NCBI RefSeq assembly: GCF_000020025.1
Contig: NC_010628.1
Coordinates: 4,140,001-4,172,000 of the forward strand
Source: Nostoc punctiforme PCC 73102
GTDB taxonomy: Bacteria > Cyanobacteriota > Cyanobacteriia > Cyanobacteriales > Nostocaceae
DNA length: 32,000 bases
Reading direction: 5' to 3'
A model generated the notes under the pieces. That model worked only from the letters and a program-made list of their open reading frames with translations, ran no database searches and had not been told where the DNA came from. This document shows, piece after piece, positions 1 to 32,000 of this stretch (within the stretch, counting starts at the first letter, position 1; the number at the start of each line of letters is the position of its first letter). The position numbers and the translations under genes were made by a program.

Positions 1-521
1 TGGGCAGCAATGACCTTGAGGATGTTTTGTGAAGCATCCATTGCTTGTGCAGATTCCGCGAGTTCTTTGGCCTCAGCTACAGTTTGTTCAGTTGCTTCTA
101 TTTCATTTTTGGTACGTTCCTGACCGACTTCCCCTAAGACGCTTTCGACTGTGGCGCGGGTGGTTTCTCTCTCCAGTTCGTTAGCTGCTGATACTGCACC
201 CTCGACAGTGTTACTTTCATTCCAGTTACCCTTGCTCTTGAGTTGCTCTTTGAGCTTTTCGGCTGAATTTACTGGGTCTGGCATATCCATACTGCCAGTC
301 TGAATAGCAGTTTTAGCTTCGCTTTTCATCCCACCCCAATTATTAGCTGCTGCGGTGAGTTCGTTTTTGGTTTCCTCAAAATAGTTATTGAATTTGCCTA
401 AAACCTTGAAGAAATCGTCAATTGAAAAGGCATAACTGGGTGCTGTACCGAGTAAAGTAACCAGACCAATTATTGACCCGATTATTACCCCTTTCTTAGT
501 AAACTTGAACTTTTGTTTCAT
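1..521 (-). CDS. Partial CDS (C-terminus beyond the window edge): signal-peptide/membrane-anchored helical protein downstream of the VirB4-like ATPase; possible VirB5/TrbJ-like T4SS component
   Basis: Absent from the ORF track because the window cuts it. Reverse-complement reading from ATG at 519-521 gives MKQKFKFTKKGVIIGSIIGLVTLLGTAPSYAFSIDDFFKVLGKFNNYFEETKNELTAAANNWGG... and stays open to nt 1. It has a basic N-terminus, a hydrophobic core and an SYA/FS cleavage-like site, followed by E/K/A/T-rich helical-looking sequence. It starts 38 nt after the ATPase stop on the same strand, the position trbJ/virB5 occupies after trbE/virB4 (established operon order). The family call itself is inference. 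Confidence 0.55.
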   Translation of the reverse strand, partial: MKQKFKFTKKGVIIGSIIGLVTLLGTAPSYAFSIDDFFKVLGKFNNYFEETKNELTAAANNWGGMKSEAKTAIQTGSMDMPDPVNSAEKLKEQLKSKGNWNESNTVEGAVSAANELERETTRATVESVLGEVGQERTKNEIEATEQTVAEAKELAESAQAMDASQNILKVIAA

Positions 522-559
522 ACTTTTGGCGGATAAAATAACCAATGTGGCAATTAAAT

Positions 560-3115
560 TTAAGCCACTTGTTTATGATTTATTGATTCTTCCTTTTCCA
601 AACCCAGGTTATCTGTTAGTTTTTCTTCTATAATTTTTGCTGGCTTGAATTGCTTATTGTTATTGTTATTGTTATTGTTATTGTTATTGTTATTGTTATT
701 GTTATCCAGTAATTGTTGTGCTTCTTCGCTTAACTCATCTCCCCGAAGCATTTGTATGTATGCCTCAGAAAATCTCACCATACCCAGCATTGGATTATCG
801 GCATATTTATTGAGGAAGAGAGTGCGTAATTCTTGCTCGTTCGGGTTATTTGCTACGGCTGCAAGCAAGCAATAAGCAGGGTAATACCTACAGAAAGTAA
901 GTTTGCCATTATCGTCAAGTAACCACTGCGAGTAAATACTTTCACGTTTTGGGAAGAATGCTTCGGTACTATTACGCGAGATAATTTCATAAGGATATTT
1001 AAACCTGTTAACAAATGGGTCAACTGCCGATGTTTGAATCCGACCGATAAGGCGGGTTGTGATGTTAGCAAATATCTTGAAAGCAGACTTACTTTGGAAA
1101 ATACTTTCTGGTTCTTGGGCAGATAAAATTACACGTATACCTGCTTTTGCACCGTTGGCGCAGAGTCTACCAATTAGCTCGGCTATGCTGTCAAAATTGA
1201 ATAAAATCGGCGCTTCGTCTAAGAAAAATATTGATACTTTAGATGATAAAGCTCTACGTAATGCTGCGGAATAGGCGCTAAGGGCAAGAACTGCGGCATC
1301 AGCTTCGCTCCCAAGCGATCGCAGTGCGAATACCAGTAGTCGCGCATCAGTTCTAAAGCTAGATGGATTAGCGATTGATTGCCCAACTCGTGAATTTAGC
1401 CAAAACTTTAATCGCAATCTGATTTGGTCAAGAGCATTAAGAATTTCTTTACTATTATTGGTGATGGAATCGAGTTTGATAAACCCAGGCGAACAATAAT
1501 TGTAAAAATCTTTAAGTGTTGGAATATCTGCCCATTCCTGTGTTCCTAATCCATTTTCTAATGCTAGCTTATACCGAAGTTTGATATCTTCATCGTTGTA
1601 AAAAGTTTCAATTGTAATTGTAATGATACTCTCGATATTTGATATCATTGTTGGGCTTACCCCTACAGGGTTCGTCCCTAATACCATTATCATTAGTGTT
1701 GATTTCAAGAATTCCTTGAAATCGGTCATCCTTTCCTTAATAACTTCCGGCTCATACCCCCTTAAATCAGGTAATTCAAATAGGTTGTTCGACTCTTTAC
1801 TAATATCGAAATACGCCCCTTCTTCTCCCATAAATTTGGTATAGTCAGTAAACGTGCTAGTACCATCGGGTTTAGGATAATCAAGTGCAATTACAGGAAT
1901 GCCTTGAGCCAAGGCAGGTGTTAATAGACCTGCTACTAAGACAGATTTACCAGCACGGGTAGTACCAAAAATAGCGAGATTTTTGTGCTGTTTGTACAAG
2001 TCGAGATGTACTGGGGTTCCTCCCTCTTCAGCAATCAGCTCGAACCCAAATTTATCTCCCGTAGCCGTTCTAACTATCGGCATGAGTCCGGGAACTTCTG
2101 ATGAGAAATAAGGGAGGCGACGGTTAAAGGGTCTTGTAAGTAAGTTTTCCCAGACAATAGGTACACATTGTAACCATGTCTTCCAAGCATACTCTATTTC
2201 TCTATCAACTACAGCAGGGCGTAAGAAGCAGCTAGAAAGGTATTGGCAAGCTTCATCGAGTTTTTGGCGACTGTTACGATGAACACAAAAAACAACGGCA
2301 GTATGGATGGGCAAACTGCCTCTGAGGATGGTTTCTTGTGCCTTAACTGCCTCCTCGATGTTCATATTGGCTTTTACATCAATTGACCCTTTCTCGGAAG
2401 ACATGGCGCTGGAGGTAATTGACTGTTTGGTAATCCGTTGAAGGGCAGTTTTGGCGAGTCCCTGGTTAGCTTTAGATAGCTGGCAGATAATCTCGGTGTC
2501 AGAGATTTTTTCTTTGGATATTACCTCCCAGAGGTATCGAAGCTGGGCGTATTCGTCTACCCAGCCTTGGGGCTTTTCGCTAAACTGAAGAACGCCGATA
2601 TACTTGTCTTGTAGTCTTACCCAGCTGCGATCGAGAAACGGGACAGATTTCTCATTCTCCAGCATCAGGTGGCGAATATGGAAATCGCTGGTTTGAACTT
2701 CTCGAAGCCCCTCTTCATCTAATATGAGGGGATTGGGAACTTTGGGTGCATCGCTACGGTTAAATTGACTCCAAAGAATTGACCATACTTCCTCACTTGT
2801 GACTGCTCGTACTGAAAGCCCCATTGAGTTAGTAAAAAGTTGTTCCCACCGTTGAAACCCAGAGGTAAAACTATCCCGTAAAATTGTTTCGATTCTCTCT
2901 TGCCGAACACCGTGAATTTGTCCAGTAAATTGAAACCAGGCATTTTGCAATTGTTTGATAGTTTTTTCAATTGCATCATTTGAGCGGCTATCCTCAGAAG
3001 CCAGGACACTATAGGTACACCAGAAACGTAAGAACTTATTTTTACGAGTTCCTGCTTCGGTGAGTTCTCTTGCCCGCAGACGTTCCGATCGCACTAATAA
3101 AGTTAATTGCTTCAA
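560..3115 (-). CDS. VirB4/TrbE/TraC-class conjugation (type IV secretion) ATPase-like protein, 851 aa; extreme 5' end overlaps an IS terminal repeat
   Basis: Walker A AIFGTTRAGKSV (about nt 1940-1975) and Walker B-like VSIFFLDEAPILF (about nt 1202-1240). The N-terminal half is non-P-loop, the C-terminal half is P-loop, and there are no N-terminal TM helices, which argues against a VirD4-type coupling protein. The ~850-aa size is typical of VirB4. A relaxase gene lies in the same window. The predicted TTG start (3113-3115) lies inside the IS4-type inverted repeat. Family call is from recalled motifs, not a search. Confidence 0.7.
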   Translation of the reverse strand: MKQLTLLVRSERLRARELTEAGTRKNKFLRFWCTYSVLASEDSRSNDAIEKTIKQLQNAWFQFTGQIHGVRQERIETILRDSFTSGFQRWEQLFTNSMGLSVRAVTSEEVWSILWSQFNRSDAPKVPNPLILDEEGLREVQTSDFHIRHLMLENEKSVPFLDRSWVRLQDKYIGVLQFSEKPQGWVDEYAQLRYLWEVISKEKISDTEIICQLSKANQGLAKTALQRITKQSITSSAMSSEKGSIDVKANMNIEEAVKAQETILRGSLPIHTAVVFCVHRNSRQKLDEACQYLSSCFLRPAVVDREIEYAWKTWLQCVPIVWENLLTRPFNRRLPYFSSEVPGLMPIVRTATGDKFGFELIAEEGGTPVHLDLYKQHKNLAIFGTTRAGKSVLVAGLLTPALAQGIPVIALDYPKPDGTSTFTDYTKFMGEEGAYFDISKESNNLFELPDLRGYEPEVIKERMTDFKEFLKSTLMIMVLGTNPVGVSPTMISNIESIITITIETFYNDEDIKLRYKLALENGLGTQEWADIPTLKDFYNYCSPGFIKLDSITNNSKEILNALDQIRLRLKFWLNSRVGQSIANPSSFRTDARLLVFALRSLGSEADAAVLALSAYSAALRRALSSKVSIFFLDEAPILFNFDSIAELIGRLCANGAKAGIRVILSAQEPESIFQSKSAFKIFANITTRLIGRIQTSAVDPFVNRFKYPYEIISRNSTEAFFPKRESIYSQWLLDDNGKLTFCRYYPAYCLLAAVANNPNEQELRTLFLNKYADNPMLGMVRFSEAYIQMLRGDELSEEAQQLLDNNNNNNNNNNNNNNNNKQFKPAKIIEEKLTDNLGLEKEESINHKQVA
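655..706. repeat. Hexanucleotide microsatellite (TATTGT)x8 + TAT on the plus strand = 17 alternating AAC/AAT Asn codons inside the ATPase gene
   Basis: Direct reading: tattgt repeated 8 times from 655 to 702, then tat. On the minus strand it translates as ...QQLLD-N17-KQFKPAK, about 30 residues from the C-terminus. Confidence 0.95.
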
Positions 3116-4462
3116 GGGGCGACAATGGTTGCTAAACCGAGCCAGATAAAGGTTTAGAAGGCACAGACCCTTTGAAAAAATGGGCTATTCTGGAGTGCTT
3201 ATTGAGAATGAAATATGCAGGTGTCACAGACCCGCTTCTAGAGATCTATTTTATGGTAAAAAAGAACGGTCTCGTAAATTGAACAAGACCGTCATCATAA
3301 TGTTGCCCTCATTCTATCAAAAGTTTTTAGAGAAATACCTGAGTCAATCACAGTTAATAACTTTGAAGATGTTGGTGTGGTTGTTACAAAATCAAAAACA
3401 AGTCAGATTAGAAAGGCTGGCTGCAACACTACCTTTACCCATACAGCAAAATAGTCGGAGGCGACACTTACAAAGATTCCTAACGCTGAATGCTTTGAGT
3501 GTAGTGTTACTGTGGTTTCCCATAATTGAAGAGATACTTGGTAAGCAAATCAAAGCTGGCTCACAAGTAATTATTGCACTAGATAGAACACAATGGAAAG
3601 AAAATAATGTGCTAATGGTAAGTGTAATTTACCAAAAAAGAGCATGGCCAATATATTGGTACTTGTTAGAAAAAGATGGTTGCAGTAACTTCCAAGAGCA
3701 ACAAAAAGTTTTACGCCCAGTGATTCGCTTGTTAAAAAATTACAAAATAGTGATTATTGGCGATAGAGAGTTTCATAGTATAGAATTAGCGGAGTGGTTA
3801 CACAGGAAGAATCTCAGCTTTGTATTCCGTCAAAAAAAGGACACAACCTTCCGAGAGAAAAGACAAAAATTTCAGCCTTGAAGCAGCATTGATATTTATC
3901 CAGGAATCCGCCAGTTTTATTTGGGTATCAATTTGACTCAAAAACGAGGGTTTGGCAGATTTAATTTAGCAGTATATTGGAAAAGAAAATATCGCAATAA
4001 ACAGGAACCAGAACCTTGGTATTTATTAACTAATCTGCCTGATTTAGAAACTGCTGCTCAAATCTACGGAGCGCGTTTCGGCATTGAAGCTATGTTCCGT
4101 GATTGTAAAACAGGTGGTTATAATCTCGAAGGTTCTAAAGCTAATCCTGATAGACTTGTGCGTTTAATTTTCTTAATTGCTTTAGCCATGACAAGTGCTT
4201 GGTTACACGGACAAAGAACTAAATTGCAAAAACAAGAATCTTATATTTGTCGCACTCAAGAAAAAAGTCGAACTTCTAAACGACATAGTAATTTTTGGAT
4301 AGGTTTATATGGTCAAAATTGGATAGTCGCTTGGAATGAATGTCAAGCATGGGTTGAGGAACTGGTCGCTTCCATTCGCAATAAGCAGAGCTTTTATCTC
4401 AGGGGTTTAAGGGCTATGAAGCTTATACAGAAAGCACTTTAGCTCCATTGTCGCCCCTTGAA
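3111..4462 (+). mobile_element. IS4-family insertion sequence (~1.35 kb) with 18-bp perfect terminal inverted repeats; transposase carries one in-frame stop
   Basis: TTCAAGGGGCGACAATGG at 3111-3128 is the exact reverse complement of 4445-4462. Weaker complementarity extends outward to about 3102 and 4470 (GTTAATTGC vs GTTGATTG). The element encloses a DDE transposase reading frame. I could not identify a target-site duplication. Confidence 0.8.
3300..4442 (+). pseudogene. IS4-family DDE transposase, single reading frame interrupted by one in-frame TGA (3879-3881)
   Basis: Track ORFs 3180-3881 and 3921-4442 are in the same frame. The only interruption is TGA in ...KRQKFQP*SSIDIYPGIRQFYLGINLTQ.... 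DDE candidates are IIALDRTQW, VIIGDREF and FGIEAMFRDCK. The last fits the IS4-family Y-x2-R-x3-E-x6-K signature (YGARFGIEAMFRDCK). The likely true start is ATG 3300 (MLPSFYQKF...); the 3180-3299 extension looks non-coding. Confidence 0.8.
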
Positions 4463-4626
4463 CAATCAACCTTTGTACTCCTGATTAATCGTATTAGGGG
4501 TTATGACGAAATAGGCGTACCGTGCCAAACCGTAGAAATTGTAGGTTAAAGCTGAAACTAAGATGGGGTAGGCTTTTAAGTAAGTTTACTTACCATAAAA
4601 TTGGTAAAAAATGGTATTAATCTTCG

Positions 4627-7563
4627 TCAATTTAAAGCTGTGTAGTCGCCATAAAGATTAAATCCTGCCCATAAGAAAAGGCTATCAGTATTTACATTGC
4701 AGTTAGGCAGACAGTTATTTAGGCAATCTAACTGAGTCCGATGCAAAGCTTCATCTCGTGGGAATTTATCTAAATAGTTGTAAAAACGGGTCATAAAAGA
4801 TACTGCGATTTTATCGTCTACCTTCCAAAGACAACCAAGAATGCTTTGAGTTCCAGACCGCCAGAGTGTTTCTGGTAAGCTGATAATCCAGCGACCAGGG
4901 AGGATAAAGTGATCTGCTGACCAACAGGAAGAGAGGGTTGCATGGCGCAAATTCGTTAAGTTCATTTCTGATAATTCTCTGAGGCTGAGAATCTCTTGTT
5001 CTTTATAATCAGAGATAAATACCAGTCCTGACTGGTCTGGTTGATTTAACTCAAAAGTGCCATGACAAGCAATATGAAGTAAGGTTACTTGAGATAAATT
5101 TTCAACAACAGTACTTTTAGAACTATTTACAAAAGAAAAGCGATGAATATGATTGCGATCTAGCCAGTCTTCTACCTGTTTTAGTTCTGGTTTAACTCCT
5201 TTTAGGAATGAAAATTGCTTGTTACCGTTAGACACGCCTACTACTAACGCTTTTTGTTTGGAAATAATTGAATTAGAAGGCGATCGCCTACCTTTGGACT
5301 CGTAAGCTATAGAAATGGCATAATGCTCAATTAAATACTTTTCTTTGTAGCGTATGGCGGCAAACGGAAAGCCATGCAAAATATCATCAGGTACAATTGT
5401 CAATGCCCGAATGTCTTTGGGTAAACCTTCTAGCAGCTTGGGAAATGCTAGCATTTCTGCAAGAGTTTTAGCTACTTCCTGCCCCACATTTGCTACCTCT
5501 GCCATCTCTTCTTCATATTCGCCCTGCCAATTCACATTCATATCTCGATGATAATTAATATCACGGTTGCTATCAATACTGTTGATTGGTTGGTCATAGA
5601 TATCTCGACCATTGTTAATATTCTTGATAAGTTTGTACCAGTGTTGTACCTGATTACGCACTTCCAAACGAGTAGTAAGAATAACATGAAAATCAAATAA
5701 AAATCGCCCTGTTTTCACAACTAAAACACGATCTGGCAGAATCAAAAATGAAAGAGTAATTCTGTCTTTTGGGTGAGTCAACAGCCGTAGCCACAATGAT
5801 GCAGGAGGTAAAAATGGAACTTTTATTCTGTCGCCTTTAATTGTACGTTTGGCTAATACATCCTTGTATCTGTCGATATGTTCCACTAAAGCATTCAGTT
5901 GTTGTATTAGCTGCAAGCGTTGCCAAAGAAAGAGCCAAAAAGCTCCCGTACTAACTTTTAGTTGCAAACGTTGCAACTGATTAATTTGTGCAGCAATGTA
6001 TTCCTCATCTGCTGTCCATTTATTCAACAGATAAAATACCTGGTCTTCTGGCGCAAGGGATGAGGTAATTTGTTCTAGTAAATAATTTGTTGATGCTGTT
6101 AAAGCTTCTATTTCCGGGAGTGGATAATTTAATCTAGTGCGACACCAAACTAATATCCTCTGTACCTGCCAAAGTTCTGGTCTTAAACCTATGTTCTGTA
6201 ATTGAGGATGAATTTCCTCCAAAATCTGATGTGCTTGATAAATTTTGGTCAAGTCACTGTTCTCTGTGCCTTCATAGTAAGCAAAAGTTCCTTCCAATAC
6301 CCGTATTTGTATTTTGATCAGGACCGAATCAGTACAATTGAATACCTTTTTTATGTGCTGGAGTAAATCGCCCGCAGTTTTCAGATTGAGGTTGCTCAAC
6401 TGCCATTGAAAGGCTAATGCGCGGTCTTCAAACCAAGTTAAATAATTGGAAGATTGAGTTGATAAGTCTAGTCTTGCTTCTACTTCTGCTACAGCTTGTT
6501 TATTATTTATTTTTTTATTCATTCCAAATACTGAGAGTTCCACAGGACTATTAACCACAAGGGAACGACTACGGGCATAGCATAGTTGCAATAATAAGTC
6601 TGCCCTTGCTGCTAAAGCTGCATCATCAATAGTAGAGGCATCGCTTTGGGTGTCCATTAAATAACTCTGAGCAGCACTGGTTTGGTTGAGAAAAATTAAG
6701 ATATGGGCAAGACTGAGGTTTGAACGCAACACCGCGCGTTGTGAACGAAGTTGACAGCATCTTTCTTGAACTTGTCGGAATTGTTTTAAACTAGTACCTA
6801 AATTTCCCAAAAGCAGATTGAGTTTACCAGATAGTTCCAACCAATGGATAAAATGTTCTGGATGCTGGGGTTGATTGAGTTGGCTTTCTAAATCGGAGAG
6901 ATAAGTCTGTGCATCCTCAAAATGTCCCTTTTCCTGGAGGACAGAGGCGATCGCCAACTTTAGTGGTAGTATAGTTTGCTGTGCTAAAGAAGATACTTTC
7001 TCTCCCTCAGCATGAAATAAACCCCGTTGCAAAGCAACAAGAGCCTCTCCGTATTGTCCCAAAGCAGCTAGCAATCGCCCCATCGCTAGGTATAATTCAG
7101 CAAATAAAACAGTCCGGTCTTCTGAGTCGGTATCATGCCAAAAACAACCCGCCTCCCACCGTAATAATCCTGGTAACACAAATTGAATATTATTAATGTC
7201 CCCAATGCGTGGAGCCATTTCTTGCAGTAAGTCTTGTGCTTGATCTAAAGTTCCTCTATCTATGCATAGTTGAATACGTCTTAGACAAGTATAATCAGCT
7301 AAACATTCATTCTTTGACTCCTTATATAAATCAACAGCTCCACAAAGCAAGTCATCAGCCGCTTGGAATTCACCCAATAAACCAGCTAAGTCTGCCAAGG
7401 ACTGGATAACTTTCAAATCTGCATCAACCAACCGGGAATATAAAAGGCGATGAGTAAAAATTTTGCATAAATCATCGTAAGCCCCTAGTAAATTGCCTTG
7501 AAGCCATTTTGTTTCGGCTAATTCAAAAGCAGTGTTGAGTTCAACAAAGGTATCGTATGGCAA
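4627..7563 (-). CDS. TPR-repeat / CHAT-domain (caspase-fold) protease, 978 aa
   Basis: The C-terminal ~300 aa has a CHAT-type His and Cys dyad context: VTLLHIACHGTFELNQPDQSGLVF and RHATLSSCWSADH. The N-terminal ~400 aa is helical-repeat/TPR-like (e.g. GRLLAALGQYGEALVALQRGL, LQEKGHFEDAQTYLSDL). No signal peptide. The ORF starts with TTG just after an in-frame stop. Confidence 0.8.
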   Translation of the reverse strand: MPYDTFVELNTAFELAETKWLQGNLLGAYDDLCKIFTHRLLYSRLVDADLKVIQSLADLAGLLGEFQAADDLLCGAVDLYKESKNECLADYTCLRRIQLCIDRGTLDQAQDLLQEMAPRIGDINNIQFVLPGLLRWEAGCFWHDTDSEDRTVLFAELYLAMGRLLAALGQYGEALVALQRGLFHAEGEKVSSLAQQTILPLKLAIASVLQEKGHFEDAQTYLSDLESQLNQPQHPEHFIHWLELSGKLNLLLGNLGTSLKQFRQVQERCCQLRSQRAVLRSNLSLAHILIFLNQTSAAQSYLMDTQSDASTIDDAALAARADLLLQLCYARSRSLVVNSPVELSVFGMNKKINNKQAVAEVEARLDLSTQSSNYLTWFEDRALAFQWQLSNLNLKTAGDLLQHIKKVFNCTDSVLIKIQIRVLEGTFAYYEGTENSDLTKIYQAHQILEEIHPQLQNIGLRPELWQVQRILVWCRTRLNYPLPEIEALTASTNYLLEQITSSLAPEDQVFYLLNKWTADEEYIAAQINQLQRLQLKVSTGAFWLFLWQRLQLIQQLNALVEHIDRYKDVLAKRTIKGDRIKVPFLPPASLWLRLLTHPKDRITLSFLILPDRVLVVKTGRFLFDFHVILTTRLEVRNQVQHWYKLIKNINNGRDIYDQPINSIDSNRDINYHRDMNVNWQGEYEEEMAEVANVGQEVAKTLAEMLAFPKLLEGLPKDIRALTIVPDDILHGFPFAAIRYKEKYLIEHYAISIAYESKGRRSPSNSIISKQKALVVGVSNGNKQFSFLKGVKPELKQVEDWLDRNHIHRFSFVNSSKSTVVENLSQVTLLHIACHGTFELNQPDQSGLVFISDYKEQEILSLRELSEMNLTNLRHATLSSCWSADHFILPGRWIISLPETLWRSGTQSILGCLWKVDDKIAVSFMTRFYNYLDKFPRDEALHRTQLDCLNNCLPNCNVNTDSLFLWAGFNLYGDYTALN

Positions 7564-7703
7564 ACTAACACCCCCTTAGATTTGAGATTTTGGATGAAAA
7601 ATCTAACATTCTGTAGAGACACTAACATATAACGTTTCTATAAGAATTTGGTTACACAAGAGGTGAATGGAAAATCAAAATATTCACCAAATTAAACAGT
7701 TAC

Positions 7704-10700
7704 TCAATTTTTTTCTGATGTGGTCACAACATAAACAGGTTTTTCTAGAGGACATTTGTTTGTATTCTGATTTTTATCTGATTCATCTTTTTCCTGGCAT
7801 CCATTGTTAGTAACAAAGCGTTGGGGATAATTTTGAAATTGGAATCTTAAGGAATCTCCAATGTTAGAAGCTGTAGTTTTAGTGGAAGGATTACTAGATA
7901 CGCTCACATCTCCCAACCCACTATGACGGATTTTAACTCTGCCTATTTCTCCGGGTTTGAGTTTATAGAATCTGGCTCCTGAACCAAAAGGAACACTTTG
8001 TTCAATCGACTGTTTAAATTGTAAATTGTTTAAACCAGGAGAATCTTGCACATAAATAAATTCTGTGTTGTTCTCTATGACTTTGAAGTTGCGATTATTA
8101 ATTTCATCAAAGAAATTTTGCTTAAACAGTTTCGCTCCTTCAGGAGTAATTCTTTCTACTTTTAGTCTACCTTCATACACATTCACCGCTGCTTTACGCA
8201 ATATCAGGTTCGGTTCTGAACCATGCAATTTGATTGATTCGTTAATTGATTTGGCAGCTCTAGTGTAATCCCCAGCTTTCAGTTCTCCATCAATTTTTTT
8301 GATTCGGAATTGTAAGTCTAGCTTCTGGCTTATAACATACTTAACTGGCTCTGCGGCGAGCTTCTGGGCTTCTTTGCGGTAATTATACGAACTTTTATAA
8401 TTTGCTCCTTTACCAGAAAGTTGTTGAAAACCCTGTGTTTGTTGTGAAACCTGCGCTTCATTTAAAGATTCAAAATTAAAATTACGGGCACCATCCTCTG
8501 GTTCAGCTACTGACATTATCCGTTTTGAAGGTGGTTTTGCACCACCTCCACTACCATCTGCTAAAGGCTGTTCACTAAATTTTAGCCATTTATTATTGGA
8601 CTTAGAAAGTTGAACAAAATAATCATTAGGTTGGGACGGAGAATACCTAACAAACACAACATCATCCATTTCCCTCAGAGCATTGAGAACACTCACTTTT
8701 TTTGGATTAAGGCGTGAAGTTCCTACGCTAAGGCGCGAAGCTAGGGAATATCCAGCATCTATATCTCGACTTTCAAAACCTACCTTAAAACCATTTGCCG
8801 TCTTGGAGATGTTCAGATTACCAAATTCAGTATCGCCGATGGCATTTTCTAGCTTTAGTCCATCGGGTATCTGCGTTACTTTGCTGCTAAATGGCTGATT
8901 TGTTAGTTCAACATTTGGACTGCGTAGTTTTGCTTCCGGTTTAGGTTCTACTATAGTTTCGCTAACAGTTTTACTTAGAGGTCTTACTCTGTATTTAGTA
9001 CCATCTAAAGTTTTAAATTCGAGTTTACCTCTTTGGAATTTTACAGACTTGTAGTCAATGTTAGACCTGCCGAGATTGCCTATTTTACTATCTTTAGGTA
9101 AAGAGATACGACCTTCAAAGTTTTTTCCGCCAGCCAGAGAAACCCCTCCATAAAGAGATGGATAGGGCTTCCCGTACTTCTTATCAATGTTTTCTGACTC
9201 TAAAAATTTCAATTTCTCTGTTTTTCTACCCTTATAGTTGTAGCCCTCAGAGAGAAATGTAATTGCGTCCCATTTTTTAAATTTCAAGCGTTCCCCTTGA
9301 GTTCCAACCCAATCTGGGAACCAGTTGTCTCGTTTAACTTTTACTGCTTGTAAAAAGCTCAAAGGATTGCTTTGTTCATACTGAAGGGAGAGTTCGTTTT
9401 GTTGGTGCTGATTGAGCCAATTAATTACTAAACTCCACTTCATAATTTGATTAAGCCGTTCATATTGTGGCTCATAGCGAGCAACTTCTTTATAGTGGTT
9501 GTTCCACCAGTTCAGAAAGGCAGCGGTATCTGGAGGCGCATTTGTTTCCTTGTTTGATTGAGGGCGGTCAGAAGAAGCAGCTTTGATCTGTGTGGCATTA
9601 GGAGCAAAAATAATATCCCTATTTTCATTTGCTACTTGAAATCCCTTGTCGTCTGGTTCAAGCCAAAGCCGAACATAGTTTGATTGTTTAAGTTCTGATT
9701 TATAAATTGGTGAAACAGCGATTCTGGTCTCTGGGTTAAAGCCTTCAATGTCAGTTTCTAGAGTAGCTTTTTGAAAGTTGAATTCCCAGATTTTCATCAA
9801 TAAGTCGGTATAGAACAGGGTCATTCCGACTTCCGTTCCTTGTAAACCCTCTTTTTTATCTTGCAAATTACCATTATATCGAGCTATCTGGAAACCATTT
9901 TTTTGTTGTGCGTTTAACAAATCATAAATTTCTTTCTTCTTGCTAGAAATTATTTCCTTCTTTTTCCAAGGTATTTCTTGTTCAAGATACTTTTCCCATT
10001 CGCTCTCCAACTTTTTTTGCTCGTGGTCTATGGCAATAATTTTTGCATGTATTTCTTCAGGAGATAAGCCAGATTCAAGTGCTTGCTGTATTTCTTTTTG
10101 AGATTGTTCTTTTGACTGCTTAATGCTCTGTTGACTTGCTTTATACTTTTTATCTTTATATATATTTAATTCCTTTTCAATTTCTGCTGCAAGTTTTTCT
10201 TTGCTAAATGCTTGATTTACAAGTTCTTCTGAACTCAAAAAATTTTCCAATTTAGCAATTAAATTGAAATAAGATTTTTTGTCTTGACGTAATAAACCCT
10301 GCTTTGCTTCTTGAATATCTTGGTCACTAATTATGAGTTTACCATCTAGTTTGAGTTTTTGGAGTAAAGGTTTTGCCTTCTCTAAAGCTTGTGCAATACG
10401 AGGATAGTCAAATTCCCAATCTAGAGAAAAGAGACTACCATTGATATTATTAAAATCTGACTGCCAAAGTGCTGCAATATCTTCTACGCGCAGACCTTGA
10501 TGTTTACGCTTATCTTTATCTTTATAAATCTTACGACCGCCCACATTCAAACTGGAACCATTAACTTGAGCAAAGGTAATATCATCAACCTGATTAAGGA
10601 AACTTTGCAGGTCATTCTGGCTGTTGATGGTGGTTTCAAAGTATCCGTAAGCACTACTAAAGATTTGTTCGCCGTTTATCGGCTCTTTTCTAGAAATAAC

Positions 10701-11231
10701 AGATGACTGCTTGTCAGGAGCAATTTCGTACTCAAATACCTCAATGATTTTAGGCTTTTCTCCTTGATCTTTGCGGTGACGATCAGCAATATGGGCAAGG
10801 TCATCCATACGCTGTTCTTTGGAAGCAGTGTTAGGCACTAGGGCAACTATTTTCCCATCACCGACATAGCGAGAGCGAGTGCTACCATACTCAAAATTGG
10901 CAACAGGACTTATAAAGTCATAGCGCACTGCTGGGAGGTCGTAGACACCCTGACTTATTTTTTCGGTGGAAAGCCCTTTGCCTGAAAGAGCAGTCATTAG
11001 TAACCAATCTCTTAATTGATCATCTTTTTGGCGTTTCGTCAACTTATAAAAGCCCTCATTCGGCTCAAAATTGACCGTCTGAGGTCGATTCAGGGGAAAG
11101 TTTTTGTCGGTTATGACTTCTATCGGTTGTACTACAGCTTGGGAAGCGCTGGTTTGGGCGTACACCATCCCCAAAGCTACAGGAGATGCAACAAGAACAG
11201 TGATACTCAACAAATCAATGATTTTTCTCAT
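7704..11231 (-). CDS. Large secreted protein of unknown function, 1175 aa
   Basis: The N-terminus MRKIIDLLSITVLVASPVALGMVYAQTSA looks like a Sec signal peptide. A central K/E/Q-rich coiled-coil-like stretch follows (...KQSKEQSQKEIQQALESGLSPEEIHAKIIAIDHEQKKLESEWEKYLEQE...). A strong RBS (AAGGAGGA) sits in the 19-nt spacer after the upstream gene's stop. I recognise no family. Confidence 0.75.
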   Translation of the reverse strand: MRKIIDLLSITVLVASPVALGMVYAQTSASQAVVQPIEVITDKNFPLNRPQTVNFEPNEGFYKLTKRQKDDQLRDWLLMTALSGKGLSTEKISQGVYDLPAVRYDFISPVANFEYGSTRSRYVGDGKIVALVPNTASKEQRMDDLAHIADRHRKDQGEKPKIIEVFEYEIAPDKQSSVISRKEPINGEQIFSSAYGYFETTINSQNDLQSFLNQVDDITFAQVNGSSLNVGGRKIYKDKDKRKHQGLRVEDIAALWQSDFNNINGSLFSLDWEFDYPRIAQALEKAKPLLQKLKLDGKLIISDQDIQEAKQGLLRQDKKSYFNLIAKLENFLSSEELVNQAFSKEKLAAEIEKELNIYKDKKYKASQQSIKQSKEQSQKEIQQALESGLSPEEIHAKIIAIDHEQKKLESEWEKYLEQEIPWKKKEIISSKKKEIYDLLNAQQKNGFQIARYNGNLQDKKEGLQGTEVGMTLFYTDLLMKIWEFNFQKATLETDIEGFNPETRIAVSPIYKSELKQSNYVRLWLEPDDKGFQVANENRDIIFAPNATQIKAASSDRPQSNKETNAPPDTAAFLNWWNNHYKEVARYEPQYERLNQIMKWSLVINWLNQHQQNELSLQYEQSNPLSFLQAVKVKRDNWFPDWVGTQGERLKFKKWDAITFLSEGYNYKGRKTEKLKFLESENIDKKYGKPYPSLYGGVSLAGGKNFEGRISLPKDSKIGNLGRSNIDYKSVKFQRGKLEFKTLDGTKYRVRPLSKTVSETIVEPKPEAKLRSPNVELTNQPFSSKVTQIPDGLKLENAIGDTEFGNLNISKTANGFKVGFESRDIDAGYSLASRLSVGTSRLNPKKVSVLNALREMDDVVFVRYSPSQPNDYFVQLSKSNNKWLKFSEQPLADGSGGGAKPPSKRIMSVAEPEDGARNFNFESLNEAQVSQQTQGFQQLSGKGANYKSSYNYRKEAQKLAAEPVKYVISQKLDLQFRIKKIDGELKAGDYTRAAKSINESIKLHGSEPNLILRKAAVNVYEGRLKVERITPEGAKLFKQNFFDEINNRNFKVIENNTEFIYVQDSPGLNNLQFKQSIEQSVPFGSGARFYKLKPGEIGRVKIRHSGLGDVSVSSNPSTKTTASNIGDSLRFQFQNYPQRFVTNNGCQEKDESDKNQNTNKCPLEKPVYVVTTSEKN

Positions 11232-11250
11232 GACTGATTCCTCCTTGCGT

Positions 11251-13155
11251 TTATGGTTTTTGTAATTGGCGATAGAGTTCTAAATAGTCCTCATTATCTT
11301 TTTTGAGTTGCTCCCCTGGTTGTCCAGCAACATATCGCACCAAGGATTCTTCATAGAGTTCCAGCACTCGTGACATCCGTTCATCTTTGCCAAGGATAGG
11401 TGCGTTATTAAAAAATTCTTTAGATGCTTTTAGCACTGCTTCATCATTCTGAACTTGCTTCGCCATCAGAATCATGTCATAAGCCTTTTGTCGTACTGCA
11501 AGCGTCGTCTGTTCTCGCATGACGATATAACCAGTCACAACTATCAATACACTTGCAACCATCGCTTGTAGCTTGATGCGCTTGTCTTGAGCACTGAAAA
11601 GCCACGGTAACAAAGGTTCTGTGCTGAGTCGAGGTTTTATAGATGCAGGTGTGAGGATAGGAGATGATTCTGAGTGTCCTGTAGGGGGTGTTACCAAGAC
11701 GCGATGTCTGGTGACAAACCCTTCCCCTCTGGTTTCATCTTCAAACAAACTATTTTCTAGATAGCCGCAGATAGGTGCAAAATCTAGTTCTGCCAAGTCT
11801 GGACTACTATCAACTACTACTTTCCAAACACTTGGTACATCTGCTTTTGTCTGAGGTGGATGTTGTAATACACTGTTAAGTGCCTCCCATAACTGGACTG
11901 CGATTTTGGTCGATTTGCTGGTAGATTTGATTGGCTTTGTTTTGCTATTAGGGGACTCCATCCAACCTTCACGAGGTTCTGATAGCCCAATGCTGTACCA
12001 AAGTTGAATTGCTTCTGCAATATAAAACACCCTTGTTGTTTCCTTGGCTTCATCTGAATCAATGTATGCATTCATCCATGCAAAACCTTTGTTGGCTCCT
12101 ATAAGCAGGGGATATCCATCCCAAGCGGATGGTACACCAGATTCCATCTCGTCTTGCAATCTGTTTTTCAAGTCCAGCAGTTCATTACGTGCTTTGTAAG
12201 CTTTTGCCAGATTGGGATTATAGGTAATTGCTTTTTGGACAGAGATGAAAGCATTAAACAATTGATGGCTACGTACCAAACTCACTGAATGCAAGTGATA
12301 TAAACTAGCCAAAAGTTGAAAAATTGTTAAGTTATAAGGATACTTTTTTAAAAATTTCCTTAACTCCCTAATTCCAGGTTGCAAATTCTTGGCGTTTTGG
12401 GCATACTGGTCTTTGGTTTCTGCATCCCAACACTTTGACAAAGTTTTTAAGTAGTAAATCTCTACTAGTTCACCTTGAAACTCAATATTATTCGGTAACC
12501 ATTTCAGCCGTTGCTCACAGCAATTAATCGCTTTGTGCCATTTTTTAGCTTCTTTATACACAGTAATTCGTGTCTGCCAAGCTTCTCCTAATAAATTTTT
12601 TACTTCTTGAGCAGATACAGGAGATAATTTCAATAGCTGCTGAATATAGTCGATATGAACAAATGCACGCTCTTTCCAAGACAGTTTTCTAGACTTTAAT
12701 ATCAATCCGTTGTAGAAAGCGCAGTGAGTGTTAATAAATAATTCATTCATTAAGTGCTGACGCAGTTTTACAGGATCGTTCATTATCTGAACACCAGGCT
12801 TATTGGCTACAATTAACGTAATTGTCTGCCATAAATCTGGCTTATTTAGTAAAGCCTTTAATTCAATTTGCATCTGATTCCAGAAAAAATCAGCCCTTTG
12901 CCACTTGGCAGCAATTTCTGCTTCTATTGCTAGTTTATGCTGAAGTAATAAATGCCCTAATTGACCTTTTAAATCTAACCCCAATTCAGTAAATTTCTGC
13001 CAAGTAGCGAAATCTTGGTTGGCAAGCTGTAACAGATTTTTCCCAGCTTGTTGGTCAGCAGTTAATTCTGTTTCCTCGGAACTCAGGTTATAAAGATTTG
13101 CTGAGATAACAGGGAATACTCGCTCTTGAGGACGACATAAAAGTGCTATCATCAT
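11251..13155 (-). CDS. Helical-repeat protein with a single C-proximal transmembrane helix, 634 aa, unknown function
   Basis: Long ORF with TPR-like helical segments (e.g. FISVQKAITYNPNLAKAYKARNELLDLKNRL). One hydrophobic segment, LQAMVASVLIVVTGYIVM, is preceded by basic residues (QDKRIK) and followed by a ~90-aa tail. The stop is 19 nt before the next gene's ATG, so they are probably co-translated. Confidence 0.7.
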   Translation of the reverse strand: MMIALLCRPQERVFPVISANLYNLSSEETELTADQQAGKNLLQLANQDFATWQKFTELGLDLKGQLGHLLLQHKLAIEAEIAAKWQRADFFWNQMQIELKALLNKPDLWQTITLIVANKPGVQIMNDPVKLRQHLMNELFINTHCAFYNGLILKSRKLSWKERAFVHIDYIQQLLKLSPVSAQEVKNLLGEAWQTRITVYKEAKKWHKAINCCEQRLKWLPNNIEFQGELVEIYYLKTLSKCWDAETKDQYAQNAKNLQPGIRELRKFLKKYPYNLTIFQLLASLYHLHSVSLVRSHQLFNAFISVQKAITYNPNLAKAYKARNELLDLKNRLQDEMESGVPSAWDGYPLLIGANKGFAWMNAYIDSDEAKETTRVFYIAEAIQLWYSIGLSEPREGWMESPNSKTKPIKSTSKSTKIAVQLWEALNSVLQHPPQTKADVPSVWKVVVDSSPDLAELDFAPICGYLENSLFEDETRGEGFVTRHRVLVTPPTGHSESSPILTPASIKPRLSTEPLLPWLFSAQDKRIKLQAMVASVLIVVTGYIVMREQTTLAVRQKAYDMILMAKQVQNDEAVLKASKEFFNNAPILGKDERMSRVLELYEESLVRYVAGQPGEQLKKDNEDYLELYRQLQKP

Positions 13156-13410
13156 AAAAAACTCTGGTAGATGATTATGTGTTTGCTATCAAAAATCTAA
13201 ATTTGAAATAATAATTTTTTCCCAATCGACTTTGTAAGTCAATATATTAGCTAATACCAAAAATCAATTATTAGTGCAATACAGTAAAGTGCAATTTTAC
13301 AAGTGGCACAATCTTAAGTAAACTTATTACAGCGCAATTTCAAGTTGATGGAGTACAGAATTTAGGTCTGCTAGCCAGACATAAAAGCTGTTTAACTCCT
13401 GAATTTTTCT

Positions 13411-15729
13411 CTATGTAAGATCATTATCATATGTAACTGGATTTAAATTTTTATTAAGATCGGTTTTGGATTTTTCTAACAAGGCAGAAAAATTATAATA
13501 GGATGTTTTTTGCTTATCTGATTTATCTGACTGCGATTTTTGCCAGATTATCCAGCCCAAAAATATCGCTATTAAAGGCAATACCAAAAACAATCCTATT
13601 CTCAAATGTCTAAATAACCTGTGTAAATTTTTCTGTTTAACTTGTTTATCCGTATCATCATTAGGTGTTGCAGTGATAATTAATATTTGACTAGTCATCC
13701 ATTCATCCAAAACTTCAGGCTTTTGAGGTTCATCTTTATAAGGAACTATCGCACGAGATTGAATTTTTCGTATCAGATTATTGAAGCTATTACTTTTCGT
13801 AACATATACTTGTGTATTATCATTAGAAGGATGGTGATTAGACTTTTCAATATTACCTTGTATCAGCAAATCAGCATCAAATTCACTAATACTAACAATT
13901 AGTTTAAGGATATCTTTATACTCTGTATACTCTGTTACTCCCTGATGCCCAAAATTTTGAGGTATAACCATAGAGATATCTCTTCCTTCTAAAGCCCAAA
14001 TTTCTTGGCCTGGTTGCAACAATATTCCAGTCCTAACTCCTGCAAAAGGAATTCCTGTAACAGCAAAAAGTTCGGTTAAATTCAGCAAAACGCAGTAAAG
14101 AGCATTTTCACTTTTATTAGTTAGTTTTATCCTAATTATTGGAGGTTCTAACTTTCCATTATTGGCTTGATATTTTAAATAAATCGGGTAATCGTGAATT
14201 TCTGATTCCTGTTGATAAACTTGCATTTGTACCGCATCACTTGAAATTAAACTGTTTGCAGGACTTGTAATGGTAGCTATATTTATCCATCGTGCAATAT
14301 GTTCTAAAGCATGAATTGCTTGTAATGCACTTTCTGAGGTAAATCCTGGAATTGGGGATATTAATTGGCGCTGATCGCTAACGCGTATAATGAAATATTT
14401 ATCACCTAAAGCTTGCAAGCAAACATCTGCTTCGTTGAAATTATCTACTTCACCAATATAAAGTGAATGGCTTTCACCAAAACTAGCTGTTTGAATAGCT
14501 TGACGTGCATAGTTAACTCCAGATTCTTCTCCTTTCAAATAAACTTTCAAAAAAGATGCAGGTAAACTAGTAATCACAGCTTTGTAAGTTAACTCTGGAT
14601 CTAATATTTCTCTTTCTCCAGAGATATTAATTCGGCTCAATTGTGGTAAAACTTCTGTAATTTCTGCTACAGCGATCGCATCTTGTAGCTGGCTAATATC
14701 TTCTACATTTATGGGAAAGATAGCTAACCTTGTTTTTTCATTTCCGTTACTATAAATAATACCATGAATCGCACCTGCATCAATACTCCAACCATTGAGT
14801 CCATCATAAATAATGGTAAAGTATATTTGTCGTTGACCAACTATACCCCCTAAAAAAGGCTGGTCTAAGTAATTGGAATTTGTCGCTTCAATTTGCGGCG
14901 ATTGTTTGGGATATAAACTGCGAACTAAGGCATTAGTTCGCTTAAATAAATCACGATAATTTAAACTGCCATTTCGTTGTAAGCTGTCCATTAAAAAGTA
15001 GGAAAATACTCCTCTTTTTTGGCTACGATGTTCTTTTGCCTCTTCATTATCTCGGCAAGCGGCTAAAAGTATGTATTCCCCCTGTGGGATAAAAAACTTA
15101 TTTGATTCGTTGTCATTCAAATCAGATTTAGAAAAGAAACTATTGATTTCTTTCTCTGACAATATAAAGCTAGAAAGTGGTCTTTCTCTCAATTCAGTAT
15201 TGACTGAACGTATACCGGTATATTGCAAATTAAATTTATCTGAAGAAACATCATCATTTTCGTCTCGTGTCCCTCCACCAGAATGACAACAATCCAAAAT
15301 TATAACAATATGTGGGTGATTTTGAGAAACCTCTGCAATTAATTTCGCAATTTCTTTATCAGCTAAATCCCAAATATCATCTGTCCGACTATCCCAACAA
15401 ACCAAAGTTTCATTCAAATGGTCTGGTTCTAAATTCCAAAATTCCTGTCCAGCGCGTTCTTGAGAACCATGACCGCTGAAGTAAAATAACGCAACATCAT
15501 TACTTTTCGCCTGACAGAGATGTTCCCGAAAACCGTCAATAATCGCTTGACGAGTCGCTTCATGATTTATGAGTTTCTTGATAAATAATTTATCCTCATT
15601 ATTCGTTAAGTGTTTTCTTAAAAACTCATCAATCACTGTGATATCGTTAACGCATCCTTTTAAAGGAGGAATTGTATGAGATTGATAATTATTAATTCCA
15701 ACAGTTAAAGCATAAACACTCCGACTCAT
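13411..15729 (-). CDS. Membrane-anchored orthocaspase (peptidase C14, caspase/metacaspase-like), 772 aa
   Basis: N-terminal caspase p20-like domain: YALTVGINNY..., catalytic His context VALFYFSGHGSQ (His codon 15469-15471), catalytic Cys context HIVIILDCCHSGGGTRD. An unassigned middle region of about 450 aa follows. A C-terminal TM helix (IGLFLVLPLIAIFLGWIIW) follows basic residues. Confidence 0.85.
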   Translation of the reverse strand: MSRSVYALTVGINNYQSHTIPPLKGCVNDITVIDEFLRKHLTNNEDKLFIKKLINHEATRQAIIDGFREHLCQAKSNDVALFYFSGHGSQERAGQEFWNLEPDHLNETLVCWDSRTDDIWDLADKEIAKLIAEVSQNHPHIVIILDCCHSGGGTRDENDDVSSDKFNLQYTGIRSVNTELRERPLSSFILSEKEINSFFSKSDLNDNESNKFFIPQGEYILLAACRDNEEAKEHRSQKRGVFSYFLMDSLQRNGSLNYRDLFKRTNALVRSLYPKQSPQIEATNSNYLDQPFLGGIVGQRQIYFTIIYDGLNGWSIDAGAIHGIIYSNGNEKTRLAIFPINVEDISQLQDAIAVAEITEVLPQLSRINISGEREILDPELTYKAVITSLPASFLKVYLKGEESGVNYARQAIQTASFGESHSLYIGEVDNFNEADVCLQALGDKYFIIRVSDQRQLISPIPGFTSESALQAIHALEHIARWINIATITSPANSLISSDAVQMQVYQQESEIHDYPIYLKYQANNGKLEPPIIRIKLTNKSENALYCVLLNLTELFAVTGIPFAGVRTGILLQPGQEIWALEGRDISMVIPQNFGHQGVTEYTEYKDILKLIVSISEFDADLLIQGNIEKSNHHPSNDNTQVYVTKSNSFNNLIRKIQSRAIVPYKDEPQKPEVLDEWMTSQILIITATPNDDTDKQVKQKNLHRLFRHLRIGLFLVLPLIAIFLGWIIWQKSQSDKSDKQKTSYYNFSALLEKSKTDLNKNLNPVTYDNDLT

Positions 15730-15833
15730 TGTTTTATCCCTTATCAGTGTTTGTCAAAGTTGCAAAAAACCAGCATCCTCTACATTTATATGCAATACTT
15801 CAAGATTTAGAAGTACAACACTCGATAAACTAA

Positions 15834-16820
15834 CTAAATAATAAATTTTGTGATGACGCTATCTCCTCTGAAACTAATTTTTAAACTAAATTTATCTCCA
15901 ACATTTCCTTTAAATCTAAGTTGCAACCAGTTACTTGCCTTTGCTTGCTTTTCAAGCTGACGAATAGGGTTATCTTTCTCATCTAGTAATGTCATCTTTA
16001 TTCCATCTAATAAGAATATTGATTCACTAGCTGGATAAAGACGTAAGATAATTTCAATCTCATCTGGACTTAATCGTGTCTGGCGGAGAATTAAAAGCAC
16101 TGGTTCAGAAAGATGCATGAGATGAATAATTCTTGCACCACCTACTTCTTCTTTGTCAGTAACATTAACAGGAGAAATATCTTTGGGAACAGCTAATACA
16201 TTAGGAATATCTTTGGCAATAGCTAATTCATATTCCCATCCACTGTCTAATAATCCTTTAAACCATTTGCTTAGTTTAACTATGCTTTCGTTAAGTTGAT
16301 TCCTTGCAATTTCAGAAATATCTGGATTAGAAGGATCATAATTTTCAATTTTTTGTAATTTTTGTAGGTAAATTAAAAAATCTTGCAGGGAGCCTAATTT
16401 GCTTAAAGCCAATTTTTCGTTAGAAACTGATTCTACAAAACCTACTATTTTTGCTTGTCTATCAAGCTCATCAATTTCTACTACCATATAACCAATACGC
16501 TCTGATAAAATTTCTGCTGGAATCTCACAAAAATCTTCTCTTGGAAGTACAGGACGACACTCCAATAAACCTTTATCTTTGATAAATATGCTGGCAGTAT
16601 TCATTAAAGATAGTACAACACTATCCAAACCATAACTTTTGCTAAATTCTGTTTCAATTTCCATGCACTGACAGAAAAACTCAACTGCCAATAAAGCCAA
16701 AGTATTGAGATAAACCTCACGAGTTTTTTGTTCGTTGCGCTGTTGCTGGCTCAATTTATTAGCAATATTAATCATTTCCCGGCTGATAGGTATTGTAAAA
16801 GCCAATTGATTAGAATTCAT
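15834..16820 (-). CDS. DUF1822-family protein (cyanobacterial, unknown function), 328 aa
   Basis: The N-terminal pattern ...TREVYLNTLALLAVEFFCQCMEIETEFSKSYGLDSVVLSLMNTASIFIKDKGLLECRPVLP... matches my recollection of the conserved DUF1822 core (YLNTLA..., ...LECRPVL). Size about 300 aa. RBS AGGAGA lies upstream of the ATG. Needs HMM confirmation. Confidence 0.6.
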   Translation of the reverse strand: MNSNQLAFTIPISREMINIANKLSQQQRNEQKTREVYLNTLALLAVEFFCQCMEIETEFSKSYGLDSVVLSLMNTASIFIKDKGLLECRPVLPREDFCEIPAEILSERIGYMVVEIDELDRQAKIVGFVESVSNEKLALSKLGSLQDFLIYLQKLQKIENYDPSNPDISEIARNQLNESIVKLSKWFKGLLDSGWEYELAIAKDIPNVLAVPKDISPVNVTDKEEVGGARIIHLMHLSEPVLLILRQTRLSPDEIEIILRLYPASESIFLLDGIKMTLLDEKDNPIRQLEKQAKASNWLQLRFKGNVGDKFSLKISFRGDSVITKFII

Positions 16821-16868
16821 TGCTTTTTCTCCTGATAAGCTCTTCTACATTTAATTCACACATACAAT

Positions 16869-17648
16869 TTAGTCAGATGAATCTGAAGGATAACTGTTCT
16901 TCTTTTTTAGATGGACTTCTAAATTGAGATATTTTCTAAAATAAGGAGCAAATTTTTCACAACATCTTCTATAAAATGTGAAAACAGGCCCGTGGGTTTT
17001 CCCTAATTTTAATTCTTCAACTATCTCTTTCCACGACTTCCCCTCTTCCCCTCTTTTAAGTAAAATAATTTGAAAGCTAGCTTTCGGGTTGCTATTGAAC
17101 AGTGTATTTGTGAATAATCCTTCTGGATCTTCTTTAATAAAAGCTATTAGGTTTTCAGATGGAAGAGAATTATTAACTTCTGGAGGGCAATAAACGTCGA
17201 GAATATTTATCTCAGATTCATCACTATCTTTATATATAGATGTAATTTTCCCATTCCACTTTATCCAATTAAAATTATTTATTTTTCTTTTGAAGAATAG
17301 AAAAATAAACCATCTCATGAAAGGATTTTTTCTGGGTTCATTGTTATCTATTTTTTTTACATTAATCCTTTCTGGGTCAAATTTTTCTATATTTTTACAA
17401 ACATACAACAAGGTATTTTGGAGCGTTTCTTCATAAAGATATGATAAATCGATGCTTTTTGGTTTGGGTAACTCAATTTTTATCTGCTCCATTAATACAC
17501 TCATTAGTTCTGTAAGTAAAATCTGTTTTTCTAATAATGCTTGCTGTCTCACTTCATAACTGTGCGAGTCATCCTTAGCTCGTATTGCTGCTGTTTTAGC
17601 TCTCACAGCTAGTTCTTCTAAAGAAGGCTGTGGTCGATTTTGAACCAT
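16869..17648 (-). CDS. Sigma-70-like / HTH protein (putative partner of DUF1822), 259 aa
   Basis: A region-2-like segment (LQNTLLYVCKNIEKFDPER...NPFMRWFIFLF) and a C-terminal region-4-like HTH segment (KSWKEIVEELKLGKTHGPVFTFYRRCCEKFAPYFRKYL). It lies 48 nt upstream of the DUF1822 gene on the same strand. The assignment is weak and made by eye. Confidence 0.4.
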   Translation of the reverse strand: MVQNRPQPSLEELAVRAKTAAIRAKDDSHSYEVRQQALLEKQILLTELMSVLMEQIKIELPKPKSIDLSYLYEETLQNTLLYVCKNIEKFDPERINVKKIDNNEPRKNPFMRWFIFLFFKRKINNFNWIKWNGKITSIYKDSDESEINILDVYCPPEVNNSLPSENLIAFIKEDPEGLFTNTLFNSNPKASFQIILLKRGEEGKSWKEIVEELKLGKTHGPVFTFYRRCCEKFAPYFRKYLNLEVHLKKKNSYPSDSSD

Positions 17649-17949
17649 CGCAAAATACCCCTTATTTGTGCATTTGCTATTTATTTTTAGTTATTCATTT
17701 AACTTTGATTGACAAAACTTTAACTATAAGTGTCTTCAAGACAATGACTATCCAAGCTAATTACTCCTCGCTTTTTTAGATTCCTATATCAGTCTCCAAA
17801 GATAGAGTGTAGTTTTATGCATATTGGAAAAAAATCTGAATATTTTTTCAGGTTGGAAAGACTCTTACCTTCTCACACCACATCCAAGCCACTTTTTCAT
17901 TCAAAATGAAAAGCTTAAGGAAGCAGTTGGCGAGGCTATTTGCTGATAT

Positions 17950-18115
17950 CTAACTTTTCCCGTTACTTTTAAGAGGATGCGATCGCTCCTGGAAGTGCTA
18001 TCTCAAAGTCCTATTCTCTCGTCGTTTATTGTCATTAACTCTCATGTATTGATAATATATGAGAGCTTAAAATCCTTACTATCTCAACCTTTTACGACTT
18101 AACGGGAAAAGTAAG
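17950..18115. mobile_element. 166-bp MITE-like element: 16-bp terminal inverted repeats, flanked by a perfect 10-bp direct repeat (target-site duplication)
   Basis: Left end CTAACTTTTCCCGTTA (17950-17965) matches the reverse complement of the right end, CTTACTTTTCCCGTTA (18100-18115), at 15/16 positions. TTGCTGATAT sits immediately outside both ends (17940-17949 and 18116-18125). No ORF inside. The element contains a HIP1 site (17979-17986) and an internal palindrome CTCTCAT...ATGAGAG. Confidence 0.65.
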
Positions 18116-18608
18116 TTGCTGATATAGCGGTTTTCAATAGGCGCAATACACTTTTTTTTACATCACCCCAGCCTTAGCAAGTAAGGTTACTGCTGGCGAA
18201 TGGTAGCTTTAACCCCTTATCCAAAAGATTTATATGCTTTTTGACACAACGCCAGGGGCGAGTAGGCGTAGTCTGTTGTAGACATCGCGTCCTGGAATAG
18301 CCTTAAAAAAGTTAATTTATCATTAACGATGGGTATAACCCCTAAATCGCTAGCAGTATCCATAACAAGAAGAAGAGTACTCGATAGGGTAAGGTAAGGT
18401 TTTGTAAGTCATGCAACTAAGAACTTATATATTTCTTACAGCAGTAGCTCTAATACCAGTTATCCTCCTTAATCCTCGGTTTATTTGAGAATATAATTTT
18501 TTTTGGGCTATTTTCCCGGTCTTTACAATATTTAACCTTATATATCCTCTTAATGCCTCGGTAAAGTGAGTAAACTGGAGGATAAACAGCCAAATTATTT
18601 GTTGATGA

Positions 18609-20927
18609 ATGTTGCCACATAGTTTTCTTACTCAAATGGCTTACGAGCATGAATTATCCCCAGAACAGCAGCAAGTTTTCTTGATGCGAATGGCGGATGA
18701 TTTAAGCTACGAACAAATAGCCACCCAATTGAGTACATCAGCAGATGCTTGTTTGAAACGTATGGGTCAGGTGTACAGGAAGTTCAATATTAGTGGCGTT
18801 AGTCGTGGTAAAGAAAATAAACTCAGATTTCTCCTGGCTAACAAGTTGGAACAGTCGCAACGGTTAGAGTCAAATGCTGAAGAGCCTTCAGATTATACCC
18901 AACCTGCTCATGTACCCGATTTAGAAACTGAACCCAATCTGGTAAATATCAGCCAAAAATACCTTATTTATCAAAACTTGCCAGCAAGAGAACATACAGC
19001 CTTTGTTGGTCGCGCCCAAGAAATCATGCGGCTAATGGAACTTTTGGATTTTCAGCACACCGCTCATTTAATCAGTGTGGATGGCATTGGTGGTGTAGGT
19101 AAAACTACTTTAGTCGTAGAAGTAGCTTATCGTTGCTTGGAAGTGAGCAATAACGAACATTTCGCTCCCAGCCTTCCCACCTTTGAAGCCATTATCTTTA
19201 CTTCCGCCAAACAGAATCATCTAACCTCTATTGGTATCTTGCCTCGATTAACTAGAGAACGTACTCTGTGGGATATTTGCAGGGAAATTGCTCGTGTCCT
19301 AGATCTCAGTGAAATCATTAATTTACCTTTAGAAGAACAATTCCAGCCAATTCGAGAGAAATTATCTCAAACAAAAACCTTATTAATTGTTGATAATTTA
19401 GAAACCATTGAAGACCAACAGGAAGTTCTGTCCTTTCTGTACGATTTACCACCAACGGTGAAAATTATTATCACTACTCGTGAACAAGCTTTGTTTGTAC
19501 CCATTCGCCTGGGTTGTCTACCTAAAGAAGATGCTTTGCGCCTCATCCAACATGAAGCCAAAGAAAAAAGTATAACTTTGACTACGAAAGAATCTCAGCA
19601 ACTTTTTGAGGGAGTAAGTGGAATACCTGCTGCAATTATTTATGCCGTTGGTCAGATGGCGGCGGGTTATTTACTGGAGGATGTGTTGGCACAAATCAAA
19701 GAACCTAACGGTGATGTTGCCCGTTTTTGTTTTGCAGGCTCGGTAATTCCCCTAAGAGGCACGCCCCCTTACTATTTGCTGATGGCAGTTTCACTAGGAG
19801 TAGAACCTATAACCAGAGAAGCTGCTGGCAGTATTGCTTTTGAGCAAGCTGACCCAATTGTTACAGCCCAAGGATTGGCGAAATTGCAGCAACTTTCCTT
19901 GGTTTATCAGCACCAAGGGCGCTACAACCTGCTTGAATTGACCCGCGAGTATTCTGCTGCTGAGTTAGCTGCGAATAGTGAATTGGCTCAAAAGTTACAA
20001 CAAAGATGGGTCAATTGGTATATCAAATTTTCGGAGGCTTACGGAGGCACGAATTGGAAGGAGTGGCATCTCGGCTATAGTTATTTAGAAGCTGAATGGG
20101 AAAATATCAGAGCCGTACTCGAATGGTGTATTAGTCAAGTAATGTACTGTGATGCGCGAACAATTTGGCAACAGATTAAGGGCTATATTCATGTGCGTGG
20201 ATACTGGGATGAACGTTTAGACTGGACAGCTTGGTTGATTGAAACTGCCAAACAAACTGGAGATTGGACTTTTGCAGTTGAGGTAATGAGCGATCGCGCT
20301 GGCACTTTGATTAGGATGCGCCAAGAGAGCCAGCTAAAAGAAGCAGAGATTTTGTTACAAGAAGCTTGGAATTTGCGCCACCATCAAAGTATAATCTTGC
20401 AGCTAGAGATAGCTACAAACATGGCTATTTTATATATTAATCAACAACAGTTTAAGCAAGCTCAGGAGTGGCTAACAGAAGAGGAAAAACTGTTAAAACA
20501 AGCATCGCTACCAGAGTTGAAAATAAAGGAACAACAAGTTCATATTATTTATTATCAAGGACAGATACATTTTCAATCTGGAGATTACCAGCAGGCTGAA
20601 AACGTTTTCCAGCAAGCATTAGCTGAAGCTCAACAAGCTGGATGGCAAAGAGCAGTCGTTGCTATTCAAAATTGGTTAGCAGATGTGGCTCTGAAATTAG
20701 GAAATTTAGAAGAAGCACGACGATTATTGGAATTAAGCTTTCCAATCGCAGAGAGACATAAAGATAAACGCTCTATTGCTTACCATAAGGCATCATTTGC
20801 TAAGCTGGAAAAACTATCAGGGAATTTACCTCAAGCTAAACGCTTGGCAGAAGAAGCATCGGATGGTTTTGAAAGTCTGAAGATGCTAACAGAAGCCAAA
20901 GAAATGCGTACTTTATTCTCCAGTTAA
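18609..20927 (+). CDS. STAND NTPase: N-terminal LuxR/sigma-region-4-like HTH + NB-ARC-type P-loop + C-terminal TPR array, 772 aa
   Basis: HTH-like segment: LSPEQQQVFLMRMADDLSYEQIATQLSTSADACLKRMGQVYRKF. Walker A ISVDGIGGVGKTTLV, Walker B KTLLIVDNLE, and a GLPL-like motif VSGIPAAIIY. The C-terminal third is TPR-like (GDYQQAENVFQQALAEAQQAG, GNLEEARRLLELSFPIAE). The start may instead be the second ATG at 18636 (MAYEHEL...). Confidence 0.8.
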   Translation: MLPHSFLTQMAYEHELSPEQQQVFLMRMADDLSYEQIATQLSTSADACLKRMGQVYRKFNISGVSRGKENKLRFLLANKLEQSQRLESNAEEPSDYTQPAHVPDLETEPNLVNISQKYLIYQNLPAREHTAFVGRAQEIMRLMELLDFQHTAHLISVDGIGGVGKTTLVVEVAYRCLEVSNNEHFAPSLPTFEAIIFTSAKQNHLTSIGILPRLTRERTLWDICREIARVLDLSEIINLPLEEQFQPIREKLSQTKTLLIVDNLETIEDQQEVLSFLYDLPPTVKIIITTREQALFVPIRLGCLPKEDALRLIQHEAKEKSITLTTKESQQLFEGVSGIPAAIIYAVGQMAAGYLLEDVLAQIKEPNGDVARFCFAGSVIPLRGTPPYYLLMAVSLGVEPITREAAGSIAFEQADPIVTAQGLAKLQQLSLVYQHQGRYNLLELTREYSAAELAANSELAQKLQQRWVNWYIKFSEAYGGTNWKEWHLGYSYLEAEWENIRAVLEWCISQVMYCDARTIWQQIKGYIHVRGYWDERLDWTAWLIETAKQTGDWTFAVEVMSDRAGTLIRMRQESQLKEAEILLQEAWNLRHHQSIILQLEIATNMAILYINQQQFKQAQEWLTEEEKLLKQASLPELKIKEQQVHIIYYQGQIHFQSGDYQQAENVFQQALAEAQQAGWQRAVVAIQNWLADVALKLGNLEEARRLLELSFPIAERHKDKRSIAYHKASFAKLEKLSGNLPQAKRLAEEASDGFESLKMLTEAKEMRTLFSS

Positions 20928-20941
20928 TACAAAATTGCATT

Positions 20942-21505
20942 TTATGATTGAATCATTGGAAGAGTTAAACAGGCACTTATTTGTAATAACTGATTATCCA
21001 GAGGTACTATCAGACAAGCTGTCCGCTGATATTGACTATCTTCTATGAAGCTGACAGCAAACAATTTTTCAAACAGGTATTTAGTTATTACTATAGCCTT
21101 TTTATAGTGTTGGTCTTGAAATTCTAGAGTTTCATCAACAGGAGAATAATGATGAAAAATATATCCATATAACTCCTGACAATCTTGAATGTATTTATAA
21201 GTATTTAACAGAATATGGGTGTGCCATACTTCATCAATCTCTTTGGTCGGAACTAATTCTATATCTGGGAATATAAAATGGAGGCACAAAAACATCTTAT
21301 AAAGACTGATTGCAGATTCAGTTTGTTGTAGTGTCCGTCCAGTTCCGTTATCATAACATATAAGTTTTTTAGCAATTGGCTGCCAATCCAATTTGTTTAA
21401 CTTATTGAAAAAGCTATAAATTTTTTCAGATAAACCTTGGTTAAGAACTTGCGAATTAGAAAGTGAATGTACATTTAGTGTTTCTTGATCCAAGCTTATA
21501 TTCAA
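20942..21505 (-). CDS. GRDP-like (DUF1399-type) protein, 187 aa
   Basis: Motif EIDEVWHTHILLNTYKYIQDCQELYGYIFHH fits the D-x-VWH-x-H-x-L...Y...C...YG core I recall for glycine-rich-domain-protein-like/DUF1399 proteins. Convergent with the STAND gene, with a 14-nt gap. Confidence 0.45.
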   Translation of the reverse strand: MNISLDQETLNVHSLSNSQVLNQGLSEKIYSFFNKLNKLDWQPIAKKLICYDNGTGRTLQQTESAISLYKMFLCLHFIFPDIELVPTKEIDEVWHTHILLNTYKYIQDCQELYGYIFHHYSPVDETLEFQDQHYKKAIVITKYLFEKLFAVSFIEDSQYQRTACLIVPLDNQLLQISACLTLPMIQS

Positions 21506-21951
21506 GCGACTACCTCCTTTGATAGGCTTTAGACTTTGTTAGTTACAGGGGAAACAACCTATTTTTGTCTGAGTTCCCTTATTACCCTCACAAGTCAGGA
21601 GGCAGTTTTATGCTTTTTGGCTAAAAATCTCAAGTTTTTTCAAAGAAATATTGAGAAACTGATTTTGGTAGGTAAAAATCGCTGAACTACTGGATAACAT
21701 GCTAGTCTATAGCTTCAATTTCTGATTTTAAGAAAATTTTATAAAGTTAGTCAGTAAAGTTTTGTAAAATTAGCGTCTTATAAGATAAAAATTACTCTTC
21801 TTTTGGGAGGTATTTATATAAAGTATGAAAATACCATTCCTTCTACTTTCTACCTTATTTCGTAGTCAATTATAGTGAGAACTATAATTTCTAACAACCC
21901 TATTTCATCCGTAAAACAAGATTTAGTTTTGTATTCACATAAAGAAAATAA

Positions 21952-22305
21952 TTGGCAACTAAAATGTTTATGCAAGAAGAAATTATCTCGATTGTTACCG
22001 ATAATGTTCAATTTCCAGCAGAAACAAGGAATTGGGAAGCTCCATCTGAAGGTGCTACTAAGTACAAAGTAGAGATTAGCGCCGATAAGTTAGAGCAAGA
22101 AATGGGTCGGTTTTTACAAATAGTAAGTCGTTTATTTAAACGTGCAGAGATAGAAACTGAAAAAAAACCTGGAATACACCTTGATGAAATTGAGCTATCA
22201 GTAGAAATTAATGGCGAAGGTAAGGTTAGCTTAATTGGAAGTGGTGCAAAAGCTGGTGGTAAAGCAGCAATAACCCTAAAGTTTAAACGAACCGAATTAG
22301 AGTGA
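21952..22305 (+). CDS. Small trypco2-like (trypsin-co-occurring domain 2 / CU044_2847-like) protein, 117 aa
   Basis: The C-terminal pattern HLDEIELSVEINGEGKVSLIGSGAKAGGKAAITLKFKR resembles the family hallmark (...EVEFGVKLTAEAG...AK.GGEA.LKVKLTW). Small size, and located 139 nt upstream of a CHAT protease gene. The real start may be ATG 21964. Confidence 0.55.
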   Translation: MATKMFMQEEIISIVTDNVQFPAETRNWEAPSEGATKYKVEISADKLEQEMGRFLQIVSRLFKRAEIETEKKPGIHLDEIELSVEINGEGKVSLIGSGAKAGGKAAITLKFKRTELE

Positions 22306-22444
22306 AATAGCAAATTTAAAACTAGTACCGTAAGGCGGAAGTCAAAATTCAAAATGACTATAAGATAAGCCTTTTGTTGATTTTTAATTTGTTTTTTATT
22401 TCTGGCACGCTGTACTAGCTGGTGTAATAGTAGGGATATTTTGT

Positions 22445-24544
22445 ATGTCACTGAGGTTTTTTTTAGTATGGTTTTTGTCCGCTACAGTTAACCTAAAAAA
22501 TATTCAGAAGCTTTTAAATTTTTTAGGAGGTCGCGTAGGCAGTAAAGCAATTGAGCTAGAAGTAGAAGTAAATGGCAAAAAGCTGAAAATACAATCTAGA
22601 AATCAGCAAGAGTTACTAGCGGCGATAGAAGCAACTAAAAAATTTGTCTGTACAGAAACAGTTTTGCCAGCAATACACCAGTTTCCAGAAGAAATATTCT
22701 TAAAGGTCATTACTAAATTAGAGACCGTACAAGAGTTAGAAAGAGCAAAATTTTTTGTTGAAGAAAATCGTAATAGTGGGTTATTCTTATCCGCAGATTT
22801 TTACGATATAGAACAACCATTACTACCAGCAGAAACACCACCACAGTCATCAACAAATTTATCACAACGAACAGGGCGTGGATTGAGACCGAAGCTGCCT
22901 AAATCAGAAAAAACCGAGCTAGACGCAACCAATTTCTATCACGAACCTCCACAGAATAGACCCCAAACTTCTTCAAGAAATATTCCTCCTGTTAATCAAC
23001 TCCAGACTCAACCAATAGATAATCATCAAGCTTTTCTGGAAGCTTCTTCACTGCTAATACGCTATCCTAATTTAGAATGTCTAAATCAAATTATCCTTAA
23101 CGAAAAGTTCAGCCTATTCGTCCAACTTTTGATCGAACAACCAAAGTCTAGTACTCAGGCTATCTATGTTGAGAATAGTTGTACTCCCGCACAATTGCCT
23201 GAGATAGAAGTAGTATTGCGTACTCCTCGCGGTTTTGATATTGAAGGCAACGATTATCAATTAATGCAAGTGAAACTTGACAGCGACTCTAGTGTAGAGT
23301 TTAACCTTACCGCTTGCAAACTTGGTGAGCAAGAAATCCGAGTAGATTTTTACCAATGCGATCGCCGTATTGGTACAGAAAGGTGCAGTGTACTAGTTGT
23401 GAAAGAGCCTTTAGATTACGATGTATCAAAACCAAAGGAAGTAACAAGCCTAGAGTTAAAAATAGCACCTATTGTCCCACCACCCGATTTGGAATTATGC
23501 ATTGAATTGCGCGATGATCGTACTCTCTACTTCACGTTGCATTCAAAAGTCGCAGGGTATCACCATGTCAAAGTTGGTGAATTAACCTTGAGAGGCTCAC
23601 CATTGGAGAAAATGCAGGCAGTATACAAGGAACTGGGAAGCTTAGCTGGCCCAATCAAGTCAACAGAAGAAGCTGCTGCCGAGCGGCGGTTGGCAACTTT
23701 CGGGCGTGAACTATGGGATCAACTAATTCCTGATAAATTGCAACAGGAGTATTGGCGCTTTAAATCCCTAATTTCATCTATTCTTATTACGTCTGATGAA
23801 CCTTGGGTACCGTGGGAAGTAATCAAGCCCTATCGTTATAACGAAGATGGAGAACGAGAAGACGAACCATTTTGGTGTCAGCAATTTGCTTTATCCCGTT
23901 GGTTATCAGGGCAAGGAGGCACAGTTGAAGAGTTACAAGTAGGTACGGTACGATCAATAGCTCCTACTCAAGTGAACCTGTCCGCAGTCCAGCAAGAGAT
24001 AACTTTTATCCAACAGTTACATAATTTGCGTTCAGATATCACTGTACTTGAGCCTTTTAGCACTTCTCAAGAAGTATTGGATTGGTTAGAAACCGGAAAA
24101 TTCTTTATGTTACACTTTGCCTGCCACGGTATGTTTGACGCTGCTTTGCCTAATAACTCTGCGATTAAGTTATCAGATGGTATTTTACGTCCTTCTGACA
24201 TTCGAGTCAGATTTGGTGGACGTAGACCACGCCCACTGCTTTTTATTAATGCTTGTCATGGAGGACGGTCAGAATTCAGCTTTACTGGTTTAGGTGGTTG
24301 GGCTGAACGGTTAGTGGCAGAGGCGCGTGTAGGTGTATTTGTCGGGGCTATGTGGGAAGTAAATGATGGACTAGCGTTAAGGTTTGCACAACGCTTCTAC
24401 ACAGGATTTTTAAAAAATAACGAGACTCTCGCTGAGGCATTTCGCCATGCTAGAGAAGAAATCCGCCAACTTGCACCCTACAATTCTACTTGGCTTGCAT
24501 ACTCGCTCTATGCCGACCCTCAGGGACGTGTAAATTTAAAGTAG
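22445..24544 (+). CDS. CHAT-domain (caspase-fold) protease with unassigned N-terminal and middle regions, 699 aa
   Basis: C-terminal CHAT dyad contexts: FFMLHFACHGMFDAALPNNSAIKLSDG and PLLFINACHGGRSEF. A P/Q/S-rich linker lies around residues 125-190. The N-terminal ~75 aa contains KAIELEVEVNGKKLKI, similar to the preceding small protein. Confidence 0.8.
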   Translation: MSLRFFLVWFLSATVNLKNIQKLLNFLGGRVGSKAIELEVEVNGKKLKIQSRNQQELLAAIEATKKFVCTETVLPAIHQFPEEIFLKVITKLETVQELERAKFFVEENRNSGLFLSADFYDIEQPLLPAETPPQSSTNLSQRTGRGLRPKLPKSEKTELDATNFYHEPPQNRPQTSSRNIPPVNQLQTQPIDNHQAFLEASSLLIRYPNLECLNQIILNEKFSLFVQLLIEQPKSSTQAIYVENSCTPAQLPEIEVVLRTPRGFDIEGNDYQLMQVKLDSDSSVEFNLTACKLGEQEIRVDFYQCDRRIGTERCSVLVVKEPLDYDVSKPKEVTSLELKIAPIVPPPDLELCIELRDDRTLYFTLHSKVAGYHHVKVGELTLRGSPLEKMQAVYKELGSLAGPIKSTEEAAAERRLATFGRELWDQLIPDKLQQEYWRFKSLISSILITSDEPWVPWEVIKPYRYNEDGEREDEPFWCQQFALSRWLSGQGGTVEELQVGTVRSIAPTQVNLSAVQQEITFIQQLHNLRSDITVLEPFSTSQEVLDWLETGKFFMLHFACHGMFDAALPNNSAIKLSDGILRPSDIRVRFGGRRPRPLLFINACHGGRSEFSFTGLGGWAERLVAEARVGVFVGAMWEVNDGLALRFAQRFYTGFLKNNETLAEAFRHAREEIRQLAPYNSTWLAYSLYADPQGRVNLK

Positions 24545-24642
24545 AAGAAAATTAGCCAAAACCCATTTTGCCACGACGCCTCGTCTGTAAATTTTACCTA
24601 GACTAGGTTTCAGAAAAAACTTTTCTTTAGAAACACCTTCTT

Positions 24643-24822
24643 AGCTCGACTTTATCCATTTTTACTAAACCCAAAAACCTGACGCTGAAACCATTGTAGA
24701 AGAGTAGTTTGAGTTTTTGGGCTTGAGCGCGAATCAGTGATATGGAAAAATTATTTGCCAAAAAACCAGGATTTTTGTCGGATAAGGAAAGCCGAGTTCT
24801 GAATTTTGGATAAAGTCGAGCT
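24643..24822. repeat. 180-bp element bounded by a perfect 16-bp inverted repeat, with a nested 9-bp inverted repeat
   Basis: AGCTCGACTTTATCCA (24643-24658) is the exact reverse complement of TGGATAAAGTCGAGCT (24807-24822). The inner pair is CCCAAAAAC (24670-24678) and GTTTTTGGG (24713-24721). It lies in the gap between convergent genes. Confidence 0.6.
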
Positions 24823-24894
24823 TATTTTAAGCAACGATAAACGAGCCGTTTCTGACTTTGAAGTGTCAAGGCAGATATAGAGCGCAATTGGAGA

Positions 24895-25035
24895 GGTGCG
24901 ATTATGCAGAGCGTATTGCCTAGTCGCAGTTTTTGATAACTTTGAGCCACTAATTACACGAAATTAAAATTTTGTTGAATGAAGGCATCCCGTCCATCAA
25001 ACTGCGACCTAGCAAAAGTGTTATGCGGTCGCACC
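24895..25035. repeat. ~140-nt imperfect long hairpin / inverted repeat
   Basis: The outer stem is GGTGCGA (24895-24901) with TCGCACC (25029-25035). The inner arms are CTAGTCGCAGTTTTTGAT (24920-24937) and ATCAAACTGCGACCTAG (24997-25012), complementary apart from indels. Confidence 0.5.
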
Positions 25036-25183
25036 CAGATCAAATGCTTGCGTGCCAAGGCTTTCAACTTTAAGAACCGACTAATTTCTTAGATTTTTCT
25101 TACTCAAGAATTGCTTGAGGCGGATTGATAATGTAAATAGAAAAAAGAATGGTAGAAACTCAGCTAGTTAAATACAGAGAATT

Positions 25184-26923
25184 TCAAAAGTTAAGTTGTT
25201 GGATCAATTGTTCATTCCAATCTTTAGTTGTTGGTCGCAGTCGTTTAGCGTGAGGTAAAATCTCTCTTATTTGTTTAGCAATTTGATCAGCAGTTGCATC
25301 ATTATCATAGGCAGCAATTATAGTGGGAATTTTTGTAAAAAATTCGGAAGTTGGTATGCTAATAACACTATCTGCTGCCAAATATAAAGTTTTCTCTTTT
25401 GGGGGTAAAAGTGTTGCAATTCAAAGTACTTCGATGGGAGATTTAACAATAACTGCGCGAGAAATTTCATCACTGGTTTGTCCACCAATTGTCAGATGGA
25501 ACCATCCGGCAGTACGTTTAGTACCTATAGCAAAGCCAACAAATGTGTTATCTCTACCCTGAGTACCGCGAAGAAAAGCGCCTGTGGTTTCTCCAGTCAA
25601 GTTTCGCATGATAAATACAGCATTTGCATTTTTGTCAGCGTAAATTAAACCGTTTGTGTGGAGAATATCAATTAAATATTCAGGGATTTTTCGTTGGGAT
25701 GTCAAATAATTGTGTACATCTGTCCAATGAGTTTCATCGCTCAATGGTGGCTTGAAAGGAGAATTTAAATCGTATTTACTAATCTTTTCTACTTGAGAAC
25801 GGATGTGATGGTTAAGAGCTTTAATTAATTGGGTGGAAGAAAAATGCTCTGCTAACCATTTCAGTGCGTTCTTACAATTACATCGATTGACGTGCATCAC
25901 TAAATCAATTGCGCCACCACCACCTTTTTGGTAAGTGCCAAAGTCATAAAATTTTGAATCAATAATACTAATGATGTGCCCTTCTCCCTTCCATCGGTTC
26001 TGACCTTTTTTATCGGGAAAAAGTCCTAACTTGTAAGCCACATAATCTAAAGGTAAGTCTCGTAAAAGTTCCGCTTGTGCTTTCAACTGGGCTACTTCTA
26101 ACTCCAGTTCACAAATGCGTTTTTCTAAACTCTGCCGTTCTCTTTCGGAAGCTAAAGCAGTAAGAGCTAAATGTTCTTTTTCGCTAAGTATTCGTTTTCG
26201 GTCAGCTAGTTGATAATTAACATTGTTGAGAGTAGGTTGAAGAGATTCTTGAACTTGTTCAAGATATGTAACTGCGTTTTGATGTTGTTGAGGCTGAGGA
26301 AAAATTTCTTTGATATCCAAGTTAAATGTTTGCTGGTTGACTTGGGCATAGTATTTTTTGATATCTGTGTGTTTGGCTCTTGAACCTTTGATTCCCCGTT
26401 CAATGCCAAGATGTGCAACCGCATTGGCAAAGCTGTCCTGCATTTGTGACAATTTTTGTCTGCCATTGAATAAAGCTCGGCAGTTGAGTTTACCATGATT
26501 ATCGAGCGGTACTATATAAGCATGAATATGAGGAGTTACTTCATCCAGATGTAACTCGGCTCTGACGACTCTATCGGTGTAACGTTCTAGCAACCATTTA
26601 CTAGATGCTTCGACAAAATTATCTAAAAAGTCTTGGTTGTAAGTGCCTGCTTGTGATGGGTTTTCGGGACGGAAATATTGAGGGCTGGCACTCAATAACA
26701 TTTCTATTGCCAAGACAGCGTTGGAGCGGATTTTTTGACCGCCAATTTTCTCTTTGAATAGAGTCTCCATATCTATATCGTCAGCATTCCCAATTACCCG
26801 AATATTTTTTATCGATGGGTCTGCATTAGGAGTATCACGCTCTCTAGTAGTGTGCAAAGAGCTGCTTCCAAGTTCTCCCCAAGACTTGATTTTCTGAATT
26901 CTGCAAATTGCGTAAGTAGGCAT
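25184..26923 (-). pseudogene. MobV-family relaxase fused to DUF3991/Toprim (primase-like) region, 580 codons in one frame, interrupted by a single in-frame TGA (25421-25423)
   Basis: N-terminus MPTYAICRIQKIKSWGELGSSSLHTTRERDTPNAD and the HxDE..PHxH motif (AELHLDEVTPHIHAYIVPL) match MobV/Mob_Pre relaxases. The C-terminal part has GGGAIDLVMHV, then IYADKNANAVFIMRNLTGETTGAFLRGT (DUF3991-like), then SPIEVL. Track ORFs 25421-26923 and 25184-25381 are in the same frame. Reading through the TGA gives SPIEVL*IATLLPPKEKTLYLAADSVISIP...IIAAYDNDATADQIA...KDWNEQL, which is Toprim DxD-like. Confidence 0.8.
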
Positions 26924-27139
26924 ATTTGCATCTTCCCACAGTCAGGATACAGAAATTATCTATGCTTGCCGGGTCAACATTTATTTTTATTTCTTAAAAA
27001 TTATTTTACCAGACTTGATATTTAGAAGTGAGCTACTTAGACTTGCCTAACAATGTTCAGCTTTGCCGTTTTTGTACCCTTACGCTTTAAGCAAGCTAGA
27101 CGTAGCTTCTGCGTTAGGAGACGCGTCTATACAAATAAA

Positions 27140-27169
27140 TTACAAATAAATTAAAGGTTTTGGTATAAT
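27140..27169 (+). promoter_or_regulatory. Candidate sigma-70-type promoter (TTACAA-N18-TATAAT with TG-extended -10) pointing toward the four-helix-bundle/RHH genes
   Basis: ttacaa at 27140-27145 and tggtataat with tataat at 27164-27169. This is sequence pattern only. The -35 overlaps a tandem 11-mer (ACAAATAAATT x2, 27131-27152). Confidence 0.25.
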
Positions 27170-27514
27170 TACATTCCTTTTGACCAGTCTAAAACAGTAA
27201 GCCCAAAGCTATTCACCAAACAGTGGACAAAGCTAGACAACTAGCTCTGCTACTGGACAGATAGCCAGTTCCTAAGTCTTACTCTTAAGGTTAGTCCAGT
27301 TCGTTACAAGTATTGCAAGTCGGTTCACCGCAATGATGGATATATATATGCATTTTCCACAAATGTCCAATGAATCGGCGCTTAAAGGAATAGCGATCGC
27401 GGCTATATCTCCCAACGGTATCTTTATGATAGTTGTTTCCCAGACACGATCCAATTGCCCATATAAAATCATCTATATCGTATATACGCGGATATCCCGT
27501 ATGCGATGATGGTA

Positions 27515-28125
27515 GTGAGAAGAGTCGGGGGAGTAGGGGGAGATGGGGAGGTAGGGGGAGTGAGTAAATATTAGACAGAGAAGCAAATGGTTAAAGAACT
27601 GGTTAGAAAACACCAAGATTTAGAAATTTATAAGATGGCATTTGATATGGCGATGCAAATTTTTGAATTATCGAAAAAGTTTCCTGTGGAGGAAAGGTAT
27701 TCGCTTACCGATCAAATTCGTCGTTCAGACGCTCCTAACGTCGCTAACGCTTCGCTATCCCGTTCTGTGTGTGCGAATTTAGCTGAGGCATGGAGAAAGC
27801 GTCGATATGAGGCAGCATTCGTCGCAAAATTGAATGATTGTGAATCAGAAGCAGCCGAAACTCAAACCTGGATAGAGTTTAGTGTTAAATGTGGTTACTT
27901 GGATGTTGAGATTGGTCGAGAACTCTACGGAACCTATAACCAGATTTTGAGTGGATTAGTCAATATGATTAATCATTCGGAATCTTGGTTGATGAAGCAC
28001 TAAGAGACTTGCAAGTAAATAACCATTCCATCGCTTTTGAAGCTGGGGGAGAAAGAGCATTTCCTTCCACTACTCCCCCTACTCCCGCTACTTCCCCCAC
28101 TTCCCCGACTCTTCTCACTTCTCAC
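27515..28125. other. ~610-bp cassette: four-helix-bundle gene bounded by ~50-bp imperfect inverted repeats made of G-runs (G-quadruplex-type motifs on opposite strands)
   Basis: The upstream arm is GTGAGAAGAGTCGGGGGAGTAGGGGGAGATGGGGAGGTAGGGGGAGTGAG (27515-27564). The reverse complement of 28068-28118 is GTGAGAAGAGTCGGGGAAGTGGGGGAAGTAGCGGGAGTAGGGGGAGTAGTG. The first 16 nt are identical and overall identity is roughly four-fifths. Four G4-5 runs with 4-5-nt loops lie at 27527-27558. Confidence 0.7.
27587..28003 (+). CDS. Four-helix-bundle protein (23S rRNA intervening-sequence protein family; same fold family as DGR Avd), 138 aa
   Basis: HQDLEIYKMAFDMAMQIFELSKKFPVEERYSLTDQIRRS...SVCANLAEAWRKRRYEAAFVAKLNDCESEAAETQTWIEF matches the conserved core of this family as I recall it. 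Confidence 0.8.
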   Translation: MVKELVRKHQDLEIYKMAFDMAMQIFELSKKFPVEERYSLTDQIRRSDAPNVANASLSRSVCANLAEAWRKRRYEAAFVAKLNDCESEAAETQTWIEFSVKCGYLDVEIGRELYGTYNQILSGLVNMINHSESWLMKH

Positions 28126-28636
28126 TTCTGGACAACAAAAGCGCGAGGGACTGGTGGAATATCCGCAGATAAATATAAAACTTCTCTCAGAAGAAGACCG
28201 GGAGTTGGTGAAGCAGGCCAAGCAGCGTGCTGAGGATTTGCGCTTAACTTTTAAAGAGTTTGTGCTGGATTGTATTAGAAACGCACTTGTAGAAGAGAGT
28301 CCCAATAGTGCAGATAGTGCAACTGCTGCCGAAATTGAAGCTTTGAAAGTTCAAATCGCCGCCCTGTCAGAGAAAGTGAGTATTCCTTCTGCGACCAAAA
28401 CGGAAGTGCATACGCTCCAGGAAAGGGTAAATCAATTGCGGGTGGGGATTTCAAATGAAATTAAGAAGGATAGGGAGCAACTTGCTTCTTTGGCGCTGGC
28501 GCTCTCCCGACTTGAAAGCCAAATTGAACAGCTGGTGCCTTCCTTAAATCTTCAAGTGGATGGCGAGGTAAATTCAAACAGTGATGGCGATTGGCTTTTT
28601 GGAGAAGACTCCGGTGCTGAACTACCGTTAACTTAA
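28037..28636 (+). CDS. Putative ribbon-helix-helix + coiled-coil protein; true start probably GTG 28154 (~160 aa)
   Basis: From 28154 it reads VEYPQINIKLLSEEDRELVKQAKQRAEDLRLTFKEFVLDCIRNAL, a beta-strand/helix/helix pattern of RHH (CopG/Arc-like) domains. A heptad-like stretch AAEIEALKVQIAALSEKV follows. The track's first 39 codons (MKLGEKEHFLPLLPLLPLLPPLP...) merely read through the C-rich repeat arm. The stop TAA 28634-28636 lies inside the IS701-type inverted repeat. Confidence 0.45.
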   Translation: MKLGEKEHFLPLLPLLPLLPPLPRLFSLLTSGQQKREGLVEYPQINIKLLSEEDRELVKQAKQRAEDLRLTFKEFVLDCIRNALVEESPNSADSATAAEIEALKVQIAALSEKVSIPSATKTEVHTLQERVNQLRVGISNEIKKDREQLASLALALSRLESQIEQLVPSLNLQVDGEVNSNSDGDWLFGEDSGAELPLT

Positions 28637-30030
28637 CCCTCTTGTGTCACTATCGCGGTAGTATAATAATGTACAAAGCCTAGAACCAAGACATAAAGCA
28701 TGGTAGAGCCTCGTTCACCCATAAAAACCGTCAAGTTTGTGGATGAATATTGCTTATGGTATAAAAACCTGTTTTCAGATGTTAGGAATTTTGAAGCTTT
28801 CAAATATCTACATATAGGATGTATTTCCGATTTAAAACGGAAAAGTCTACCTGAAATAGCGAAAATTGTCGGGCTAGATAACTATCAAGGACTACATCAT
28901 TTCTTAACTACACCATCATGGTCAGTAGAACAGTTAAGAGCTTTGCGATTACAACTAATTTTAGAGGTACTAAAAGGAAGACCAATCATTTTAATTATTG
29001 ATGAAACAGGAGATAAAAAGAAAGGTAATACCACAGATTATGTGAAACGTCAGTACATAGGCAATTTAGGAAAAGTAGAGAATGGCGTTGTGGCAGTCAC
29101 AGCTTACGGTATGTTCTGTGGAATGACATTTCCACTGCTGTTTGAAGTATACAAGCCACGAGAAAAATTAAAGCCAGGAGACAAATATCTTACTAAGCCT
29201 CAAATCGGGGCAATGCTAATACGCAAGCTACAGTTAATGGGATTCAAATTCAACTTGGTACTAGCAGATAGCTTATATGGTGAGAGTAGCACAAATTTTA
29301 TACCCGTATTAGATGAATTAGATTTAAATTATCTAGTAGCAATTCGCTCAAACCATTCTGTAGCATTGCTTAAAGGTCAGTATACTCAATATTTAAACTG
29401 GCATAAGTTTAAAAGAGTATTCTCTGACTTAAGTAGTGAGAATCGGTTTATTAGAGAAATAATACATGGCAAACGTAGCAATCATAGGTATTGGCAAATT
29501 ACTACAGACACTCTTAACTTACCTGGAAACTCTACCTGGTATGTAATGAGTAAATACCCAGACATTACACCAAGAGAAGTTGGGAATTTCTATGGCTTTA
29601 GGACATGGGTTGAGTATGGTTTAAAACAAAGTAAGAATCAGTTAGGTTGGGCAGATTATCGTTTTACTTGCTATGAAGATATTGAACGGTGGTGGGAGAT
29701 TATTTGTAGCGCCTACTTAATGGTTAGTCTTCATTCAGAATCTCTGCGCCCTTATCCCCTAGATTCTCAATCAACATTTGCTTCACATCAGAGGTGGGAT
29801 AATGGTAAAGGTTGGAAGAATATTCTCAATAATCTCCGTCTCATCCTTCAACCTTTTACCCTATTTAATTTAATTCAGCCTTGGCTTTCAGTTTTTCCTA
29901 TTCCTCATTTATCTTTGGGATTTGCTAAACTCCAATCTGTTGTTTATTACCTTACCTATCCTACTTTTATATCCCTGACTGACCCTGATTTCTATTTTTC
30001 CTCTGCCTAAAGTGACACAACAGGGTTAAG
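28632..30030 (+). mobile_element. IS701-family insertion sequence (~1.4 kb), apparently intact
   Basis: The 19-bp terminal inverted repeats are CTTAACCCTCTTGTGTCAC (28632-28650) and the reverse complement of 30012-30030, CTTAACCCTGTTGTGTCAC (18/19). They enclose a full-length transposase ORF. No clear target-site duplication was seen. Confidence 0.75.
28700..30010 (+). CDS. IS701-family (DDE_5-type) transposase, 436 aa
   Basis: Motifs PIILIIDETGDKKKG, NLVLADSLYGES and FRTWVEYGLKQSKNQLGW fit the D, D, E regions of IS701-like transposases as I recall them. The frame is uninterrupted. Confidence 0.7.
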   Translation: MVEPRSPIKTVKFVDEYCLWYKNLFSDVRNFEAFKYLHIGCISDLKRKSLPEIAKIVGLDNYQGLHHFLTTPSWSVEQLRALRLQLILEVLKGRPIILIIDETGDKKKGNTTDYVKRQYIGNLGKVENGVVAVTAYGMFCGMTFPLLFEVYKPREKLKPGDKYLTKPQIGAMLIRKLQLMGFKFNLVLADSLYGESSTNFIPVLDELDLNYLVAIRSNHSVALLKGQYTQYLNWHKFKRVFSDLSSENRFIREIIHGKRSNHRYWQITTDTLNLPGNSTWYVMSKYPDITPREVGNFYGFRTWVEYGLKQSKNQLGWADYRFTCYEDIERWWEIICSAYLMVSLHSESLRPYPLDSQSTFASHQRWDNGKGWKNILNNLRLILQPFTLFNLIQPWLSVFPIPHLSLGFAKLQSVVYYLTYPTFISLTDPDFYFSSA

Positions 30031-30221
30031 CATGGGAATTGAAGAATGGGGACGGCGTAAAGCCTGCGGCATAGCTACGCTTAACGCGCAGCGTCTCGTA
30101 GAGAATAAATTCGCCTGCGCCTTTCTTTTATGCTTTCAAGCACCAGGTGTCCCCGCAGCAGAACACTTGGTGTAGTTCACCTGACTTGATTGAAATCTGC
30201 TGTAATTATTTAGTGGAGATT

Positions 30222-30974
30222 TTAGCCTTGTGTGAGCGTTAATTCTTCACGCTTGGCGGAATTGACAATTTTCACCAAGTGCTGATTGAGATAACTTTGG
30301 GCCGAAATGTACAGACTTTCCCAAATTTCTTGATTGCGACAAATTTTAGTCCCCACTGTATTTCCTGCTGTTTTCTCCGATATCAAGTATTTACGGTAAT
30401 AGTTACCCCACAGGTGTTGGAGAAAGTTTTCGGCGAATTCGTCAAAAGGAATAATCCAGTTATAGTCTTGGTCTAGGAATACCCGATAGGATGCAATTAT
30501 GGGTAGTGCCAGGTCAGTTGGCGCACCAAACCCAAACGAGTACTTGCTGTCGGGGAGAAGGGTAGTTTTGCGTGTATCGATTGATGCTAAGTCGTTGACA
30601 CCCTTTCTTCTGGGGTTGCTGATATGTTCTTGGATGATTTCGTACAGTCTTTGCTCAATCCACAGAGCTTTGGGAAGTAGAGGCAATAGAAGAGTTAATC
30701 TTTCTCTCTCAGTGTCTGTGATTTGGCTTGGGGTATTCGTACCTGTAGGGTGCTTGCTTCGTTTATTGCCGTCGGGATTGTATCTATTTCTGTCGAGGCA
30801 GTTTAGAAGCTTGAACAAGTGGTTAACATTACACTGAGCATTTCTAGGAGCGCCACTTTGGTTTTGGTAATAGGCTATTCTAAATTTTCTATCTTCTGCT
30901 CTTTCTAACTGGGCTAAATACTGCTTGATAAATTTGTAATCTCCCCTGGCGTTGACTTTGGAGCGAGAATCCAC
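30222..30974 (-). CDS. Hypothetical protein; reading frame stays open upstream to 31178, so it is probably the 3' part of a gene truncated by the IS630-type element
   Basis: The track model starts at GTG 30972-30974. The same frame continues upstream without a stop (LGRLLEVLEASEGGSDGIINGGHTVLAFEQAKNYKYDLTQARVKVTIHIGLQEEEAKDIALASNTTSP-VDSRSK...) to a TAG at 31179-31181, 9 nt from the transposase stop. No ATG occurs in that extension. I recognise no family. Confidence 0.5.
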   Translation of the reverse strand: MDSRSKVNARGDYKFIKQYLAQLERAEDRKFRIAYYQNQSGAPRNAQCNVNHLFKLLNCLDRNRYNPDGNKRSKHPTGTNTPSQITDTERERLTLLLPLLPKALWIEQRLYEIIQEHISNPRRKGVNDLASIDTRKTTLLPDSKYSFGFGAPTDLALPIIASYRVFLDQDYNWIIPFDEFAENFLQHLWGNYYRKYLISEKTAGNTVGTKICRNQEIWESLYISAQSYLNQHLVKIVNSAKREELTLTQG

Positions 30975-31187
30975 AGGAGAAGTGGTATTTGAGGCGAGGG
31001 CTATATCTTTAGCCTCCTCTTCCTGGAGTCCGATGTGGATGGTAACTTTGACTCTGGCTTGGGTTAGGTCATATTTGTAATTTTTAGCTTGCTCAAACGC
31101 TAAAACTGTGTGACCTCCATTGATAATGCCATCGCTACCCCCCTCGCTAGCTTCTAATACTTCTAGTAGTCTGCCAAGCTAACTTTG

Positions 31188-32000
31188 CTATGTTAAATTT
31201 GGATATAAACGCTCCATTTTTCGGCGAGCATCTTTGGTTTGAAAACCCCAATAAACACTAGCTTTTTGCTGATTACGTTTTTTCTCCCAAGCGGCAATCT
31301 CAGAAGTTAATGTTTCTGCATTAGGAATACGCCGTTCTAAACATTGGCGAGATAAAACAGATAATTCGATTTCTACCTGATTCAGCCCTTCGGGTTCGCC
31401 AGTTGCTTCAAGTCGGGGAACCCGCCCAACGCACTGGCTCACCAAGAAGCGTGTTTAGGAGTATAGTGAAACTCTAACTTTTGAATAATTCGACGTGCTT
31501 CTTCTGGTGGAAAAACTTCATATAATGCATTGGGTGTATGAATATTCAAGTTATCAACTACTAAACGAATAACATCGGCATCTCGGTAGGAAACATCTAC
31601 TAAATTTTTCATTTGTTTAGCAAAATCGGCTTTAGTTCGACGTTCTGTAACTTCGATATGCCGCCATCCAGCCAAGGGTTGAAAACATGCGAATAAATTA
31701 CTGTCCCGTTACGTTTATACTCAAAATCATAACGTTCAGGTTGCTCTGGCTGTGGTGGCAAAGGAAGTCTTACTTCTTCTACTAATTGGTATGGACGTTC
31801 ATCAAAGCAGACTACAGGGCGTTTAGGATCATAAGGCTCATTGTATAAATCCAGCACATCTTCCATTCGGAAAACATATTCTGCGTTAACTTCAGGAATA
31901 CACCATTGTTCTTTCAACCAAGGCTTAATTTCATTTTTTTTAAAGTTTGACGTACTGTTTCATCTGAGATTGAATCTATGATACCAACGTTCACTAAATG
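31188..32000 (-). pseudogene. IS630-family DDE transposase, degraded (frameshift, 56-nt insertion, A8 slip site); N-terminus beyond the window
   Basis: The three track ORFs (31609-31917, 31439-31675, 31188-31445) sit in three frames. Together they spell a contiguous IS630-type sequence: ...[27 protein letters not shown]...[30 protein letters not shown]...LVVDNLNIHTP...LEFHYTPKHASW/LNQVEIELSVLSRQCL.... Upstream of 31917 the reverse strand still reads ...[15 protein letters not shown], the HTH part. Confidence 0.8.
31386..31441. repeat. 56-nt GC-rich, self-complementary mini-insertion interrupting the IS630 transposase between ...HYTPKHASW and LNQVEIE...
   Basis: The plus strand reads cccttcgggttcgccagttgcttcaagtcggggaacccgcccaacgcactggctca. 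It contains complementary pairs GGGTTC/GAACCC and GCCAGT/ACTGGC and a CCC-TTC-GGG mini-hairpin. The length is not a multiple of 3, and the insert begins with TGA in the transposase frame. Confidence 0.65.

What the first reader, a model, noticed from the sequence alone, without database searches (positions are those of the whole stretch)
4627..24544. Three caspase-fold proteases plus a STAND NTPase packed into ~20 kb of mobile-element cargo
Seen in sequence: two CHAT proteins (HIACHG/LSSCWSA and HFACHG/INACHGG) and one orthocaspase (FSGHGS/DCCHSGG) lie within 20 kb. With them are an NB-ARC/TPR STAND NTPase, a trypco2-like adaptor, a DUF1822/sigma-like pair, a giant secreted protein and a membrane-anchored helical-repeat protein. 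The block is bracketed by conjugation genes (VirB4-like ATPase, MobV relaxase) and four IS/MITE elements. Established knowledge: CHAT and caspases share the His-Cys fold. Comparative-genomic surveys of NTP-dependent conflict systems in multicellular bacteria have catalogued STAND NTPases combined with CHAT/caspase/trypsin effectors and small trypco adaptors, mostly without experimental function. Inference: this is a horizontally mobile abortive-infection or programmed-cell-death island. The particular gene combinations here (see separate findings) are not ones I know as characterised systems.
Basis: partly seen in the sequence, partly recalled or inferred. Interest (0 to 1): 0.75.

Follow-up and report, generated by a model that had tools for sequence, protein, structure and literature searches.

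The report
Conserved envelope-to-caspase protease gene cluster
Two of the three caspase-type proteases belong to one six-gene operon, conserved across filamentous cyanobacteria, whose three-gene core (membrane adaptor, large exported protein of unknown fold, TPR-CHAT protease) recurs in at least nine bacterial phyla and looks undescribed; the third protease is part of an already characterised Pepco pore-toxin module.

Summary
The window is the Nostoc punctiforme PCC 73102 chromosome (ACC81765-ACC81774; Npun numbering inferred from Npun_F3343). It encodes two CHAT proteases, one C14 orthocaspase and an NB-ARC/TPR STAND NTPase within 20 kb.

The block is not a random bag of cargo. It resolves into three modules.

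- **Module A:** a six-gene operon of ECF-sigma-like, DUF1822, orthocaspase, TPR-TM adaptor, 1175-aa exported protein and TPR-CHAT. It is colinear in 12 other Nostocales loci. In 76 loci holding a homologue of the exported protein, a TPR-CHAT gene follows it in 56 of 68, across at least nine phyla. The adaptor precedes it in 40 of 69.
- **Module B:** an HTH-NB-ARC-TPR STAND gene plus a GRDP-like gene. This pair flanks module A in several genomes.
- **Module C:** Pepco plus CHAT. The small protein is Pepco, not trypco2, and this module type is already characterised experimentally.

The exported protein belongs to a family of about 980 clusters at 50% identity. It has no Pfam family and no structural match, despite a confident model.

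My best reading is an outside-in sensor that fires a CHAT-to-caspase-to-sigma cascade. That mechanism is inferred, not shown. The sigma/DUF1822/caspase part was already catalogued; the core trio appears new.

The parts
4627..7563 (-). TPR-CHAT cysteine protease, 978 aa (ACC81765; Npun_R3335 by inferred numbering). Last gene of the six-gene operon and of the conserved core trio. Catalytic residues H834 and C880.
   Evidence: Pfam CHAT E=3.4e-72 with weak N-terminal TPR hits. No TM segment. A homologue follows the exported-protein gene on the same strand in 56 of 68 loci. The dyad is invariant in 44 of 44 aligned homologues.
7704..11231 (-). Exported 1175-aa protein of unknown fold ('Giant'; ACC81766). 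Proposed extracytoplasmic sensor of the core trio.
   Evidence: No Pfam, NCBIfam or PADLOC hit. 108 of 109 full-length homologues have an N-terminal signal or anchor segment and none has an internal TM segment. AlphaFold2 model has pLDDT 83.8 and pTM 0.82. No Foldseek match at E<0.06 in PDB or BFVD and no profile match to PDB sequences. The family has 980 clusters at 50% identity. It is the most divergent gene of the cluster.
11251..13155 (-). Membrane adaptor, 634 aa ('TM634'; ACC81767). Cytoplasmic TPR-like solenoid, conserved juxtamembrane motif, single TM helix, then a small three-helix C-terminal domain predicted to lie outside the cytoplasm.
   Evidence: AlphaFold2 pLDDT 85.1 with Foldseek hits to TPR proteins. 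The TM helix sits about 100 aa from the C-terminus across phyla. Short forms keep only the TM helix and tail. In L048 the TM helix and tail are fused to the N-terminus of a Giant homologue, in place of its signal peptide. The juxtamembrane motif and tail are conserved.
13135..13410 (.). Intergenic spacer between the orthocaspase and TM634 genes. It holds the recombination junction between the 93%-identical block and the ~67%-identical core trio seen in Cyanocohniella sp. LLY.
   Evidence: Local blastn of the window against L009 gives 93.3% identity over window 13135-22615, and only 67-69% in fragments over 4729-11285. Per-gene protein identities agree.
13411..15729 (-). C14 orthocaspase, 772 aa (ACC81768). 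Caspase domain at residues 6-284, a ~400-aa conserved middle domain, and a C-terminal TM helix at 711-729. Catalytic residues H87 and C148.
   Evidence: Pfam Peptidase_C14 E=3e-25. PADLOC caspase model E=4.6e-40. Metacaspase hits in the PDB. Residues 1-690 are conserved next to the trio in Bradyrhizobium, Mariniblastus and Pleurocapsa, and 5-622 in Williamsia; the C-termini vary, and an alpha/beta hydrolase was shown for Pleurocapsa and Bradyrhizobium. The dyad is invariant.
15834..16820 (-). DUF1822 protein, 328 aa (ACC81769). Proposed partner or regulator of the sigma-like protein.
   Evidence: Pfam DUF1822 E=3.9e-45. It always follows the sigma-like gene in the Nostocales loci. The same pairing occurs in sigma-DUF1822-protease triads on other cyanobacterial replicons. 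PMC8195603 describes this neighbourhood.
16869..17648 (-). Divergent ECF-type sigma-like protein, 259 aa (ACC81770). First gene of the operon. It carries a 13-aa insertion in the region-2-like segment.
   Evidence: A family profile hits SigK 4nqw (E=3e-4) and RpoE 2q1z (E=7e-3) in region 2. 6 of 14 members hit Sigma70_r2 weakly. Homologues at 27-31% identity are annotated by PGAP as sigma-70 family factors. The window protein alone has no Pfam hit.
17779..17827 (.). Conserved intergenic segment about 130-180 nt upstream of the sigma-like gene. Candidate promoter or operator of the six-gene operon.
   Evidence: In the MAFFT alignment of the STAND/sigma intergenic regions, this segment stays alignable in L007 and L015. 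In those loci the flanking proteins are only 57-79% identical to the window proteins. Its function is inferred.
17947..18116 (.). MITE-like insertion of about 170 bp, with 16-nt terminal inverted repeats, in the divergent promoter region.
   Evidence: Inverted repeat at 17950-17965 and 18100-18115, 94% complementary. Copies at 71-74% identity lie in unannotated DNA on 10 Nostoc and Calothrix plasmids.
18609..20927 (+). STAND NTPase, 772 aa (ACC81771). N-terminal sigma70-region-4-type HTH, NB-ARC ATPase with P-loop GIGGVGKTT, and C-terminal TPR. Transcribed divergently from the operon.
   Evidence: Pfam Sigma70_r4_2 E=1.5e-8, NB-ARC E=1.4e-11 and TPR_12 E=1.4e-10. The P-loop is visible in the translation. 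It is adjacent and divergent to the operon in L007, L009, L015, L016 and L022/L093. Paralogues at 43% identity stand alone on plasmids.
20942..21505 (-). GRDP-like protein, 187 aa (ACC81772). Convergent with the STAND gene and always found with it in orthologous loci.
   Evidence: Pfam GRDP-like E=8.7e-5. It co-occurs with the STAND orthologue in L007, L009, L015, L022, L091, L092 and L093.
21952..22305 (+). Pepco domain protein, 117 aa from the TTG start or 113 aa from the ATG (Npun_F3343, ACC81773). Predicted protease-activated pore-forming effector.
   Evidence: Pfam Pepco PF24393 E=3.7e-28. It lies directly upstream of the CHAT gene in L009, L083, L091 and L093. Its function is inferred from 10.1101/2025.11.14.688446.
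22445..24544 (+). CHAT protease, 699 aa (ACC81774). Variable N-terminal ~200 aa plus a constant ~500-aa module. Catalytic residues H561 and C604. Partner of Pepco.
   Evidence: Pfam CHAT E=3.9e-17. Homologues share the C-terminal ~70% at 50-65% identity, with N-termini swapped for pentapeptide, kinase, zinc-ribbon or DUF7363 domains. The dyad is present in 87 of 88 (His) and 87 of 87 (Cys) aligned sequences. There is a weak PADLOC BovA hit over the CHAT domain only.

Best explanation
The 20-kb block is a composite of three linked modules in the Nostoc punctiforme chromosome.

**Module A (17648 to 4627, minus strand)** is a single conserved operon. Its 3' half is an envelope-spanning trio.
- The exported 1175-aa protein sits outside the cytoplasm.
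- It docks on the small C-terminal domain of the single-pass adaptor TM634.
- The adaptor's cytoplasmic TPR solenoid and conserved juxtamembrane motif engage the soluble TPR-CHAT protease.

I propose that an extracytoplasmic cue sensed by the exported protein switches on the TPR-CHAT protease, which acts as initiator. The protease then cleaves the co-encoded membrane-anchored orthocaspase (executioner) and/or the DUF1822/sigma-like pair. That would release a transcriptional response and, at high activity, cause growth arrest or cell death.

**Module B** (HTH-NB-ARC-TPR STAND plus GRDP-like) most likely acts as an NTP-dependent transcriptional switch for the divergent operon.

**Module C** is an independent Pepco/CHAT pair. 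In it the CHAT protease would license a Pepco beta-barrel pore.

**Shown here:** gene content, conservation, predicted topology, intact active sites and modular exchange.
**Inferred:** every protein-protein contact, every cleavage event, the nature of the signal and the biological role. I judge conflict or programmed cell death the most likely role.
For: **Conservation of module A**
- The six-gene order is colinear in 12 other Nostocales loci (L005, L007-L012, L014-L018, L022). It holds even where proteins are only 41-72% identical.
- A TPR-CHAT gene follows the exported-protein gene in 56 of 68 loci. The adaptor precedes it in 40 of 69. These loci come from Cyanobacteria, Acidobacteriota, Verrucomicrobiota, Gemmatimonadota, Bacteroidota, Planctomycetota, Myxococcota, Proteobacteria and Actinomycetota.

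**Topology and contact**
- 108 of 109 homologues of the exported protein have a signal or anchor segment and none has an internal TM segment.
- The adaptor has one TM helix about 100 aa from its C-terminus in all phyla.
- Short adaptor forms keep only the TM helix and tail.
- In L048 the TM helix and tail are fused directly to the mature exported protein. This 'Rosetta stone' fusion argues for contact and a shared compartment.
- The juxtamembrane motif and C-terminal domain are the best conserved parts of the adaptor.

**Link to a caspase and a sigma factor**
- A caspase sharing the same ~690-aa constant region accompanies the trio in Bradyrhizobium, Planctomycetota and Pleurocapsa, and over residues 5-622 in Williamsia.
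- In four Acidobacteriota loci the trio co-occurs, in rearranged orders, with a caspase, a second TPR-CHAT, an ECF-sigma-like gene (profile hit to SigL 6dv9, E=0.0016) and a single-pass TM protein.
- Sigma-like/DUF1822 pairs recur next to CHAT or serine proteases elsewhere.

**Role**
- Immune-type accessory genes sit in the operon in other phyla: TIR-DUF4384 and DUF4062.
- The exported protein is the fastest-evolving gene. The trio has been swapped as a cassette at a sharp junction.
- All active sites are intact.

**Precedents for the logic**
- SAVED-CHAT cleaves PCaspase, which cleaves a sigma factor (10.1101/2023.06.23.546230).
- Pepco is activated by proteolysis (10.1101/2025.11.14.688446).
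Against: - There is no experimental or expression data for these genes.
- No interaction or cleavage was modelled or tested.
- The exported protein has no recognisable domain, so its 'sensor' role is a guess.
- Short adaptor forms lack the cytoplasmic solenoid, which complicates a simple relay model.
- Geobacteraceae homologues of the exported protein stand without CHAT or adaptor genes.
- The sigma assignment rests on weak profile hits, and hhalign does not relate the cyanobacterial and acidobacterial sigma-like proteins.
- The orthocaspase lacks the N-terminal EACC2 domain of the catalogued sigma/DUF1822 systems.
- The STAND link is seen only in a subset of Nostocales, and its closest paralogues stand alone.
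- The promoter and terminator scan was no better than chance.
Confidence: 0.45

Rival explanations
1. Defence-island reading. Three or more independent protease-based abortive-infection systems and a STAND NTPase sit side by side because mobile elements accumulate such genes. There is no functional link between them.
For: - Module C (Pepco plus CHAT) does travel on its own. It occurs with plasmid partition genes and without the STAND gene or the operon in L083.
- It persists next to a decayed operon in L091.
- IS elements, a MITE, a MobV relaxase and a VirB4-like gene flank the block in this strain.
- A 9.5-kb stretch is 93% identical between genera, which suggests recent transfer.
Against: - The orthocaspase and the 978-aa CHAT sit in one colinear six-gene operon in 12 other Nostocales loci, at protein identities down to 41-72%.
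- The core trio is linked in at least nine phyla.
- A caspase of the same family accompanies the trio in distant phyla despite rearrangements.
- The conjugation genes are not neighbours in any of the 76 related loci.
- The locus is chromosomal.
Confidence: 0.12
2. Same wiring, different purpose. Module A is an envelope-stress or cell-surface signalling pathway, analogous to FecA/FecR/FecI or RseA/sigma-E. It uses caspase-fold proteases to free an ECF-type sigma factor for adaptive or developmental gene regulation, not for immunity or cell death.
For: - The parts list fits such a pathway: an exported protein, a single-pass adaptor, an ECF-like sigma and a partner protein.
- In Acidobacteriota a classic-looking sigma plus single-pass TM protein pair is present.
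- The cluster is chromosomal and vertically retained across Nostocales.
- PADLOC has no model for the trio.
Against: - The sigma-like and DUF1822 genes are absent from most non-cyanobacterial loci that keep the trio.
- In those loci the accessory genes are TIR-DUF4384, DUF4062 (a TIR-like NADase) and caspase-hydrolase fusions, which are typical of conflict or death systems.
- The distribution across phyla is patchy, the trio has been swapped as a cassette, and the exported protein evolves fast.
Confidence: 0.25
3. STAND-centred ternary system. The NB-ARC/TPR NTPase is the master sensor. On activation it drives both flanking protease modules as one NTP-dependent conflict system, of the kind catalogued in multicellular bacteria.
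For: - The ten-gene layout is found in N. punctiforme, Trichormus sp. NMC-1 and Cyanocohniella sp. LLY. In Desmonostoc muscorum it is inferred from near-consecutive accessions and locus tags.
- The STAND and GRDP genes stay next to the operon in Brunnivagina and Goleter, at 77-79% identity.
- The STAND, GRDP, Pepco and CHAT genes stay together in the Peltigera cyanobiont strain 213 (L091), even after the operon decayed. In strain N6 the four are inferred contiguous from consecutive accessions.
Against: - The STAND N-terminus is a DNA-binding HTH. It is not an effector-associated or death-like adaptor shared with the proteases.
- Six Nostocales loci have the operon but no STAND gene within the available flank.
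- Goleter lacks Pepco and CHAT.
- L083 has Pepco and CHAT without the STAND gene.
- Most ten-gene examples share more than 90% identity in this part, so they are not independent observations.
- The 43%-identical paralogues have no protease neighbours.
Confidence: 0.15
4. The exported 1175-aa protein is itself the payload, either a secreted toxin or adhesin or a surface structure. The cytoplasmic CHAT protease and the adaptor serve its maturation, export control or self-protection.
For: - The protein is large and exported, evolves fast and has no known fold.
- It is fused to the adaptor tail in one genome.
Against: - The CHAT protease has no signal peptide or TM segment, so it cannot act on an already exported protein.
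- No secretion-system genes are conserved nearby.
- The accessory genes are cytoplasmic death effectors.
- No toxin or adhesin domain was detected.
Confidence: 0.05

Closest known systems
SAVED-CHAT / PCaspase / PCc-sigma cascade of the Haliangium ochraceum type III-B CRISPR-CBASS hybrid (10.1101/2023.06.23.546230)
   Same: One gene cluster encodes a CHAT protease, a C14 caspase and a sigma-factor-like protein. In that system the CHAT protease cleaves and activates the caspase, which then cleaves the sigma factor and causes abortive infection. The same parts list is present in module A.
   Different: There is no SAVED domain, cyclase or CRISPR-Cas here. The CHAT protease carries TPR repeats and is linked to a membrane adaptor and an exported protein. 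DUF1822 takes the place of PCi and PCk. No sequence relation to solved CHAT structures was detected. The cascade order is an inference here.
[quoted passage not shown]
   Same: The sigma-like, DUF1822 and caspase genes occur in one operon, and the caspase has a variable C-terminus, exactly as that survey describes.
   Different: The caspase domain starts at residue 6, so the defining N-terminal EACC2 domain is absent. The triad is fused to the adaptor/exported-protein/TPR-CHAT trio, which that description does not mention.
Pepco-protease modules (Evans et al. 2025, 10.1101/2025.11.14.688446)
   Same: A ~117-aa Pepco protein is encoded directly upstream of a protease fused to a variable domain. 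The family is common in cyanobacteria, and the paper states that Pepco associates with serine or cysteine proteases.
   Different: The tested example uses a trypsin-like Avs4 protease and cleavage after a conserved Ile. Here the protease is a CHAT cysteine protease without a fused STAND domain, and the Pepco domain runs almost to the C-terminus, so the cleavage site is unknown.
Craspase: type III-E TPR-CHAT (Csx29) with Csx30, Csx31 and CASP-sigma (as summarised in 10.1101/2023.06.23.546230)
   Same: It has the TPR-CHAT architecture, and its protease releases an ECF-type sigma factor from a partner protein.
   Different: There are no Cas7-11/gRAMP genes, no CRISPR array and no Csx30 or Csx31. 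No detectable sequence similarity to solved Csx29 chains was found.
Cell-surface signalling and regulated proteolysis of anti-sigma factors (FecA/FecR/FecI, RseA/DegS/RseP); from my own knowledge
   Same: The logic is outside-in: an extracytoplasmic protein, a single-pass membrane protein and an ECF sigma output.
   Different: The proteases here are cytoplasmic caspase-fold enzymes, not site-1 or site-2 proteases. There is no homology to FecR, RseA or TonB-dependent transducers. The trio occurs without any sigma gene in most phyla.
Borvo (BovA) single-gene CHAT defence system in PADLOC
   Same: The 699-aa CHAT protein hits the BovA model over the CHAT domain (E=2.4e-6).
   Different: The match covers only about 135 residues of a 711-position model. 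The protein is paired with Pepco and has a different N-terminus.

Membership tests
Pepco-protease module | Small protein with a Pepco domain (PF24393) | tested here: met
   E=3.7e-28, 98.7 bits against a cut-off of 27; residues 29-113 of 117.
Pepco-protease module | Encoded immediately upstream of a protease gene on the same strand, with the pairing conserved in relatives | tested here: met
   There is a 139-nt gap to the CHAT gene. The same pairing occurs in L009, L083, L091 and L093. It is absent next to more distant CHAT homologues in L085 and L087.
Pepco-protease module | Partner protease is catalytically competent | tested here: met
   H561 and C604 are present, and are conserved in 87 of 88 and 87 of 87 aligned homologues.
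Pepco-protease module | Site-specific C-terminal cleavage converts a pre-formed beta-barrel into a toxic pore | not testable with these tools
   This needs co-expression toxicity and cleavage assays. The conserved Ile reported for serine-protease-linked Pepco cannot be mapped here with confidence.
EACC2-caspase / ECF sigma / DUF1822 neighbourhood (PMC8195603) | DUF1822 gene next to an ECF sigma gene | tested here: met
   DUF1822 E=3.9e-45. The upstream gene's family profile hits ECF sigma SigK (E=3e-4) and RpoE (E=7e-3), and 6 of 14 members hit Sigma70_r2. The sigma assignment is therefore weak but consistent.
EACC2-caspase / ECF sigma / DUF1822 neighbourhood (PMC8195603) | Caspase-domain protein with a variable C-terminal region in the same operon | tested here: met
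   Peptidase_C14 E=3e-25. Residues 1-690 are constant and the C-termini vary, ending in a TM tail or an alpha/beta hydrolase.
EACC2-caspase / ECF sigma / DUF1822 neighbourhood (PMC8195603) | Constant N-terminal EACC2 alpha+beta domain preceding the caspase domain | tested here: not met
   The caspase domain begins at residue 6, and the upstream gene ends 104 nt before the start codon, so there is no room for an N-terminal domain.
STAND NTPase (AP-ATPase/NB-ARC clade) conflict-system sensor | NB-ARC NTPase with Walker A and B motifs, plus C-terminal repeat sensor | tested here: met
   NB-ARC E=1.4e-11, TPR_12 E=1.4e-10 and TPR_MalT E=2.5e-8. GIGGVGKTT and LLIVDNLE are visible in the translation.
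STAND NTPase (AP-ATPase/NB-ARC clade) conflict-system sensor | N-terminal death-type effector, or an effector-associated adaptor domain shared with neighbouring effectors | tested here: not met
   The N-terminus is a Sigma70_r4_2 HTH (E=1.5e-8). This resembles MalT/AfsR-type STAND transcription regulators (my own knowledge).
SAVED-CHAT / PCaspase proteolytic cascade | CHAT protease, C14 caspase and sigma-like gene in one cluster | tested here: met
SAVED-CHAT / PCaspase proteolytic cascade | SAVED sensor for cyclic oligoadenylate, with associated cyclase or type III CRISPR-Cas | tested here: not met
   There are no SAVED, cyclase or Cas domains in any window ORF of 80 aa or more and no repeat array.
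SAVED-CHAT / PCaspase proteolytic cascade | CHAT cleaves and activates the caspase | not testable with these tools
   This needs in vitro or in vivo cleavage assays.
Type III-E Craspase (Csx29 TPR-CHAT) | TPR-CHAT bound to Cas7-11/gRAMP, with Csx30 as substrate | tested here: not met
   Only the TPR-CHAT architecture is shared. There are no cas genes or CRISPR array and no sequence hit to solved chains.
Known anti-phage systems in PADLOC-DB 2.0.0 | Protein matches a curated or candidate defence model | tested here: not met
   For the core trio (adaptor, exported protein, 978-aa CHAT), DUF1822, the sigma-like protein, GRDP and Pepco there were no hits. Only generic caspase, TPR and partial BovA hits were found elsewhere.

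The most novel reading that the evidence does not exclude
The adaptor/exported-protein/TPR-CHAT trio is a previously unrecognised class of bacterial receptor that spans many phyla. It would detect a cue outside the cytoplasm and fire an intracellular caspase-type cascade (CHAT, then orthocaspase, TIR or NADase effectors, and a sigma factor). That would be a prokaryotic counterpart of death-receptor ('extrinsic') apoptosis signalling. The exported protein would be a new-fold, rapidly diversifying sensor.
Probability: 0.3. Interest if true: 0.9.

Novelty: new variant of a known kind. Interest (0 to 1): 0.72.

Why it matters
Known bacterial caspase-fold immune and death pathways are triggered from inside the cell. 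Examples are SAVED-CHAT/PCaspase, Craspase, the TIR-caspase system of 10.1101/2024.10.24.620036 and Pepco/Avs.

Here a CHAT protease is genetically locked to a single-pass membrane adaptor and to a large exported protein with no recognisable fold. The linkage holds in at least nine phyla. In filamentous cyanobacteria the trio is further tied to an orthocaspase and a sigma-like factor.

If the inferred wiring is right, it would show how bacteria couple events at the envelope (phage adsorption, competitor attack, damage or kin contact) to proteolytic death or reprogramming. It would also give a function to DUF1822 and to a family of about 1000 clusters at 50% identity.

The system sits in Nostoc punctiforme ATCC 29133, a model strain that I know from the literature to be genetically tractable. 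The hypothesis is therefore directly testable.

Tried and rejected
- **Near-identical plasmids.** Megablast of the block against PLSDB returned only IS and MITE fragments. The exact-protein look-up then showed the locus is the N. punctiforme chromosome.
- **Sigma-like and DUF1822 outside cyanobacteria.** Profile searches of the 76 loci found none. hhalign did not relate the cyanobacterial and acidobacterial sigma-like families.
- **The acidobacterial single-pass TM protein as an anti-sigma factor.** The hit to RsrA had E=0.49, which is not significant. That role rests on architecture alone.
- **Goleter 'protease slot'.** A trypsin-like gene lies where Pepco and CHAT lie in the window. It has a signal peptide and looks like an unrelated secreted protease, so I do not count it as effector swapping.
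- **Promoter and terminator scan.** 58 promoter-like sites against 59 expected, and 12 terminator-like sites against 13 expected. This is uninformative.
- **Rfam, tRNA and tandem-repeat scans.** Nothing relevant and no CRISPR array.
- **Literature and supplement searches** for the inferred Npun locus tags found nothing.
- **Pepco versus CHAT N-terminus.** The two share a short motif (IELSVEING versus IELEVEVNG). At E=0.03 in a single comparison, this is a lead and not evidence.
- **PADLOC BovA hit.** It covers the CHAT domain only, so I rejected it as grounds for Borvo membership.

Full report
**Source and gene map**

An exact-sequence look-up places all ten proteins on the 8,234,322-bp record of Nostoc punctiforme PCC 73102, as ACC81765 to ACC81774. 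The Pepco gene is Npun_F3343. By consecutive accessions the block is therefore Npun_R3335 to Npun_F3344, though this numbering is inferred. The locus is chromosomal and not on a plasmid. PLSDB holds no near-identical copy.

- TPR-CHAT, 978 aa, 4627-7563(-)
- exported protein with no family, 1175 aa, 7704-11231(-)
- single-pass helical-repeat protein, 634 aa, 11251-13155(-)
- C14 orthocaspase with a C-terminal TM helix, 772 aa, 13411-15729(-)
- DUF1822, 15834-16820(-)
- a 259-aa protein, 16869-17648(-)
- NB-ARC/TPR STAND NTPase, 18609-20927(+)
- GRDP-like protein, 20942-21505(-)
- a small protein, 21952-22305(+)
- a second CHAT protease, 699 aa, 22445-24544(+)

Two corrections apply. The small protein is Pepco (PF24393, E=3.7e-28), not a trypco2 relative. 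The STAND protein begins with a sigma-70 region-4 type helix-turn-helix (E=1.5e-8).

The flanks are also as described. They hold a distant VirB4/TraC-like ATPase, a MobV relaxase, IS4 fragments, an IS701 transposase and MITE-like repeats.

**Is the co-location more than chance?**

I used the exported protein as an anchor because ±10 kb around it covers the whole minus-strand gene run. It has many homologues of similar length and none carries a Pfam family. A profile-guided scan of one genome per species returned 76 loci. I searched their six-frame ORFs with the window proteins using phmmer.

- The six genes (sigma-like, DUF1822, orthocaspase, adaptor, exported protein, TPR-CHAT) are colinear on one strand in 12 other Nostocales loci: L005, L007-L012, L014-L018 and L022. 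L017 lacks a detectable adaptor. Protein identities to the window fall as low as 41-72%.
- Across all loci with enough flank, a close homologue of the 978-aa TPR-CHAT follows the exported-protein gene in 56 of 68 cases.
- A homologue of the adaptor precedes it in 40 of 69 cases, or 43 with a profile.
- By record titles, these loci come from Cyanobacteria, Acidobacteriota, Verrucomicrobiota, Gemmatimonadota, Bacteroidota, Planctomycetota, Myxococcota, Proteobacteria and Actinomycetota.
- The main exceptions are shorter Geobacteraceae homologues that stand alone.

The genes are neighbours elsewhere, in defined sub-modules.

**The core trio**

The exported-protein family comprises 980 clusters at 50% identity (714 at E≤1e-30) among 1.84 billion representatives. 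Of 109 full-length homologues, 108 start with a charged-then-hydrophobic signal or anchor segment. None has an internal TM segment.

The adaptor model (pLDDT 85.1) has four parts:
- a TPR-like solenoid, residues ~30-470;
- a disordered linker;
- a long TM helix;
- a three-helix C-terminal domain.

The single TM helix about 100 residues from the C-terminus is conserved across phyla. In nine loci from Calothrix, Rivularia, Cyanocohniella, Pyrinomonadaceae and an unclassified cyanobacterial MAG, the adaptor is reduced to just the TM helix and tail.

In L048 that TM-plus-tail unit is fused directly to the exported protein, from the latter's residue ~43 onward, replacing its signal peptide. This fusion argues that the adaptor tail and the exported protein lie in the same extracytoplasmic compartment and touch each other.

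The best conserved adaptor segments are a cytoplasmic juxtamembrane motif (EPf..Wl.S.qd.r.K.q) and the C-terminal domain. The TPR-CHAT protease has no TM segment or signal peptide. Its His/Cys dyad is invariant.

**Links from the trio to a caspase and a sigma factor**

The orthocaspase's first ~690 residues comprise the caspase domain plus a ~400-aa domain with no family. This constant region recurs next to the trio in Pleurocapsa, Bradyrhizobium and Mariniblastus, and over residues 5-622 in Williamsia. The C-termini vary: a TM tail in most Nostocales, and an alpha/beta hydrolase (DUF7379) shown in Pleurocapsa and Bradyrhizobium.

The sigma-like and DUF1822 genes are confined to the cyanobacterial loci. 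The sigma assignment is weak but consistent:
- the family profile hits ECF sigma SigK (E=3e-4) and RpoE (E=7e-3) in region 2;
- 6 of 14 members hit Sigma70_r2 weakly;
- homologues at 27-31% identity on plasmids are annotated as sigma-70 family factors.

Those plasmid homologues sit in the same triad pattern. In Trichormus variabilis the order is sigma, DUF1822, then CHAT. In Aulosira it is sigma-like, DUF1822-like, then a 1079-aa TPR protein. In Acaryochloris it is sigma, a small ORF, then a serine protease. L011 carries a second triad ending in a CHAT-nSTAND1-WD40 protein. This matches the neighbourhood described in PMC8195603, with one exception: the defining N-terminal EACC2 domain is absent here, because the caspase domain starts at residue 6.

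A separate instance of the same logic occurs in four Acidobacteriota loci (L028, L030, L031, L034). There the trio co-occurs, in four different gene orders, with four further genes:
- a caspase;
- a second TPR-CHAT;
- a 200-aa protein whose profile hits ECF sigma SigL over nearly its full length (E=0.0016);
- a single-pass TM protein with anti-sigma-like architecture (no significant homology).

**Accessory genes elsewhere**

In other phyla the operon includes TIR-DUF4384 proteins immediately upstream of short adaptors (L019, L024, L043; L025 has a related fragment upstream of a full-length adaptor). It also includes DUF4062 proteins immediately downstream of the CHAT gene (L027, L038, L040, L050, L055). 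DUF4062 has been reported as a TIR-like NADase acting in anti-phage defence (10.64898/2026.05.01.722283). These associations favour a conflict or cell-death role over pure housekeeping.

**Modularity and exchange**

Nucleotide comparison shows that L005 (a Nostoc MAG) matches the window at 93% from 4539 to 18346. The left boundary of the cluster is therefore about 90 nt past the CHAT stop codon, next to the IS4 fragment.

L009 (Cyanocohniella sp. LLY) matches at 93.3% from 13135 to 22615. That span runs from the adaptor start codon through the orthocaspase, DUF1822, the sigma-like gene, the MITE-bearing intergenic region, STAND, GRDP and Pepco into the 699-aa CHAT gene. Across the trio it matches at only ~67%, and there the adaptor is the short form. 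The trio has therefore been exchanged as a cassette at a junction between the orthocaspase and adaptor genes. In every Nostocales comparison the exported protein and the adaptor are the two most divergent proteins.

**Modules B and C**

The STAND and GRDP genes lie divergently next to the operon in L007, L009, L015/L092 and L022/L093. L016 shows only a STAND fragment at its contig end. They are absent in six other Nostocales loci that have sufficient flank. STAND paralogues at 43% identity stand alone in unrelated contexts.

The ten-gene layout recurs in Trichormus sp. NMC-1 and Cyanocohniella (the locus is cut within the 699-aa CHAT gene). By near-consecutive accessions and locus tags it also recurs in Desmonostoc muscorum CCALA 125. 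These copies share 77-97% identity in this part, so they are not independent.

In the Peltigera cyanobiont strain 213, the STAND, GRDP, Pepco and CHAT genes are intact beside ParA/ParB genes. The operon there has decayed to a truncated sigma-like gene and a caspase fragment. An orthologue of the 699-aa CHAT at 73% identity keeps Pepco directly upstream on a plasmid-like contig without the STAND gene. More distant homologues lack Pepco.

The 699-aa CHAT family has a constant ~500-aa C-terminal module and a freely swapped N-terminus. Pepco-protease pairs were shown experimentally to be protease-licensed beta-barrel pore toxins, using a trypsin-type Avs4 (10.1101/2025.11.14.688446). Module C is thus a new member of a known kind, with a cysteine protease.

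**Mechanism, with what is shown and what is inferred**

Shown here:
- conserved linkage of the genes;
- predicted export of the 1175-aa protein;
- single-pass topology of the adaptor, and its fusion to the exported protein in one genome;
- intact catalytic dyads;
- recurrent association with caspase, sigma-like and NADase/TIR genes;
- cassette exchange of the trio.

Inferred: the exported protein senses an extracytoplasmic cue. The adaptor relays it to the TPR-CHAT protease. That protease acts as initiator on the orthocaspase and/or on the DUF1822/sigma-like pair. The outcome is a sigma-driven response and, at the extreme, cell death.

The closest experimental precedent for this logic is the SAVED-CHAT to PCaspase to PCc-sigma cascade (10.1101/2023.06.23.546230). 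Craspase/CASP-sigma and CalpL/CalpT/CalpS, as summarised in the same paper, show proteases freeing sigma factors. Because of its HTH, the STAND protein is more plausibly a nucleotide-dependent transcriptional switch for the divergent operon than a death-effector scaffold.

I put about 0.85 on 'module A is one functional system with a phylum-spanning core'. I put about 0.45 on the full wiring as stated.

**Weaknesses**

- No expression or genetic data were found for these genes.
- No complexes could be modelled.
- The short adaptor forms and the stand-alone Geobacteraceae homologues do not fit a simple relay.
- The sigma identity is weak.
- The consensus promoter and terminator scan is uninformative.
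- My literature search was limited to open-access text. I cannot exclude that the trio appears in a supplementary table of the comparative-genomic surveys.

**Verdict**

The sigma/DUF1822/caspase part and the Pepco/CHAT part are known kinds. The adaptor/exported-protein/TPR-CHAT trio, and its fusion to a caspase-sigma unit, appear undescribed. No Pfam, NCBIfam or PADLOC model exists for the exported protein, the adaptor or the specific CHAT clade. The system sits in a strain I know to be genetically tractable, so the hypothesis can be tested directly.

Noticed in passing
window 17947-18116: A MITE-like element of about 170 bp, with 16-nt terminal inverted repeats (17950-17965 and 18100-18115), is inserted in the divergent promoter region between the sigma-like and STAND genes. 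Copies at 71-74% identity lie in unannotated DNA on 10 Nostoc and Calothrix plasmids. The same insertion is present in Cyanocohniella (L009) but not in L007 or L015.
   Followed up: partly
window 17779-17827: An intergenic segment (…ATTCCTATATCAGTCTCCAAAGATAGAGTGTAGTTTTATGCATATTGG…) stays alignable in L007 and L015, although the flanking proteins are only 57-79% identical. It is a candidate promoter or operator for the six-gene operon. A second conserved patch lies just upstream of the STAND start (about 18540-18608).
   Followed up: partly
window 22550-22576 (CHAT 699 residues 36-44) and 22189-22215 (Pepco residues 80-88): The N-terminus of the 699-aa CHAT carries a short motif (IELEVEVNG) resembling the Pepco strand IELSVEING. 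The motif is conserved in CHAT orthologues that have a Pepco neighbour. The BLASTP E-value is only 0.03 for the single comparison. It might be a docking strand, but it could also be chance.
   Followed up: partly
window 16869-17648 (residues ~96-108 of the sigma-like protein): A 13-aa insertion (INVKKIDNNEPRK) lies in the region-2-like segment. It is present only in the window, L005, L009 and L022 copies.
   Followed up: no
window 24417-24544 and 24703-24824: Two short repeats lie at and just after the 3' end of the 699-aa CHAT gene. They match unannotated DNA on Nostoc plasmids at 88-94% identity, and probably mark the right-hand edge of the conserved block.
   Followed up: no
window 3180-4442: An IS4-family transposase is split into two ORFs (233 and 173 aa). 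It lies immediately next to the left boundary of the conserved cluster, where synteny with L005 ends at 4539.
   Followed up: partly
window 25421-26923: A MobV relaxase (NCBIfam E=3.8e-47) is fused to a C-terminal DUF3991 domain. Together with the distant VirB4/TraC-like ATPase at 560-3115, it suggests a degraded integrated mobilisable element in the chromosome. Neither gene is a neighbour of the cluster in any related locus.
   Followed up: partly
window 27587-28003: A four-helix-bundle protein of the '23S rRNA intervening sequence protein' family (Pfam E=8.3e-25) sits between the relaxase and an IS701 transposase (28700-30010). A homologous 'four helix bundle protein' also lies near a STAND paralogue on Nostoc sp. 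C057 plasmid p057_I (L081).
   Followed up: no
L048 6620-10720: In a Candidatus Angelobacter MAG, the adaptor's TM helix and C-terminal domain are fused to the N-terminus of the exported protein, replacing its signal peptide.
   Followed up: yes
L011 7303-9565, 9989-13601 and 19359-22926: In a Rivularia MAG chromosome, the orthocaspase, the exported protein and a downstream CHAT-nSTAND1-WD40 gene each appear split into two ORFs. These could be frameshifts, long-read assembly errors or pseudogenisation. A second sigma-like/DUF1822 pair lies directly after the TPR-CHAT gene.
   Followed up: partly
L091 2771-4460: In Nostoc sp. 'Peltigera membranacea cyanobiont' 213, the operon is reduced to a 128-aa sigma-like fragment abutting a 460-aa caspase fragment. 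The 3' part of the sigma-like gene, DUF1822 and the start of the caspase gene are deleted. The STAND, GRDP, Pepco and CHAT genes remain intact next to ParA/ParB.
   Followed up: partly
L092 1192-2175: In Goleter apudmare, a trypsin-like protease with a signal peptide occupies the position and orientation that Pepco and CHAT have in the window. It is probably unrelated to the system.
   Followed up: partly
L054, L056, L059, L062, L063, L066, L070: Geobacteraceae carry shorter homologues of the exported protein (770-900 aa) with no adjacent CHAT or adaptor gene. Sigma-54 activators (FHA-GAF-AAA+) recur in 14 of the 76 loci, at variable positions.
   Followed up: no
window 649-705: A hexanucleotide tandem repeat (ATTGTT, 9.3 copies) lies inside the 3' part of the VirB4-like ORF.
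   Followed up: no

Follow-up and report, generated by a model that had tools for sequence, protein, structure and literature searches.

A 1175-aa protein of Nostoc punctiforme PCC 73102 founds an unnamed family without a known fold and is the constant component of a gene module that also encodes a single-pass membrane protein and a TPR-CHAT protease. Of 75 loci selected on homology to the 1175-aa protein alone, ~32 have the three genes as neighbours, and we conclude from this that the genes are functionally linked. Whether the trio forms the core of a conserved envelope-spanning module, in which surface sensing is relayed to one or more internal proteases, we regard as an evenly balanced question.

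Gene arrangement in the window and at other loci

The window is the whole 32,000-nt stretch of N. punctiforme DNA that was analysed. The features relevant here are as follows (positions in the window).

4627..7563, minus strand: 978-aa TPR-CHAT protease gene, product predicted to be cytoplasmic, TTG start
7704..11231, minus strand: gene for the 1175-aa protein, predicted to be extracytoplasmic
11232..11250, minus strand: 19-nt spacer between the 634-aa and 1175-aa genes, sequence read directly
11251..13155, minus strand: gene for the 634-aa protein, predicted to be a single-pass membrane protein
11254..11658, minus strand: conserved C-terminal module of the 634-aa protein (residues 500–634)
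13411..15729, minus strand: 772-aa orthocaspase gene (Pfam and PADLOC matches)
15834..16820, minus strand: 328-aa DUF1822 protein gene (Pfam)
16869..17648, minus strand: gene for a 259-aa candidate ECF-like sigma factor, divergent (from orthologues and family profile)
17793..17821, minus strand: a conserved element that resembles a promoter (TGCATAAAA-N15-GGAGA); it lies 173 nt upstream of the sigma-like gene
18609..20927, plus strand: 772-aa STAND protein gene, divergent from the cluster (Pfam matches)

Reading the sequence and the list of open reading frames confirmed the coordinates and spacers first given for the trio, whose genes are all on the minus strand. The 19 nt between the 634-aa and 1175-aa genes (ACGCAAGGAGGAATCAGTC) contain the ribosome-binding site of the latter, AAGGAGGA; 140 nt separate the 1175-aa gene from the CHAT gene, and 255 nt separate the orthocaspase gene from the 634-aa gene. 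The DUF1822 gene lies 104 nt upstream of the Peptidase_C14 (orthocaspase) gene, and the sigma-like gene opens this same-strand cluster of six genes. The TTG start of the 978-aa gene is supported by its orthologues, which have ATG at the aligned position. A Pepco-CHAT pair, a relaxase and IS elements are also found in the window, as is the STAND protein.

The 75 distinct loci came from contigs of one genome per species and were picked solely by homology to the 1175-aa protein, whose neighbours were then grouped by unbiased clustering. A TPR-CHAT gene is near the 1175-aa homologue in 49 loci, immediately downstream in 45 of them, and a 634-aa homologue is present in 37, always immediately upstream. 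Full trios occur in Cyanobacteria, Acidobacteriota, Verrucomicrobiota, Gemmatimonadota, Pseudomonadota and Myxococcota. At least six phyla have the genes in one order (membrane partner, then 1175-aa protein, then CHAT) at 30–50% identity, an arrangement far beyond chance, and at an acidobacterial locus (L003) genes that include the equivalents of the 634-aa and 1175-aa genes overlap by 4 nt; gaps are short at many non-cyanobacterial loci. The trio, put forward in the preliminary description as a candidate module, thus proved to be a set of conserved neighbours. Identity between most loci is 24–54%, reaching 87% only with the closest Nostoc MAG, which argues against a single, recently transferred island. 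Loci in Bacteroidota and Actinomycetota pair a 1175-aa relative, often a lipoprotein, with a cytoplasmic CHAT protein; no membrane partner was detectable at these loci, and a trans-membrane link is unexplained there. Among sequenced isolates, Pseudomonas sp. C2B4 and Bradyrhizobium ganzhouense JCM19881 carry compact versions of the module.

The 255-nt gap, first noted as separating the trio from the orthocaspase gene, does not bound the unit: 26 of the 75 loci have a caspase of the same subfamily next to the trio, mostly two genes upstream, and the orthocaspase is a frequent fourth component of the module. In cyanobacteria, the cluster includes, besides the orthocaspase, the DUF1822 gene (14 loci, in most of them the third gene upstream of the 1175-aa homologue) and the sigma-like gene (9–12 loci). 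The STAND protein, in which Pfam recognises a Sigma70_r4 helix-turn-helix, an NB-ARC ATPase and TPRs, is a probable regulator travelling with the cyanobacterial cluster: a divergent homologue of 763–772 aa holds the same position in L004, L008, L010, L016 and L022.

Predicted topology and conserved parts of the proteins

The N-terminus of the 1175-aa protein reads MRKIIDLLSITVLVASPVALGMVYAQ, and residues 345–444 form a two-helix hairpin in the AlphaFold2 model (pLDDT 80.7, pTM 0.78), in agreement with the signal peptide and coiled-coil-like centre originally noted. It was also said to belong to no recognised family, and this held throughout: there was no match in Pfam, NCBIfam or PADLOC, and no PDB match either to the model by Foldseek at E ≤ 1e-3 or to the sequence profile. 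Each of at least 191 homologues is labelled 'hypothetical', and the family comprises 978 clusters (clustering at 50% identity) among 1.84 billion representatives at E ≤ 1e-3. In the conservation profile, residues ~40–300, ~445–700 and a stretch near 1041–1080 are conserved, and the variable parts are the coiled-coil hairpin (320–440) and the region past ~840, except ~1041–1080. Family members are ~1,100–1,300 aa long and are predicted to be held by a signal peptide, signal anchor or lipobox; a hydropathy scan found an N-terminal signal peptide, membrane anchor or lipobox in 64 of 69 full-length relatives. We considered an adhesin or S-layer protein and rejected it, there being no family or fold match and a distribution tied to the TPR-CHAT protein and the membrane partner.

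The 634-aa protein consists of an all-helical TPR domain (~33–471), a disordered linker (475–514) and a conserved C-terminal module (AlphaFold2 pLDDT 84.6). Its family profile matches the TPR repeats of OGT (profile positions 197–346; E 8e-8), Foldseek returned generic TPR superhelices only, and there was no NCBIfam match; the locus tags of its 29 homologues adjoin those of 1175-aa homologues. As in the preliminary description, there is one membrane helix, with basic residues on its N-side and a short tail: the single Kyte–Doolittle peak is at residues 527–545 (~11515–11577 in the DNA), preceded by DKRIK and followed by ~87 residues. Given that the large N-terminal domain has no signal, the membrane partner must be N-in, C-out. 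The C-terminal module would accordingly comprise a cytoplasmic juxtamembrane motif (EPFxPWLFSxQDKRIK), the membrane helix and an external helical domain of ~85 aa.

The module lies immediately upstream of the 1175-aa homologue in 37–39 of the 75 loci. At ten loci (L001, L009–L012, L018, L024, L026, L048 and L060) it is a stand-alone protein of 125–174 aa, and in one MAG (L055) it is fused in frame to the N-terminus of the 1175-aa relative, where it replaces the signal peptide. The external tail had been proposed as the partner of the 1175-aa protein, and the large TPR domain as the link to CHAT. Conservation of the tail module and the L055 fusion suggest that the tail is indeed the natural partner. 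The TPR domain, however, is not a general link to CHAT, since it is absent from the ten loci, nine of which keep a CHAT gene; the tenth has TIR and TPR genes in its place. In the 634-aa protein, conservation lies in the C-terminal module, not the TPR domain, and the conserved juxtamembrane motif is the better candidate for the CHAT link.

In the 978-aa protein, a helical N-terminal domain (residues 1–690) with weak Pfam TPR matches precedes the CHAT domain (Pfam PF12770; residues 695–973, or 4645–5481 in the DNA; E 3.4e-72; 243.8 bits against a cut-off of 24; model positions 1–289). In an alignment of the window's protein with its counterparts at other loci, 42 of the 43 sequences retain the catalytic dyad, His834 (HIACHG) and Cys880 (LSSCWS), which we take as a sign of an active protease. 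Hydropathy scans found no hydrophobic N-terminus, consistent with the lack of a signal peptide reported earlier, and no hydrophobic segment above threshold in this protein; they found an N-terminal signal in none of 42 CHAT partners. These simple scans, together with comparative logic, support a placement of the 1175-aa protein outside the cytoplasmic membrane and of the CHAT protease inside.

The orthocaspase has a Peptidase_C14 domain (residues 6–284; Pfam E 3e-25; PADLOC 'caspase' PDLC02987, E 4.6e-40) with His and Cys motifs FSGHGS and LDCCHSGG, a conserved middle, one C-terminal membrane helix (711–729) and a 43-aa tail. The C-terminus is variable, with a membrane helix in cyanobacteria and a lipase-like alpha/beta-hydrolase in L054, L065 and L066. 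Among the components, only the caspase matched a PADLOC defence model, and no gasdermin family was among the Pfam matches of window ORFs of at least 100 aa. The DUF1822 assignment is by Pfam (E 3.9e-45). The window's 259-aa sigma-like protein has no Pfam match; five of 12 orthologues match Sigma70_r2 below the cut-off (best E 4e-4), one matches Sigma70_r4_2, and the family profile matches SigK (PDB) at E 1.6e-3. From these orthologues and sub-threshold scores, the protein is a candidate divergent ECF-like sigma factor. Upstream of its gene, TGCATAAA is present in all 12 regions compared (the window and 11 loci), and 11 of these regions have GAGA at a constant spacing; in a shuffle control any dyad reached at most four regions, and the element occurs once in the window. 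Acidobacteriota have a sigma-like gene with a candidate zf-HC2 membrane anti-sigma factor (above the Pfam cut-off in one of four). The caspase is flanked by sigma-like and partner genes in both Cyanobacteria and Acidobacteriota, with no detectable relationship between the cyanobacterial partner protein (DUF1822) and the acidobacterial one (the zf-HC2 candidate).

Direction and purpose of the proposed signal

We propose that the 1175-aa protein would bind the membrane partner's external domain and sense a surface cue, for example an attacking phage, a competitor or damage to the envelope. The single-pass partner would carry the signal across the membrane, and its juxtamembrane motif, with the TPR domain where present, would engage or release the cytoplasmic protease or proteases. 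The outputs would be proteolytic, and may include freeing the sigma factor from its partner and switching on death effectors, which at variant loci include TIR and lipase-like domains. The module probably links cell-surface events to an internal protease or cell-death response; we infer the more specific role of an 'envelope-damage or invasion sensor', together with the trigger and the direction of the signal.

Partners of the 1175-aa protein are exchanged between loci. A Pyrinomonadaceae locus (L001) has TIR instead of CHAT and TIR-DUF4384 instead of the caspase, and neighbours elsewhere include kinase-TIR-DUF4384, PNP_UDP_1 and TIR proteins. Such swaps, the variable ends of the caspase, some of them lipase-like, and the patchy spread of the 1175-aa family over phyla point to a conflict or cell-death system. 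We suggest, tentatively and while leaning against it, that the module is a bacterial counterpart of death-receptor signalling, with an external receptor, a single-pass adaptor, internal caspase-fold proteases, and suicide effectors plus a sigma programme.

The same components could instead signal from the inside out. CHAT, the orthocaspase or both would sense an intracellular cue through their repeats and cleave the membrane partner at its basic juxtamembrane motif, thereby freeing or activating the 1175-aa protein as an envelope-damaging effector (lysis or a pore). Orthocaspases cleave after basic residues, and the motif holds K/R residues (QDKRIK). The long helical hairpin of the 1175-aa model would also suit a pore, and Foldseek matches to the model include the alpha-pore-forming AhlC and PaxB; however, these matches are not significant (E 1.3–1.7), and conservation within the protein is lowest in the hairpin. 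Caspase-fold proteases commonly sense or bind partners through TPRs, as in Craspase and DdvA (PMC11506125), but it is the cytoplasmic enzymes that are swapped here (TIR, lipase-like, PNP) while the 1175-aa protein is constant, and effectors are the variable part of the conflict systems of Kaur et al. (PMC7159879). Given also that the adjoining sigma-like genes and candidate membrane anti-sigma factors favour an outside-in signal, we consider the reverse direction improbable.

An outside-in signal might still serve housekeeping or development rather than immunity or suicide. The external protein would then track the assembly of the envelope or cell wall, or the contacts that cells of a filament make with each other, and the proteases would tune a sigma regulon by regulated proteolysis, like RseA/DegS or HetF in heterocyst development. 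The sigma-like and partner genes that adjoin the module in two phyla and the conserved promoter-like element fit such a role, as do the carriers, mostly bacteria with complex or multicellular lifestyles, and the name of the CHAT domain, which derives from HetF, a developmental protease. The distribution, however, is not normal for essential housekeeping systems: the family is rare and patchy (a pattern-limited scan of 185,579 species genomes confirmed 111 stretches that encode a 1175-aa relative), Calothrix sp. PCC 7103 has two copies (L009 and L014), and the genes of Calothrix PCC 6303 are interrupted by IS elements. TIR, lipase-like and PNP domains that replace or accompany the proteases, and a window crowded with conflict and mobile genes, likewise tell against this role, which we judge unlikely. 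Finally, the genes might be mere neighbours in a variable island, the 1175-aa protein being an independent adhesin or surface-layer protein without a link to the protease. The 140-nt and 255-nt gaps within the window's cluster would allow this, as would the roughly one-third of 1175-aa loci without a CHAT gene. Recurrence of the trio in the same order, with overlapping genes at some loci and an in-frame fusion at one, and the lack of a match to any adhesin, S-layer or other family speak against it; we give this reading very little credence, and synteny brings it close to refuted.

To our knowledge, most bacterial immune and cell-death sensors detect cytoplasmic cues. A conserved module of an external protein and a caspase-like protease would offer a case in which the coupling of surface sensing to a proteolytic response can be tested. 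If the death-receptor reading is true, the module would represent a new class of immune sensor, with a fold unseen before, that acts before foreign molecules enter the cytoplasm. In addition, the module would provide a working context for three uncharacterised families (the 1175-aa family, the small membrane module and the TPR-CHAT subfamily), and ties the cyanobacterial DUF1822 and sigma-like genes to a concrete neighbouring module.

Comparison with known systems

We found no characterised system of the trio's composition in the literature, as the preliminary description had anticipated. The RseA/RseB/DegS/RseP (sigma-E) and LapB-FtsH systems use regulated proteolysis to signal the state of the envelope across the inner membrane, but their proteins are unrelated to those described here, whose proteases have the caspase fold. 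LapB is a membrane-anchored TPR adaptor of a protease, with its membrane helix at the N-terminus, TPRs in the cytoplasm and a rubredoxin-like zinc site at the C-terminus. Although NCBI names one 634-aa homologue 'LapB', we rejected this identity: the topology is the opposite (TPRs N-terminal, membrane helix C-terminal), the similarity is that of generic TPRs, and no zinc-binding or rubredoxin family is among the Pfam matches of the 634-aa protein.

Craspase (type III-E CRISPR) combines the TPR-CHAT protease Csx29 with Csx30, Csx31 and RpoE, and resembles the present module in its protease and in an output that involves a sigma factor. Its trigger, however, is a cytoplasmic RNA, and it has no envelope component. 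The 978-aa protein was rejected as a Csx29: the window has no CRISPR-type tandem array, no cas family is among the Pfam matches of its ORFs of at least 100 aa, and the protein matched no PDB chain by sequence at E ≤ 0.01, solved Csx29 chains included.

Two studies describe systems that share other parts. In the two-gene EACC1 system, a small single-pass membrane protein is proposed as the sensor for a caspase with variable effectors (Kaur et al. 2020, PMC7159879). Both elements have counterparts here, but EACC1 systems are without a large external protein and without TPR-CHAT. The window's caspase is not of the EACC1-associated type (NCBIfam NF047832), scoring 55.1 bits against a cut-off of 140. 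The TRADD-N/EACC2-caspase systems of Kaur et al. 2021 (PMC8195603), a purely computational study, have DUF1822, a family labelled 'TRADD-N+TPRs' in its tables, together with an ECF sigma factor. They fit the window's DUF1822 gene and its caspase with a membrane helix, and would also fit the candidate sigma-like gene; the last two genes of a neighbourhood quoted from that study are probably this module. EACC2 is an alpha+beta domain N-terminal to the caspase domain (PMC8195603), and seems to be absent here, since the caspase domain begins at residue 6 and the ORF is not extendable upstream. The external protein, the membrane partner and the TPR-CHAT link are neither named nor discussed in PMC8195603, and in other phyla the trio is also found without DUF1822 or the caspase.

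DdvA-DdvS of Myxococcus xanthus, a transmembrane anti-sigma factor with a periplasmic TPR-CHAT region and an ECF sigma factor, controls phage-defence genes (PMC11506125). It is a precedent for the proposed relay, as here too a TPR-CHAT fold would be tied to trans-membrane signalling and, at part of the loci, to a candidate ECF-type sigma factor. DdvA-type proteins have a zinc anti-sigma domain at the N-terminus, then a membrane helix and the periplasmic TPR-CHAT (PMC11506125); the 978-aa protein was rejected as one of these, as it has no membrane helix or signal and its Pfam matches are CHAT and weak TPR only. Whereas DdvA is a single polypeptide whose TPR-CHAT is periplasmic with an incomplete active site (PMC11506125), the TPR-CHAT protein of this module is separate, predicted to be cytoplasmic, and has an intact dyad. 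The external part is an unrelated protein of ~1,200 aa, and a separate small partner would cross the membrane.

Gene layout and conservation of the trio

The trio, comprising a 634-aa membrane partner, a 1175-aa extracytoplasmic protein and a 978-aa TPR-CHAT protease, makes up the last three of six consecutive genes on one strand.

Genes of the six-gene run
17648..16869, minus strand, 259-aa protein (sigma-like gene), first of the six
16820..15834, minus strand, DUF1822 protein, second of the six
15729..13411, minus strand, Peptidase_C14 orthocaspase with a C-terminal membrane helix, third of the six
13155..11251, minus strand, 634-aa protein, ORF call
11231..7704, minus strand, 1175-aa protein, ORF call
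7563..4627, minus strand, 978-aa protein with a TTG start, ORF call

The ORFs of the trio fall exactly where the preliminary description had placed them, and its three spacers were all recovered: 19 nt between the 634-aa and 1175-aa ORFs, read directly as ACGCAAGGAGGAATCAGTC, and gaps of 140 nt ahead of the CHAT gene and 255 nt ahead of the 634-aa gene. Orthologues of the CHAT gene start with ATG at the aligned position, in support of its TTG start.

Neighbouring features in the window
18609..20927, plus strand, STAND protein (Sigma70_r4 helix-turn-helix, NB-ARC ATPase, TPRs), divergent from the cluster, with 960 nt between the two
21952-22305, plus strand, Pepco-domain protein, 117 aa (E 3.7e-28)
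22445-24544, plus strand, 699-aa protein, CHAT domain at its C-terminal end (E 3.9e-17), after the Pepco gene
560-3115, minus strand, VirB4/TraC-like ATPase, also matching PADLOC mad8; mobile-element gene
3180-4442, plus strand, DDE_Tnp_1 transposase, split over two ORFs; mobile-element gene
25421-26923, minus strand, Mob_Pre relaxase with DUF3991; mobile-element gene
28700-30010, plus strand, DDE_5 transposase; mobile-element gene
27587-28003, plus strand, member of the 23S rRNA-intervening-sequence protein family (E 8e-25)

The STAND protein, which has a homologue at the same place in five fetched loci (L004, L008, L010, L016 and L022), may be a regulator of the cluster. The Pepco-CHAT pair is a second, separate caspase-fold pair, so the window holds three caspase-fold proteases. 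IS fragments are also present; the neighbourhood is mobile and conflict-rich, and a conjugative or mobilisable element that integrated here may account for the region, at least in part. The hexamer ATTGTT is repeated 9.3 times at 649-705, within the VirB4-like ORF. The window contains no CRISPR-type array and no Rfam match, and scans for promoter and terminator consensus sequences gave matches no commoner than in shuffled sequence.

We found at least 191 homologues of the 1175-aa protein, every one labelled hypothetical and without Pfam domains. Among 1.84 billion cluster representatives, a profile search gave 978 matches at E ≤ 1e-3, of which 873 reached E ≤ 1e-10. Scanning one genome per species, with the 1175-aa protein as the sole criterion, retrieved 78 loci (75 distinct), an undercount of the family since the scan used two peptide patterns. 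The sources were Cyanobacteria, Acidobacteriota, Verrucomicrobiota, Gemmatimonadota, Planctomycetota, Bacteroidota, Myxococcota, Actinomycetota, Magnetococcales, one Pseudomonas isolate (sp. C2B4, L039) and Bradyrhizobium ganzhouense (L065), the last two having compact loci. Genes in these loci are our own calls from a simple greedy ORF caller; ORFs were labelled using jackhmmer profiles seeded with pieces of the window proteins, and the labels were cross-checked by label-free clustering of all neighbours.

Counted over the 75 distinct loci, as lower bounds given that contig ends cut some of them, a TPR-CHAT gene is present in 49 (directly downstream on the same strand in 45) and a relative of the 634-aa protein in 37, always directly upstream of the 1175-aa relative. 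A caspase of the window's subfamily occurs in 26, mostly two genes upstream. DUF1822 (14 loci) and the 259-aa family (9-12 loci) are confined to cyanobacteria. The whole trio is found in identical order in ~32 loci, at 30-50% identity of the 1175-aa protein, a result decisively in favour of the earlier proposal, which would have been refuted had the three genes not stayed neighbours elsewhere. We conclude that the components are associated. In one Acidobacteriota locus (L003), the caspase, membrane partner, 1175-aa relative and CHAT genes overlap by 4 nt each. In Calothrix sp. PCC 6303 (L004, about 3983-15110), ISL3-family transposases break the caspase gene and remove the end of the 1175-aa homologue; the system is therefore decaying in this strain.

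Membrane topology and the small membrane module

The AF2 model of the 1175-aa protein was good (pLDDT 80.7, pTM 0.78). From the N-terminus, alpha/beta domains (residues ~37-300) lead into a long hairpin of two helices (345-444). The next region (446-650) is alpha/beta and strongly conserved, with the family's signature motifs VGMxLFYTD and WWNxHYEEV; after it come a beta-rich region (660-940), a helical segment and a C-terminal beta region. Conservation peaks at 40-300 and 445-700 and is lowest in the hairpin. The protein had no match in Pfam, NCBIfam or PADLOC, and a 57-sequence family profile had none at E ≤ 1 among all PDB sequences. Foldseek with the model returned nothing from the PDB at E ≤ 1e-3 and, from viral structures, a single match (TM 0.14) with a superposition too poor to interpret; tblastn detected no relative in plasmids and phages. 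An identity as an adhesin or S-layer protein was unsupported by any test run here. The original view that this protein belongs to no recognised family stands, with no family, fold or sequence match found.

Topology was derived from Kyte-Doolittle hydropathy scans and logic, not from dedicated predictors. The 634-aa protein has a single membrane helix, peaking at 527-545, with DKRIK ahead of it and ~87 residues behind; because ~520 signal-less residues precede this sole helix, the N-terminus lies inside and the tail outside. The one hydrophobic segment of the 1175-aa protein is N-terminal, and 64 of 69 full-length relatives carry a hydrophobic export signal at this end, compared with an N-terminal signal in none of 42 CHAT partners. 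The export signal resembles an uncleaved anchor in many Acidobacteriota relatives, and several from Bacteroidota, Actinomycetota and Planctomycetota have a lipobox; that of the window's protein could be either cleaved (between VYA and Q) or an anchor. These patterns agree, across phyla, with the initial assignment of the 1175-aa protein and the 634-aa tail to the outside and of the CHAT protein to the inside. In Bacteroidota and Actinomycetota, the 1175-aa relative is often a lipoprotein and the CHAT protein is cytoplasmic, but no membrane partner was detectable in these loci, which leaves a gap in the proposed mechanism.

The conserved part of the 634-aa protein is its last ~135 residues, not its helical-repeat domain. 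Four elements make up this small membrane module: on the cytoplasmic side, a juxtamembrane motif with the consensus EPFxPWLFSxQDKRIK; the membrane helix itself; a turn, R..AY; and an external domain of ~85 aa with three helices (D.R...V..LY.E.LVRW). In ten loci (L001, L009-L012, L018, L024, L026, L048 and L060) it stands alone as a 125-174-aa protein, and nine of the ten keep the CHAT gene; in L001, genes for TIR and TPR proteins take its place. A fused form occurs in a Candidatus Angelobacter MAG (L055, 6665-10723, plus strand), where the module is joined in frame to a 1175-aa relative, its membrane helix and external domain standing at the N-terminus in lieu of the signal peptide; no CHAT gene follows the fusion gene. 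Since the fusion joins them, the tail and the 1175-aa protein occupy one compartment, and it argues that they work together. No further fusion was found among the 272 fetched proteins scanned, and a module profile search for fusions to other cytoplasmic domains returned only three short stand-alone copies.

The N-domain of the 634-aa protein is a TPR superhelix. Pfam gave one weak TPR match only, the family profile matches OGT TPR repeats (E 8e-8), and the AF2 model is all-helical (pLDDT 84.6), with generic TPR superhelices as its only Foldseek matches. The preliminary description suggested that this domain could bridge to the TPRs of the CHAT protein. However, the N-domain occurs in just 26-28 loci and is missing from the ten in which the module stands alone, so such a bridge cannot be the general mechanism; we infer that the juxtamembrane motif is a better candidate link to CHAT. 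NCBI names the homologue from Nostoc sp. 2RC (P0122) "lipopolysaccharide assembly protein LapB", a name that seems to rest on generic TPR similarity, because the domain order is the reverse of that of LapB.

Proteases, swapped enzymes and a candidate sigma link

The 978-aa protein has a full CHAT domain at 695-973 (Pfam, E 3.4e-72), weak TPR matches and no hydrophobic segment, bearing out its description as a signal-less TPR-CHAT protein. The catalytic dyad, His834/Cys880, is intact in 42 of 43 aligned CHAT sequences (the window's protein and partners elsewhere). Judged by these residues, the CHAT partners appear to be active proteases, in contrast to DdvA. In the stretch leading up to the CHAT domain, residues ~651-700 are acidic and asparagine-rich, with a mean conservation of 0.18 compared with 0.4-0.6 elsewhere; this segment may serve as a linker, or as a loop for self-cleavage or inhibition.

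Common to the accompanying caspases are a C14 domain at the N-terminus and a conserved middle region, in which two members have weak, sub-threshold similarity to DUF4384. They vary at the C-terminal end, where cyanobacterial members have a membrane helix and those of L054, L065 and L066 a lipase-like alpha/beta-hydrolase (DUF7379, DUF676, PGAP1-like). Partners are also swapped outright: in a Pyrinomonadaceae locus (L001), TIR-DUF4384 occupies the caspase position, and in place of CHAT stand a TIR protein and, encoded separately, a TPR protein related to the N-domain of CHAT partners. Other loci add kinase-TIR-DUF4384, PNP_UDP_1 phosphorylase or TIR proteins. Conflict systems have a constant sensor-like core with swappable enzymes (Kaur et al., PMC7159879, PMC8195603), and by analogy the constant core of the trio with its swapped enzymes matches this pattern.

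In four loci from Bacteroidota and Bryobacteraceae (L044, 14039-15333; L061, 14466-15667; L068, 14604-15317 plus the ORF that follows; L073, 15039-16245), the 1175-aa relative is longer (1422-1729 aa) and is followed by a ~215-237-aa protein, then by a small one that has one or two membrane helices. AHH...CHS motifs in the ~215-237-aa proteins align with the CHAT His and Cys. A reading of the ~220-aa Bacteroidota proteins as minimal CHAT-like proteases lacked statistical support, the hhalign probability being 0.3% and the similarity not significant.

The 259-aa family is a candidate divergent ECF-like sigma factor: 5 of 12 orthologues match Sigma70_r2 (best E 4e-4), one matches r4_2 and the family profile matches SigK (E 1.6e-3); the window's own copy gave no match. 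In five Acidobacteriota loci, an unrelated gene pair flanks the caspase, holding the place of the sigma-like gene and DUF1822 in cyanobacteria.

Caspase-flanking sigma/anti-sigma candidates
L003, 4564-6028
L028, 1207-1803
L033, 17905-19409
L035, 317-1812
L060, 20334-21784

One member (192-209 aa) has sub-threshold Sigma70_r4_2 matches and is a candidate ECF-like sigma factor. The other (272-300 aa), a candidate membrane anti-sigma factor that was not found in L028, has a membrane helix and weak zf-HC2 similarity, above the Pfam cut-off in one of four proteins. Because sigma-like genes with unrelated partner genes share this position in two phyla, the arrangement supports a functional tie to sigma-factor signalling.

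An element, TGCATAAAA-N15-GGAGA, is conserved at a distance of 123-385 nt ahead of the sigma-like gene in each of 12 regions (the window and 11 loci). TGCATAAA is likewise present in 12 of 12, with GAGA at a fixed distance in 11.

Upstream element
17793-17821, minus strand, TGCATAAAA-N15-GGAGA, only copy in the window

This element could function as a promoter recognised by the sigma-like protein, or the STAND regulator could use it as an operator. No copy lies ahead of the 634-aa or CHAT genes in the window; hence nothing indicates that sigma-dependent promoters are shared, and all six genes may be under a single putative promoter.

Candidate mechanism and relation to known systems

We propose that the 1175-aa protein would act as a sensor, binding the external domain of the membrane partner, and that a signal would pass inwards across the membrane. 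The juxtamembrane motif, with the TPR domain where present, would then control the cytoplasmic proteases, the outputs being sigma release and/or death effectors. We consider this outside-in mechanism, taken whole, to have an even chance of being correct. A regulatory, non-immune role for the same components is unlikely. Signalling in the opposite direction, from inside to out with the external protein as effector, is distinctly unlikely. That the genes are neighbours by coincidence is extremely improbable, given the ~32 loci with the trio in order.

In the literature covered, which included only some of the subscription journals' papers, the sole trace of the module was a single operon string listed in a supplementary table. 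Kaur et al. 2021 described computationally a set of TRADD-N/EACC2-caspase/ECF/DUF1822 neighbourhoods, into which the upstream half of the cluster fits; their operon string is probably the same module, seen there and never discussed. Tested for membership of the Craspase, DdvA-type, EACC1 and LapB groups, the module fell into none of them. The closest characterised system is DdvA-DdvS (PMC11506125). There, an ECF sigma factor is held by one membrane protein whose TPR-CHAT domain lies in the periplasm and is catalytically incomplete; the parts of the trio are arranged quite differently. The module is of a known kind, that of conflict or signalling systems which combine the caspase fold with membrane sensors, and two of its components belong to no known family.

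Follow-up and report, generated by a model that had tools for sequence, protein, structure and literature searches.

In systems of the RseA-DegS-RseP type, an ECF sigma factor is held by a membrane anti-sigma factor and released by a protease at the membrane. [quoted passage not shown] Together with the proposal of Kaur et al., the Csx29-Csx30-RpoE, CalpL-CalpT-CalpS, and PCaspase-PCc-sigma systems are supporting precedents for protease-gated release or cleavage of sigma factors. The gene association is already known from genome comparisons, and protease-to-sigma switches are known experimentally; the original prediction for the present locus, which held that no switch of this kind had been described for bacterial caspase-fold enzymes, is contradicted on this point by Kaur et al. 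2021, Csx29-Csx30-RpoE, and PCaspase.

The locus lies in a window (the whole stretch of DNA analyzed) of 32,000 nucleotides from Nostoc punctiforme PCC 73102 (GCF_000020025.1 NC_010628.1:4140001-4172000). Its sigma-like, DUF1822, and caspase genes follow one another co-directionally at distances of 48 and 104 nt, with the coordinates initially assigned to them (Table 1), and no terminator-like sites were found between them. AGGAG precedes the DUF1822 start codon. The conserved non-coding block in front of the sigma-like gene occurs once within the window, is kept in all seven aligned orthologous loci, has no match in Rfam, and constitutes a candidate promoter or operator. In the C14 clade the cassette is larger than the three genes originally noted: it comprises five co-directional genes, often accompanied by the divergent STAND gene. 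Within this clade, a homolog of the 634-aa protein is encoded directly 3' of the caspase, either at full length or as the C-terminal TM part alone, and the 1175-aa homolog is present downstream in 13 of 13 loci. The STAND gene adjoins the cassette in loci L001, L003, L005/L008, L006, L010, and L015, with 77-96% identity, and its HTH-NB-ARC-TPR product is a candidate sensor or regulator. The co-directional TPR-CHAT gene begins 140 nt after the 1175-aa gene; relatives of its 978-aa product, possibly another protease of this system, occur near several CHAT-class cassettes. The window encodes one further CHAT protein, of 699 aa. Domains of the SAVED/CARF, cyclase, or cas type were not found in the scanned ORFs of the window.

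Table 1. Features of the locus, in positions of the 32,000-nt window
Feature	Position	Strand	Basis or remark
TPR + CHAT (caspase-fold) protein, 978 aa	4627..7563	-	CHAT E 3.4e-72
1175-aa protein, N-terminal hydrophobic signal/anchor, no family match	7704..11231	-	Clade conservation
634-aa protein, weak TPR-like signal, one TM (residues 527-547)	11251..13155	-	Clade conservation
Caspase gene, 772 aa	13411..15729	-	ORF, Peptidase_C14
Caspase TM helix, residues 705-732	13534..13617	-	Strong hydrophobic segment, then ~40-aa tail
Caspase middle region, residues 290-700	13630..14862	-	No family match
C14 p20 domain	14878..15714	-	PF00656; His87, Cys148
DUF1822 gene, 328 aa	15834..16820	-	ORF, PF08852
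Linker motif LAIAK-DIP-NV-LAVPK, duplicated, then DISP	16182..16226	-	DUF1822 residues 199-213
Sigma-like gene, 259 aa	16869..17648	-	ORF
Conserved non-coding block	17779..17845	-	~130-200 nt 5' of sigma-like start codon
STAND NTPase, 772 aa: sigma4-type HTH (residues 15-48) + NB-ARC + TPR	18609..20927	+	Divergent

Residues 6-284 of the caspase match Peptidase_C14 (E 3e-25, 89.7 bits against a cut-off of 21.4), and the catalytic dyad of the p20 domain, His87 (SGHG) and Cys148 (DCCHSG), is intact in 10 of 10 orthologs. The middle region (~410 aa) matches nothing in Pfam or among PDB sequences, and its columns are 60-83% identical among orthologs; the hydrophobic segment after it is kept in nine of the ten. 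The N-terminal dyad, the unassigned middle (first put at ~450 aa), and the C-terminal TM helix named in the original prediction are thus all recovered, and the protein is predicted to be a tail-anchored Peptidase-C14 orthocaspase. Assignment of the 328-aa protein to DUF1822, likewise anticipated, is borne out by PF08852, which matches in two stretches (E 3.9e-45, 155 bits against a cut-off of 25) and passes the Pfam gathering threshold; among 158 DUF1822 homologs, all 120 listed carry PF08852. Its AF2 model (pLDDT 76, ~90 in the N-terminal domain) comprises an N-terminal alpha+beta domain (residues 5-155) and a C-terminal eight-strand beta-sandwich (225-327), both modeled with confidence, with a low-confidence linker of ~60 residues (159-222) between them. 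The fold has no significant match in the PDB and no likeness to known anti-sigma domains, and for the C-terminal domain Foldseek returned nothing beyond weak matches to Ig-like beta-sandwiches. No TM segment was found, so the protein is probably soluble. The model contains no TPR, and this predicted two-domain architecture is new here.

The 259-aa protein consists of a sigma2-like segment (residues ~36-127), a variable linker, and a sigma4-like HTH (residues ~190-240), with a clade-specific insertion of ~13 aa, INVKKIDNNEPRKN, apparent from the alignment in the sigma2 region. It matches no sigma model in Pfam or NCBIfam, even at E<=1. Sigma70_r2 is matched by 6 of its 16 orthologs, and among 67 proteins encoded upstream of DUF1822 genes, Sigma70_r4_2 is found in 26 and Sigma70_r2 in 14; many family members match the generic HTH_23/GerE models. 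The family has 512 representatives at 50% clustering. Its profile, built on an alignment of which the 259-aa sequence is a full-length member, has sigma factors as its seven best PDB matches (six ECF, one sigma-H), with E-values of ~1e-3 to 1e-2 for the top matches, which fall on ECF sigma region 2. Profile positions 72-219 align to residues 110-240 of M. tuberculosis SigE (E ~1e-3), and region 2 and the HTH of region 4 follow in the same order in both. An hhalign comparison with a manually entered E. coli RpoE sequence was negative, and the 259-aa protein has Asn where the profile is aligned with Asp and Arg of SigE, as mapped by eye and not computed. Of the sigma-70 region-2/region-4-like segments proposed originally, the resemblance holds for the orthologs and the family, which match ECF regions, but the protein of the window has no Pfam match itself. 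It appears to be a divergent ECF-sigma-like protein with a sigma homology visible at the family level only. Its AF2 model is poor (pLDDT 60), and Foldseek found no fold of significant similarity; the protein may therefore not act as a genuine sigma factor that binds RNA polymerase. The modeled linker between sigma2 and sigma4 is long and of low confidence (residues 123-173).

A sigma-like homolog is encoded directly upstream of DUF1822, on the same strand, in 70 of 72 assessable cyanobacterial loci (median distance 46 nt); this adjacency is far beyond chance and substantiates the earlier statement that DUF1822 genes often sit beside sigma-70-family genes. The comparison of co-occurrence and synteny across cyanobacteria suggested at the same time identifies the three genes as a conserved unit, in which the downstream gene encodes a protease in 55 of the 60 DUF1822 loci with a downstream ORF. 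These proteases comprise 36 with an N-terminal region and CHAT, nine C14, nine tandem trypsin, and one pentapeptide-CHAT; the locus studied here falls in the C14 clade, which is in the minority. A single genome, that of Calothrix PCC 7103, has a separate cassette for each of the three classes (L013, L019, and L041). As the downstream protease comes from three types, it is the protease function that is conserved and not one family, which fits a pair acted on by a protease. The originally proposed transcription-factor/partner pair wired to a protease thus agrees with the conserved unit and its recurrent protease.

The motif L-[AGST]-[FVILYW]-x0-2-[KR] occurs at most 32 residues after a W-x8-W anchor in 59 of 78 DUF1822 proteins, compared with 8.3% of segments after shuffling, and takes class-specific forms: LA[VI][AT][KR] with C14, LAFxFR with CHAT, and LGLAFK with trypsin (8/9, the remaining one being LGLSFK). 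The linker of the sigma-like proteins showed no basic motif conserved throughout the family. Judged from its sequence, the DUF1822 motif is a candidate site of protease cleavage or docking, and a conserved basic linker motif that varies with the protease class is new here. The loose motif is short, and phylogeny confounds its correlation with the protease class, since the DUF1822 subfamilies co-diverge with that class. Trypsin-fold enzymes commonly cut after basic residues; to our knowledge, the P1 specificity of CHAT proteases is not generally basic, which counts against cleavage at a basic motif. Orthocaspases, too, are described as cutting after basic residues (PMC6426788).

Gene identities, domain anatomy, and synteny, an interchangeable protease slot, and a class-specific linker motif are thus observed. 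The sigma-like, DUF1822, and caspase genes form the core of a cassette conserved across cyanobacteria that probably couples proteolysis to gene expression. As a whole explanation we tentatively favor, at somewhat less than an even chance, that DUF1822 restrains the sigma-like protein until the membrane caspase cuts the DUF1822 linker and frees the sigma factor for its regulon; all protein-protein contacts, the cleavage event, and the output are what we infer. DUF1822 would bind the sigma-like protein and keep it inactive. A signal, sensed by the non-catalytic region of the caspase, by the HTH-NB-ARC-TPR STAND neighbor, or by an upstream CHAT protease, would activate the caspase at the membrane, which would cut the disordered inter-domain linker of DUF1822 C-terminal to the conserved Lys in the LA[VI]xK motif. 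The freed factor would then activate a regulon to which the co-directional downstream genes for the 634-aa TM protein, the 1175-aa exported protein, and TPR-CHAT plausibly belong. It is more doubtful that the pair is a general cyanobacterial protease-gated switch, in which CHAT, C14, or tandem trypsin would each be matched to its own DUF1822 by the basic linker motif and the cut would free the sigma factor. If it is, DUF1822 would be the first physiological substrate to be defined for an orthocaspase of cyanobacteria, and a function would be assigned to DUF1822 and to more than 500 uncharacterized sigma-like proteins (50% clustering).

The second option of the original prediction, that the pair controls caspase expression, corresponds to a transcriptional link only: the pair, alone or together with the STAND protein, would control the caspase and downstream genes, and the caspase, without acting on the pair, would serve as the terminal effector of abortive infection or of programmed cell death at the membrane. 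Tight co-directional spacing without terminators and the conserved block 5' of the sigma-like gene are consistent with this. Relatives of the caspase also occur elsewhere without sigma or DUF1822 neighbors, and the family therefore works as an independent module; a PADLOC candidate-defence caspase model matches the 772-aa protein (E 4.6e-40), and the cassettes decay frequently through IS insertion and truncations, as is typical for conflict systems. We consider such a link rather unlikely, since it leaves unexplained both the near-constant downstream protease of three types and the class-dependent DUF1822 motif.

The caspase could also cut the sigma-like protein itself, with DUF1822 as a PCi-like inhibitor or adaptor of the protease and not an anti-sigma factor, and with a CHAT protein of the locus (978 or 699 aa) perhaps activating C14 in a cascade. 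CHAT-activated PCaspase, which cuts both PCc-sigma and PCi (bioRxiv 10.1101/2023.06.23.546230), argues for this arrangement, as do the C14 caspase and two CHAT proteins in the window and the long, low-confidence sigma2-sigma4 linker. It is nevertheless unlikely, given a basic motif that is family-wide in the DUF1822 linker and not seen in the sigma-like one, a DUF1822 with no match to the CI-2-like PCi, and scanned ORFs without SAVED/CARF or cyclase genes. That the 259-aa protein is a sigma-derived HTH protein for DNA binding or scaffolding, with no sigma function, and that RNA polymerase is not redirected when the cassette signals, seems quite improbable. Its failure to match Pfam/NCBIfam, the negative RpoE comparison (sequence entered manually), the E-values of the PDB matches, the clade insertion, the Asn residues mapped by eye, and the HTH_23/GerE matches of relatives point in this direction, whereas the seven best PDB matches are all sigma factors, the SigE alignment spans regions 2 and 4 in order, and 14 of 67 members match Sigma70_r2, a model that does not describe a DNA-binding HTH.

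Release of the sigma-like protein through cleavage of DUF1822, the reading preferred here, can be set beside the known systems. The EACC2-caspase system of Kaur et al. shares the adjacent cyanobacterial genes for an ECF-type sigma factor and DUF1822, together with a protease of the caspase fold whose non-catalytic region is often associated with the membrane; the description is matched by the 36 CHAT-class loci, whose proteases combine an N-terminal constant region with a CHAT caspase and usually CHASE2. In contrast, the protease of the window is Peptidase_C14 and not CHAT, lacks an N-terminal EACC2 (its caspase domain starts at residue 6) as well as CHASE2, and carries instead a conserved, unassigned 410-aa region and a single C-terminal TM helix, which may correspond to the variable sensor or membrane region that follows the caspase in that system. 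BLAST found no similarity between this caspase and the CHAT-class proteins, and hhalign gave a probability of 0.2 for its middle region against their N-terminal ~200 aa, labeled EACC2 from position and architecture only. The apparent exchange of the EACC2-CHAT protease for a C14 orthocaspase is new here. Moreover, the C14 clade adds two conserved downstream genes, and DUF1822, labeled a TPR protein by Kaur et al., is modeled here as an alpha+beta domain and a beta-sandwich.

The type III-B SAVED-CHAT/PCaspase system of Haliangium ochraceum likewise combines a C14 caspase, comparable at the p20 domain, with a predicted sigma factor, a small partner, and a CHAT protease upstream in the cascade. 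It differs in its CRISPR, SAVED, and cyclase genes, absent from the scanned ORFs of the window, in a kinase gene that has no counterpart here, and in a CI-2-like inhibitor in place of DUF1822; the caspase here is membrane-anchored. The PCaspase precedent cuts the sigma factor itself and not a partner, which goes against the proposed cleavage of DUF1822. CalpL-CalpT-CalpS is a similar tripartite module of protease, anti-sigma factor, and ECF-like sigma factor, with a cA4-activated Lon protease, no caspase fold, and no DUF1822. Compared with RseA-DegS-RseP, the topology is reversed: the partner, DUF1822, is soluble and without similarity to anti-sigma domains, and the protease is membrane-anchored. 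Craspase (gRAMP/Cas7-11 with the TPR-CHAT protein Csx29), acting on Csx30-RpoE, differs in its RNA-guided activation, its CHAT instead of C14 protease, a Csx30 unrelated to DUF1822, and a distribution not specific to cyanobacteria, but has in common with the proposed scheme a caspase-fold protease that cuts a partner binding an ECF-type sigma factor and thereby gates transcription by proteolysis.

The three ORFs lie exactly where the original prediction placed them, on the minus strand with gaps of 48 and 104 nt. No terminator-like site was found between the three genes, and AGGAG precedes the DUF1822 gene. The reading of the 328-aa protein as DUF1822, a family for which we know of no assigned function, is borne out by a clear match to PF08852 (E 3.9e-45). 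The same is true of the architecture proposed for the 772-aa protein: an N-terminal caspase domain (Peptidase_C14, residues 6-284, E 3e-25), a well-conserved middle region (residues 290-700) with no match in Pfam or PDB sequences, and a C-terminal transmembrane segment, seen as a strongly hydrophobic stretch (705-732) kept in 9/10 orthologues and followed by a tail of ~40 residues. The catalytic dyad, His87 (SGHG) and Cys148 (DCCHSG), is kept in all ten orthologues. Orthocaspases are abundant in filamentous cyanobacteria; we know of no physiological substrate or pathway established for them.

Coordinates of the cassette and its surroundings in the window
Feature	Coordinates	Strand	Details
Sigma-like gene	16869-17648	-	259 aa
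DUF1822 gene	15834-16820	-	328 aa; PF08852
C14 caspase gene	13411-15729	-	772 aa; Peptidase_C14
Conserved non-coding block	17779-17845	-	all 7 orthologous loci
Tandem DUF1822 linker motif	16173-16226	-	residues 199-216
634-aa TM protein gene	11251-13155	-	3' of caspase gene
1175-aa exported protein gene	7704-11231	-	3' of caspase gene
TPR-CHAT gene	4627-7563	-	978 aa; 3' of 1175-aa exported protein gene
STAND gene	18609-20927	+	
Pepco+CHAT pair	21952-24544	+	Pepco 117 aa (PF24393, E 3.7e-28), then 699-aa CHAT
HerA/FtsK-like ATPase	560-3115		
Split DDE transposase	3180-4442		
Mob_Pre relaxase with DUF3991	25421-26923		
23S rRNA IVP protein	27587-28003		
DDE_5 transposase	28700-30010		

The sigma identity proposed for the 259-aa protein holds at the level of the family, where Sigma70_r2 and Sigma70_r4_2 matches occur, and fails in direct scans: the protein itself matches no Pfam or NCBIfam family even at E<=1, nor does a PADLOC scan give a match. 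Its homologues (n=17) all belong to heterocystous cyanobacteria, and Sigma70_r2 is matched in 6/16 of them (best 3.6e-6). A ~13-aa insertion after 'FDPER', present in the window protein and its three closest relatives, probably explains the missing match. Against the PDB, the two best matches of the orthologue profile are ECF SigK and RpoE region 2 (E ~0.01). Of 67 proteins whose genes immediately precede DUF1822 genes, 26 match Sigma70_r4_2 and 14 match Sigma70_r2; the seven best PDB matches of their profile are all sigma factors (six ECF and one sigma-H), and the alignment shown with M. tuberculosis SigE is collinear across regions 2 to 4 (E ~1e-3). The family comprises 512 representatives at 50% clustering. 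An hhalign comparison of the orthologue alignment with E. coli RpoE (sequence entered by hand) was negative and is uninformative due to low Neff and a single-sequence template. At a pLDDT of 60, the AF2 prediction for the 259-aa protein was uninformative, as was its Foldseek search of the PDB, which yielded nothing significant. A family-wide, class-specific motif was sought in the sigma-like linker and not found, and fusion partners of the domain (e.g., Macro+GUN4 in the surveyed protein P0143) revealed nothing on mechanism. We conclude that the 259-aa protein is a putative, very divergent sigma-like protein of the ECF type.

The statement that DUF1822 genes neighbor sigma-family genes proved correct. 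When a DUF1822 alignment was scanned against one genome per species, at least 585 loci were confirmed and 80 were kept for analysis; the kept loci with a taxon name are all cyanobacterial. Of the 72 loci whose upstream sequence was long enough, 70 carry a BLAST-detected homolog of the window's sigma-like protein upstream on the same strand, at a median distance of 46 nt. Chance adjacency of the two genes was rejected on the synteny data. The triad itself is kept in orthologous loci of Calothrix PCC 6303, Aetokthonos, and Trichormus NMC-1, within a larger block that begins with a GRDP-like gene of ~180 aa and a divergent HTH(sigma4)-NB-ARC-TPR STAND gene and continues with the sigma-like, DUF1822, C14 caspase, ~640-aa, and ~1200-aa genes. 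In the same loci, identity is 77-96% for the STAND protein versus 53-93% for the triad proteins, hence the triad (13411-17648) evolves faster than its neighbor. The 1175-aa protein has homologs in 13/13 C14-clade loci, and the 634-aa protein, or its C-terminal TM part alone, occurs in all but one; the conserved unit therefore consists of five co-directional genes (7704-17648) instead of three. Profile searches against PDB sequences returned nothing useful for the 634-aa and 1175-aa proteins, DUF1822, or the caspase middle region.

In 60 loci, DUF1822 is immediately followed by a co-directional ORF of 150 aa or more. Classed by clustering and Pfam, these ORFs comprise an N-terminal region of ~200 aa joined to CHAT (36/60; CHASE2 follows CHAT in most, NACHT or a kinase occurs in some), the C14 type of the window (9/60), two Trypsin_2 domains with TPRs (9/60), pentapeptide+CHAT (1/60), and unrelated proteins (5/60). 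A protease thus almost always follows the sigma-like/DUF1822 pair, while its family varies. Calothrix PCC 7103 encodes three paralogous cassettes (L013, L019, L041), one each with C14, CHAT, and tandem trypsin+TPR. This suggests that the same sigma/partner pair is combined with three protease types, sometimes within one genome; if so, these would constitute parallel, insulated protease-to-transcription pathways. The window caspase is a recruited module. Homologs of its middle region number 121, nearly all of them proteins of ~670-720 aa with an N-terminal C14 domain, mostly cyanobacterial with some from Acidobacteria, Chloroflexi, and Actinobacteria; the three paralogs examined all reside in other gene contexts, with neither sigma nor DUF1822 genes. 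In both CHAT-class cassettes inspected (L089, 9967-13177; L090, 9962-13093), DUF1822 is followed first by a gene for a ~770-790-aa protein and then by a DUF928 gene. The ~770-790-aa protein is annotated as CHAT+CHASE2 in L090 and has no Pfam match on record in L089. DUF928 takes the slot that the C14 clade gives to the 634-aa TM protein, a correspondence in position.

The AF2 model of DUF1822 (35 sequences, pLDDT 76) comprises a confident alpha+beta N-domain (residues 5-155, pLDDT ~90), a low-confidence linker (159-222), and an eight-strand beta-sandwich (225-327) with weak Ig-like Foldseek matches only. No TPR is visible in this model of a family labeled 'TPR protein' in the literature (PMC8195603). 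The linker carries, immediately past a conserved W-x8-W element, the motif L-[AGST]-[FVILYW]-x0-2-[KR], present in 59/78 DUF1822 proteins versus 8.3% of shuffled linkers, with near-variants in most others. It takes the form LA[VI][AT][KR] in the C14 class, LAFxFR in the CHAT class, and LGLAFK in 8/9 trypsin-class proteins (LGLSFK in the ninth), although the motif is short, and class and phylogeny are confounded. In the window protein and its closest relatives (L006, L007), two copies stand in tandem; those of the window (LAIAKDIP / NV / LAVPKDISP) apparently stem from the duplication of a small stretch. Elsewhere in the clade the motif occurs once (e.g., LAVAKSISP). As orthocaspases cleave after basic residues (PMC6426788), this basic motif, conserved within a linker that is disordered, is a reasonable candidate for a cleavage or docking site. 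One apparent sigma-DUF1822 fusion, P0124, was rejected, being a DUF1822 protein with a longer linker.

The conserved non-coding block lies ~130-200 nt 5' of the sigma-like start codon (…ATATTCAGA…ATGCATAAAAC TACACTCTATCTTTGGAGACTGATATAGGAATC). It has no Rfam match and no second copy elsewhere in the window, hence it yields no regulon motif. Inspection of the sequence by eye alone suggests an imperfect inverted repeat within it, CTCTATC-N10-GATATAG.

The best-supported reading, held tentatively, is a protease-gated transcription switch with putative contacts and cleavage. DUF1822 would hold the sigma-like factor; the membrane-anchored caspase, activated via its middle region, the STAND protein, or a neighboring CHAT protease, would cut the DUF1822 linker, and the sigma-like factor would thereby be released. 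That the pair merely controls expression of the caspase effector is on the unlikely side. The protease might instead cut the sigma-like protein itself, with DUF1822 as inhibitor or adaptor, which is unlikely. It is quite improbable that the 259-aa protein, instead of being a working sigma, is an HTH protein derived from one, a possibility that could be combined with any other reading. The protease-gated switch has the merit of being cheaply testable: from the locus and the cassette survey it provides an orthocaspase with a specific candidate substrate, a motif where the cut might fall, and transcription as the read-out, and its value lies in the testability of the question.

The surroundings have the look of mobile or island DNA, with many caspase-fold conflict genes. 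The Pepco+CHAT genes constitute a second and separate conflict pair of the caspase fold; in Trichormus NMC-1 (L005), this pair likewise adjoins the STAND gene. Distant relatives of the TPR-CHAT protein are encoded a few kb downstream, and convergently, of several CHAT-class cassettes; at the one locus checked (L090, 14731-18924), the relative adjoins a TPS-domain exoprotein. The recurrence of TPR-CHAT near cassettes may point to a protease cascade or to a second module linked to them. Genes of the mobile-element context, including IS fragments, occupy 560-4442 and 25421-30010, and Megablast against PLSDB plasmids gave no match. Cassette decay is common: an ISL3 transposase interrupts the caspase gene of Calothrix PCC 6303 (L001, 9828-13592), L011 has a truncated caspase (479 aa), and in L016 a truncated DUF1822 is followed by an unrelated histidine kinase.

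The claim that no switch of this type had been described for caspase-fold enzymes of bacteria was wrong, since precedents linking these proteases to sigma factors have been published. In the EACC2 proteins of Kaur et al. (eLife 2021, PMC8195603), an EACC2 domain at the N-terminus precedes a caspase domain, and the C-termini vary; for their systems the authors proposed that a stimulus activates the caspase, with an ECF sigma as output. Experimentally, the CHAT protease Csx29 cuts Csx30, which binds the sigma factor RpoE (PMC9825189), and the CHAT-activated 'PCaspase' (Peptidase-C14) cuts, in vitro, both an inhibitor protein and a predicted sigma factor (bioRxiv 10.1101/2023.06.23.546230). A third system studied by experiment, CalpL-CalpT-CalpS, combines a SAVED-Lon protease with an anti-sigma and an ECF-like sigma (bioRxiv 10.1101/2024.05.08.593097). 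As both the association of these genes and the general idea had been published before, the concept is not a novel one. Whereas the EACC2 systems have a domain preceding the caspase, the window caspase has no N-terminal extension, and hhalign gives its middle region no relation to the N-terminal part of the CHAT-class proteases (probability 0.2), the comparison on which a permuted EACC2 within it was rejected. The triad is a real, conserved cassette of a kind that is described computationally but uncharacterized by experiment; what is new is the C14 orthocaspase in the protease slot and the five-gene form.
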